Shown piece by piece: positions 1 through 64,000 of a stretch of 64,000 nucleotides of DNA (position 1 is the stretch's first letter; every line of letters begins with the position of its first letter). Source of the DNA: Podarcis vaucheri (lineage: Eukaryota). The DNA lies in NCBI GenBank assembly GCA_965113315.1, contig OZ220377.1. One strand, 5' to 3'. Made by a program: the position numbers and the translations under genes. The notes beneath the pieces were generated by a model. The model ran no database searches, was not told the origin of the DNA, and worked only from the letters and a program-made list of their open reading frames with translations.

Positions 1-402
1 CCCCCAATAAAAACCCTAGCTCCCTTTACCTAGCTTTAAGTGTGTTTAATGATCCTATGAAAACAAAGAAATAATAGTAACCTTGGCCTGTTAATAAACA
101 TTCTTTCCATAATGGTGTAGTTCATTTTTATCCCAGTTTTCTAATAAAAGAATAAAGTGGCTTGCGATAAAAATAAATGATGATGAGCTATAAAGCAATA
201 GATCATTAAAAGTAAAAGTAAAACATTAATACACAGAGCAGATGAAAGAACTTGGCTTGACTCATCACAATGACAGTGTGTATCATCGGTGATACTTGGT
301 GGGGGGGAAATCTGTTTTTTGGAAAATTTCCATTTTTTCCTGTGGAAAATATTCTGTTTTATAAGTTATTTAATAACAATGAATGGGTGTCAACTGCAAA
401 TA

Positions 403-628
403 CAGTGGTACCTCGGGTTACATATGCGTCAGGTTACAGACTCCGCTAACCCATAAATAGTGCTTCAGGTTAAGAACTTTGCTTCAGGATGAGAACAGAA
501 ATCGTGCTCTGGCAGTGCGGCGGCAGCAGGAGGCCCCATTAACTAAAGTGGTGCTTCAGGTTAAGAACAGTTTCAGGTTAAGAACGGACCTCCGGAACGA
601 ATTAAGTACTTAACCTGAGGTACCACTG
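403..628. mobile_element. Tc1/mariner (Tigger-like) MITE, family A
   Basis: TIR CAGTGGTACCTCGGGTTA...TAACCTGAGGTACCACTG, flanked by TA/TA. Confidence 0.9.
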
Positions 629-749
629 TAAATACTAGGCATGTTTGACAGTTTTTAAAAAGTGTGCTTTAACTGTTTGGCATGGCTGCAGCCTTAGTTT
701 AGTAGCCTCACCAAACTACAATGACTGACAGCAAATTCTATCTTCATAG

Positions 750-924
750 GCACATCTCGAAGGAAGTGCGCAAGGAGGTGAAGCTTTATGTAAACTGCCC
801 CAGTCATCAAGGGACTCGGGAGAAACTTCCGTGGTTCTGCAGAGGCCCAAATCCATTGAGAGTAAAGACATTTGTCTAGTCTTATCCGAAAGACCAGCTT
901 CTCAAGTCAATGGAAATGGAGAAG
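750..924 (+). pseudogene. Exon-like segment E1 of the gene, with an in-frame TAG at 877-879
   Basis: tcttcatag acceptor; reads HISKEVRKEVKLYVNCPSHQGTREKLPWFCRGPNPLRVKTFV*SYPKDQLLKSMEMEK; donor AAG|gtacca. An alternative donor AGA|gtaaag after 861 would avoid the stop. Confidence 0.5.
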
Positions 925-1962
925 GTACCAGCTTTGCATTCGAAATTCTAAAAGTGAGGCTTAAACCTGTGTATGAAAAATTTGTTCAGCCCAACATGCT
1001 TCATTAAAAATCTCTGGAAGCTGCCTTGTATCAAGTCATATCAACATCAGTCCATCTAGCTGACAAGCAATAACACTCCAATATTTCCATCTCCTCCCAG
1101 GAGATGCCAGGGATTGAATTTGGGACATTTCACGTAATATAAAGAATGGTCACATCCATACCATACATTTAAAGCACACTGCTTCCCCCCCCCCCATTTA
1201 ACCCTGAGAACTGTGGTTTCTTAAGGGTAACCGCAAATTGTAGTTTATGCCTCACACAGCTACATTTCCCAGAATTCTTTGGGGGAAGCCAGAGCCTTAA
1301 ATCCAATTCAGACGTATGGTGTAGATGGGACCATAATGTGAAAACAAGGGCCAGATCAGGTGAGATGATGGAGATCTGCGATTTGATCTCCTTTTAAAAA
1401 AAATGTAGGTGGGGAACAGCCACCACCAATGACTTGGGCTATATGGCAGGGGGAAAGATTTGGTTTGGGACCACAGCATTGGGGAGTTAACCCTTTCTCC
1501 ACTGGTGCTATTTTCCTGATGAAAATTCCCCCTCCAGCTCCTTGGTCCTCATCCAAATTGGGGGCAGGGGGAGGTCACTAGTGCTTTCCCCACAAAATGT
1601 AGAGGAAGGGGAGAGCCGGGCGTTACGGGTCCCTATCATTTTTAGTAGTTTGGTCATTGTACTCATGTTACATGTGTTAACTTCAAAACCATTATGTGTA
1701 CACACCTAAAAACTCTGAATGAGCGAGTCATCTCCAAATTGGATATCATTGATTAATTCACACTACATCTGCTGTGTGTGCGTGCGTTTGTTTGCCTTCC
1801 CTTCCACTGAAAGAAAGAAACCAGATCCGCTTTGAAAGGTTTGTTTTCCCCCCTATACAGAAACATAAGAAACATAAAAAGCTCTCCACTTCAAAGGCAC
1901 CCACAAGTGTTTGCTTTCACAGCACTAAGAGCTAATAGAGGTTATTCCCCTCCTTCCTTCAG

Positions 1963-2381
1963 CTGATACAGAGTGTCTTCATCTTTTATCCATTCATACT
2001 AAAAGCAATTCGGTACACTGGTGCACCCACCCAAGCGCGCTGTGAGCGAGGCTTAATTTACCGTGGCGTATGTGTCACTTTCCAAAATAATCCCACTCTG
2101 CCAGCTTGTTTTCAGCATAGTCCCATGAGCCTTTTTAGCTCCACAGCGCTGGAGTATTTTAAATATTTTGAATCGGAAGCCGGATAGTTCAGTTGTGAAG
2201 TATGCACAGGTTGTGTTAAAAACTGGGAGAAAGGGTGGCTGGGTTGGTGGGAGAACAGGTAACAAATAAGCACCTAAGAAAGCAGAAAGCTCTCCAAAGT
2301 CTCTTGCATTGGAAAAATAATTTCAACATCCTAATGGAATGCCTGCAATTCAGAGAGCCACTTCTGATGTGCTGGCAGCCA
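1963..2381 (+). pseudogene. Exon-like segment E2, disrupted by a net +1 frameshift and stops
   Basis: Polypyrimidine tract and cag acceptor; entry frame open for 74 codons to TAG 2185-2187. The 3' part FQHPNGMPAIQRATSDVLAA ends at A|gtgggc in phase 1, matching E3. No single frame spans the segment. Confidence 0.4.
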
Positions 2382-3426
2382 GTGGGCATTTTGACTTTCT
2401 TCTTTCCTCTCTTGACGCTCCTTCTCTCCAACATGTTCCAAACCACTTTTGATCCTTTGTGCAGTTTCAGAAGTGGTTTGCTGTGTGGTATCATGCGGCT
2501 GCTCTGGTTTGGTTCTTTGGATCCTGGCTGACACACAGATATATGGGTATACATCTATCAGAGCAAAACATAAGAACATAAGCTGGATCAGGCCAAGGGT
2601 ATTCTCCCTACTTGTGATTCCCAGCAACTGGTTCTCAGAAGCACACAGCACCCATCAGTGGAGGCAGAACATAGAGTCATGTGGCACATTAAAGGACAGA
2701 GTCATGTGACACACTAAAGGTGGACGCATTTTTAGAATCCTGGACTCGCGACAAAATTTAGTCCATCATTTGTATGTACGATCTTGGTGGATCCAAATAA
2801 ATAAGGCTCATGGGTCCTTATTGGCATGCATTGATTTCCAGACATGTTTAAACTGTAGGTCCAAAATCAACACCTGTTGTTGTTCAGTTTATCTCTTTGG
2901 TTTTGTGATTATTATTTATTTATTTATAGCATTTGTAACCCTGCTCTTCAGCCAAAAGCAGTCTCAGAGCAACTTGCATACCAGCCAAACAAGACAGTCC
3001 CTACAGTCAATAGAGAGATAGATACACAAGGGAGAAGGGACAGGGAGAGGGGAGTGGAAAACCAGAACCAAAACTCAGGCAGCAGTTTGTAAACCGTTTG
3101 TTCCTATAATGACCAGCTGGCCCAGATTAGGGGCAGGAGGTGTCTGACGGAGCTGGGCTTCCAGCAGACCTGATGGAAGGTGTCCTATGGCTTCCCATCT
3201 CTCCCACGGAGGCAGCCTGATGGAATAGCTGCCCCTGGGTGACAGCTGAGGAGAGGAGGCCTGGTGGGGCTGGCCTACCACAAGAGAGCCGATCTCAGCC
3301 TCCCCGCTCCCCGACTCACTGGAGTGGCTGCTCCCAAATGATGAGCTGGGGTGGAAGGTAGTAATAACTTCCCTTTCCTTGACTGCTTAGGAGTCACTTT
3401 TTAAAAATTACGTCTGTTCTTTTCAG

Positions 3427-3655
3427 ACTTGCAGTTGCATATCAGACCTGAGCTACACCCCCCTGTTCTTAGCTGCCCAGAGAGCGATTTATTAGGCGAT
3501 TTGCTCTGTGCCATAATCTCTCGAGGTTCCGAGAACATGTCAGCGGCGTGTGAAAGTCTTAGTGGGAAACTGCTTCCTAGGACACTCCGGCAGTTCATTT
3601 GGATTGATAAACTCCTGAGAGCCATCTCTGGAAGCCCGCAAACCAAAGAACTCAT
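3427..3655 (+). CDS. Exon E3 (LQLHIRPELH...SGKLLPRTLRQFIWIDKLL...KEL), start of TBC-like domain
   Basis: ttttcag acceptor, AT|gtaagt donor; phase 1 to 2. Confidence 0.85.
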
Positions 3656-6600
3656 GTAAGTATCTCCGGGAGTGCAGCTGAAGAGGGGGAAGACAAGTTC
3701 CTGACCGCTCCCCTCCCTATGTTGATGAAGCAGGGGCTGTGAACAGTGGAGCATGTGCTTAGTGTGTAGAAGGCCCCGGACCCAATCCTCACCAAAGGAG
3801 CTTGAGTATTAGGCTAGGAAAGACGTCTGTGTCCCGGAATGGCTCCTGGCTGCACACCCTCTCAGCAGGGACTGTGAGGAGAATCATCCATGGCGGTGAC
3901 CAACCTGTGAGACAATGCTTGGCACAGCAGTAGAGTCGGCCATTGCTGGTGCTGTGAAGGCATAGATGTCTTCTGGTCTGATGTGAGATCCCATGGGGAA
4001 AAGCAGGAAGTCTGGTTGAATTCTGCAGAACCATGGACAGCTCTGAGTGACCAACTTGCTCCAACAGAGACAGGCAGCAGGCTTAGGCCTTTTGTGCCTC
4101 TACCTCCCCAGACTGCCTCCTCCAGTCTCCACACCCTGAGAGAGTCTCAGTCTTAAAGAGCCAGCCCTCTAGCCTGAAGGTGGGCCCCCCTTCTTTCCAC
4201 AGCCTTCCTCCTGGTGCTCCGCTGCCCCTGTCAGACTGGTGATGTGCAAGGGGAGTCACCTAGTTCTTTATGTTCAGGGGAAGGTGTCCAGACTCTGGCC
4301 CTATAAGCCCTAGTGGTCAGGGAGTTTCCTCTGGGAGTTGGAAGAATCATAGAGTTGGAAGGGTCATTTACTCTAACCCCCTGCAATGCAGGAATCTCAA
4401 CTAAAGTTTCTGTCAGGTGTGTGTGCAGGAGCCAGGCCCTGTGACCAATAGGACTTTGCAGGACTGGGGCCTTCCTAAGTTTGTTCTGAAGAGGCAAGGC
4501 ATGGCCTCACAGGTGAGGCTGATTGGTAACTCACAGCGCCTGGTGGCAAGAGCTGGAAAGGGTGATAAGGTCAGCATTTCCCTTCAGCTCTTTGCCACAG
4601 CAACACGCTTCCTGCCTTGCTGCATTTGGCTTCTTGCTTCCTGATCCTTGAACCTTGGCTTCTTGACTCCCTGCTTCTTGATCCTCGGACCCTTGGCTTC
4701 TTGACTCCTTGCTTCCTGAGCCTCGGACCCTTGGCTTCTTGACTCCTTTCTCTCTGACCCTTGGACTCTTGGCTTCCTGACTCCTGGCTTCTGGACCCCC
4801 GTTCCTACTCCCACCCTACCATCTTGCCCCAGGTCCTGATGTCCCCTGCTGGGACTTTGATCACCCGTGAACCGGACCATGACAGTTTCCATGACAGATG
4901 GCCACCCAACCTCTTAAACTTAAAGGCTTCCAAGGAAGAAGCGCCCACAACCTCCTGAGGGAGTCCATTCCACTGTCAAACAGCTCTGTCAGAAAGTTCT
5001 TCCTGTTGGTAGGGTTGAATAATCTGTCTTGAAGATTTGGTCATTGCTTCTGCTTTCTGGCACTTTGAACTCCGCTTCTGGCTCCATTCAATTAAAAAAA
5101 ATGAGTCCTGAGACCTATTTTAAAAAACCCAAAACTATAAAATCTATCCTAGGGCTACTGAGAGAGACGCCAGAGAGGACTTTGGGCAAACTGTAGCATG
5201 GCGGATGGCGGAACTGAGTCTCCGAAGTGCCACACGGTCACCTCTTTCAGGTCTTATTGAAAATGCAGTTGTAGAGGTGAGTTGAAGGACCCTGGCAGTT
5301 ACAGGCATGTGCGAAGGGTATGCCCAGACACACCCTAATATTTCAAAAAACGGGGGATTGTGGTGAGGAGGAAGAGGGTATGGAGCAGCAACCCAGTTCC
5401 CTCAACTTCCATGACTCAGTGGGAAGCTGTGGGGTGGGGGTGGGGGTGGGGGTGGGGGTGGGGGAAGAAGCAGACAGAGAGAGAGGCAGGCAAAATAAAA
5501 AGGCTGGAATGGCCCTGCAGTTTCTGCCTACGCCTGTCTCTGGAAGTGGAAGTGTTTCCAGCAGTGACTTGACCTGGTGCTACTATTTGTATATAGAGCT
5601 CATAACGGCTTGGGACCAGTTTATCTGCAAAATCACCGTACCCCAAATGTGCCCATTTAACCACTTCAGTCTGCAGAACAGCACTGTTACAGGTGCCATG
5701 ATACTCATTCTGGATTTGTTAAGAAGTCAGTCTTTTAGTGTTGCAGGACACTCACTTTGGAACCCCCAGCCTATCAGGCAGGCATCTTCGCCATTGTCCT
5801 TTTGAGGCCTGCTTAAGGCTTTTTTTGTTTAGGCAAAGCCTATCCAGACATGTAGAATGTTGGTATGTTTTTTCTAATCTGGTTGTCGTTTACTGTTGAT
5901 TTTAAATATTATTTTTGGGAATGTTTCAAATAGCTGTTTTAAATTGTTTATACTGATATTGTTCTTTTTGTTTTGATCCTTTTCCCCCGGCAAGTGGCAT
6001 ATAAATTTCGTAATGTAAGTAAATACCTTGACATGCTGGGGATTACTAATTGATTTAAAAACACTGAANNNNNNNNNNNNNNNNNNNNNNNNNNNNNNNN
6101 NNNNNNNNNNNNNNNNNNNNNNNNNNNNNNNNNNNNNNNNNNNNNNNNNNNNNNNNNNNNNNNNNNNNNNNNNNNNNNNNNNNNNNNNNNNNNNNNNNNN
6201 NNNNNNNNNNNNNNNNNNNNNNNNNGTACAACCTGGGATAATTGAACCTGGCATCTTCTGCATATGAAATCTACGCTCTGGCGTGGAGTTGCTGTCGTTA
6301 TTATTAATATATTTACTCAAGGCGGCTTACGTATAAAGCGACAACTGCTAAAATCATAGTTATGACCCCTTAGTTCCTGCTATGGGCTTATTTAGAAGGA
6401 CTGTGTTACAACACCAAACACACTTTCAGCTGTTAAAACTGAGAAGTTTTGTCCTATATTAACTTGAGTATTTTCACTCCCATGCTGTTCTCACTGCTGC
6501 ATGCCAAAAATACAGCATTCCCACCCCTCTGCCACCCACCTAATTTCTTCCAACAGAAATACAGAAGCGTTCCCTGCATGTGTTCCTTTGCTACAAACGA

Positions 6601-7566
6601 GCAGGTGATTTTGGAGACCAGCAAAAGCTTAAACGTCCTGTATGTTTTCAACGGCACCTATGACCCCTACCTCATCTACTGGCTTTTCCCTCTGCAAATG
6701 GCATTTAAGCAAACAGCACCAAGAGGTAAATCATTTACCGCCCAAAATGGCTGCAGGATTTCTGTTGTTTCTCTGTGTGCAGGTGTTATGCCTGCATCTG
6801 TTGGTAGGTCTCTTGGGTGATTTGAAGCGTTACATTATTAATTAAATTTATATCCCACTCTTTCTCCCAAGGAAGTCCAGGGTGGCAAACAACAAGAGAG
6901 AAAACGATAAACAAAAAAATATTAAATAGAATGCAGACTTGGAAAGATCCCCAAAAGGCCTGTTGAAAGAGGAAGGTCTTCAGTAGGTGCCAGAAGGACA
7001 ACAGGGATGTTGCCTGTCTCCTATTCAAGGGGAAGGATTTAAGTAGATCAGGGAGGATCCCAAAAGTTTAGCAATGGCAACAACAACATGAATGTCCTCT
7101 AAAATTATACTTCTGAAATAAAGAAAGCCATGGCGTTGGAATCTGGGAGGTGGAGTATTTCTGGGGTAGGTTTTCGTATGGAAGGATTGTGATCTCAGTT
7201 CAGTTTGGGTACTCAAAACTAATTCCTGGGCTTGGAAGTATTCTAATTGCATACTTTTAGCACCTAGGTTAGGCTGACATAGAATGGCTAGGTAATACAA
7301 GAATTACAGAAACCTGCTAGAGCAGGAATTGGGGAATATTTTTCCTGTTGGTAGGTGGGGGGGGGGTTAGAATTGGTGGTAGTTGGGACACAAGCCAAAA
7401 GTTAGAGCATCTTTCCTTTTCTCTCTCTTTGTGCCAACATTTTCTCTCTCTTTGTGCCACTCCTTTTTCCACACTCTTTTTTGACAGTCCCTCTCTCTTC
7501 CTTTCTCTTGTTCTCTCTTTCTCTTTTTGCCTCCCCCTTTTCATACTTTTTGACACCCAATTTCTT

Positions 7567-7622
<56 letters not shown>

Positions 7623-7958
7623 CCCTTTTCACATTCTCTTTTCTGCCACCCCTTTTCTCTGTCTGCAACAGCCTTTTTGCTCCCACCCAACTTGGTGATT
7701 GAAATGAGCTACTATGGGGGGAGTATCTTATAAATATATAAAGGTTAACATGATTGCTTTGATTTTAATTGTAGCAGAACACCCCTATGAATTAGCCATG
7801 TACCTGCATTCTCTACACCAGAACCTATTCCCAACTTGGGGGGAACTCTTTGTAACAGCGGAGTCAGTGATGAGCCTTCTGGAGAGAGAAGATGCTGAAT
7901 TCTTTGCTCACCTTCATCGCGCTTTCAAAAAGAATGTCACAGTTGACCCTAAAGTACC

Positions 7959-7989
<31 letters not shown>

Positions 7990-10900
7990 GATATTTGTTT
8001 GCTGCTCTTCACCAGAAGATTCTGGAGGAGTGTACAAAAGCATGAATAAAATTAGATAAAAATACAGTTTTGAAGTAAGGGACGCAGGTGGCTCAGTAGT
8101 CTAAACCACTGAGCCTAGGGCTTGCCGATGGGAAGGGCAGAGGTTCGAATCCCCGCAACAGAGTGAGCTGCCGTTGCTCGGTTCCAGCTCCTGCCAACCT
8201 AGCAGTTCGAAAGCATGTCAAAGTGCAAGTAGATAAAGAGGTACCGCTCCGGCGGGAAGGTAAACGGTGTTTCTGTGCACTGCTCTGATTTCACCAGAGC
8301 GGTTTAGTCATGCTGGCCACGTGACCCGGAAGCTGTACGCCAGCTCCCTCAGCCAGTAAAGTGAGATGAGCGCCGCAACCCCAGAGTCGGTCACAACTGG
8401 GCCTAATGGTCAGGGGTCCCTTAAAATGACATAGCTAAAAAATAACAGCAATTTAAAACAAAAAAACCAAAACAAAAAACGGAGCCCTCTCTGCCCAGCA
8501 GCAGCGGCAGCAGTTCTTTATGGAGACCGCCAGGCCCTGTCCTAGGCCAGGCGGTGAGTGGCAGGACTGGGGCCCCCAGGCACTCAGCAGGGGAGTCCTG
8601 GGTCCATCAGGTAAGAAAGGGGTGGGGTATCACAGTTCAAGGACACATCCTACTGAAGAAGAACAAAAGAAGGAACAGGCCTAGTGTGGTCTAGGGAGGG
8701 CCAGACAGGGAATCCCAGAGGGCCTTAAGTTCCCCACTCCTATATTATGCCTCAGATTCAAGAGGCAAATTGGAATGGAAAGTGCCCCATGCTTGTAGGA
8801 AGTAAAGAATGGTGAGGACCCTCTATTATTCCCCCACAAATGCTATGGTTCTTCCCCCCCCCCTTTTTTTTAGGATTTCCTGGTGGAATTGATACTTCAA
8901 GAAAGAGGGAGAGCTCAAGGGATCTGCGCGTTTGAAAATGGATTCCCATCAAGACAAAACGGAACCAAAGAAATACTGGCAAGCCCCGTGGTTTTCCTTA
9001 GGAAGTGGATGGGAGAGGTAAAAACGAAGAAGCCAGCAAATCCTTTTTTGGTAGAGTGGGGAGCTTGTCAAATAAATTGTTTGCCTGGCCACCCTTTACA
9101 ACTGAAAACTTTACTGAGGTGGTCAGAATATGTCACAGAATCCTGTTAGCCGCCAGATTTTAGACCCCGTGGAGGAGATTTCTCATAAGGGTGAAGTTGT
9201 GTAATGTTTCTGGAGTGTGTCTGCAGCACCAGCTTGCAGCCACAAGGGGGCTGTCCTGCAGCTACAGCCACACTGCTGTGTCCAATGTGTGCTCTGGCTC
9301 AGTGGATTCCAGATTCCCATTCTTCAGCTAGTGTTATGGAGGAAGAGGGGAGAAACTCCTTCCCACCTTGACCAACTTGTCAAGGAGCCCCGACTGCAGA
9401 AAGGACAGCTTCTATGGCAGCAATATCCATTGTGCTTACAGAAAGTGGCTAATGTGTCATGAAAAATGAAATAAATCATTAAAGGCTCCTGTGAGGCCCC
9501 TCCACTAGAGGGAGGCTGCTCGCTGTGTCTCTGCATGATTCACTGCTCTGGCAAGGTAAGATGTTCAAGCTGGAGCCTCACGGGCAGGGTTCAAATGTTG
9601 CTTCAGCACCAGACTGTTCCTTAAATAGAACCACAGCTCAGTTTGGGTGGCTCTCTCTACCTGCAGTGAGATAAGCCTCTCTTGTTTAAGCCTAGCTTGC
9701 CTCAGCAGCTGTTGACTCATGCTAGTGGCTACTGCTGAGGAACTGCTAATCCTGCTATCTGTGTGATTGGATCAGCGAGTCACTCCTCCTGCACAAATGC
9801 AGAATAAATGACCCAGCTGCAGAGGGGTCTTCCCAGTGCATCTCTGCGTGATTCATTCCTCTAGCCTCCCCTCCTTCTAATTTGCCTTTGTTAGGTGCAG
9901 GTAACTGTGCCCTGACTTTGCATCAGTTGTGATTGGATCACAGGACAGCAGAATTACTTGCCTTTTGAAGAAGCTGCCTGTTGTGTCTCTGTAAGAATCA
10001 CCGCTCTGGTTCCCAGTCAGCTTCCGCTGGAATTATGTGGTTCCATCCTATCTTAACATCATATGCAACTTGGAGCGTTATTGTCCATCTTGCTCTTGCA
10101 GAGAAGCAGGGGAGTTAATTGCCTTTGGAGTGAAGAGTGACTTACGCAGAGTGGGATTGCCTCCTGTTCGGATGGGTCATTTTTGTGCTCTCACATTCTG
10201 AAAAGAAACCTCTTTTGCAATGCCCTCCTCCAGTGTAGCTTTAGAAAGAAAATGGTGCCTCGGCTATCACGCATTGGGGAGACACTGGCACCAAGATAAA
10301 ACTGGCTTTCCTGTCTCGCATAGGGGTTTGTCGGTGTTCTGAACTTGCCTGCTGTCTTGTTGATCTGGGACCAGTTATTCATGAAAGACTGGAGCCTGGA
10401 TGTGATGCAGAATTTCTGTGTCTCCATCCTTCTGTTATTAAAGGAGTCATTCATGGCAGCTGATGACTACCCAGCAGTTCGACAAGTGTGTATTAGCTTG
10501 CTTTCTATTTGGGGGCTGCAGTTGGATGGGGGGGGGAGGGAAAGAATCTGGAATTTTGATTTCTTGCTCATATTCTTCCTCTTACTGGCTTCACTTCTCC
10601 CTGCCCTCCCCTTCCTTTCTTCTCTCTATACATTGCAATAATAAAAAACAAAACAACAGCCAGTGGACCACCTAGTCCACCTTCCTGCTCTCACAGCGGC
10701 CCCCCAGATGCCTGTGGGAAACCCACAAACAGGATCTGAGCGCAAGAGCACTGTCCTCTCCTGAGGCTTCCAGCAACTGGTATTCAGAAGCATCATAGAA
10801 CATAGCCATCATGGCCCGTAGCCACTGATAGGTGCTGGATGGAGAAGTATTCTCTTGTATCCATGTGCCACAACCTCAAGCATCAGCCAGGACTCGTGTC

Positions 10901-13900
10901 TGACACAGAGGCAGTGCACCATCCAGGCAGGTCTTTGGAGGAGAAGTCTTGAGCTCAGGTCCTACTTGCACTTCTGGTTGGGACTTCAAGGATGCTGGAC
11001 TAGATGGGCCACAGGCTCTTCCTGTGTTATTAAGCTACCGAGCTGCTGAGTACAGGCCCCCTAAATTGGGAGCCCTTGGAGACAGAGACCTCAAACTAGG
11101 ATGCCATGAGGCAGCAGCACTTCATGAACCAGATTTTTTAATGGGACTGCCTCTCCTGGTATGCCCGACAGAGGACCTTAAGGTCCATGAATAACCGTAG
11201 TTTAGAGGTCCCGGGCCCTAAGGAAGTCAGACTATCCTCCACCAGGGCCTTTTCAGTGGTGGTTCCGACCTGGTGGAATGCTCTGTCCCATGAGACTAGG
11301 GCCCTTCAGGATTTAACCTCCTTCCGTCGGGCCTGTAAGACAGAGATATTCCACCTGGCCTTTAATCTGAATTCAGCCTGATCTTTTATTTCCCTTCTCT
11401 TCCCTCCCCCTCCCCTTTTATGAAGATTACCCACTCTGAGACCCCACAGCTAATTCTCCCCTGGCCTCATCGCTGGCCCAAATGGAACTAATTCAGCCAG
11501 CTAGCCCTGGTGATTATCTAATGCTTATTTCCCCTAAATTGATTTCCGAATTTTGAATTTTATTGCTATTCATGTTTTTATACTGTATTTTATGCTGCTT
11601 TTACAATTAAGTGTTTTAAATTTGTTGTTAGCTGCCCTGAGACTGTTTTTTGAACCAGGAAGGGCGGGGTATAAATAAAAAATTATTATTATTATTATTA
11701 TAATTAAACCTCCAAAGAGCTACCAGGGGTCTTGGGCTCCCCAGTGCTTGCTCCTCATTGCTGTCAATGCACAAAGTGGAAATGGATGGGGAAGCAAGGG
11801 GGTGCTAATTTCTGGGCCACAGGACACTTCCTCGAGGAGGGCGGAGCTTAAAAGGGATAGTCTGGCTCAAAGGAGACAAAAGGTCTTCCTTGGAGCCAGT
11901 TGCCAACTTGGAGCTGTCTGAGGTCCTGAAGGCTCCAGTGCGATTCAGCTGGATCTGCCCGCCTCGTGGGCTCCTGCTGGAGTTACAGCCCTGAGGAAGG
12001 GCTGTCACCCATAGAATCATAGAACTGTAGAATTGGAAGGGACCAAGGCAATCATTTGGCCAACTCCCTGCAATGCGCGAATATTTCACCCAGTGTGGGG
12101 CTGGAACCACAACCCTGAGATTTAGGTGTCTCATGCTCTGCCGACTGAGCTGTTGCTCAATGGCAGATCATCTGCTTTGCATGCAGAAGGTTACAAGTTC
12201 AGTCCCCGACAGCTCCAGGCAGGGCTGGCTGAAACCCCAGAAAACTGCTGCCTGTCTGTGTAGGCAGTACTGGTCTAGGTGAACCCAATGGTCTGACTTA
12301 TTATAAGACAGTTTCCTATGTTTCTGTCTTGTTTCTGTGTCAGATGAGGATTTGGGAGACCTCGGTTCAAATCACAGTTTGGACCGGAAGCTCACCGGGT
12401 AGCCTTGGGCCAGTCTCTCTCCCCTGCCCCTCTGTCTGCTCCTCTGTCCTCCTCTGCTCCTCTCTCTCTCTCTCTCTCTCTCTGGCTAACTTACCTTCAC
12501 AGAGCATTTGTGGATAAAATGAGGTTTATTTCATTTCATTTCATTTTTAATTTAAGCAACTGCCTTTTTATACACAAAGCAGTTTAGAATCCATAGAAAT
12601 GACAAAATATACAACAAGTATCACACCTATTATAACAATCCGATCCAGTGATGATAATGTCATGATGAGCTTGGTAGCATCATTTATGTTAAAAAGAATA
12701 AGAAATAAACCTATTAGGAAATAAACCCATAGACAAAAACAATTCAGCCTTTCATAATGAATATTGCGGGGGGGGGGGGAGAGCGGAACAATAAGGTGAG
12801 TTTGCAGAAACAAATCATATTTTTCAGGTGTCCTTTTAAGGGAGGGGGGGAAATGCCTTTATTTCCAGCAGAAGGTGGCCTTGATGCCTATGAAATACTG
12901 ATGATCCAATCTGTATCATGCAGAGTGTTGAATTCCTCTCTCCCTCTCCCTCTCAGGTGTTTCTGTCTTCAGCCTCCCAGCTTCTCACAGCTGACATTCA
13001 AAGGGCTTGGATTCACTTACAGCAAGGGGGCTTGCCTGCTGATGTTCCTGGGCTTAATAGACTGAATCAAAGGTAGAGGACCACACCCTGGCTCAAAAAT
13101 ACCTACAAGGCCAGTTGGCAACCAAATAACAGTCGTACCTTGGATCCCAAACGCCTTGTGAGTCGAATGGTTTGGCTCCCGAACACCGTAAACCCGGAAG
13201 TGAGTGTTCCGGTTTGCGAACGTTCTTTGGAACCCGAACGTCCGACATGACTTCTGCAGCTTCTGATTGGCCGCAGGAGCTTCCTGCAGCCAATCGGAAG
13301 CCGCGCCTTGGTTTCTGAACGTTTTGGAAGTCGAACGGACTTCCGGAACAGATTCCGTTTGAGTTTTGAGGTACCACTGTACACCAGGGATGGGGAACAA
13401 CCCTAGCCATGATTGTTGCTGCTGCTGCTGTTATAGTTTCTTCTACTCAGAGTAGACCCGCAGAAATTAATCGACTTCTGTTAGTCATGTCTATTAATTT
13501 CAGTGGGTCTACTCTGAGTAGGGCAAAAGTAAAGTGAACCTATAGGAATTTAGCGACTTCCATCTACAAAAATGGATGCAATGGATACCGCTCATTGCAT
13601 CATAGTCACGGGTGGCTCTTCCTGCGTTAAAGGACACTGGCTTGGACTAGATGACTTCTGGAGTCTCACACTCCTAATTTTGGCATTCCAATTGTTGTGC
13701 TGGCTGCAGCACTCTTAAGCCACACTTTCTGCCCACTCGATCTTCCTCCTCTTGCTGAGAAAACACTGCGGTGCAGCCATTCTCTCATTTGACTTATAAA
13801 TTAAGGAGAGCAATTCTAAATCCTTCAGCCACAATGAATATTTTATACTGGGAAATTATGCATGCCTGTCTGTGCTGTGTGCGGAAATAGTTTTGCGATG

Positions 13901-16900
13901 CTCATGTGTGTAGTTGTGGTTTTTGGTTGTTGTTTTCACGTACAAATGCTGGACTCTGTTGTTCCTGCTTTTGTTTTTCTGGGATGTGTGTGTTTTTCAC
14001 AGCAGACTGCAGAATAACTTTAATGAGCAAAAGTAATTAAAATGAGAATTTAGCTCTGATTGTTGCCTACTGCTCCCTCCTCTTCCTCTGTGTACTGAGA
14101 GGAGGAACTAAATTATGAAAACCCACTAATTAGCACTATTTGCATGTGCAGGCCGCTTGTGGATCTGTCTCCTCCGAGGCATGGCTCAGCAGAAGGTACG
14201 TAACTCCCCCCTCACAACCCGCCCTGTTCTAGGTTGATGCTAATACTGAAGAACACAAAAGAGAGAGCGTAAAGGTTAAAAGTCCCTGCAGATCACAATA
14301 GCTGGCATGCCTTAGCAGAGATCTCAGCTACCACAACAATCATGACTTACTCTACTGTGTATTGAGCCTTTCTAAAGCACTCCGCAATCATTATTAGATT
14401 TCCTCTGAAAAAAGGGTTTTAGACTCATTCAAGAAACCACAGTGCCTGGTAGAATAAGCCATGCTTTTTGTGACATTGGGTGCCTGCTTCTTCTCACCCC
14501 CTCCAGGCCTGGTATTCTGCAATTACTGGGCCAGGCTGGTGGGCTGTTGTTGTTGCTTGTGGGTCACGGGTGCAACAGTTGTCTTGTCTTGTGAATCACC
14601 TTGAGATCGTTGGACGAAGGGCCACAAAAGCCCCCCCTGCCACCCCAGAACATGCATGTTATAAAAAGTTACAGGATTTCAGCAGGAAGTTATGGAACAT
14701 GCACCAATTGGAAACAGAGCAATATATCTGCCCCAGATCACAAACAGTATCTCAAGTAGGATTGCAGATAACCACTCCGATACCCTCATGAACGCAAATC
14801 ATCATGAATGGACAATGAAAAGGACATGGAGTGGGGGGAAGGGGCTTTTGTTTTTAAGGTGCCAAAACACACTTTATTGCTTTTGCTGCCCCTCTGGAAA
14901 TTGGTTAATGATGATCTTTTGACAATTTGTTTTCACAGCTGGAAAAATGTGTCTGGACCCTGGGGAAATCTCGCCAACTGGCGTGAAGGATATTTTATTG
15001 ACGGTAGTTTTACCAGTTCCTCGGGCTGAGACTCGCCACAGTGTAAGTAGTAAATTAATTATATGGGCATGGCAATAATCTTTAATTTACCAAAGAGAGA
15101 AGTCAAGTGAAGAGAGTTGGGGGTGTAGATAACTTGTTTTGAGCAAAACCCATGGCAGGGGTGAGGGACCTGGGGCCCACCTTGACGTTGTTGAACTTCA
15201 AATCCCATCAGCCCCGGTCAGGGATGATGGGAGATGGAGTCCCACCACATCTGGAGCCCCAATTGTTACTCTGCAATTACTATCTTTTAATGTTTCTAAT
15301 TCTATGATACAGATTAAGAAATACATTTATATCCAGTATCAAAGGACTGTCATTCTTAAATCGTGTCCTCAATTCCCTTGGGAAGGGGATAGAAAACATA
15401 GCATGATTTTGCAAAATGCTACACCTGTTGTCTCAACCAGATCCATTTGTAATGCAGGTGGAAGAGAGTGCCTGTAGGTTTTCTGCCACCCCAGAGCCCC
15501 TCCCTGCTAACCTTGCCCCACATCACCACTCCACCCTCCCACATGCCACTGAAACAGGGTTTGAAAACAGGGTATTGTAATGGATCACGCCAGTTATATA
15601 TTTTCCTTTGTTTGCTGACTGTATTGTACATTATAGCAGGATGGACTGAAAACTTGTGCCCTTTCAGTAATACAATCACAGGTAGGCATTGGAAAAGTAA
15701 TGTTTTCCCTCTGCGATTAATTAAATTGATCTGCACAGTGACCCATTCATCGTAATGTAGAATAATATGTCTTGTTCCTTTTTTTCAATCCCCCACCCCA
15801 CCCCGCTCCCTTCTCATAGGAGTCTCTCTTTAAAAAATTTGATCCTTCTGCTGTGAAGTTAACAGTTTCGGTGTTTTGTGGCCCTGAAATGCTGCGTTCC
15901 AAGACAAGCTCTTTCAGCTCCTCCCTTCTGCGGAAAACCCAAGGAAAAACAGAAACGGGATTTACTCTTCAGTTCAGTGGTATGAAAACGAACCAGTTGG
16001 TTGCTGAATATTTTTAATGGTGGAAGGTCATTATCAGCTGAAACACAATAAACAGCTTGCCCCTCCCCAAGCTGGTGCTCAGCCAGGGAACATCAGGTCT
16101 CCAGTGGATGGTGGTCCACAGGTTGAGAATGAACCCTGTTTCTGGGAGACAGTGGACGGCCAGGTGTGAGGGATCCCCTGGTCCTGAACCAGGTAACTGG
16201 GACTATAAAAGACCAGTTGCGCAGCCCGGGAGTCATTTTGGACTCACATCTGTCCGTGGAAGCATATGCAGGTCAAATCTGTGTCCAGGGTGGCTGTCTA
16301 CCAGCTCCATCTGGTATGCTAGCTGAGACCCTACCTGTCCACACACTGTCTCTCCAGAGTGGTACGTGCTCTGGTTATCTCCCTGTGGTCTTCGGACAAA
16401 GGTCAGCATACAGATTTAATAAATAATAAAAAACACTAATGATGATGGGAGTTGCAGTCTGTCATCCTTGGCAGCAGTCCCATGTTCTTTCTGACATGTA
16501 GGTCCGCCCCAAAAGAATTAAGTTATCCCCAGAAAATCTGTCTGCTGAATAAATTATGAGCTAATTTCTCCCTGCTTTTTGTAATATACTGTGCAGAACA
16601 ATAAGTTGCTGCTGAGATTGACTAATGGCTGGAAACAAATTGAGAGGTTTAATTAAAGCTCAAAAGCTATTTATTGTGAGAATACTGCAAATCAATAGAG
16701 AGTACTGCTGTTATACAACCAGGCAGTACATAAAATATCTTTTTTTCCCTCCTTCCCCCTTCCCTCCCAAGCTAGTCCTGCTGAGGAATTGGAAATGTTA
16801 CGCCGTTTGCAGTTTTTGTCGGTAGGAAGTACTTAAGATGAGAAACTGACTAAAGGAAGGTCACAGCCAACTTAGAACTGAAGCCCAATGTGGGAGCTAA

Positions 16901-19900
16901 GCCGTAGGCCAGGGATGCAGATGTTGTTGGACTACAACTCCCATCATCCCTGACTGTTAGCCATGCTGACCTGGTCTGATGGGAGTTGGAGTCCAGCCAA
17001 AATCTGGAGGGCCACTGATCCCCCAGTTTCTGGAGTGGGAAGCTTTTACCCCTGAAGTATGTTTTTGACCAAGCGAAGGTTCTTAGTATTTATATAACAG
17101 GCTAATCCAGAATGTAGGGAGCTGCCTTTATGCTGTCTCAAGCCATTGCTTTACCTAGTCCAGTATTGTCTGAGAGGCAGTAGCTCTTCAAGGTCTCAAG
17201 CAGAGGGGTCTTTCGAATCACCTGCTGCCTTCTAACTTGAAATGCCAGAAACAGAGACTTTCTGCATGCAAAGCAGGCCACAAAGCAGGCTGTCTTTGGG
17301 TCCCCATCATTCTTCACAGAACTGTAGAGTTGGGAGGGACGTCAAGGATTATCTAGTCCAACCCCCTGCAATGCAGGAATTCTGCCCTCTTCCTCTGCAT
17401 AATTTATTTAATGCCTTCCAGGAGACATTTCCAGGTGATGTACAATAAGAACAACTTAAAAACAACAGCAAAACCCAGCAGATATATATATATATTTTAA
17501 AAAAGCAAAATAGACACCCATGGCAGAGACCCATTCATCCAGCTGGGAAAGCTGAATATCAATGTCTTCAGTTTTTTCTGGAAAGTGCAGGTAGTGGGTG
17601 CCTGTCATATCTTGAACAGCAGCTATTACACAAGGAAAGCCCTGCTCCTGGTTCTGGTGGGGCAAGCAGGCTTCTGATATCTTTGGATTTTTCAGGAGAA
17701 GCTCTCTCATGGGCCTCAGGGACCTGCTGGGTAAATAAGGGCAAAGGTTTTTCCTCAAGTTACAGTTAAGCTATAAACAATCAGAAATCGGCAAGAAGCT
17801 TCATTGCTTTCCAAGTGTTTCCTTGCTCAGTACAGTACCAGGGAGAGCCCTTTCTACTCTCCTGTGCTTCTGAAGTCAGTGTGACCTTAGGGAGAATCCA
17901 TTACCATAATTTCTCTAGGTACTGAATGAGGATTGGGAGAGGTCTAGGGCCCCACTCAGCAGCTCCCCACACCACCCCTAGGAATCCAGCAGGGTTGGCT
18001 TACCACACCTGAATTAAATAATGCATATGACCATCTGAAGACGTGGGGGTTAGTAAAACTGAAATATACTCAGAGTCGCAAAGTGATTTCATGCTCTTTA
18101 TTCAGCTCATAGTGGTGAGGAGGAATGAATGAAAGTCCCCTCAAAGTATCTGCTTTATATACATTATTTACACAATGGGCTGCACATGATTGGTTAATTC
18201 TGGAATTCTACTGTAAGCCAATCAGGTTGTGGATTCACTTATATCTGGAGCATGATTGGGTGGTTCCTGCCAACCAATCATACTGCTGCATTGTTCTTGG
18301 ACCAATCAGACTGCTGCATTCTGAATCCTATTGTTCTAGGACCAATCAGACTGCTGCAATTAGGATCCTATTGTTCTAGGACCAATCAGACTGCTGCAGT
18401 TTGGATCCTATTCAACTCAGTACATAACAAAAACCATTAAGTCCGGCTTCTGAAACAGGGGTGACTAACCTGCGGCCCTCCATATGTTGTTGAACTACAA
18501 TTCCCATAGGTTCCAGGTTCAATTCCTTGCATCTCCAGGTAGGGCTGGGGGAATTTTTATTTATTTTATTCAAAATTAAAACAAAACATATTATCCAGAA
18601 ACATATCATCCTTATTTTTTCTCCCTCCCCCCGCCTTCCCTCAGTTCCAGTCTTTGGTTTCTCTGCGACTGCTGTTTTCTTCATGTTACAAAGCTGTATA
18701 GATCCTCAAACTATTTAGCTGATTATTATCAATAAAAAGTTTGTGAATGTTTATTCAAGGGGGGGGGGATTTTGTTGCCTGAAACCCTGGAGAGCTGCTG
18801 CCAGCCAGTGTTGGCAATACTGCGCTAGATGGTCTGACTTGGTATATATTCCAGTGAATTCTGTCCCTTCAAAATTAGCTACTGTAATCCCTGGACTGGG
18901 GGGAAAAAAATCTCTTTCTTTGCTACAAAAACTGCAAATCGTTTCTAAAACAAAGTAACACAACGATCAAATACTATCCCTTGTCTTTTGTTGTTCTTGT
19001 TGTCAAGAATCATTTGCATTTGATTCCCTGGACCCAACAGCATTCGTAGGTGTGCAAGACGCAAAACCTTACATCTTGTTGAAGGTCACGTACAGTCCTA
19101 AAGGAAGAGGTAACGTCTTTTTTGGTGGGCGCAGTTCGCATTCTCTCCACACATGATATCTGAACAGAGGGTTGTTTGGGGCAGCCCCTGAGCTGTGGAA
19201 CTCCCTCCTCACAGTGGTGCATCTGACACCTTCATTGTATAACCTTCATAGAATCTTCAAGTTGGAAGGGAACCCGGGGGGTCATCTAGTCCAACCCCCT
19301 GCAATGCAGAAATCTCAGCTAAAGCATCCATGGCTGATGGCCATCCAATCTCTGCTTAAAAACCTCCAAGGAAGGAGAGTGCACCACTGAATACAAAACT
19401 CCTTTGCAGTGGTACCCTGGGTTACAGACGCTTCAGGTTACAGACTCCGCTAACCCAGAAATAGTACCTTGGGTTAAGAACTTTGCTTCAGGATGAGAAC
19501 AGAAATCGTGTGGCGGCGGCAGCGGGAGGCCCCATTAGCTAAAGTGGTGCTTCAGGTTAAGAACAGTTTCAGGTTAAGAATGGCCCTCCAGAACGAATTA
19601 AGTTCTGTACTCTCATCATTGATATCTAAATTTTAGGACCCACCTTATTTCTGTGATTTTATCTTGTTTTGGACTGTTGCATTTTACCAGTTGTAACCCT
19701 GGGATCTTAGTGTGAAGGGCAAGTTTATTGTTGTTGCTGTTGTTGTTAATTCTGAGTAGTTGTGAGTATCAGCAGTGCCACCTCCTCTGTTGGCTGTAAG
19801 TAAGGAGACAGGTAAGGTGGGGTCTGGCTGAGGGCAGAGTGAGCCTGGTGGGTTAGCACCCCATTCCCCCTAGTGCACCAGTCTTAACTATCTTCACACT

Positions 19901-22900
19901 TGCACACAAAATAGCCCACAAAAGAATTGCATTTAGCCCTTGGTTGCCCTCTCTGGGACTCCTGTCTTCAGAGCTGCTGCTGCTGCTGCTATCTGGTTTG
20001 GTTACCCCCAAAAGAGATGTTAACCAACTAAGAACCACATTTTCCTGCTTTACAGATTCACTGGCTCTTGGGTGGCAAAAAGTGGATGTGTTCCAGCAAG
20101 AAACGACAGGTTCTGGAATGATCTGGGCCCCTAGGGAATTCTCACCGTGCGTGCCTCTGAATCCCGGGGAAGTGCCTGACGCTATAATGGAGTGTCCTTT
20201 CAGAGAGCTTCCCAAAGGTAACAGAGTCATGGGTAATGGGTGAAGCTATGGTTTATAAACCACCCTTTTTAGCTAACCATAGTTAAAACTGATCATACGA
20301 ACCCAGCCTCATGGGTTCGTATAATAATTTTGGTATAATATATATACCAATAATATATATATATATAATATAATATAATAACCAACAATAGTGTTGGTGC
20401 TGGGGCTGCAACCATAAATCCGAAACATCCAAATGTGGGGCTCCGGGTGGGGGCCCTGTTCCCTACCACTTCTTTTATTCCTCCTTATACGGGCAATGAC
20501 ATCATCTTGGCATCAGAACTGAGGATGTGTAGGGACTCGCCCAGCAACAATGCAGTCAGGTCTGGGGGATTCCCTGTTGGCCATACTTCTGTCTCTAGCC
20601 ACTATTGGCCTGGACAACTAGTGTTATGGAAATGAATGAAAGGGCCGGGGGGTGGGCAGTTGCAGAGCGCTGGTTTGGTTGACCTGACCAGCACATTCCA
20701 TCACACTACAGAGAGATGTTGCTAAGAAGGTGCTATTTGAGAGAAACTCCATCAAACCTGGTGGGACTTAACTTCTGAGTGGACCTATAGGATTGGGAAT
20801 TCTAATCTGATGGGAGCAAAGTAAACATTGAAGCAGGGTAGTCTTATTCTGGATTATTTAATCCAGAACTTTTTTGTATCTGGCTCCAGTATGTGGCCCC
20901 TAGCAGATTACTTCTAAGGGAATGTGGCACTTGGGGCCAGCCCTATCATTGGGCAGAGTGAAGCAGTTGCCTCAGGTGGCAGGTGCTGGGGGCACAGGAA
21001 ATGATGAGGTGTTCGTGCTAACAGCCTACCCTGTACCTCCTAAAATAACCTGCTGGTACAGTGGAAGGTGTTGTTCTCATGTCAGTATCAAAGCGAGGTC
21101 ATTTCCTGACTTGTCAATGTCTACAGGTAAGATTCAGTCATATATTGGAAAATCCAGGTTGCACAATTGCAGGTGGTCAGGAGTTCTTGTGCAATAAATT
21201 CACTTCTCTCCGAAGGTCAAACCTTTTTTTGCAAATGCATGGGGAAGTGTGGGACAACACTTGCCCTGACACAATGGTCATCTGACCTCCCCTCAAACAA
21301 ATCAAAATGAATAATAATAATAATAATAAATTTTATTTATATCCCGCCCTCCCCAGCCGAAGCCGGGCTCAGGGCGGCTAACAACAATAAAACAGTACAA
21401 AAGTACAACATAAACAACATTCTAAAATCATTCATTATAAAAATTAATTCAAGCCACTAGCAACCATTGGGCCAGAGCTCTGCGAAGATTGCCGAGGGAG
21501 GGAGTCAGGCTGTGCCCTGGCCAAAGGCCTGGTGGAACAGCTCTGTCTTGCAGGCCCTGCTCATTCAATAGCCGCCTAATCTCCCTGAAAGCAAATCAGG
21601 TTCAACGCTAAATAAAAACAGGTTGTCCAAGTGCGGTCTAAGATTTGGCTGCCGGTCTAGTTGGCTTCTGCATGTGGAATAGAAGCAGGGGGAAGGCATA
21701 TATTGAACTTGACTTCGGGCAACAAAATGGCTTGGGCTGGCCCTGGGTGCCCTCAAGACGGGGCAGAAGTTTGCCCAGCCTTGCAGTGTAGTGTTCTACG
21801 CCTGACACCCAGAGGACACCTGTACTGCAGAGTGTTTTAAATCTGGGATTGAACCCACCTAGGTAGCGCCCCTTGTAGCATGCTAGGTCTGAGTCTCAGT
21901 ACAATCACGACGGCCACACACTTTGCTCTGGAGTCTCAGCCAATAAATGCCCCTCTGGGTCTCTTTCCAGAGAATGGATAATTCCTTTGAGGCAGCTGCC
22001 AAAGGGTCTGTAAAGGGAGAGCCAATTTCTCACTTAGAGAAGAATAGGTTTTCATTTAATTTTCTTAATTGATCTTGTGCTGCTGCCGCCTATTTAAATT
22101 TGCCTGAGTGATAACTGTAGCTGTGCCGGACTTGACCTCCTGACAATAATTCTTTTTCTGTGTGAAGAGTACAGTATGTGTGTGTTTAATTGTACTAGAA
22201 AGTAGAGGTGCACTGCAGTAAATCACATATGTTTCCAGATTTTGCAGAGGGCCATTCAACGATCCAGCTGACAGTGTATGATGTTGCCAATGAAAGACGA
22301 AGACTGCAAAGCCACCGCTTGAGGGAAGAAAGGTAACCACTGAAACTTGGGGGGAACGTGGCTTGGATGGGAAAATACTGGCTGCATTTTATTTTTCTAG
22401 AAGGCTCCTACCCAGTGTTGCTCTGGAATTCTAAGAAACCAAAAAATCAGTGCAGTTTTGTAATCAGTGGTTAGAATCTGTGCAGTTTTTTGTTTTTTAA
22501 AAAATAATTTTTATTAAGTTTTCCATTTAACAATCCAATCATATCACATTAATTATTCCAAATTATACCAATACATATAATAAAGTCCAAATATTTTGCC
22601 AAATTATATATTTTTGTTGGGGGTTCCCATGCTTTGAGTTCAGTAAGGGTCCAGTCATCTCATATTTCTGCTGCTTTTAGTGTTCACCAGTCCCATCTTT
22701 CAATCTTCTTGTTGTTATCCTTTTTCTTCTTAATAGCCTCTGAGTTCTTTCCACATGCGAGTTAAAGTAAGCAATATTATGCTTCTGTGTGAACTTTGTA
22801 AGGCTCTCCCTTTTTTTAAAGCTGGTAAGTGTTTTGTTTGCAGTAAATCACACACTGATCCAAAAGTCCTCCTCGAGCGGCAGACGCCATAATTCTCAGT

Positions 22901-24077
22901 TCCGATGAAATAAAATCTGTGCAGTTTTAAAAAGTTCCGTCTGCCATCTTGATTCAAAACTATTGTATCCACACATAGATGAAAACCTGCGCCTTGATCT
23001 CACGAACCAGCCTGCAAAATTTGATTGCGTATAGTACCTCAAGAGCTGTCAAAATGCAACGCGAGCAAACAAATTTCCAAAATATTTAATGTTGTTATTA
23101 ATGCAAGACAGTACTGCTTTTTATTTGACAAGCTTCTGTGCTGCGAGCAGCAATCCCTTTTTAAAGCCAGCTTCTGGTTTCTAAAAAGCAAAAGAACCCC
23201 AAACCAGTTCCCTGCCTCTGCCCTAAGATCCTTGTTCTTTCCTACCGAAACCATAACTTGCCATGCATTGTTATATTTATGACTCATCTTGGGATTTACG
23301 GGGCCTCTCTTGATATATTTCTCATCTAACTAGCTAAATAGCTCACAGCCAACACACACAACTCTCCCTCGTTGAACATTTTCTCTCCTGTCATTTCTGC
23401 CAATTTATCTGCAGATTTACGGGCCCCCTGACTTTCACAGGTTTGAAAATTAACGCCAAAATCAATATGGCGTATAAAACGTAAGATGATTTTACTGTAA
23501 ATTATTTTGCAAGACGTTGTGTCTGGCATGGGGCCTGCCTTGAAAAGGGGCGCTAACGTGTATAAATGAAAACACAAAAGCGAGTGTTTAAGGCACAGAA
23601 ACCGCCTCGTTCTCCAAAACCCCGGCAGCTTTGAAGTGGGAAGCCAAGGCGGTGCTTTTACGGCACATACCAGCAAGGGGGGTGGGGACTGTGCAGCTTG
23701 GGAGCCTCAAAAGTGAAGCCGGCAGCGGCACAAAGTTTTATTTTTATTTTATTTGCCGGTGTCAGTCAGTCGTCTGCAAGCAAAACAGATTGGCAGGAGG
23801 AAATGGTTCCTGCCGCACCACATGCTATAAATGGAAAAGTTGGTAAAGTTTAACGGCTGAGAAAATGAGCAAGTTTCCTATCTCTTGGGCCCCAAGTGGA
23901 AACTGCACCTTTGCAGCAGGGGAAGGGCAGTGGCTCAGTGGTGCAGAGCACACCCCTTTCATCAATGGGGTGACAGATGTCTCAGCCAGATCGCCCTCGC
24001 ATCCCACCCCTTTCATGCAGGAGATCCCAGTTCAATCCAGTTGCAGGATTCTGGGGAGTGGTGCCAGAAAAGACCTT

Positions 24078-24124
<47 letters not shown>

Positions 24125-27100
24125 TTATACCCTACCCATCTGGCTGGGTTTCCCTAGCCACTCTGGGCGGCTCCCAACAGAATTAAACAGGGCTGCCTTC
24201 CTATGTCTTCTAAAATTCAGATAGTTGTTTACAGTGGTACCTCGGGTTACAGACGCTTCAGGTTGCAGACACTTCAGGTTACAGACTCCGCTAACCCAGA
24301 AATAGTACCTCGGGTTAAGAACTTTGCTTCAGGATGAGAACAGAAATCGTGCGGCGGCGGCACAACGGCAGCGGGAGGCCCCATTAGCTAAAGTGGTGCT
24401 TCAGGTTAAGAACAGTTTCAGGTTAAGAACAGACCTCCAGAACAAATTAAGTTCTTAACCCGAGGTACCACTGTATTTCCTTGGCATCTGATGGGAGGGC
24501 GCTCCACAGGGGTGGCTTGAGTGATGGCCAGGGGTGCCACAAGCAACACTGGCCCCTGTCGCTCTTTCCTTCTCTCCCTCCTCTGGTGTCCTCTTGTGTC
24601 TCTGCCTCCCAAAGGCTTGCAGAGCTGTTTGTTGCAGCAGCCCTGGCTATAAGCTCCCCAGACGAATGGTGCCTGTGGGGCTGGCCAGGGGGTGCTTCCC
24701 AGGCCCCTGTGGGGCAATGGGAGGAGGCACCTCTCTTTGGGGCAGGAGGGCAGCTAATAGACCAGGGGTGGCAGCTGCAGCTGCCCAGAGGACTCCCAAG
24801 GAAAGGGCAGAGGGAAGAAGAGAGGAGGCTGAGGGAACACTCCAGAGGGAGGGCGTTTGAAAAGGGGTGAGGGGCTGCCAGCTCTGCAGGCAAGGGGTGA
24901 CATAAGTGGGCTCCTGAGCCCCACAGGGGTGCCGCAGAAAGAATGTAGTTGGTCAATAATAATAATAATAAATTTATTATTTATACCCCACCCATTTGGC
25001 TGGGTTTCCCCAACCACTCTGGGCGGCTTCCAACAAAACACTAAAATACAATAACCTATTAAACATTAAAAGCTTCCCTAAACAGGGCTGCCTTCAGATG
25101 TCTTCTAAAAGTCTGGTAGTTGTTGTTCTCTTTGACATCTGGTGGGAGGGCATTCCACAGGGCGGGTGCCATTACCGAGAAGGCCCTCTGCCTGGTTCCC
25201 TGTAACTTGGCTTCTTGCAGCAAGGGAACCACCAGAAGGCCCTCGGCGCTGGACCTCAGTGTCAAGGGAGCCGTGGACTCAAAAAGATTGAAAACCTCTG
25301 ATGCAAACCATTTAAACCTGCTTGATTTATATTTCCTGTGCTTGTTTGCATTGATCAGGCTCCAAGGACCCTCTTTTCTCTATGCTCCTTGGGTCCCGCA
25401 TGATCCCAGCATCATGCTACCAAATCCTCCGAGGATCAGCCAGCCATTTGATCTGTATATAGATGCCCTTCATTATATACTTGATAATGCAACCATCACA
25501 AAGGTAAGCTTCAGAATACTCCTGCGGTTCCCCACTTCAGTCAGTGTGCCCTTATTAGCATTCCATATTGCGTAGCTCCTGGGGTGGTCTGGGAAAAGGG
25601 CAGTGGGCTGCTATGCCCAGCAGGGAGGCTTCTGCTGTGAGCTGCTTGCTTAACGTAAAGAGAGAAAGCTGCCATATACAGATTCACCCATCCTTGTTTT
25701 TGTCCGAGTCTCTCTTTTCAGACAGGGAACTCTGCGTTGGCCCTTAAATCTGCTTTCCGAGACCAGTTTTGCTGGCAATTATTTATCCCAGTAGGTCATG
25801 TTGGCTGATGTAAAAACAACATCAACAACCCCATATACAAGAATCCAGTTGGACTCCATTTTTTCTCATGGTGTCTTCTGCATACAGAAAAACACACATA
25901 TCTGTAAATGATACGTTTCTGAAATTTGGTTATATTGTTTATTATCGTGCACATGATGCTGTTCTACCTTCGTGACAACTTCGCATTGAAACGTGAGAGT
26001 GGGGAGGAAAGGGTGATTGGACTCCCCTCAGTGTCTGATTTAGGCTAGAAGGAAGGATAAATCAATGGGAAATTCATGGAGGTCTGGGAAGGCGTAGTCA
26101 ATATTGCTTTTTGCCCCAAGAACACAGAACAAAAAAGGTCTGGAACAGAGATGAATAAATCTCTACAACTCTGTAGAGATTGTATGTGTGCATATGTAAA
26201 ATAATATATAAATTAATGTTCTCTACCTCATTAGGTAACAGGTCATTTCAGGAATACGGGCTTCAGCAATCTGCACCCTTTTGTAGCATTTCCTGTTCTT
26301 GAGAGCCCGTCTCGAAATCCAGAATTCCAGTACCGAGCAGCAATAGATGGAGACATTTCAAGTGGGATGGATATCAACACTTGGCTTCTGTTTCAAGTTC
26401 ATACAATTGACATGGATTTTGGAGACCTTGTTCTACTAGGTAACAGGACCTAGAAGCCATTCCCCCGCTTTAAAAATATTTATCCGTTTCCGAAACATTG
26501 CATTTCCTCCTGACAGTGTTTGCTTGAGGATGGAGTGTTGTAGCTGAGTCACTTCTTTACAGATCTAGCTCATGTGCAGACAGTACGAGAAGGAGAAAAA
26601 TATTAGGCGCTGAGGCCAGTGAGTAATCCAAATCTGCAAGCTTTTATTGAGAGCAGGGAGTATCACCTGACTTGCCCTAGCCTATTGCTGTTAAGAAGCT
26701 TCCTTATTGGTGGGCTGAAATCCCTGGCATTCCCTCTCTTGGCAAGAGCTCAGTAGCAGCACAGAATGCCCACCTGACCTCCCATAGACCAGTGGTGGCG
26801 AACCTATGGCACACATGCCAGAGTGGGCACTCCAAGCCCTTTCTGCGGGCACATGCAGCAGACAACGTTTCCAGCCACTCCCCCCCCCCACGCCAGTGCA
26901 TGTGGGAAACTCTCTCTAGAGTGCGCTCCGCCCACAGTGGTGTTTAGGGGAGTTGCGTGCCCGCCAAGCAGCTGGCAGTCTGCTGTTGGTGAGCTGGCAG
27001 GCGCATGTTGGTTGCGGTGACGCAAGCCATTTTCAGCGTTTCTCAGTGGGGTTAGTGAGTTTCTGTAGGCTGTGCATAGAAGCTGAACAACTTTGCTCTC

Positions 27101-30100
27101 CCCTCTCCTCTGCGCCATCTTTCCCCGTTCTCTTAAATTTGAGTCTTATACACAGCGGTGCAAATTGCCGTGTTGGCACTTTGCGATAAATAGACGGGTT
27201 TGGGGTTGCAGTTTGGGCACTCGGTCTCTAAGAGGTTGCCACCACTGCCTCAGACCAGTTTGCTTGAAGAATAGCCTTACCCCACATGCGATCACTCAGC
27301 CAGTCTGCTGAACTGGCATTTCTTCAAGCACTGTATAATGTTCTGCATTTGTGAGGAATCAGCCTCTTAGTGTGGCAACCTGTTAGTGCAGAACTCCCTG
27401 CCTATTGATATTAGGCCGGTACCACCATTGTACTGTTTTTCAACACCTGATAAAAACCTCTTTTGCTTAGGCAAGGCTGCCCAGACATTTAATTTCATCA
27501 TGTATGTTTTTAAAGCTATTGATTTGATCTCTTCTCATATTTCTATTATGCCTGCTTGTTTAGGAAGTCTGTTGATTTTTATCGGCATTTTCTAGCAAAT
27601 ACAAACCGTTTAGGCAATTTTATTATTATTAAGTGATGTATAAGTGCTGTTAGTTAAATAAATAATTACGTAATAGATTCCGTCTCCGGCAGCTGCTGAG
27701 ATCTTAGATGAGTCCAGTTCGCCTCACACGTGGGAGAACATTACATTGCGTTGTTGTTGGTATTTTTAAGCCATTCATCTGCAACAGGCTCAGCCCAAAC
27801 ATCCCAGGCACCGAATTGCAGATGAACATTTGAATGTGAAAGCATCGCAGATCTGCGATTCTACATTTTTATTTTGCCATTGGATGGGGTGGGGGGGGGA
27901 AGGAGTTGGAATCGTTTTAGACACAAATTGGACTGGCAGATGGCAAATGCAGTTTTAACTTAGGCACATAAACAAGGCACTCCGGCTAGGGAATACGTGA
28001 TAGAGGGAGTCATCATCCAGTTTACTGATCAAGAAGAGGAGAAGCATTTTTCAAGGCCGTTGTGTGGAAGAAGTAATTGAAACCATCAGTCTAGGATACA
28101 GCAGCAGGTTTCTTTGGGGTTTTTTTAAAAAAGGAAGAATGAGCAAGACATAAAATACTAGAATGCCAACAAGATGGAGCACACCGATCCTCACAAGAGT
28201 GGACCCGCTGATTCTGGGGACCGAGAGATGACTCAGGCCAGCCTGCTTCCTGAACCTGGGGCCTTCCAGATGTTGTTGAGCTACAACACCTGTCACCTTA
28301 ACACCCATATATGCCCTCTCATCCACTTTGATCCGTGGACCTGGCGCTGATAAGGGTGCTACACAATACAGTCATACCTCGGGTTACAGACGCTTCAGGT
28401 TGTGTGTTTTCGGATTGCGCACCGCACCGAACCTGGAAGTACTGGAACAGGTTACTTCTGGGTTTCGGTGCTCACGCATGCAGAAGCACCAAATTGTGAC
28501 CCGCGCGTGCGCAGACTCGACGCTGCGGGTTGCGAACACTGCGGGTTGTGAACGTGCCTCCCACACGGATCACGTTCGCAACCCGAGCGTCCACTGTACT
28601 CATTCCCCGTTTGCAAGAAATTTATTTTTGTGTGTGGCAGCAATGGTTCTGTTCTTTGGAACTCCCTGCCCGATTGACATCAGACAGGCACTTTCGCTGT
28701 TCTCTTTCTGGAACCTCCTAAAAACATTTTTGATTAGGCAGGCCTATCCAGACATGTAGGTTGCCATGTGTTTCAATCTGGTCTTTTTACCCTATCATTG
28801 GTTTTAATGTTTTTTTTAAAAAATTAAATAGTTGTTTTTAACTGTTCTCACTGATTATTGTGTTGTTCTTTTTGTGAACTGCTTTGAGGTTTGCTTATTT
28901 GTTTACAATCAGGTGGTATATGAAATTTAGTAAATAAATGAATAAATTAGCCATGCCGGCTAAGGCAGATGGGAATTCAGCAAAGTCTGGATTAGGAACA
29001 TTTTTTAAAAAAATCAAATAATAACTTGCCCCTTTGTGGATGACTGTAGGAAGCTGTGCCATCCACATCTTTAATGCTGAAGGAGAATTAAATGTGGGAG
29101 GGTTTCAACTGAAACTGAGAGCTGGCTTGCTGGAAGACGGACCCTCACCTCTTACCCCGTCTTTGCTGAATCGCCATACAGTTATTCCTTGCTGTACTCT
29201 CCTTATTCGACTCTTACCACATGCTCAGGCAAGTCTCTTTGTTATTTTTTGTATAAATATTTGCAGTTCTTCCATTCAAGTTCAGCCCTTCTCCAGACCT
29301 TGCCTTGTTCAACTTCACTGCAGATAACAATTCTGAGGAATTCTCAATAGAAAAAATACCAGTCCTTTGCAGCTACAGATAGGTAGCCGTGTTGGTCTGC
29401 CATAGTCAAAATAAAAAAAAATCCTTCCAGTAGCACCTTAAAGACCAACTAAGTTAGTTCTTGGTATGAGCTTTCGTGTGCATGCACACGAAAGCTCATA
29501 CCAAGAACTAACTTAGTTGGTCTTTAAGGTGCTACTGGAAGGATTTTTTTTTATTTAGTCCTTTGCAGCGTTATCAATAACGTCGACCAGAGCTCCTTAA
29601 AGACAGCTCTGTGCTGAGAGATCAACTTCATTTGGCCTTCTTGTTTCCATGAACTGTCTCAGTTCAAGCTATTTATAATAACCTTGTAATATTAAGGCTG
29701 GAGTTGGTTTGTTTTCCTCTGCCCTCCTCATCCCTTTTCCCTTTTGTGCCCTGTCTTCTAGATCGTAGCCCTGTGTACTTAATTTTATTCCCTTTAGGTT
29801 CCAGTGCCTCCCCCAAGTTACTTGGCAGGATACTATTTCACTGATGGAGCAAAACCCAACAGTTCAGAGCTGGAGATCATCTCAAGCTTTCAGAAGGACA
29901 GCGGCCTCCCAAACCTTGTGCTGGACATGGCACTGCAGTTAATGAACAAGGAGCAAAGCAGAGGTATGAAAATGGTTGGCTAGATCACAAAAGCTTCCTC
30001 TTCGTACACTAAAGCTTATTTCAGTCGCTTGTTGTCTTGAGAGACATTGGAACGCGCCTTGAATAACACTAGTGCATTTGAAACACAGCAGACGCTAGTG

Positions 30101-33100
30101 CAAGGACCCTGGTTCGCTCCAGGTGCTGTGGACTCTCAACTCGCATATTTGCTGGCCATTGGCGATGCTAATGGGGGCTGATGGGAGCTGTAGTCCAGCA
30201 TTGTCGGAGGTCCACAGTGCTTCCCCACTCTTGGGGTATTCTAAGTTGGGATGTGAGAGGAGGAGGAGGCTGTTTCCGCCCTGTGTTCATCGCAATCAGT
30301 GCTGTTTCCATTCTGCTACAGTTCGGCTTCTGCACAAACCCATGTTGTTCATCTTGCTATCTGCTGTGGCCAAAAGCAGTTTCATAATTAACTCCAGTGC
30401 ATTTCAGTGCAAGGTAAATGTTAAAAAAACACACACAGAGAAGATAACCTAGTGATTTTCATGATGTTTGCAGGCTAAAAAAGCAATACCAAATACCATT
30501 CACATTCTCCTGTGTGGTTTGCACATTGTGGGAATTTCTGCTCCCGTTTCTGTTTCTGGCAGAATTCTCTGAGATCCTAATCCTAAGCATTGCCAAGTGG
30601 TGCTCATCCCCCTCTTGCGGTGCTGCTACTGCTTCCCATATCCTAATTCCTTGTTTCATGCAGTACTGCCCAATCAGCTGAAAGCCTGGTGTGTAGAAAA
30701 GTTAAGTGAGAGAGGACATTTGTCACCACGGCATCCTCTGAAGTGCATCGACATACATCGTGCGGTCCGTTATCGGCAGGAAGCTGGAGTCCGTGTCCGA
30801 ATCAAGCAAGCATTTGGGCTTAAAGGTAGCTGAAAGAACATTATTTGTGTTTCCCTCCCTGAAGTATACTAAGCAATTTCAGAGTTTGGCCTGAAGATAT
30901 GTGATGCAGCAATCCAGTTGAAGGTAAGCAGGCCACTTCTCTATCTACGCCCAGCTTAAGTCCCATGGCAGAAAGGCAGGATGCAAGCACAATAAGCAAA
31001 TAAAATAAATATCTACTAGTGGACCCTGCAGCAAAATTTTGCAGTTTTGAGTGTTCTTGTTCACTGTTCTGCCTCCTTGATATTCCCTTTCTATCCTGGT
31101 TTTCTTGTTTTTCTTCCTCCAATAGCATTCATTATCCACTGAGCATGCTCATTGGGCTGTTTCTCCCCCCCCCCACATTTTTAAGGGTGTTATTCTACTT
31201 CTTTTTTCATACTTTTGCCAATTGTGGGGTTCATTCAAGCCTGGGTGGTATTTGTATTGGTCTACAGCAGTAATAAACAGCAGCAGCGTCATGGGTGGTG
31301 CCGTTTTGGCTACATAAGCAGCGGCACTCATGCCTGAACTAAATAGAGGGATTTGTTGCTTCTTCTTCTTTACAATCTCTGACAATGATAGAAATTAGGT
31401 TGATTATTTCAGGCGTTTCTTGCAACTTAGCCCATATAAGACATGTGTCAGCCAAACTCTTGGTTGCTTAGATAAAGACATACACAGTCTCTATGGCGAG
31501 AAGGAAGTGGCGTCTTGAAGAAGGCTCTGGTTGTTGGGAGAAAGATGGTTATCTTCATTTTATGAGCGAGAAATATCGCTGATACATTTGTTTTTATTTA
31601 TTCATTTATATCATTTCTATGCCACTTAATACACACACACACACACATTAATTCTCTCTAAGTGGTGAACAGAAAACTAAAACAACTGAAACAAATGTTC
31701 CAGAAATACAGAATATATATACACAAATGTTATGTCAATAAAAATGATGGCTGGAATGATGATAATAGACAGGCATCAGTTCTTTCTTTAACACATAGAC
31801 GAGACTGTCCATCAACAGGGAAAGCAGTGGCCTCTCTCTGAACTGGAGATGGGGAGAAATTCCATTCAGCTCACTCTTGCTCTTGCACTTAGGGGAGCGT
31901 AAGAGATAACTGAGATCCCAAAGGAGTAAGGTGAGCAGCGCATGTTCATTCCCCTTTCCCTGCTCTGTACAATATATAGTTGTAGGTAGAAAGGCCTTTC
32001 CCAGTTATTTTTGTGCGCAAACCCTTAAATATGTATAATCTTTACTGATTTGTGTTTTCTTCCCCTTTCAGCTGATGGTTGCTACGTGAATGCACTGGCC
32101 AGAATCCTTAAGGGGGCTGCAAGCACGCAGTTGCCTGAGCTGCCTCAATGCTGGGGAGGAGAAGAAACATTCCTGGTGCAACAACTTGATTTTTCAAGCC
32201 TGCAGAGATCGCCCAAGTGGATTGATCCATCTGTGGTATGCAGTCGCCGAACTGCCATCTTGCAGTAGTGGCAGATGCCCACTGGGACTGGTAGGGGGGA
32301 AGGCAGGGAGCCGGACAGTAGGTGGCGCCAGAGCCAATGACAGGCAAAACTAACTAATTCCAGTTCCATCCCCACTCTCTTCCTCCCTGCTGAGTTATAC
32401 AAAGACAGGGCTGTCTGTCATTGAGGAGGAAGCTGACAGACAGTGTAGCCCAGGCATAGGCAAATTCAGCCCTCCAGATGTTTTGGGACTACAACTCCCA
32501 TCATCCCTAGCTAACAGGACCAGTGGTCAGGGTCTAACATTAGCAAGGACCACATGTTGCCAAACCCATTATAATACAGATTTGTTCCCCCCCCCCCTGA
32601 AAATCACATGGAAGGGACATCAGGTATGTCCTGGGTAGGAAAAGTTAGTGGATTCTGAAGGGAAAGGCTTGGTCTGATCTGGACTGTGCATTTACATTGG
32701 TTCTATTTCTGCAATGTTTACTGATCATCCCAGCTGCCGTTCCTTACTGTTCCCAACTAAGGAACCTTTTAAAAAACAAAGATTCCACTAGACTTCAGTG
32801 AAAACAGATCTTGCAAAGTCTAGAACTTCTTCCCAGCTAGAGAAGGAAATGTATGGCAGTACATAATTTCCTCCTGCGACTGCCTTGTGACAGGGTAATG
32901 TCCCATAAAAAATGCCTGGGCAAAGGGATTGGACTTTGCCTGGCACCGTTATCACAGAAGGATTGGTGCCAGCCTACTTTTCATTGTAGCCTACCAAACA
33001 TGTGTCATTAGCCCTACCTTGCTCATTTGGTTTGTATTATGTGAATTCTTTTCCATTTTTTGTCTGTTGTGCCACAAAGCAGCCACAGGTTCAACCATCA

Positions 33101-34537
33101 GCCTGGCTTGTTAATAGGGCAGCAAGTCTTTATGTGTTCCATTCCGTTCCATTTCCATGTATTAGTTACATGCAACATTGTTTCCATTCTGCTGCAGTTC
33201 ATTTTCTTCCCAAAACCATGTTATTCATCTCTCTGTCCACTCTGGCAAAATGGCATATTTTACATCATTTACATAACTAATTACATAAAACACATCATTA
33301 AGTTGTCATTACATTGTTTCACCCAATCAATTTGATTGCAAAGGAAACACATTGCAAATGGAGGGAGAACATAATGAATTACGTAATGTTTGTGGAATGA
33401 CAGCAACAACAACTGCGAATCCTGATCACATTTGATGGATTCATTTCTGTTCCGGACATGGGATGAGAGAGCGAACATTGACAGTTTTCGGTTTCGTTAG
33501 AATTCCCTGGCACCCCTCTTTGTTAGGTAGTCCTTTTAATCTGTGCACTTCGGAAGCCTAGCATTTTTATATGAACTCGTGGCCAAGGAAAAGTTCCTCC
33601 AGACATTTTCCCACAGGAACCCAAAAAAAAACCCCACGTTCGCAAAATGAGCGTTTAAACTGAGATCAGCTTTCTGAAATGTACTGCACAGTTCCTGCTA
33701 TTTACGATTCTCCTGAAACATCCAAACATCTGTTGTGCACAGAAATGAAATCTTGGTTAACTGCTGAGAACTGCTCCCTTCAACGCAGGAGAATCAAATT
33801 GCCCATCAGTTGCCTTACACAGATTTAGCTGTGAAGTGATGATATGAAGAGGCGGTTTAAAGTATCTCTTTGTGCATTTAGCAACTCTGGAAATGTGCTG
33901 TATCAGTCAGATCCCTCCTCTCCCCTCTCTTCACCTCAAAATGAAAATAAAATATCACACCATAACCCAATCATAATCTTCAGCTGATGTTCTTATACTG
34001 CAAGGATGCTGATCTTCTTAAGTCACACTATTACCCCAGGACAGGGAATATTTTATATTTGCTTTTCAGAATTGTTAATATTTTTTCCCCTTTTGACTTG
34101 AGATTCATTTTCCCTATTCAAGACATGCCTCAACATCCAGCTTATGGAGCTTAGAATTAGAGAATCATGACATTCTTAGAGCGGTGGGGCTGGTTTGGAA
34201 GTGGCGTCATCTTGCTCATTCCAAACGTAACTATTCTTCTCTAGGGGCCAATTCTGAAAAAAATCAGTTCTGCAGATTTGAAAGTCAGCTGCTGAAAGTC
34301 AAGGGTGCCACTTGGCTGGGATTGACTGCAGAAGGTGCTGATTGGTTGGTACTGGCTAAGGGTGCTGATTGGCTAGTGCCTGTGACAGCCACCTGACATG
34401 CCATTAGAGCAATGTAATTGTTTTTGAAAAATTAATGCAGGCTTTTCTTACTCCTGCCTCCAGAGGCTCTTTTTTAAACCATGAGAAGGATAGCTGAATG
34501 TATAATCCAATCAGCACACACCTGCTGTCAAAAAAGC

Positions 34538-34586
<49 letters not shown>

Positions 34587-34919
34587 CCTGCCCATCTGAC
34601 TGGGTTTCCCCAGCCACTCTGAGTGGCTTCCAGCAAAATATTAAAATACCGTAATGCATCAAACATTAAAAGAGGGCTGCCTTCAGATGTCTTCTAAAAG
34701 TCAGATAGTTGTTTATTTCTTTGACATATGATGGGAAGGTGTTCCACAGGGTGGGCGCCACTACCAAGAAGGCCCTGTTTACAGGAGATGGCCTGCCTGA
34801 TGGGGGAAGAGGCAACGTTTATTGCTGATCCAGTGCAAAGTGAGTTACAAAGCTGGAATGACAACCAGGCTGAAGAACCTGCTGCAAACATTGTTTAAAT
34901 GCTTATGCCTATCTCAATC

Positions 34920-34952
<33 letters not shown>

Positions 34953-37900
34953 TTTATTTATATCCCGCCCTCCCCAGCCGAAGCCGGGCTCAGGGCGGCT
35001 AACAACAATCAATCAGTCAAATAATCACACAATCTAAAAATATTTCATTATAAAAATTAATTAAATCAAATTGATGGCAACCAATTAAGCAAAATTCTGT
35101 GCAGGTTGCCAGACGAGGGAGTCAGGCTGCGCCCTGACCAAAGGCCTGGCGGAACAACTCTGTCTTGCAGGCCCTGCGGAAAGATGTCAGGTCCCGCAGG
35201 GCCCTAGTCTCTTGTGACAGAGCATTCCACCAGTTTGGAGCCGCAGCCGAGAAGGCCCTGGCTCTAGTTGAGGCCAGCCTAACCTCTCTGAGGCCTGGGA
35301 CGTTGAGGATGTTATTATTTGCAGACCGTAGGTTTCTCTGTGGGGCATACCAGGAGAGGCGGTCCCGTAGGTACGAGGGTCCTAGGCCGTATAGGGCTTT
35401 AAAGGTTAAAACCAGCACCTTAAACCTGATCCTGTACTCCACTGGGAGCCAGTGCAGCTGGTATAATACCGGATGAATGTGCTCTCGCAGTGAAGACCCC
35501 ATAAGGAGTCTCGCCGCGGCATTCTGCACCCACTGGAGTTTCTGGGTCAGTCTCAAGGGCAGCCCCACGTAGAGCGAGTTACAATAATCCAGTCTGGAGG
35601 TGACCGTCGCATGGATCACAGTGGCTAGGTCAGGACGAGAGAGATATCTTTCAGTTAAGAAGCCTGTTAAATATTTATTCCGGGGGAATGAAATGAGATG
35701 CTTGGAATTTTATATTTCTGAAACCCCTCTTGGCTTCCCACATTCTCATGCCATTGTGTTCAGTCTTCAAAACATTCCTTGGATCTTGTATCAGTTCTAT
35801 TTGCCGTGAGCCTAAATTTCCTCTGCCTTATTGTAGGTTTTGCATCCTTATCTTGATGATCACAGTGTTCTGCTAGTCCAGATCTACGGCTTGGATGCTA
35901 TTTACACCCCAGATCCAAGTGGACAAAGAGCAGGCACAGTAGCACCACGTTCTGGCCAGGCCATTGAGCTCAACGAACAATCCCAGCTGGGATGGACGGT
36001 TCTTCCGCTCTTTGACAGGTGAATCTAAAAGTAGATGCCTCTGTGTTTGGCGTTTTAGACTTACAGCAGAGCCTTGAGCATATTTACTGGAATGTAAGCC
36101 CCGTTGTGTTGTATCAAATGCTATTGAGAGCCAGTGTGGTGTAGTGGTTAAGAGTGGTAGTCTCGTAATCTGGTGAACCGGGTTCGCGTCTCCGCTCCTC
36201 CACATGCAGCTGCTGGGTGACCTTGGGCCAGTCACACTTCTTTGAAGTCTCTCAGCCCCACTCACCTCACAGAGTGTTTGTTGTGGGGGAGGAAGGGAAA
36301 GGAGAATGTTAGCCACTTTGAGATTCCTTAAAGGGAGTGAAAGGTGGGATATCAAATCCAAACTCTTCTCTTCTTCTTCTATTCTTACTCTGAGTAGACC
36401 CATTGAATTTGATGCACCTGACTATGATCACAGCCACCTAATACGTTGAAAGTGTATTTAAGGCACATGGCTTTCCCCAGAGAATCCTGGGAAGTGTAGT
36501 TTAGTGTCGCTGTGACCCGAGACATGGGTTCCAGTCATGGCAGTGGCTGTTTTGGGAATGCTTGGTGCCATCCTGATCAGTGAGAGGCGGCCTTAAAGCC
36601 ATAAACCCTGCTGTTATAGGAACCAAACCATCAACAGTAAAAATGACTGGTGGCTCCAAATTCCATTTAAAGCGGGAGAAAGGGAGATGAATTCTAGATC
36701 AGTGCCAAAATCTGGATGGGTTATCGCCGCATCTGCAACTGAAGGATAAGCAAGCTATCTCGGGAGAGAAGGGAGGTATATTTACTGTTCAGCTTCCTGG
36801 TTTTCGGAGCGCAAAATGCCAGCGTTTATATCTGGAGTGGATCCCTTAACTGCCCTCCCAGAGACAGAATTACCCCCCAGAAGAAATGGAAGCAGAGAAG
36901 GCGGTAGGCAGCTGCAAAAGCTGCTGCTCGCCTTGAGAATGGACAAGGTGATGAGATGCCACCTGCCCGTTCCTTCAATATACTTGAGAGGAGAATGGAC
37001 TGCACTGGTTCTGTTCACACCATAGCAGCAAGACCATAGCTTGCTAGAAGAGCATTTGTCCAGCATGCAGAACGTCCTGGGTTCTGTTCTCAGCATCTCC
37101 TGGTAGGGCTGGGAATGTCTCCTGTCTGGAGAGCTGCTGCCAGTCAGTGTAGACAATACTGAGCTAGATGGACCAATGGTCTGACTCGGTATAAGGCAAC
37201 TCCTTGTGCTCCTACAAATGAGCTCCCAGCTGGGAGATCCCTAGCTGAAATCTCAGCTCAGTTAGCATTGCCCTGACTGGCTTTAAACAAACCATTTTAC
37301 TCTCTGTCTCAGCCACAAGCACCGCTTCCCCAGTCTATAGCATGGGGATGACAGTGCAGGCCTATCTTCTCAAGGCTGTTGTAGGAATAACGGCTAAAAC
37401 ACGTTCGAGGACCTAGGAAAAGTGCTTTAGAAATACGAAGTGCGGCTGTTTTCAAGGGCGGAATCATTACTGCTCCCTTTCAGTGGCATGGCCAAGTGGA
37501 GGTGGACTGTAGAGCAGGGCTAGGGAACATGCGGCCCTCCAGCTGTGGTTGGACTCCAGCTTGCATCAGCTCCAGTTGGAGGGCCACAGGTTCCCCCAGA
37601 TCTGCTTCAGTCTCCCTTATCAGCATCAATGGAGGAGCAACTGCTGTATCCCCACACTCTGGACCAAATGGAAGGGATGTGAAGCAACTTGTACAGGCTC
37701 TAGCACTGCCCCTCCTGCAAAGCAGTCAATCAGAACTTGATCTGGGACTATCTGCCTGACTATCCAGTCAGCTGGATGCCAGATCAGATAGCAGTGGTCT
37801 AAAGTGCTGGTCAATCCTTCCAAATCTCTCTAAGGCCAATGTTTGAGATCTGAGCAGAGTTTCAGGCTAGGTCAGGTGCAGGTTGGAGGTTCTATTGAGT

Positions 37901-40900
37901 TTTGAGGGCTAAATACCACCCTACATAAATGGAATAAGCTAGAGGTAAGATTTTAACAATGGGTAATCTTTTTTAAAAAATCTCTTAAATATTGGTTAGG
38001 TTAGGAAAAATCCACTTATCTCCAACAGCCTTTGTAAATTATACCTGTTGTGTTTTTTCTATTGTGATAAAAAAACAAGAAATGAAATAATTGGCTGAAG
38101 CTTTTAAATGTAGTCTGAGAATCCCTTCCTTTTCTGCCTCTGAAATATTCTGTAGCTTTTTATTTTATTTTGAAAAGTTTTTGCCTTTTTTGGGTGGGGG
38201 GGTTGGATCTTTTCGAGCATTCAAAAAAGAATAGTAAATTCGTATGCATGAAACTGACTGCAAAGAGCAATTAGTCCTTCATTAATATGCAAATTTGGTC
38301 CAATGCAAATTCATCTATGTATGCGGTTTTAAATATGCAAGCTGGTCTTGCTGTGCTAGAAAACCCAGATGCTTTTATTAACTTTGAAATTGAGGGATTT
38401 GGTTAATGATATTGTTGACAAGAAAAACTTGAATAAATTTGACGACTTGCCGTCTTCCATATTAGCAGAGGCTCATAGGAAGGGGGGGAAAATCCAAGCC
38501 AAATGCCGAATTTTATCTGGTAATTTTCCCATTACCAAACTAGGAATAAATGTCAGATATGAAGTAATAAGAGCTGGAAATCCTAATGTAGCTGTCCCAA
38601 GACCTGAAAACACTCCCCAAAGATCCAGCCGTTTTATACCCAGAGGGTAAAGCCATCTGTATTGGCTCTGTGAACAATATTCCGCTTGGAGGTTTAATAT
38701 TGGGGAGTTAGATTGTTTTTGTTTGGGAGGAAATAGATGCACCTTGGAATTTTAAAAAGCTAACACTTACACAGGTGGCTGTTATCACCAGTTGCTTCCA
38801 CACTTGGCTCTTGTTCTGGAATTGCTATCCTTTCTCCTCTACTTTAAAGGAGAATCACAGCGATGTTGACAAATGGGTGCAGCCCAGCTTCCTCTGTGCT
38901 TTCTTGCCTCAAGAATGGAGAACCTGTTGCCCTTTAGATGTTGCTGGGCTGCAGCTCCCATCATCCCTAACCATTGTGCCTGCTGGTCTGTGCCAAGCTC
39001 CAGGAGGGGTGCCCTCAGGGAGCTGGGGTCTCAGTCCAAGCACTATAAAGCTTTTACCACTTATCCAAGAGAGCAAGGTTCAAAGATGCAGCAATGTCCC
39101 TAGAACCCAAGGTCAAGAGATGGGGAAATGTAAGTGTTATGTGTGCCGGCGTGGTTGCTCGAGAGCAAACACGCAAGACCCCCACTGGTTTTTTCAAGGC
39201 TTTATTATCTGTGCAAAAACATTCACAGTGCAGAACGTCTCAATTCCACGTCTGCTCAGTCACTAGCAGAATCTGGGAGTGGGCGGTCCTTAAACTTTCC
39301 CCCATCCTACGCCTCCCCTCTCTGCGCGTAAACCGACTGCGCAGAGGATGTGGGCAAAGGGGGACCTCCCCCCCCCCCGCTTTGCTCAGGCTCGGTGTTG
39401 TGGCTCTCCCTTGCAACCTCCGAGCCCTGCATCCCTTCCCCACTGGAGGCGTGGCTTCCCTCCTCCCCGGAGGAAGAACTGCTTCTCACGATCTTCTCCT
39501 GTAACCCAACTGCCCTTCCACCTCTCGCCTCTGAGCTGATGGCAGTTCCCTGACAGTAAAGAATGTAGGAAAGTGCCGTATACCAAGTGAAACCATTGGT
39601 CCTTCAAGTCCAGGGTTGTCTGCACTGATGAGCAGCAGCAACTTTTGGGGTTTTTTGGCAGGAGTCTTCTGCATGCAGAGCAGGTGCTCTGCCACTGAGC
39701 TACGGCCCTTCAGATGTCTCTGGACTGCAACTCCTGTCATCCCTAACCATTAGCCAGGCTGGTTGGGGCTGATGGGAGCTGGAGTGCAACAAAATCTGGA
39801 GAGCCATGGCTTCTCCATGGAGGGTTGCTGGTTTTTGTTTTTAGCACCAGCCTGTTCAGTGGAAAATATGCCACCCTGTACCAGGTCTGACCATCTTGCC
39901 CAGCTACTCTGACTGGCAGCAGCTCTTCACGGTGCTGGGCCTTTTCCCACCACTCGCTGCGTGGTCTTTCAAACTGGAGATGCTGGGGACTGAACAGGGC
40001 ACCTTCTTTGTGCAAACATACACTGAGCTAGAGGTCAGCGTTAAAGCTATGGGTTTCCCAGTAGTGATGTATGGAAGTAAGAGCTGGACCATAAAGAAGG
40101 CTGATGCTTTTGAATTATGGTGCTGGAGGAGACTCTTGAGAGTCCCATGGACTGCAAGAAGATCAAACCTCTCCATTCTTAAGGAAATCAGCCCTGAGTG
40201 CTCATTGGAAGATCCTGAAGCTGAGGCTCCAATACTGTGGCCACTTCATGAGAAGAGAAGACTCCCTGGAAAAGACCCTGATGTTGGGAAAGATGGAGAG
40301 CACAAGGAGAAGGGGACGACAGAGGACGAGATGGTTGGATAGTGTTCTCAAAGCTACCAGCATGAGTTTGACCAAACGGCGGGAGGCAGTGGAAGACAGG
40401 AGTGCCTGGCGTGCTCTGCTCCATGGGGTCATGAAGAATCGGACATGACTAAATGACTAAACAACAACAACAGAGGTCAGCAGGTACCCCCTGATACAGC
40501 ACCCAAAGTAATGTCTATAGACATAGAAAGCTGCCTTATATTGAGTCAAACTATTGGTTCATCTTGCTCAGTACTGCCTACACTGACAGGCAGCTGCTCT
40601 CCTGGGTTTCAGACAGAAATCTCTCCCAGTTCTACCTGGCATGGGGAACTGAACAGGGGACCTTCTGACTGCAGAGCACACGCTCTGTCCCTGAGCTGTG
40701 GCCCTTCCCCAAACCTCTTGGGACAAATTCACAATTTGGACCTGAGGCTCCTTTGCCTGAGAACACAATAGCCCAAGAGCTGCCTCTGAAGTGGTGCGTT
40801 TGAGTGCACTGTGCCGTTATTTGCAAAGCTGCTGAAATCAAAACGACCTGAGAAGTTAATAGATTATGGTGCTCCCCAAATAGCTGTTTGATTCCCATGG

Positions 40901-43900
40901 CTTTCCTGGCACAGCTGTTTGGGATATAAATCCTGACAGTCAGAAATGGTTAGTTTCTAAATCCTTGATGTGCTACGCTCGGCAAAGAACCGTTGGAACA
41001 GTTAAGGCAGCCCGGGTGGCAAAGGCAGGGAGAGTGGAGGCGGAATATGTAACAGGGTCTGGAGCAGGCTTGGCTCTCGGTGCTACGGTATTTAAAGGTG
41101 CAGATGTCAGCGGCATTGTGGGCCAGAGCTGTGCATGCTCCAAACTTGGAAGTTAAAAAGGGATATCTGCAGCAAAAGAAATGTGAATTCTGCAAAGGGG
41201 GTGACCCAAGTACGCAAGTCATTTGGGGGGCAGCAGGAGTTTTTGTGGTGCCAATGGAGCAGTGTTAGGCATCATCAGCTGGAAAACTTTTGAGTCTGTC
41301 ATCTTCCCTGCAACTCAGAGATCTCGCAAAAGAGGGTGTTGGAGTTGCCATGCCCAAGGAGGACTCTCCAGGGGCCCAACTTTGGGCCCTGCCAGCTGGA
41401 GGACATAGACTTATGTCCAGTGGCGTAGCGTGGGGGGTGCAGGGGGGGCCGGCCACACCGGGCGCAACATCTGGGGTTTAGGGTTAGGGGGCGCAAATCT
41501 ACGGGTTAGGGGGCGCAAATCCACAGGTTAGGGGGTGCAAATTACTTGCCTTGCCCCGGGTGCTGACAACCCATGCTACGCCACTGCTTATGCCTCTTCC
41601 TCGGTTTGCATACCCAGAGGATGAGGGCCCCAATCACAGAGCCCTGTCCTCAGCATTGCAAATGGTCACAAATATGAAATTGGACAAGGTCCCTCTAAGG
41701 AGGACTGCCAGCTCTTCTCAGAGGGTGGGGCCAATCACAGAACACACCTTGCCTGCCTTTATAATGGCATCAGTTGGCTTCCGCTCCTTTCCAGTTTGGG
41801 GACTGCCAGGGTTTTCTTAAGCATATGGGGCGCCGGGGTGCAAAGATTCATCCGCCCGCCCCCCAGGTTGCCCAGTCCCAGGCGCGCAGGACGGCGGAGC
41901 CAACCAGCCGCCTCAATGTCTCGCTGGCTCAGTCGCCCCCGAACTCACAACACAGAGCTGCCCGCAGCAGAAGAGCCTGCCACGGCGCTCCAGCCAACCG
42001 GCGGGCTCTTCCCCGGACTCAACTCTCGGGCCCCGGACTCTTGGCCTGGCGCCCCTGAGAGCCCAGAACACAGGTGCCCCGCACTCCTTGCGCCTATGGG
42101 TAAGACGGCCCTGGGGACTGCTCTCTGGGATAAGACTCCCTGGGACAGTTTGTGAAGAATTTGAGACTCAATGAAAGGCTGTAGCTGCAACGTGATTGCA
42201 TTGTCACCAGTTGTTGTTGTTTAGTCGTTTAGTCGTGTCCAACTCTTCATGACCCCATGGACCAGAGCACGCCAGGCACTCCTGTCTTCCACTGCCTCCC
42301 ACAGTTTGGTCAGACTCATGTTTGTAGCTTCGAGAACGCTGTCCAACCATCTCGTCCTCTGTCGTCCCCTTCTCCTTGTGCCCTCAATCTTTCCCAACAT
42401 CAGGGTCTTTTCCAGGGAGTCTTCTCTTCTCATGAGGTGACCAAAGTCTTGGAGCCTCAGCTTCAGGATCTGTCCTTCCAGTGAGCACTCAGGGCTGATT
42501 TCCTTCAGAATGGATCCGTTTGATCTTCCTGCAGTCCATGGGACTCTCAAGAGTCTCCTCCAGCACCAATTGTCACCAGTAGGTGGCTGTAATGGGGCCT
42601 TTTCTTGGCCTTTCTATACACCATTAAACCCAGAGGAGGAGAAGGAGCTCCTTGCTGTGGCAACATCTCCCCGTGTTGCCTGGTTAAGGAAATAAATTCC
42701 AGTCCATGGAGACTTGCTGGAAGCTTTCCAAGGTGCTGGTCCGGCTACCCAAAGTTGTACACCCTGTGATTTAGCCCTGATGAGCCTCTGCCTGCTGAAA
42801 CAACCCCTAATGTGATGCCAAAAGCCAAGCTTTCCCCGAAGCAAGTCCTAGACACTTGCAAAACAGGAGTGCCTGAGGTGGAGAGTCTCAATGGCATTGC
42901 TCCTCTCTGCTATTTTTTTGTTGGCGTCCGTCTGTCTCAGGAAAGAATGGAGGAGTTCACCTTTGGGGGTGAGGTCAAACTGTTGGAAGATTACAGCGCC
43001 TGCTGTGGCTGTAGAGACCGATGTGGGAGAGACATGTTTTGTTGCAGTCGGGGCAGAGCAAGGCGCCCGGTTGCGCTGCTCAAATGTGCCATGGCGTTTC
43101 TTCTCTCTGCGCTCCTCCCAGTGGTCATTATCACAGGGGGAAAGGGGGTGCTACTGGTGTTGTGCAGACCCTGTTCGTTTTGGTGAGGGTTGTGTGTGGT
43201 CAGATCAGCCTGACCTTCAGCCAAAACTGAATTCCCCAGGCAAAATGCCACCTGGGTAGGAAGCTCGTAATGACCTCCCTGTTGAGAAGAGCCAATGGCC
43301 AGCCTGAATGGGCAGAAGGCACTTTCACTACCATGGACCAGAGCTGGTCTGAACCCCAGCAGCATCTGTCGGTCTCCCTCAATGGTGCTTGAAAACCTTT
43401 GGCTGCCACTGGGGCGCCAGCAACCTCTGCAATGCACTAAAGAATCCTGGGGGTTGAACTGAATTGGATTATGTGGTGCAGCTATGTTGGAGTGGCAAAA
43501 TGCCACGGCTTGGCCTTGACTATGCACACTGAAATGCATTATGCAAGGGCTTTTTAAAAAAAGAAACAATATATGCTTGCTTTTCATTATGCGGTTCTTG
43601 AAGCCCGTGGGAGAGAGATGAGCCTAACAGCAATGTGTGGTTATATAAAAAATGCAACATAACTCTCCCCCCCTCCTGAGCCCAATCTAGTACACATTGT
43701 TAAACTATGGAACTCACTGCCACAGGAGGCAGGGATGCCCACCATCTTGGATGGCTTTAAAAGCAGATTGGACATGTCTATAACTCTGCCTCCATCTCTC
43801 AAAGTTCTTACAGTGTGTCCAGTTTTGTGTCTGCCTGACTTTGAGCCTGCAAGGCTAAGCCTTTCCCCACCCAAGGGGTGGGGCCAAGTTTGATAAGTGG

Positions 43901-44321
43901 GCGGGGCCACCTCTTTGTCAGTCACCTGACACCGGGTGTCCCCTTTTCCTTTCCCACGTGGTTTGAAATCAAACTCTGCAGACCAATGCTTGATCTACTT
44001 TAGTCATTTAAGTATTGGTTTATCATTACCGTTTCTAAGCAGCAATATGATGTACAGAAATGAGATTCGCACTGAAATGGTGAAAAATTTCCATAAGGAC
44101 CTTAAAAACCAACTGCAAGGTGGTGTGGAAATATGGGCAGCTGAATTTAAGATGGGGAAACTGAAGCTGACAGATTTTTCCCATTTCTACCCCAAATCCA
44201 GCTCCCTGCAGACCTTTCGTTCACCTGGGCCTGAGGAAAAACATTCAATGTTTCACCCATGTTATTGAATCAATAGTTGTCCACGTATAGCAGTAATAAC
44301 TTGAGGGGGCTCTTTTTGCTA

Positions 44322-44359
<38 letters not shown>

Positions 44360-45608
44360 CAGGAGATTAATAACCCCTCCTTCTGCCTTGGAGTTTATTA
44401 GCTTGAGGAGTATTTATTACCTCATAAGCACAAAACCCCTCTGGTTAGCATCTAATTAAACTCCAATTCAGTGCATGCAGTATTAGGGGGAATTGTATTA
44501 ATAGTAAATTTCAGAGGAAAAGACAGGGAACAGAGATTACCTGTTGGATTAATCTTCCCTCTCTTTTGCAGAAACTGCGTAGGAAGTGGGGTGCACAACA
44601 CGCCTTTGTTTCAAGGGGTGCCGAGTCCTGTGAGTACTGAACAAAATAAAGTAGTTTTAGATGAGGAACTGGATGGAAAATAAACACTGGAGGGAAGCTT
44701 CTGAGTGACATCATTTTTGAGAATGGCCCGTGTTTAGGTGGGAGAGGGGGGTTCTTGTTAGAAGCTCTCTAGGGAAGGGGAGGTTGGCCAAAGTCCTAGC
44801 CTGAGCATCTTCATTAAAGGCAAAATACAGATGTGAAGAATAATTACTGAGCTAGACAAGTGAGACTTTAGGCTCTGGTGGTTAATCAACCAAAGCTTTT
44901 GTTGATTGACCTCCAGGGCCAAAAGCCTAGAGGCATGGGGGATCTTTTTCAGCCTGAGGGCCACATTCTTTTGTGGGCAACCTTTCAGGGGCCACATGCC
45001 AGTCGTGGGCAGAACAACAAATGTAAACTTTGCACATCAGGCCAGTCACACACTCCTCTCTTGAAGGTCACATCTCTGGGATAGCTCAGTAGGTAAAGCA
45101 TGAGGCTCTTCGTCTGAGGGTTGTGGGTTCGAATTCCATGTAGGCCAAAAGATTCCTGCACGGCAGGTGGTTGGACTAGATGGCCTTCGTGGTTCCTTCC
45201 CACTCTATAAGTCCATGATTCTATGATTCCGTCCTTCATCCAGGCAAGCATAGAGGCATTGCCAGAATTCAAGGGCACATTCTAGCCAGGCAAAAACACC
45301 TGAGGGTGTGAAGGAGGGCGTGGCCTGGGCAGAGAGGGTGTGTGATGGGGGTGGGGAGTCTTGAGAGCCAGATAGAGAGGATTGAAGGGCTGCATTTGGC
45401 CTGAAGTACCAGTGGAGCCAGAATCTTTAACTAGTTGATCTAGCTATTGAACTAATTAAAACTTGGAGCCGTTAGTTACTAGGTCAGTTTTTAATGTGAT
45501 TTGCAGAATTAATTTGGTGCTTCTGTTTCTTTGGCTTGGAGGCAGAGCAATATCCCTGTCCAAACCCTTTTTGTTAAAATCTCCCCACACCATTTATTGG
45601 GGGGGGGG

Positions 45609-45651
<43 letters not shown>

Positions 45652-47260
45652 CCTCTCTGCCTCTTTTGGCACTGGTTCCTCGTAGAGCTGACAGAACTAA
45701 TTTTATTCTCTTTTGTCCTTTTCTCCGTGATGTAATCCTGCAGTTGGCATTTGCAGGATCCATATGTCAAATTGTGGAATGCTCCTATCCGCGATTGGCT
45801 TGCTTTGTTTTTTTCTCTTCCTTTTTTTTGTGTGTGTGTGTGCACGACCTCCTGGCTGTTGATGGCACAAACAGGATATTGTAGCTGCAATATTACAGTT
45901 TTTCAGTTGTCTGCTTTTAAACCTCCCTGGGTTCATGTTAGCCTTCTTTTATTATTATTTTTTTCACGGACAAAGAGAGCAGGGAGAGGTGGTTCTTTTA
46001 CACAACCAAAATGACTGTTGTTATGACAGGGGCTGTGTAGGGAGGTGAGAGAGCCTGCGCACTTCAGGGATCCCTGTGTGGACCGAGTCTCTGTGTCTGT
46101 GAAATGGGCACAATGCCATGCTACCTGTTATCAGTAATAGGTGGTATTTGTCCGTGGTCACCCTTTAATAGTGCTTTGCTTTCCCCCAATAGAAGTGAAT
46201 ATCAATTACTCACTTAGGCTGCACTCCTTAACTGTACAGCAGATTCATGCCATTCAAGCACATTCAACGTACATGTAAAGCACAGAGCTTCTTCCCAAGC
46301 CATCCTGGGAAGTGTAGTTAGTTAAGGGTGCTGGGAGTTATAGCTCTGGGAGGGGGGAGATGACAGTTCACAGAATTCTTTGGCAGTGGGGAGTCATCTG
46401 CTTTAAATGTGTATTGAATATGTTGGTTGGCAAGAAGAAATAGGGATATAAAAGGAGAATTCCCTGGATGCCAAGATCCAGGTTTGGGGCAAGAATGTGC
46501 TTGAAATGTCTGGATCTGCCCCTTGTGTGGGGTTTAAAAACAAAACAAAAGCACACAGTATCAGCAAAGCAGCTTTTTTGACATTACAGTGGCACCTCGG
46601 GTTACATACGCTTCAGATTACATACACTTCAGGTTACAGACTCCGCTAACCCAGAAAAAGTGCTTCAGGTTAAGAACTTTGCTTCAGGATGAGAACAGAA
46701 ATCGTGCTCCGGTGGCGTGGCAGCAGCAGGAGGCCCCGTTAGCTAAAGTGGTGCTTCAAGTTAAGAACAGTTTCAGGTTAAGAACGGACCTCCGGAACGA
46801 ATTAAGTACTTAACCTGAGGTACCACTGTTATGTTGCTGTTGTTGTCGTATTTATTCATTTATTCAAAAAATCTATACACCACTTGATTGTAAAAAAGAT
46901 GCTTCAAGGCAGTTTACAAAAGATAAAACAGTAAAATCAAGAAAAACTTGCAGCCATACCTCAAAACATACAATTACTAACATTGATTAAAATTACCTCA
47001 ACTTTTGAAGTTTCTGGGCAGGTTTGTCTAAACGAGAACGTCTTTAGCAGGTGCTGAAAAGAGTACAGTGGAGAAGACGCCTGCTTGATATCACCCAAAA
47101 TGGAGGCGATCTGGCCTGAAATCAGTGCCAATGGTGGCAGCACTTCTCCGCCACTGATGGAAGCAGCAGGGCAGGCAGGGGGCCCACAGAGACGCCACCA
47201 CAGGGGCTTCTGCTGCCTGAGGCAGCAGCCTCACTTTGCCTAATAACTGGGCTGGATCTC

Positions 47261-47312
<52 letters not shown>

Positions 47313-50300
47313 TGTGTGTTTTAAAGAATAGAATAGAAACTAGGGAAGAAAGGACAGGAATGGTGAAGGGGAATGTGGTGTTGATGTGCAACCTGGTCAT
47401 CAAGGCCTGTGAGTCATAACAATGCAGATTATCTCAAAATACCCCCCCCCCTTTCTTAATGAGTGTTTGGGTTGTCCTTCTGGAAGACATAATGTTTTTG
47501 ATACGATGTGTTTGCAAGGAATTTCTACAGGGCATAACCACCCGACCTGTGAAGGATGTCATGTCTGAAGGTTTACAGAAAAAGAGGCTCCGGCTTCTAG
47601 CCACGTACGGCAGTCTTGTTACCGAGGTGTGGGATGGCCATTACTTTGACAATGAGCGGCAGGAGTTGCCAGTAAGTTGAACCCTCATGTAATTATAAAT
47701 CCATAACAGACATTTCTTTCACTGTGTAGCTTCTCACAGATCCTCCATCTGTCCCTTATGTGTAGGTATTTATTTACTTTCCATTGTTTTAGAGCAATTT
47801 TCAATCCCAACCTTCAGCAAGACTTCTTCTTGTTGTTTGTTTGTTTATGATTCATCTTTACCCCCTAAGATCCCAGTTCTTTAATGTTGTTAAGCATAAT
47901 ATTTAAAACAGTTGCTCTCGGGGTGACTAACAACCCTTTATCCCCACAAGAGCTCTGTGAGGTAGGTTAAGCTGAGAGGTAACAGTTTGTCCCAAGTTCA
48001 CCCAGTGAGCTTTGTGGTTGAATGGAGACCACAGTTTTCATCTCCGGAGTCCTAGTCCAACACCCTAACCCAGCCTGTCCCAATCTGGTGCGCTCCAGAG
48101 ATTTGGACTCCATCTTCCATCAGCCCAAGAGGTTTTTGCATTACAACTCTTATCATTCCCAGCCAGCATGCCCAACAGTCAGGGATGATGGGAACTGAAT
48201 GAAAAGGAGGCGCATTGCCTTGTTAAGCAGGGTTGTGTGAAGGGGGAAGATTTGGACCAATCAGTCAAACAAAGTCATCTGTCTGATAAAGGTAAAGGTA
48301 AAGGGATCCCTGACCATTAGGTCCAGTCGTGGCCAACTCTGGGGTTGCAGCGCTCATCTCGTTTTACCTGCCGAGGGAGCTTCCGTGTACAGCTCCCGGG
48401 TCATGTGGCCAGCATGACTAAGCCACTTCTGGTGAACCAGAGCAGCGCACGGAAATGCTGTTTACCTTCCTGCCGGAGCGATACCTATTTATCTACTTGC
48501 ACTTTCGAACTGCTAGGTTGGCAGGAGCAGGGACCGAGCAACGGGAGCTCACCCCATTAGAGGGATTCGAACCGCTGACCTTCTGATTGGCAAGTCCTAG
48601 GCTCTGTGGTTTAACCCACAGCGATAGGCATTGCCAAATAAAGTCATGCTTCCCTGGGGCTGCATCCGTACCATACATTAAAAGCTCTGTTATACCACCT
48701 TAAGAGACATGGCTTCCCCCCATTGTGTGAACTGTGGTTTGTTAAGGGTGCTGAGTTAGGAGGCACCCCTCATTCCCCACAAAAAAGCTACAATTCCCAA
48801 AGTTCCCTGGGAAGAAGAGGGAGTGATTCTTACACTAGTCTGAGAATTGTAGCTCTGTAAGGGGGAATAGGGACCTCCTAACAACTCTTAGCACCCTTAA
48901 CAAACTACAACTCCCAAGATTCTTTGGGGGAAGAAGCCATGACTGTTTAAAGTGGTATAATACTACTTTCAATTTGTAGTGCAGATGGGGAAAATGAGTG
49001 GCTTGATACAATGTTTATTCATGTATCACAAACGTACTCTAAATGGCTACAAAATCCATTGGTTTAAGCAGTCCCCTTAGTGCTTAAGAGGATCCTGTTG
49101 GATATTTTTTAATGCAACACTCTTCAGATCTGGCCCCAACAGCCCCAGCCATTAGGCCCAATGGTCAGGGACACCAAAAAATCTGGAGGGCACCATCTTG
49201 AGGAAGGTCGCTCTGACCACTACCCTTTTCTGGTTTGCAGAGAAGAGATGTGTAGAGGTTCTTACAAGCCAAGCTTAATTACACAAGTTCAGGACACGGC
49301 TGGGAATGGAGTGGAGTGGTGGATTTTAAAAAAAGACAAACCCTTATTGGGCTCAAGGGTGCAGGAAAGTGGCTTTTGGATTAGAGAAAATCTAGGCTAC
49401 TTAGTATGTAAGAGTTCGATTTCTTTTTGTAGATGGTGCTTTTGGGTGTCTTAAAAAGGATGCTTAAATCGAGCGGCTTCTGGCATCCGGCAAGGGTTGT
49501 TTGACTGCACCAGCAGCCAGCAAACCCTCACACTTTGGTACTTAACTTATTGCCAGTCCACAGAGGATAGAGGGGGAGTTGTTGGGGTCGTTGTTTTGCC
49601 TCTCCCCACCCACCCGCTCAGGCACCCCAGCTTCAAATTAAAGCCTATGAATTACTATAACAAAACGGTGTGCGGCAACAGTTAAGTGTTTGCCAGTTAA
49701 ACTGGAGGTCTATGAAAACTCCTCCTTTATAATATATGGGGCACTGAGACCCTGGACAAATTAACTGCTGTTGCATGCAGCAGGAAAAACAAATGCTATT
49801 AAAGAATTGCTTAAGGAGTGGGATGTTTTTGTTCCCTATTGGAATAACAAAAATAAACATAAGAATCTTAGGAAGCTGCCATATACTGAGATGCTTGGTC
49901 CATTGAGCTCAGCATTGCCTATTGTGGAAGATTAAGGGCTTCCTGCCCACCTCCCTGTTTCTGCAGAAATCAGTGGTCCAGTCGTGCTTCTTCTGAGGTG
50001 CGGTAATTTCTGCTGCCTCTCTAGATCTAGTCTCTAGATCCGATTGATCCAGTCGCAGTCTGTGTAGACATATGGCATGAGCAGCTGCCCTCAGCAGAGG
50101 CTGAATGGAAGGAGGCAAGCTGAAGGTAGTGACTCATGAAGAAATTCAGCAGTCAGCCTCCTCTGAGGTCAGGTAAACCTACCGAGTCGTGAATGATTCA
50201 CACACACACCTGGTGTAGAGACTCGGCAGGATTATGCAACCTTGGCGGAGTTGATTTGAAGGAGGCAAGGTCAGAGCAGTGACTCAGGCAGGGACATGAC

Positions 50301-53025
50301 AGGTAGCTCCCTTTGAGACAAGGTACGGTATTTTTCGCTCTATAAGACACACTTTTTCCCCTCCCAAAATTGAGGAGAAACGTGTGTGCGTCTTATGGAG
50401 CGAATGCAGGCTCCTTGGCTTCAGCGATAGCAACGCGAAGCCTCCGAAGCGCAGAGGGAGCACTCCCTCCGTGCTCCGGAGGCTTCACGTTGCTTTCGCT
50501 GAAGCCTGGAGAGCAAGAGGGGTCGGTGCGCACTGACCCCTCTCATTCTCCAGGCTTCAGGGATAGCCGCCTGAAGCCTCCAGAGCGCAGTGGGAACTTT
50601 TTTCTTGGTCTCCCCCTCTAAAACAAGGTGTGTCCTATACTTGGGTGTGTCCTATAGAGCGAAAAATACGGTAATTCTTTTCCATCACTTGCGAGTGACC
50701 AAATGGTCCAAAGGCACCAGGTGCATTCACATGGCAAGACTGCCTGTCCTCAGTGGAGGCTGATTGAAAGAAGATGTAAGCCCAGAGCTCTGAAGATCAG
50801 TTAATCATACAGATATTTGGAAAGCATCCTCCCCTGGGGGTTGGTTATTTGGGCTTCAGGGCCTTTTGAATTTAGTTTCTCACAACCCTCTCATGAAGTT
50901 TTGTCTTTGAAAAATTGCTTTAATGTAGGTTCTCAATGACCTCCTATCTGTCGACAAAACAAGGAAATTTTTGGCAGCTCGAGCCAGCAAGAGGGGCAAG
51001 GAAATGTCACAGCTTGTTCTGAAAACCCTGGATAAAAAAACAAAAAAACTGGGTTGCACCAGCCTTGAATATCTGCAGCAAGAGCATTTTTACAAGCAAA
51101 CAATGGGGGCCGTTTTTTACAATGTTGTGGTAAGTGCAGAAATGGAAAATGGAAAGAGCATATAATGCAGTGCAAAGCATTCAACACTTATTTTATATAT
51201 AGCATATGGAGGTGTTTCAGCAGTTCTGGAGGTCTTAGGGGTTCAAACGACAAAATAAATATTTGGACTCGTCCACAACAAACATTCAAAGGACATTTCA
51301 TGGACGTGGTTTCTCCCAAAGATTCCTGGGAACTGTTCTTCATTGGGGTGCTGGGAGGGGTAAACTACAGTTCCCATGATCCTTTGGAGGAAGCCATGTG
51401 CTGTAAATGTGGAAGTGATATGTGGTGTGGTGTGTGTCATGCAAATAGGGCTGATCATTATCTGGATCACAGCTGAAAAGGTGACAGAGCTTAACACTTT
51501 CCTCTGTTGCAGTCTTGTGGGAAAGTTGGCCCACTCAGGAAGCTGCAGTTTGCATTTGAGGGAGGAAACCCCCCATTCGTGCCAGTGGAGGATTTTTCTC
51601 TTAACATAGCTCCAGAGTTAGGATTTTATTCGGGACTGCATGGGGATGGAAAGGGTTAACTCCCCCCCTCCCCACAATGCCTTGCCTTCAGCCAAAGTGA
51701 GCCTATATTCTGCAGTCATTTGGGGCTGCTGCATCACAGTTCCTCTCCCAAATGTTACCCACATTTTGAGGAGCCTTTTCCCCCTTCTTTGGGGGTTGCA
51801 GTTATTTAGTAGCTCCCAGGGATGACTGTGTGGATGTGTAACACTTTGGCTTTTATATGGCGGTGTTATAAGAATTTTAANNNNNNNNNNNNNNNNNNNN
51901 NNNNNNNNNNNNNNNNNNNNNNNNNNNNNNNNNNNNNNNNNNNNNNNNNNNNNNNNNNNNNNNNNNNNNNNNNNNNNNNNNNNNNNNNNNNNNNNNNNNN
52001 NNNNNNNNNNNNNNNNNNNNNNNNNNNNNNNNNNAGGTCCTGAACAAATTTACCTCAAATATTTCTCTGCAAGGTTAAAGTGGGAAACCTCCCCATTGTC
52101 TCTTTCCTCACAAATCCTGTTCTTAAGGGCACATACAAAATATGAACTTGGTGTGAGCCTGTGACCAGTGACCTAGATTCAGGAATTAAGTAGTTATAAT
52201 AACAAAAGAGTAGCCAAAACCCAAATAGTGCAATCAGGTAACTTGCCAGACAGGAGATAAACAACACACTCAGATTTCTGTTGTAGACCACCTTTTCTGT
52301 GAAGTAGGTATGATGTATCTGTGGGGTGGTCTTGGACTCCAGGGTGGGCAATTAAAAATGTCTATATAAGGGCTTGCATGCATGGCTTGGGGTCCTCCTC
52401 TCTCCTGCATGTGGGGGAGCACCCTGTTGCAACAGTTAATAAAGATCAGGCTTACTAACTGCTTTGCTTCTCAATATTCTCTGGTTGGTCTCTGTTATTT
52501 TCTCCTACCGATAGAGAACCTACAAAAGGACTCTATATGGGCTCTTGGGTATCCCATAAGGGAAAAGGAGCAGGATTTTTCTTATATCAGCTGGAATGTA
52601 ACCGGCTGCCTAAAGGTCACACATGGACCCACATTTGCCTCTTGCCCCACCCACCTTTGGAATTTACCCCCCATAAGGTTTTCCATGATGGCGTGTGGCC
52701 CCCTGGGGCTGAGTAAGCTTCCCTGGCCTTGCCTTAGGTTTCCTTTCAATGCATCTGGTTCTGATTCCCTGGGCTAGGGCTGCCTAGTCCTGATGCTTCT
52801 ATCATTTCTTCTGGTGGTAGCCAATATGTGATCCCTTCTAGATGTTTGCTGGGCTCCAGCCCCCGACATCTCTGACCATTGGCCACTCTGACTGGGGCCG
52901 ATGGGAGTTTTAAGCCCAGCAACTTCTGGAGGGTTGCTGGTTCTGCATCTCTGGACGAAATGAACACGGTGTCCATTGCATTGCAGGAAACAGCACTCAT
53001 GAATGCAGGATATGGTCCACTGTGA
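3427..53025 (+). CDS. Uncharacterised multi-exon protein (about 1,150 aa): degenerate TBC/Rab-GAP-like domain plus about 3 C2-like domains; 24 phase-consistent exons (E3-E26), 5' end uncertain
   Basis: Hand-spliced join 3427-3655,5153-5276,6557-6725,7775-7953,8874-9017,10324-10485,12957-13072,14152-14195,14939-15042,15820-15979,19008-19109,20056-20217,22239-22332,25359-25503,26235-26439,29050-29228,29798-29963,30664-30825,32072-32235,35837-36018,44572-44629,47519-47671,50929-51129,52987-53025 = 3443 nt, open throughout and ending in TGA. TBC-like motifs GKLLPRTLRQFIW and FLRKWMGEGFVGVLNLPAVLLIWDQLF; C2-like motifs LGWQKVDVF and LGWTVLPLF..V.SG.H..PLFQG. Confidence 0.88.
4343..5005 (-). mobile_element. 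CR1-type 3' fragment interrupted by a solo LTR
   Basis: agaatcatagagttggaaggg...cccctgcaatgcaggaatctc continues after 4889 with catgacagatggcc...agaaagttcttcct. Confidence 0.65.
4411..4884. mobile_element. Solo LTR with an internal tandem array of about 17-21 bp units
   Basis: TGTCA...TGACA termini; exact 5-bp TSD GTTTC (4406-4410 / 4885-4889); CTTGGCTTCTTGACTCC-like repeats at about 4625-4795. Confidence 0.85.
5153..5276 (+). CDS. Exon E4 (ATERDAREDFGQTVAWRMAELSLRSATRSPLSGLIENAVVE)
   Basis: cctag acceptor, GAG|gtgagt donor; phase 2 to 0. Confidence 0.85.
6069..6225. other. Assembly gap
   Basis: 157 N. Confidence 1.
6557..6725 (+). CDS. Exon E5 (KYRSVPCM...NGTYDPYLIYWLFPLQMAFKQTAPR)
   Basis: caacag acceptor, G|gtaaat donor; phase 0 to 1. 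Confidence 0.88.
7567..7625. repeat. (TCTG)n(TC)n microsatellite
   Basis: Direct reading. Confidence 0.9.
7775..7953 (+). CDS. Exon E6 (EHPYELAMYLH...EDAEFFAHLHRAFKKNVTVDPK)
   Basis: tagcag tandem acceptor, AAA|gtacct donor; phase 1 to 0. Confidence 0.88.
8079..8422 (+). mobile_element. Sauria SINE, near full length
   Basis: gggacgcaggtggc...ggttcgaatccc (pol III B box)...ctagcagttcgaaagca...gtgcaagtagataaa...aatggtcaggggtccc. Confidence 0.9.
8874..9017 (+). CDS. Exon E7 (DFLVELILQER...LASPVVFLRKWMGE)
   Basis: Long pyrimidine tract and tag acceptor, GAG|gtaaaa donor; phase 0 to 0. Confidence 0.88.
10324..10485 (+). CDS. Exon E8 (GFVGVLNLPAVLLIWDQLFMKDW...DDYPAVRQ)
   Basis: catag acceptor, CAA|gtgtgt donor; TBC C-terminal IWD motif. 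Confidence 0.9.
11143..11702 (+). mobile_element. L2-type LINE 3' fragment
   Basis: RT C-terminal RAFSVVVPTWWNAL...FRRACKT, 3' UTR and (TTA)n tail. Confidence 0.8.
12012..12152 (-). mobile_element. tRNA-head / CR1-tail SINE
   Basis: Reverse-complement relative of 45078-45230. Confidence 0.65.
12957..13072 (+). CDS. Exon E9 (VFLSSASQLLTADIQRAWIHLQQGGLPADVPGLNRLNQR)
   Basis: tctcag acceptor, AG|gtagag donor; phase 0 to 2. Confidence 0.87.
13130..13379. mobile_element. Tigger-like MITE, family B
   Basis: CAGTCGTACCT...GAGGTACCACTG followed by TA; internal body differs from family A. Confidence 0.8.
14152..14195 (+). CDS. Small exon E10 (PLVDLSPPRHGSAE)
   Basis: tgcag acceptor, G|gtacgt donor; the phase 2 to 1 change is needed to join E9 to E11. 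Confidence 0.7.
14939..15042 (+). CDS. Exon E11 (GKMCLDPGEISPTGVKDILLTVVLPVPRAETRHS)
   Basis: tttcacag acceptor, AGT|gtaagt donor; phase 1 to 0. Confidence 0.8.
15820..15979 (+). CDS. Exon E12 (ESLFKKFDPSAVKLTVSVFCG...GFTLQFS)
   Basis: ctcatag acceptor, G|gtatga donor; phase 0 to 1. Confidence 0.82.
16170..16390 (+). mobile_element. Degenerate L2/CR1 RT fragment
   Basis: DQLRSPGVILDSHLSVEA resembles the L2 ORF2 motif V++LGV+LD++L++E+. Confidence 0.6.
18036..18429 (-). mobile_element. Probable solo LTR with tandem CCAAT-containing repeats
   Basis: TG...CA bounds; TTTATT (antisense AATAAA); 3 copies of a TTGTTCTAGGACCAATCAGACTGCTGCA-like unit; TSD not clear. Confidence 0.5.
19008..19109 (+). 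CDS. Exon E13 (SFAFDSLDPTAFVGVQDAKPYILLKVTYSPKGR)
   Basis: gtcaag acceptor, G|gtaacg donor; phase 1 to 1. Confidence 0.8.
19247..19388 (-). mobile_element. CR1-type 3' fragment
   Basis: catagaatc...gttggaaggg...catctagtccaaccccctgcaatgcag. Confidence 0.65.
19407..19607. mobile_element. Tigger-like MITE family A, right TIR largely deleted
   Basis: Same body as 403-628. Confidence 0.85.
20056..20217 (+). CDS. Exon E14 (SLALGWQKVDVFQQ...VPLNPGEVPDAIMECPFRELPK)
   Basis: ttacag acceptor, G|gtaaca donor; phase 1 to 1. Confidence 0.85.
21310..21560 (-). mobile_element. L2-type LINE 3' end
   Basis: Closely similar to 34920-35180; (AAT)n tail. Confidence 0.8.
22239..22332 (+). CDS. Exon E15 (FAEGHSTIQLTVYDVANERRRLQSHRLREER)
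   Basis: tttccag acceptor, AG|gtaacc donor; phase 1 to 2. Confidence 0.8.
22490..22913 (-). mobile_element. Truncated L1-like retro-insertion
   Basis: 15-bp TSD AATCTGTGCAGTTTT (22475-22489 / 22914-22928); A-rich tail and AATAAA on the minus strand; TT/AAAA target. Confidence 0.75.
24079..24515 (-). mobile_element. L2-type 3' fragment interrupted by a MITE
   Basis: (TTA)n tail; similar to 24955-25262 and 34538-34777. Confidence 0.75.
24232..24473. mobile_element. Tigger-like MITE family A nested in an L2 fragment
   Basis: Perfect TIR CAGTGGTACCTCGGGTTA; TA TSD. Confidence 0.92.
24955..25262 (-). mobile_element. L2-type LINE 3' fragment
   Basis: ORF RAFSVMAPALWNALP...FRRHLKAALF; (AAT)n tail. 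Confidence 0.8.
25359..25503 (+). CDS. Exon E16 (LQGPSFLYAPWVPHD...QPFDLYIDALHYILDNATITK)
   Basis: gatcag acceptor, AAG|gtaagc donor; phase 2 to 0. Confidence 0.88.
26235..26439 (+). CDS. Exon E17 (VTGHFRNTG...SRNPEFQYR...WLLFQVHTIDMDFGDLVLL)
   Basis: cattag acceptor, G|gtaaca donor; phase 0 to 1. Confidence 0.87.
26790..27247. mobile_element. hAT-type MITE
   Basis: TIR CAGTGGTGGCGAACCT / AGGTTGCCACCACTG; 8-bp flanks CCATAGAC / CCTCAGAC. Confidence 0.8.
28369..28596. mobile_element. Tigger-like MITE, family C
   Basis: TA-CAGTCATACCTCGGGTT...AACCCGAGCGTCCACTG-TA. Confidence 0.8.
29050..29228 (+). CDS. Exon E18 (SCAIHIFNAEGELNVGGFQLKLRAG...IPCCTLLIRLLPHAQ), GC donor
   Basis: ctgtag acceptor, CAG|gcaagt donor; phase 1 to 0. 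Confidence 0.87.
29374..29556. mobile_element. Penelope-like insertion containing a 148-bp perfect palindrome (29409-29556)
   Basis: 13-bp TSD AGTCCTTTGCAGC (29361-29373 / 29557-29569); arms checked base by base, centre GCATGC. Confidence 0.8.
29798..29963 (+). CDS. Exon E19 (VPVPPPSYLAGYYFTDGAKPNSSELEII...MNKEQSR)
   Basis: ctttag acceptor, G|gtatga donor; phase 0 to 1. Confidence 0.87.
30664..30825 (+). CDS. Exon E20 (LPNQLKAWCVEKL...VRYRQEAGVRVRIKQAFGLK)
   Basis: atgcag acceptor, G|gtagct donor; phase 1 to 1. Confidence 0.87.
32072..32235 (+). CDS. Exon E21 (DGCYVNALARILKG...LDFSSLQRSPKWIDPSV)
   Basis: tttcag acceptor, GTG|gtatgc donor; phase 1 to 0. Confidence 0.88.
34538..34777 (-). 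mobile_element. L2-type 3' fragment with (TAA)n tail
   Basis: Similar to 24079-24515; carries the empty MITE site gttgttTAtttc. Confidence 0.75.
34920..35640 (-). mobile_element. L2 LINE, 5'-truncated, with ORF2 C-terminus
   Basis: ORF 35122-35619 IHATVTSRLDYCNSLY.GLP...QNAAARL...LHWLP...RIRFK. Confidence 0.92.
35837..36018 (+). CDS. Exon E22 (VLHPYLDDHSVLLVQIYGL...SQLGWTVLPLFDR)
   Basis: ttgtag acceptor, AG|gtgaat donor; phase 0 to 2. Confidence 0.88.
36126..36380 (+). mobile_element. Squam3-like tRNA-derived SINE
   Basis: gagagccagtgtggtgtagtggttaagag (A box)...ggttcgcgtc (B-like)...gtgaccttgggccagtcac; (TTC)n tail. Confidence 0.8.
39135..39555 (-). mobile_element. Solo LTR
   Basis: TGTTA...TGACA termini; 5-bp flanks GTAAG / GTAAA; antisense AATAAA (tttatt at about 39201). 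Confidence 0.7.
40040..40471 (+). mobile_element. BovB (RTE) LINE 3' fragment
   Basis: FPVVMYG..SWTIKKA..AFELWCWRRLLRVPWTARRSN...MRREDSLEKTLMLGK; (CAA)n tail; 10-bp TSD AGAGGTCAGC. Confidence 0.95.
41418..41586. mobile_element. hAT-type MITE with internal GGGTTAGGGGGCGCAAAT-like repeats
   Basis: TIR CAGTGGCGTAGC / GCTACGCCACTG; 8-bp flanks CTTATGTC / CTTATGCC. Confidence 0.85.
41807..42113. mobile_element. hAT-type MITE, GC-rich
   Basis: CAGGG...CCCTG termini; exact 8-bp TSD GGGACTGC. Confidence 0.82.
42212..42568 (-). mobile_element. BovB (RTE) LINE 3' fragment
   Basis: ORF RVPWTAGRSN...FGHLMRREDSLEKTLMLGKIEG; 12-bp TSD ATTGTCACCAGT. Confidence 0.95.
44572..44629 (+). CDS. Exon E23 (NCVGSGVHNTPLFQGVPSP)
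   Basis: ttttgcag acceptor, CCT|gtgagt donor; phase 2 to 0. Confidence 0.85.
45078..45230 (+). mobile_element. tRNA-head / CR1-tail SINE
   Basis: gatagctcagtaggtaaagc...ggttcgaattcc followed by ttggactagatggcc...gattctatgattc. Confidence 0.75.
45611..45649. repeat. (GA)n microsatellite after a poly-G run
   Basis: Direct reading. Confidence 0.9.
46587..46828. mobile_element. Tigger-like MITE family A
   Basis: Same TIR and body as 403-628. Confidence 0.9.
47263..47318. repeat. Compound (TC)n(TG)n microsatellite
   Basis: Direct reading. Confidence 0.9.
47519..47671 (+). CDS. Exon E24 (EFLQGITTRPVKDV...SLVTEVWDGHYFDNERQELP)
   Basis: ttgcaag acceptor, CCA|gtaagt donor; phase 0 to 0. Confidence 0.85.
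48288..48623 (-). mobile_element. Sauria SINE
   Basis: (AAAGGT)n tail; reverse complement of the 8079 copy. Confidence 0.88.
50326..50671. mobile_element. Mariner/Tigger-like MITE, family D
   Basis: TA-CGGTATTTTTCGCTCTATAAGAC...GTCCTATAGAGCGAAAAATACGG-TA. Confidence 0.88.
50929..51129 (+). CDS. Exon E25 (VLNDLLSVDKTRKFLAAR...FYKQTMGAVFYNVV)
   Basis: atgtag acceptor, GTG|gtaagt donor; phase 0 to 0. Confidence 0.85.
51864..52589 (+). mobile_element. ERV-type LTR spanning the assembly gap, in the last intron
   Basis: TGTTATAAGAA...TTCTTATATCA inverted termini (10/11); TATA box ctatataag at about 52362; AATAAA 52438-52443. Confidence 0.7.
51881..52034. other. Assembly gap
   Basis: 154 N. Confidence 1.
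52987..53025 (+). CDS. Terminal coding exon E26 (ETALMNAGYGPL*)
   Basis: ttgcag acceptor in phase 0, then 12 codons and TGA. Confidence 0.72.
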   Translation, partial: ETALMNAGYGPL

Positions 53026-53259
53026 CTGATCATCTTCAACAGTGTCCGTGAAGGAAAGAGGAGTATGGGAAGCTTAATTCTGTGTGGCGGAACTGTGAAT
53101 CCAGGAATGTGAGGAAGAAGAGAAAATTTCCATAGCAGTAGTTCGCCCTCACATTTCCAGCACCCTTAAACTACAGTCCCCAAGATTATTTGGTGGGGAA
53201 GAGTTATGTGCTTTAAATGCGCATTGAACATGCTTTACATGTAATGTGTGGCTCTCTGT

Positions 53260-53294
<35 letters not shown>

Positions 53295-54058
53295 TCTCAG
53301 ACTCGCAATCTGTGCAATTTGTAAAAGATTGCAAGATGCAATAGAATCCTTTGCATGTCTGCCCATAAATAAGTCCCAACAAGTCCACTGGAACTGACTC
53401 CCATATATAAGTGTGTATGGGATTGTGGCTTTAATGCAGCAGTAATGGTCTCCAGCGGCAAAAGCAATTCTTTCTGCCTCCTTAACTCCCCATGCTTAAA
53501 ATCAGCGTGCTTCATTTACTAATGGTTCAACATGTTCCTTTGTTACATTTCTGATGATAAATGGGAGGTCTCTGGTTTCAGCAGGGGTGGTGGGAGAAGC
53601 TATCTCATTTAATCAATTGAAGTCAATCTTGTAACCACGTTCTATCCATTGGGAAATCTTAAAGCGGGGGGGGGGGGGGAGAGAAGTAGGTTATTCAGAC
53701 AAGAAGGCTTGTGTCACAGTTTTGCTTCTGCACCTCCTGAAGTGATCAGAGGAAGGAGTGATAAAGACTGTGTGAGGGGGGGAAATCCAGTCTGCTGCAG
53801 CTGTTTATCTGAATATGTCTAATCCAGGCATTTCCATCCTTTTGGGGGTTTGTGACTCTTACCCCTTCTGGTCACTTCTATCTCTCCCCCCATATTAGAC
53901 ACCCCCCCCGCGCCCCCCGCACAAGAGGGAGCGCACATATTCACTTTTTAAACATGGTTGAGTAAAAGTAGGAACTAGTTGAATTAATCTGAGGTCTGAA
54001 AGAACTGAAAAACCCAGGAGGGAGAGTCACACTTCCAGCTTCCTCTTTTAGCTCTGCA

Positions 54059-54272
54059 AGCACGTCAAAGTGCAAGTAGATACATAGGTACCACTCCGGC
54101 GGGAAGGTAAACGGTGTTTCCGTGTGCTGCTCTTGTTCGCTCAGTCAGGCTGGCCACATGACCCGGAAGCTGTACGCCGGCTCCCTCGGCCAAGAAAGCG
54201 AGATGAGCGCCGCAACCCCAGAGTCGGCCACGACTGGACCTAATGGTCAGGGGTCCCTTTACCTTTACTTAC
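54059..54272 (+). mobile_element. 5'-truncated Sauria SINE
   Basis: agcacgtcaaagtgcaagtaga...ggggtccctttacctttac. Confidence 0.85.
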
Positions 54273-55003
54273 GTTTCAAAGGAGAAAAAAGTATCCACTC
54301 TCCCCACCCCAGGGCAGGCAAGGCAGTGAGTCCATTCCTCACTTTGCTTCCCTGCCTTTGTGCTTCCCACAGTCTACTTCTCCCACACATGCCCTTCATA
54401 TTCCTACCAGTGGCAGGGTGGTAGCAGAGATCAAAGGTTTTGTGAGCACCAGGAAAGGGCGCCACGTTGGCAACTCCTGGTCTAATCCTATCTGCCATGA
54501 GCAGGGCCTGAGCATGGAACAGCAGGGGAGGCAATGCTTTATCTGAGTCCGGAGGCTGACCTAATTTACAAGGCTGTTGTGAAAGGTGTCTGATAACATG
54601 TATTTGTGTTTAGCACTTTGTGCACTGAAAGAGTGAGAGACCTCCTCTTTGTGCCCTGAAATCATCTGGGGAGACCCTCCGTTAGGCATCCCTTATTTAT
54701 GTACTACCATTTTCACCAAGGTAACGAAGCCAAGTGCTACTGCTTGTGTTTTCTGAGTGATGTATGGAAAGCACATGAACCTGACCTTTGGAGGGTTTGT
54801 AAGTAAACCATTTTTAACTTACCAAATGTGTGCTCTTTTCTGTGCTAAGGGAAGAGGGAAGTTTCGAAACTCACAAGGACATATTTTAAAGGTCTGTGCT
54901 TGACTTTGCTGTGTATTTTGTGATTTTAAATCTCTGCTGGGGTTATCTCTCCAAATAGCCCCAAACCTGGATCTTGGCATTCAGGAATCCTCCTTTTTAT
55001 ATA

Positions 55004-55493
55004 CCGTATTTTTTGCCTCATAGGGCGCACCGGCCCATAGGACACACCTCCCCGCTGTCCCCCAAGCTTGTGCTGTCCCCCAGGTTTCTCCCCGCCGCCA
55101 GCCTCCAAACCAGGTTGGGGGACAGTGCGATGGCGGCGTTCCGCTGTCCCCCAGCTTGTGGGGCTGGTGGCAGGGAGAAGTGCGCTTCTCCCCACCGCCA
55201 GCCTCCAAACCAGGTTGGGGAACTGAAGCCCAGGGCACGCTGTGCAGCGCGCCCCAGGCTTCGAGAGGCAGGCTGCTATCCGCAAGCCTAGGGAGCCCGA
55301 CGGGAACTCCCGCGGGCTCCCAAGGCTTGTGGAGAGCTTCCTGAAGCCTGGAGAGCGAGAGGGGTCAGTGCGCACCGACGCCTCTCACTCTCCAGGCTTC
55401 AGTGAAAGCCTGCATTCGCCCCATAGGATGCACACACATTTCCCCTTCATTTTTGGAGGGGAAAAAGTGCATCCTATAGGGCGAAAAATACAG
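55004..55493. mobile_element. MITE family D, inverted relative to the 50326 copy, with an internal duplication
   Basis: TA-CCGTATTTTTTGCC...GGCGAAAAATACAG-TA; ccgccagcctccaaaccaggttgggg occurs twice. Confidence 0.85.
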
Positions 55494-56609
55494 TAGCTTT
55501 TTTCCCCCTTGCCACCAAGGAAATATCCATAAGCTTTTCTCTATCCACTTTCTCCATGCCATACATTTCGTGCACTTCTATCATGTCGCCTCAAACCCGC
55601 CTTTCCTCTAAACTAAAAGTCCCAAACGCTGCAACCTTTTCTTCCATCCGCTCAATCATTTGGGTTGCCCTTTTCTGAACCTTTCCCCTTTGAAGTGATG
55701 TAGAAATGTGGGGAACTGAACTGAAGACTGAAAAATAAGAGAGAAGCTGGAGACAAACCAAAACTGTCAAATTCCCCCATCCTTACAGGCAGCTAGAGCA
55801 GCAGGGATGTCTCCTGGAATCTTTCCCTCAGGGCAGTTGGTGGTAGAATGGCCAGGGGTGGGAATGGCAGTTGGACCCGGCCCTCAGGTGTTCACCTTCA
55901 CCTGCCTGCCAGGCCCTCCTTCAGTCCTCCTCCGCAGGGCCATTGATGACAAGGATTTCCCTGGGATTATATGGAGGTGAGGTGGAGATTGGGTCTTCTT
56001 CATGAAGTCTGGCCCCGACTCTGGAACGGCCTTCTGAGCACGGACACACCTGCCAGTGACCCTTAGTCCTCAGGTAAAGAAACAGGCTCAAATGGAGTTT
56101 TTCTTAAAATTGTGGTTGTTTTTAGAGTTTTAGTGTTTTCAGTGGATTGTTATTTTAACTTCCTCTGGCAACTATGTTTTTCTTTTCTTTTCACCCCTTT
56201 GGATTTCTCCCCTCCCCCTTTGGTTTTATTTTGCTTGCCTGTGGTTCACTGCTTTTATTGGTGGTGTTGATGTGTAAACTTCCCTCAATCTTTTAATAAG
56301 ATGGGGTATAAATATATTACATAAATAGGTTGCTGTACGAATTGGGGATGGGGAAATCTATCCCTTTTGGTTCCTCTCATTTTTCCGTCAGTTTCTTTTT
56401 CTAAGACCCCCTAAAGCACTGTTATGGGACCTTGTATGTGTGGCAGGGTTTTCTGGGATATCTGAAGGACCATCTCTTCCATATTAGCTAATTTCATCAC
56501 CCTCATTGCTTCATCATCGTCCCCCCGAAAAGAGAATACATCTCTTATTTATTTCATTTCATTTCTATCCTACCTTTTATCCAAGAAGCAAATGTGGTAT
56601 ACATCTAAT

Positions 56610-56790
56610 GTTTATTGGATGGATTTCCCCCCTAAATTGATTTTTGAATTCTGAATTTATTGTTATTCATGTTTTATACTGTGTTTTTTGTTGCATCAAT
56701 TAAGTGTTTTAATTTTGTTGTTAGCCACCCTGAGCCCAGTTTTCTGAACCAGGAAGGGCGGGGTATAAATAAAAAAATATTATTATTATT
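56610..56790 (+). mobile_element. L2-type 3' UTR fragment
   Basis: Similar to 11520-11702. Confidence 0.7.
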
Positions 56791-57699
56791 ACATAGTTCT
56801 CTTCTCATTTTTTCCTCACAACCACCCTGTGTGGTAGGCTTGGCTGAGAGATTGAGACTGGCCCAAGGTCACACTGTGAGTTTTATGGCCGAGTGGGGAT
56901 TTGAACCTAGTCCAAGACTCTAACCACTACACCACAGTGGCTGTCATTCCATGACAGTCTTTGGGAGAGACTACTGTGCTTTGAGCCAGACGTACTGATG
57001 TTGCTTTCTAATGTAGTGATGTGGTGGCATGGAATAATATTTTAAAGTAATTATTAAGGTTTTTTTTTAAAGGAAATATACATAGAAAGTATTGTTTTCA
57101 CTGTATATTTGTAAACTGACCCAGGATGTTAACTAAGGAAAGGCATATTAAAAGTTGAACAAATGAATGAATTCTAAATGCCCTGACCAGCAGCCATGCC
57201 AACAACATCTGGAGGGAAAACAATTTGGGAAAGGCTGTTCTCTGAAACCTGCCTGCCATCATCCTTCAGAACCAGCATCAGAGGTGGGGAGGGGGTGAGG
57301 AAAACATTTGTCTTCATATAACAGATCAGCGCTGCCAATTGTTTAATTCCCCCCCCCCAACCTTTCCTCCTGCTACTAGAACATTTGACTCACCGGAGAC
57401 ATTCCAGGCTTGCAGAATCACAAATGTATTGTCTGCCAGTCTGCATTCCCTTCCTACAAGGCCATCTGCTGCACCTCAAATATTAAATGTGTGTTGTTGT
57501 CTTTTCTGTAAAAAGGAAAAATCTTTTGCGTCAAACAAATCAACATTGTTGTCTGATGGTGGGGCAAGGAAGACGCTGGTATATGAGCTTGTAGGTAATT
57601 CTCTGGTTGCCTGGAAGGACATATTTGGACAGCAATATCTTGGGGGCCACAGGTCCCCAGCCCTAGTGTAAGCACTGCTTGCCCTTCTTGAGAGGATGA

Positions 57700-57860
57700 C
57701 TGGATAGCTCAGTTGGTTAGAGTGTGGTGCTGATGACATCAAGGTTGCAGGTTCGATCCCCGTATGGGACAGCTGCATATTCCTGCATCAAAGGGGGGTG
57801 GATTAGATGATCCTCAGGGTCCCTTCCAAAACTCTACCATTATATTATTCTATTATTCTG
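57700..57860 (+). mobile_element. tRNA-head / CR1-tail SINE
   Basis: gatagctcagttggttagag...ggttcgatcccc followed by the CR1-like tail gatgatcctcagggtcccttccaa. Confidence 0.75.
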
Positions 57861-58108
57861 TATGAACTGCATGTTGGGGTATGATGGAGTTATCAACAAA
57901 AAAATCCATTGTGATTTGGACGTGTGTTCCAGTTTTCAGTACTCTCTCTGTGTGAGAGAGTGAACGTGGGTTGATTTTTCAGTTGGACAGAAATCTTCAC
58001 CAGGCAGATCAGAAAAGTAAGCAACAAAAATGCAAACTTTTGAATAATATGCCTGGCTCTCCTCCTCCTCCTCCTTCTGAGAACATGTGAAACTTGAAAG
58101 GTTATATA

Positions 58109-58392
58109 AGGTAAAGGTAAAGGGACCCCTGAGCATTAGGTCCAGTTGTGGCCGAGGGAGCCGGCGTACAGCTTCCGGGTCATGTGGCCAGCAGGACTAA
58201 GCCGCTTCTGGCGAACCAGAGCAGCGCACGGAAACGCCGTTTACCTTCCCGCCAGAGCGGTACCTATTTATCTACTTGCACTTTGATGTGCTTTCAAACT
58301 GCTAGGTTGGCAGGAGTAAGGATTCGAACCACCAACCTTCTGATCGGCAAGTCCTAAGCTCTGTGGTTTAACCCACAGCGCCACCCACGTCC
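58109..58392 (-). mobile_element. Sauria SINE with internal deletions
   Basis: 14-bp TSD TGAAAGGTTATATA (58095-58108 / 58393-58406). Confidence 0.9.
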
Positions 58393-59052
58393 TGAAAGGT
58401 TATATACCTTTATGCAAATAGGAACCACCCCTATATAACGAGCTCATCAGTTCTGAATATAGTAAGTTATCTGCCTCGGAGTTAATGGGTTTGCTTGCCA
58501 TTATTTTGTGCCGTGTCCAAAGTTATCAAACACAGGGTCCCTCTGAATGCCGGCTGCTGGGAGCCACAAATGGGAAGAGTGCTGCTGTTCTCATGTCCTG
58601 CCATGGGGCACCCCTTTGGGGCATCTGGGGGCCCACTGTGTAAATAGGATGCTAGACTAGATGGATCCCTTTTAGCCTGACCCAGCCGTGTTCTTCTGAT
58701 GTCCTTACCTCTGCTACAATCTCAGTTAATTGATCTGTGTCAAGCGGAGCACTCAGTATGTGAATACTTTTCTGTACCTTGCAGACGCTTCTGCAATACA
58801 GGAAACATTTTGCAAATTTTGCACAGCTTATAGTAGCATGGGGAGCCTTTTTTAGCCTGAGAACCAGATAAAGAACTGGCCCATCGTCTGTGGGCCATCC
58901 TTGACAGTTGGTGCAGGTGCTTACCTGTCAGTGATCGGACTAACATCCTCTGGTGACGTAAAGCATAGAATAAATACAACAACAACAACAGAATTCTAAA
59001 TAGCGTTGAAGCCATAAATATAAAACAGGACAAACCCTATCCAAGGCATATA

Positions 59053-59299
59053 CAGTGGTACCTCGGGTTAAGAACTTAATTCGTTCTGGAGGTCCGTTCT
59101 TAACCTGAAACTGTTCTTAACCTGAGGTACCACTTTAGCTAATGGGGCCTCCCGCTGCTGCCACACGATTTCTGTTCTCATCCTGAAGCAAAGTTCTTAA
59201 CCCGAGGTACTATTTCTGGGTTAGCAGAGTCTGTAACCTGAAGCGTCTATAACCTGAAGCATCTGTAACCTGAAGCGCCTGTAATCCGAGGTACCACTG
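59053..59299. mobile_element. Tigger-like MITE family A, opposite orientation
   Basis: TA-CAGTGGTACCTCGG...CCGAGGTACCACTG-TA. Confidence 0.9.
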
Positions 59300-59601
59300 T
59301 AATCATGGCTCAGAAACAGGGATGGGGAACCTGCATCCCTTCAGAAGTTGCTGGACTCCAACTCCCATCAACTTTGACCGTGGGCAACGCTGGCTGGGGC
59401 TGATGGGAGCTGTAGTTCAGGGGGCCACAGGTTCCCCATGCCGGGCACAAAACATTTCAGATTCAAAAGGATCAGATTTGAAAGGCCTGTGAGAATTAAG
59501 AAGCGGTTTGCTTGGCGTGGCGTGGAAACTTCGTAATAGGGGTGGCTGTGTGGGTGTGTAGATCTAGATCTAGATCTCTAGATCTCTATATCTCTCTCTA
59601 T

Positions 59602-59679
59602 TTGTTGTTGTTTAGTCGTTTAGTCGTGTCCGACTCTTCGTGATGACATGGACCAGAGCATGCCAGGTGCTCCTGTCTT
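59602..59679 (-). mobile_element. BovB 3'-terminal stub
   Basis: ttgttgttgtttagtcgtttagtcgtgtccgactcttc. Confidence 0.8.
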
Positions 59680-59715
59680 TATATCTATACCTATACCTAT
59701 ACCTATACCATCTAT

Positions 59716-60066
59716 AAAAGTAAAGGGACCCTTGACCATTAGGTCCAGTCGTGACCGACTCTGGGGTTGCGGCGCTCATCCCGCTTTATTGGCCGAGGGA
59801 GCCGGCGTACAGCTTCCAGGTCATGTAGCCAGCATGACTAAGCCGCTTCTGGCGAACCAGAGCAGCACACGGAAACAACGTTTTCCTTCCCGCTGGAGTG
59901 GTACCTATTTATCTACTTGCACTTTGACGTGCTTTTGAACTGCTACATTGGCAGGAGCAGGGACCGAGCAACGGGCGCTCACCCCGTCACAGGGATTCGA
60001 ACTGCCGATCTTCTGATCGGCAAGTCCTAGGCTCTGTGGTTTAACCCACAGCGCCACCTGCGTCCC
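59716..60066 (-). mobile_element. Sauria SINE, full length
   Basis: Reverse complement of the 8079-type copy, ending cgccacctgcgtccc. Confidence 0.9.
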
Positions 60067-61716
60067 TCTATATCTATATCTATCTTAATAGTTATAATGG
60101 TTATAGGCAGTTGTGACTAGGCCATTAGGGTAAGTGGGGCATTGCCCCATCAACCTCAATCTGCCTCAGCCAGCCCCCCATTGCTCTGTCTTTCTGCATA
60201 CAGCTAATGGTGTGGGGGGGGGGGTATGGATCTGCCTGCTATGACCTCTGGCTCCATCTGCTGTCGGCCTCCCTGCCTTTCGCCCTACCAATCCCAATGG
60301 GTATCAGTCACATTGTTTATCAGACAAGTACCCCCCCCTTTATAGAAGAAGGATTTGTGCCTCAAGCAGGCATGCCCAGGGCTCTTTCTGACTGTAGTCA
60401 CAACATGTTAATTGCTCAGAAGTATAGGTGCATGTGAATAATAAAAGAAACACGTGTCTGTTTGTGGATTATACTCCGATTTATTTAGTTGCATCAGCGG
60501 GCAAAGGATACAATCGCTTTTCTGCCTGTAGTATCACAATGTCATTGCCAGCCTGAATGCAACCAAAATCGTTGGCATCAAATAACTCTTGCGATGAAAA
60601 TTCACCCATCCAGATTTTTGGGCCTGCGGGTTTGTTTCAGCTCCACCATCTTTCCAAGTGCTATGCTCTGTGACTTTTTTTTTTTTGGTAATAGGAAAAT
60701 CATCCCACCGGCATTCTCGCTGAAGTCGGCTGTTTTCGGCGATCTCTTTGCAAAAGTCTTGAATTTCTCCTCTGGGACGTGGGACTTAATAACACTGCAA
60801 ACAAGTCTTTATCTCAGTGCAGGGAGATAATTACTCTTAACGACCAAAGTGCCACAATTGAAACTTTGGGATGCCTTGTGTGAGAGCGTGTGCGGCCGTC
60901 CGCGCTTGCGCATCAGAGTCCTCAAAGCTGTCATTGCTCTGGAGGACTGGCTGCTGCAGAATATCCCCTGCTAACTGTGTGTCCTCATTTCGGTCACCAT
61001 GGAGAAAACCATCTGCTTCAAGTTTCTTGGAAAGGAGCTTGTGTTCCAACCCCCCTCCCCCTTCCACAACACCCTGTCTCCATCCCCAGCTGCCATCCAT
61101 AGACAAGCAATTAAGGAATTCATCTCTCAGGTTAAAAATAAAATAAAACAAAAACACCATGCTCTAAATTCATTTCTAATTAGGACACACATGGATTTTT
61201 TTTTATTTTTTTTTTACTTGTGTGTATATATCAGGGCCGGCCTTACCATTAGACAGAGTGAGATAGTGGCCTCCGGAACATAGGAAGCTGCCTTGCACCA
61301 AGCCAGACCTTTAGTGGTCAATTTAGCTCAGTATTGGCTGCATTGGTTAGCAGCAGCTCTCCAGAATTTCAGGCAGGGAGCATTTCCAAGCCATAACTAG
61401 AGATGCCAGGGACTGGACCTGCATGCAAAGCAGGTGCTCAGCCAGGGAGCTACAGTTCCCAAATCATATGTGATCTGAAACACAGGGTGTGGTGGGTGTG
61501 GTTGCATGTGAAAAATGTATACAAATCATCATCATGGCCCTGTGCCCTGAGTTCTAACCATATCCCTATCCTCAGGAAGCTGTTATACAGGAGCCACCTT
61601 GAAACCACTTGGAATTTCACCAGTCTGTCTTGCTCTCACCTTTTTCAAAGTTGTTGTTGTAATCTGTTCTGGAAATCTTCCCTTGAAGATCAGGGTCCCA
61701 AATATCTAAATAAGTA

Positions 61717-61885
61717 CCGTATTTTTTGCACCATAACACTCACTTTTTTCCTCCTAGAAAGTAAGGGGAAATGTCTGTGCGTGTTATGGAGGGAATGCCT
61801 ACGGGTGGCATGCCTACGGATTTTCCTCCTCTAAAAACTACGTGCGTGTTATGGTCGGGTGCGTGTTATAGAGCGAAAAATACGG
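61717..61885. mobile_element. Short MITE related to family D
   Basis: TA-CCGTATTTTTTGC...GCGAAAAATACGG. Confidence 0.8.
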
Positions 61886-63693
61886 CAAATATTTTGGGTT
61901 GTATTCAACTAAGGGCTCGTCCACACTTCAGCTTGTCCCTAGCTTCTGAGCGTTTTCTGTTTTACCCAGGAAAACCCACTGTTTAGTGCTGAGTCGGAGC
62001 AGAGAAAACCCGATTGACATCTGTTCTGATTCAGCGGTAAGGATCAGGAGGAAGTTGGGGGACAAGTGGAAGTTTGCTTACACCAAGTTTTGCTGTAAGT
62101 AAGAGCCATTGGAATTAGTGGGCCTAACTTTGTCATACCCATTCATGCAAATGGGTCTCCTCCGAGTAGGAATAGCATTGGTTACAACCTCCTTAGGCCC
62201 TCTTTGTTGACATTATGACATACTCACAGGGTTGAGTAAAGATTATGAAAAGAAGTCCTAGTCTAACTTTCTAACCATTGCTTTCTAACCACTGCTTTCT
62301 AACTTTCTAACCACTGGCTGTCTAAATGGGATTTAAGTGGATCTAAATGGGCCCTGATCCACAGAAGTCACTGACGCAATACAGCAATTGTATGCCCGTC
62401 TGCTCAGATGTAAGACCTTTAGAGAGCTATGAAACTTACTCCCAGGCAAGCATGGATAGGATCGCAGCCGAAATATGCTTTTGATCGTGCCACACGATTC
62501 TTTGCTGTGTTTGCTACAACAGATTTAACAGGGCTGCCCCTTATGGAATAGAGTGAAATGATTATTAAAAATATCCATAATTAACTTTATTTAATGGGCT
62601 CGCGGGGGTGGCAGGGAACAGCAATGAGCAAAATATCCAGCAGACATGATCTAAATAAAAACCCTAACAGCCAGCCTTTTTTATTAGGGCTCCTGCGCCT
62701 TCCATAGTTCAGTAGATGAGGAAAGGTTGGTAGGTGCAACTTTTAACACCCCCCCCCCAACCACAGTGCTGAGATTTATTTTAGACAAGTTAATGATACA
62801 GAAACCTAAACAGTCAGAGCAACTGTTTCCTTTCCTAAGCTCCACTGGACACTGTTTCTTTTAAAATATTACCACTAATGATTCCTTCTAATAGCAAACT
62901 TGGGTGATGGAGTGTCACCAGCATTGTTGCTAAAACTCAGAAACAAGAAGGAACTAGCTGCATGCTTGCTACGTTTAATGTTACACTTCTGTTGGAGGTG
63001 AGGGGATAGAATGGAATGGAACGGAAACCTGACAAAGGGCATGCGTAGCTGGCTGGCTGAAACCTCAAACGGGAATATTCCACACATTTGCTGGGGGTCC
63101 TGTTTGAAATATTAAAATACCACCACCACCACCAAATAATAATAGCAACAGTAAAATCCAATGAAGATTTTCAGTCAGAGTAGGTTGGCAAGAATGACAA
63201 TCAAATGAGAGCTTATTAAACATTATTATTTTTATTGAAAGCTGGTTCTCATTTCTTATTATTATTATTTATTACTAAATTTGTATACCACCCTTCATCT
63301 CAGGTTCACAACATAAATTGATGTCAGTGGGGGGACATCAACATCAACCTGATGCACTCACCTGAGCAGTTGGGAATGGGTCACAATTCAAGGTTTTAAA
63401 TACTAGCTAGGGGCTAAATACTAAATACTAAATAGCTAGGGGCTCAAATGCCTAAAAGATAACCTCCCTCAATATCAACCATCTTGGGTCCTGTTGCTCC
63501 CCAGCATGGAAGGCTCTTCCTGTTTAGGTGCAACTGTGTCCCTCACAACTGCTGTTTTGCTGCCCCTGGACCAGCTTGGAAGTACAGGATAAAAATAAAA
63601 TAATAAGATTGTCAGCCACAGAAGATGGGTCAGCTGTGGTGGGCTATGCCCCAAAAGGTGGGATATAAATGATAGAATTATAAAAAAATGATT

Positions 63694-63795
63694 AGGTAAA
63701 GGTAAAGGGACCCCTGACCATTAGGTCCAGTCGTGACTGACTCTGGGGTTGCGGCGCTCATCTCACTTTATTGGCCGACGGAGCTGGCGTACAGC
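63694..63795 (-). mobile_element. Sauria SINE 3' part, interrupted
   Basis: aggtaaaggtaaagggacccctgacc...ggcgtacagc followed directly by poly-T. Confidence 0.85.
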
Positions 63796-64000
63796 TTTTT
63801 TTTTTAAATAAAAATTTTTATTAGTTTTTCACAATTTATATAAACACAAACAATACACAATACAAACAAACAAACAAACACATAAACAAACATGTATAAT
63901 TTCAAATCCTTTTTTCTTAAACCTTACTTCCCCGACTTCCCCATACCTCCCCTTTCTGCATCCCAATTTCCAAATTTGTTTCAGCAAATCCTCCCCCTTA
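63796..64000 (-). mobile_element. Probable L1-like 3' end inserted in the SINE; runs off the window
   Basis: Poly-T and tttttatt (antisense AATAAA) abut the broken SINE. Confidence 0.55.

Follow-up and report, generated by a model that had tools for sequence, protein, structure and literature searches.

Membrane traffic depends centrally on TBC proteins and C2 domains, whose human and yeast sets have been closely catalogued. TBC1D23 and TBC1D7 lack the Arg and Gln fingers and function as adaptors, acting as a golgin-vesicle tether and as a subunit of the TSC complex, respectively; to our knowledge, the known TBC proteins devoid of both fingers are inactive adaptors. The C2 modules of the PI3K, Aida and DOCK types, for their part, usually make phosphoinositide or protein contacts at membranes. 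The gene described here lies for the most part in a stretch of 64,000 nucleotides from the lizard Podarcis vaucheri (contig OZ220377.1 of assembly GCA_965113315.1), hereafter the window, and brings both kinds of domain together in one protein, in which a predicted TBC domain is followed by three beta modules, two of them clearly and the third probably of the C2 type. It belongs to an unstudied TBC subfamily whose domain order is found in no named protein. A survey of TBC evolution (PMC3655817) and a survey of ciliary C2 domains (PMC3495828) make no mention of a TBC plus C2 architecture, and no paper was found in the published literature under the LOC identifiers of the family or on a TBC protein with three C2 modules. 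A first reading made from the sequence alone had assigned the protein to no named gene, which agrees with the names borne in their sources by about 150 relatives, none of them from a mammal or a bird; these names are 'uncharacterized', 'hypothetical' or a domain label. The name 'Tyrosine--tRNA ligase' given to the Varanus komodoensis protein KAF7244413.1 (P0089) is a mislabel, as all of its 557 aa align to family residues 44-601.

In the window, tblastn and a junction search place 24 exons on the plus strand, from 3427 to 53025, with a total of 3443 nt. Exon positions were obtained by comparing family proteins with the window by tblastn, independently of the earlier exon list, and junctions were chosen for AG and GT (or GC) sites, an open frame and the highest identity to the reference protein P0057, which is isoform X1 of Podarcis muralis LOC114585224 (1374 aa) and the closest relative, with 87-100% identity per exon. 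Family proteins match the window colinearly on the plus strand from 3426 to 53022, and protein-like pieces are evident among its plus-strand stop-free stretches. The 3443-nt join forms a single open frame with 0 stops, the two alternative frames containing 55 and 62, and all introns are GT-AG except for one GC-AG intron after 29228, whose donor GCAAGT stands at 29228/29229, 3' of the best-conserved C2 exon. Thus, the 24 exons, their summed length, the single frame and the consistent phases proposed in the sequence-only reading were reproduced to the base by an independent junction search. The completeness of that model did not stand, since it misses a 5' exon and the codons upstream of it, and the gene was not hidden either, as NCBI models were already present (LOC114585224 and others); it is unnamed rather than unknown, LOC114585224 being annotated as 'uncharacterized protein' with 1374-1426 aa.

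With the additional 5' exon, the part of the gene in the window comprises 25 exons, 3618 nt and 1205 codons, which align without gaps to P0057 residues 170-1374, 1172 of them being identical. The encoded protein is about 97% identical to that of three Podarcis species, again with no gaps, and about 93% identical to that of Zootoca. The added exon codes for a poorly conserved linker N-terminal to the TBC domain (P0057 about 170-228), and none of the annotated lacertid isoforms has an exon between it and position 3427. The window does not contain P0057 residues 1-169, which puts the start codon and at least 169 codons upstream of it; the longest annotated isoform has 221 codons upstream. At the other end of the gene, 11 of the 12 residues of the last exon match Elgaria P0001 (91.7%, tblastn). 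If the transcript were left unspliced at 51129, the frame would continue for 11 codons (51130-51165) and end with the stop 51163-51165, which may serve as an alternative 3' end of the gene. Skink and Xenopus orthologues have similar read-through-type tails (...VVSEKK and ...IVSMEI), and the two alternative 3' ends may be old. As judged from these sequence comparisons, the lacertid gene is intact and single-copy, its exons from 750 to 53025 lie in the window, and it is the orthologue of P. muralis LOC114585224 (Table 1).

Table 1. Coding exons of the lizard gene and assembly gaps, in coordinates of the window (model, caecilian C-terminal fold model).
Feature	Position	Strand	Remarks
Upstream coding exon	750-924	+	100% identity to P0057 170-227 (tblastn); junction 924/3427 keeps frame and length
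Exons 1-4 of 24	3427-3655, 5153-5276, 6557-6725, 7775-7953	+	TBC domain
Exons 5-7 of 24	8874-9017, 10324-10485, 12957-13072	+	TBC domain
44-nt exon, linker between TBC domain and C2 module 1	14152-14195	+	
C2 module 1 exons	14939-15042, 15820-15979, 19008-19109, 20056-20217, 22239-22332	+	P0057 about 617-817
C2 module 2 exons	25359-25503, 26235-26439, 29050-29228 (GC donor)	+	P0057 about 845-1004
Helical insert exons, between modules 2 and 3	29798-29963, 30664-30825	+	model helices 498-546
Beta module 3 exons	32072-32235, 35837-36018, 44572-44629, 47519-47671	+	P0057 about 1102-1288
Penultimate exon, C-terminal helix	50929-51129	+	helix 817-844 in model
Last exon	52987-53025	+	stop TGA 53023-53025; final 12 residues identical to P0057
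Assembly gap (N run)	6069-6225		in intron 5277-6556; P0057 continuous over 5276/6557, length difference 0
Assembly gap (N run)	51881-52034		in intron 51130-52986; length difference 0

The two runs of N in the window fall within introns and no exon contains any N. Orthologue residues are continuous across both of these introns, which indicates that no exon is concealed in the gaps and that the frame is kept; the 51129/52987 junction, moreover, yields the exact C-terminal tail of the orthologue, ...NVVETALMNAGYGPL. At 1-749 and 53026-64000, neither strand shows a convincing exon from any neighbouring gene, and these flanks consist mainly of repeats and microsatellites, with GT/CA runs near 53250 and also near 47300. 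Copies of a short interspersed element, probably a lacertid SINE, occur in introns and flanks at 274-610, 19338-19633, 24158-24455 and 46452-46810, and the translations of these four copies have in common strings such as ...LQVTDSANPEIVPWVKNFASG... and ...EAPLAKVVLQVKNSFRLRTDLRNELS.... In addition, a segment at 39845-40445, inside the 8.5-kb intron 36018/44572, has a raised G+C content of 0.52, and its open frames resemble a retrotransposon protein tail (...RRLLRVPWTARRSNLSILKEISPE..., ...RRGRQRTRWLDSV...).

Fold models were made from two natural orthologue fragments, each with the family alignment. The N-terminal model is that of gecko P0085 (610 aa), with a mean pLDDT of 79 and values above 90 across most of 240-590, and the C-terminal model (m3343bb809727) is that of caecilian P0071 (850 aa, equivalent to P0057 529-1374), with a mean pLDDT of 81.6. 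In the gecko model, the TBC domain takes up residues 240-585, which correspond to about 245-590 of P0057 and to exons 3427-13072 of the window. The top Foldseek matches of this model are all RabGAP/TBC domains. In VIA, 23 TBC chains score between Z 14 and 21.6, after which the score falls to 5.5; the best structural matches are Gyp1p, TBC1D22A, USP6NL and TBC1D20 (Z 18-21.6, 260-300 residues aligned), with Gyp1p first at Z 21.6, rmsd 4.0 and 287 aligned residues. The modelled structure thus shows a true all-helical TBC/RabGAP fold, as the sequence-only reading had suggested for the N-terminal part of the protein. No structural match was found for the helical region that precedes it (25-182 of the gecko model). 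TBC1D23 (6jl7, Z 17.5) and TBC1D7 (3qwl, Z 16.3) have the TBC fold in common with the lizard protein. However, the likeness is one of fold only, at 10-16% identity and with no detectable sequence relation; TBC1D7 consists of the TBC domain alone and TBC1D23 has an additional rhodanese domain, both lack the C2 modules and the N-terminal helical region, and both are present in mammals, where the lizard family was not found.

Sequence profiles reach this domain in part. On single exons of the window, Pfam gives a weak RabGAP-TBC match alone (PF00566, frame 10324-10638, 13.7 bits, E 0.05, with a gathering score of 25.2), and the P. muralis orthologue, at 15.2 bits, also remains under the 25.2-bit gathering score. 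In full-length Pfam scans, the C-terminal part of RabGAP-TBC is matched in 16 of 17 members, and PF00566 exceeds its gathering score in Lingula (48.5 bits), Lottia (31.2 bits) and Crassostrea (25.9 bits). The matches cover profile positions of about 143-216 only and leave the first two thirds of the profile unmatched. Searching PDB sequences with a single protein, with the family profile or with the Lingula member gave nothing useful, and only the comparison of folds worked.

Canonical RabGAPs and the lizard family have the RxxxW motif in common, whereas IxxDxxR and YxQ read IENAVVE and YEP or YDP in the family. Across 54 aligned sequences, both R and W of RxxxW are invariant (54/54); in the window this motif lies in LRQFIW, in exon 3427-3655. 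The place of IxxDxxR reads I-E-N-A-V-V-E, with Ala and Glu each in 51 of 54 sequences, and its counterpart in the window, LIENAVVE, spans the junction 5276/6557. The place of YxQ reads Y-E-P, with Pro in 52 of 53 sequences, and is YDP in exon 6557-6725. These finger places, which we infer from the order and spacing of the motifs and from the predicted helices rather than from a residue-level superposition, depend on the order of TBC landmarks in the Pfam consensus, which we take to be a helix, 'I..D..R' at the start of a helix, 'L..vL.ay' and 'gY.QG...a.pL'. On this assignment, both catalytic fingers, Arg and Gln, appear to be replaced, by a Glu and a Pro conserved from molluscs to lizards, and the TBC domain is probably a pseudo-GAP. 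Since the replacements are themselves conserved, they would point to an ancient pseudo-GAP selected for a non-catalytic role.

The C-terminal model contains beta modules at about 89-289, 317-476 and 574-760, with a helical insert at 498-546 and a C-terminal helix. Foldseek returned 234 matches at E <=1e-3 for this model, and the best 48 of these 234 are all multi-C2 or C2-containing proteins, such as ferlins, E-Syt2, synaptotagmins, and DOCK5 and PI3K-delta at 16-18% identity. In a VIA search, independent of Foldseek, the best 50 rows are likewise all C2 domains. Module 1, whose loops have low confidence in the model, reaches Z 11.2 with chain 9zpc_B of a PI3KC3-C2 entry (154 residues aligned), Z 10.6-10.8 with the Aida C2 and Z 10.3-10.7 with the C2 domains of PI3K-gamma and PI3KC2-alpha. 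Module 2 reaches Z 9.2 with the DHR-1 C2 of DOCK180 (145 of 179 residues aligned) and Z 8.7 with the DHR-1 of DOCK8. It is the best-conserved part of the protein, and PI3K_C2 (PF00792) matches it in ray P0006 at 27.8 bits, above the threshold of 26.4; this profile is matched in 11 of 17 members at E <=0.05, with a best E of 1.8e-6, and scores 14.7 bits in P. muralis, under the same threshold of 26.4. In the models, therefore, modules 1 and 2 are clear C2 folds, of the Aida/PI3K type and the DOCK DHR-1 type, respectively.

Module 3 is all-beta, with a pLDDT of about 90 and an invariant GW...PLF strand, and is probably also a C2 domain. By hhalign, it resembles module 2 to a modest degree (P 0.0017 over 86 columns) and module 1 weakly (P 0.0074, 26 columns), the comparison of modules 1 and 2 being not significant (P 0.22). 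Its place in the Owenia protein has a weak Pfam PI3K_C2 match, and its language-model look-alikes in the Atlas, which are leads only and belong without exception to C2 families, include Aida_C2 (0.92), NPHP4_C2_2nd (0.89), PI3K_C2 and DOCK-C2; a CCDC17_C cluster (0.89) is also among them. No match to module 3 stands among the VIA rows listed, all of which are taken by modules 1 and 2. Hence, of the three C2-like modules named in the sequence-only reading, the first two are upheld by VIA (Z 10-11 and 8.7-9.2) and by the above-threshold PI3K_C2 match in the ray, and the third is only probable; the number and kind of the modules were right, and the exon ranges allotted to the domains were off by one or two exons.

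The PI3K and DOCK C2 domains differ from those of the lizard protein in their surroundings, since the lizard modules are accompanied by neither a lipid kinase nor a DHR-2 exchange-factor domain and stand as three after a TBC domain. Ferlins, extended synaptotagmins and Tetrahymena C2D1 give long multi-C2 Foldseek alignments (E 1e-9 to 1e-7). However, what they have in common with the lizard protein is the repeated fold only, as indicated by an rmsd of 18-30 A, a TM below 0.3 and an identity of 9-12%, and the lizard protein has neither a transmembrane anchor nor an SMP, FerA or DysF domain.

The range of the family was established from word-indexed profile searches, an exhaustive exon search and the Atlas. 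A phmmer search with window segment 29025-29324 against 1.84 billion cluster representatives yielded 23 proteins, with full-length matches of 1250-1340 aa in electric ray, Xenopus, newt, bichir and an annelid. Invertebrate members come from many molluscs, an annelid, a brachiopod, nemerteans, echinoderms, a hemichordate and amphioxus, with one fragment each from krill and a flatworm, and one Atlas cluster (score 0.98) is from Cnidaria, so that cnidarians (sea anemones) probably carry a member as well. Among fishes, the family is present in lampreys, sharks, rays, bichir, paddlefish, sturgeon, gar, bowfin, elopomorph teleosts and coelacanth, and among tetrapods in frogs (Xenopus LOC100490302), salamanders, caecilians, turtles, alligator and many lizards. 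In the protein databases searched, no member was found in mammals, birds, snakes, iguanians or clupeocephalan teleosts, nor in human, mouse, chicken or zebrafish, and apparently none in fly or worm; the same searches gave none outside animals. Turtle and alligator members are 50-60% identical to those of lizards and frogs, at which level annotated orthologues of birds or mammals would have been found had they existed. In a FastTree phylogeny of 38 members, every species has a single copy and the branching matches the species tree, which makes the mammal and bird absences separate losses. On sequence grounds, the family is shown to be old and vertically inherited across animals, and the ancient family conjectured at first sight is substantiated by members from molluscs to lizards, probably by those of cnidarians, and by a tree that follows the species tree.

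The protein may work as a non-catalytic adaptor or tether in membrane trafficking, a reading to which a probability of about 0.5 is given. According to it, the pseudo-GAP TBC domain would, in the manner of TBC1D7 and TBC1D23, bind a partner, which may be a Rab-like GTPase or some other protein, with no stimulation of GTP hydrolysis, and the three C2 modules would keep the protein attached to a membrane or to a protein scaffold. The sequence-only reading had also proposed a coupling of Rab binding to membrane targeting, which would have to operate with a domain from which both catalytic fingers appear to be missing. The analogy with TBC1D7 and TBC1D23, together with the contacts that such C2 modules usually make, favours this role.

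It is also conceivable, if unlikely, that the protein is a ciliary or centriolar factor whose C2 modules target the ciliary base, tip or axoneme, the TBC domain serving in ciliary trafficking or having a structural role. The best Foldseek match of the protein is 9nw3_3A, a chain of the Tetrahymena ciliary tip central pair (E 1.7e-9), and central-apparatus chains from mouse sperm and Chlamydomonas are also among the matches; moreover, a TBC-fold chain, 9qzf_v, is present in the A-C linker of the Tetrahymena centriole (Z 14.1), and module 3 has NPHP4_C2_2nd, RPGR1_C and Aida_C2 among its Atlas look-alikes. Nevertheless, the chain 9nw3_3A is C2D1, a tandem-C2 protein that is not conserved and whose function is unknown (PMC11642885), and the match reflects tandem-C2 geometry (rmsd 18, TM 0.27), with ferlins, E-Syt, DOCK and PI3K scoring similarly. 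A ciliary role based on the top Foldseek match was dropped on this account. In addition, no member was found in mammals or birds, although all kinds of cilia exist there, nor outside animals; Pfam models of the B9-C2, CC2D2A, CEP76 and C2CD3 types have no match, and those of NPHP4, AHI1, B9/MKS1, CC2D2A and RPGRIP1L gave none in 30 scans of family members. The ciliary trafficking role put forward in the sequence-only reading thus loses its footing, since the phyletic pattern does not track cilia and the top ciliary match is a generic tandem-C2 protein.

Less likely still, the protein could be an active but unconventional RabGAP, in which catalysis is supplied by a partner or by other residues, for instance the Arg that is nearly invariant in the helix following RxxxW, and the C2 modules recruit it to the membrane of its substrate. 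Consistent with this, the entire TBC fold is kept, RxxxW and several other residues are invariant, and other Arg and Gln residues are conserved (R306, Q387 and Q521 in P0085 numbering). However, Glu and Pro occupy the finger places in >94% of the 54 sequences, which range from molluscs to lizards, and TBC proteins without fingers are, as far as is generally known, inactive adaptors. That the lizard gene is decaying or an annotation artefact, with exon-like remnants that make no protein, is scarcely credible in the face of 1205 stop-free codons, 24 junctions at which the splice sites are canonical and the phase is kept, a gapless 97% identity with three Podarcis species, an intact exon 750-924 that is 100% identical to the P. 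muralis protein, and the absence of any annotated isoform that uses the sequence between 924 and 3427.

A broader picture, regarded as rather probable, is that the family is an undescribed, animal-wide TBC subfamily that combines an obligate pseudo-GAP with three C2 modules, has remained single-copy for >600 million years and has disappeared separately from mammals, from birds, from most teleosts and from the standard invertebrate models. The TBC and C2 superfamilies contain a large, strongly conserved member without a name, a paper or a phenotype, which can be attributed to its not being found in human, mouse, chicken and zebrafish and, apparently, in fly and worm. Members in Xenopus (LOC100490302), oyster and amphioxus make direct study possible. 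The conserved replacement of both predicted fingers would represent a clean case of an ancient pseudo-enzyme, and the independent losses in mammals and birds pose the question of which function became dispensable in them. If this picture is true, the independent losses would explain why the family escaped study, and the family may be the sign of a step in trafficking, or one associated with cilia, for which those lineages found a replacement or which they abandoned.
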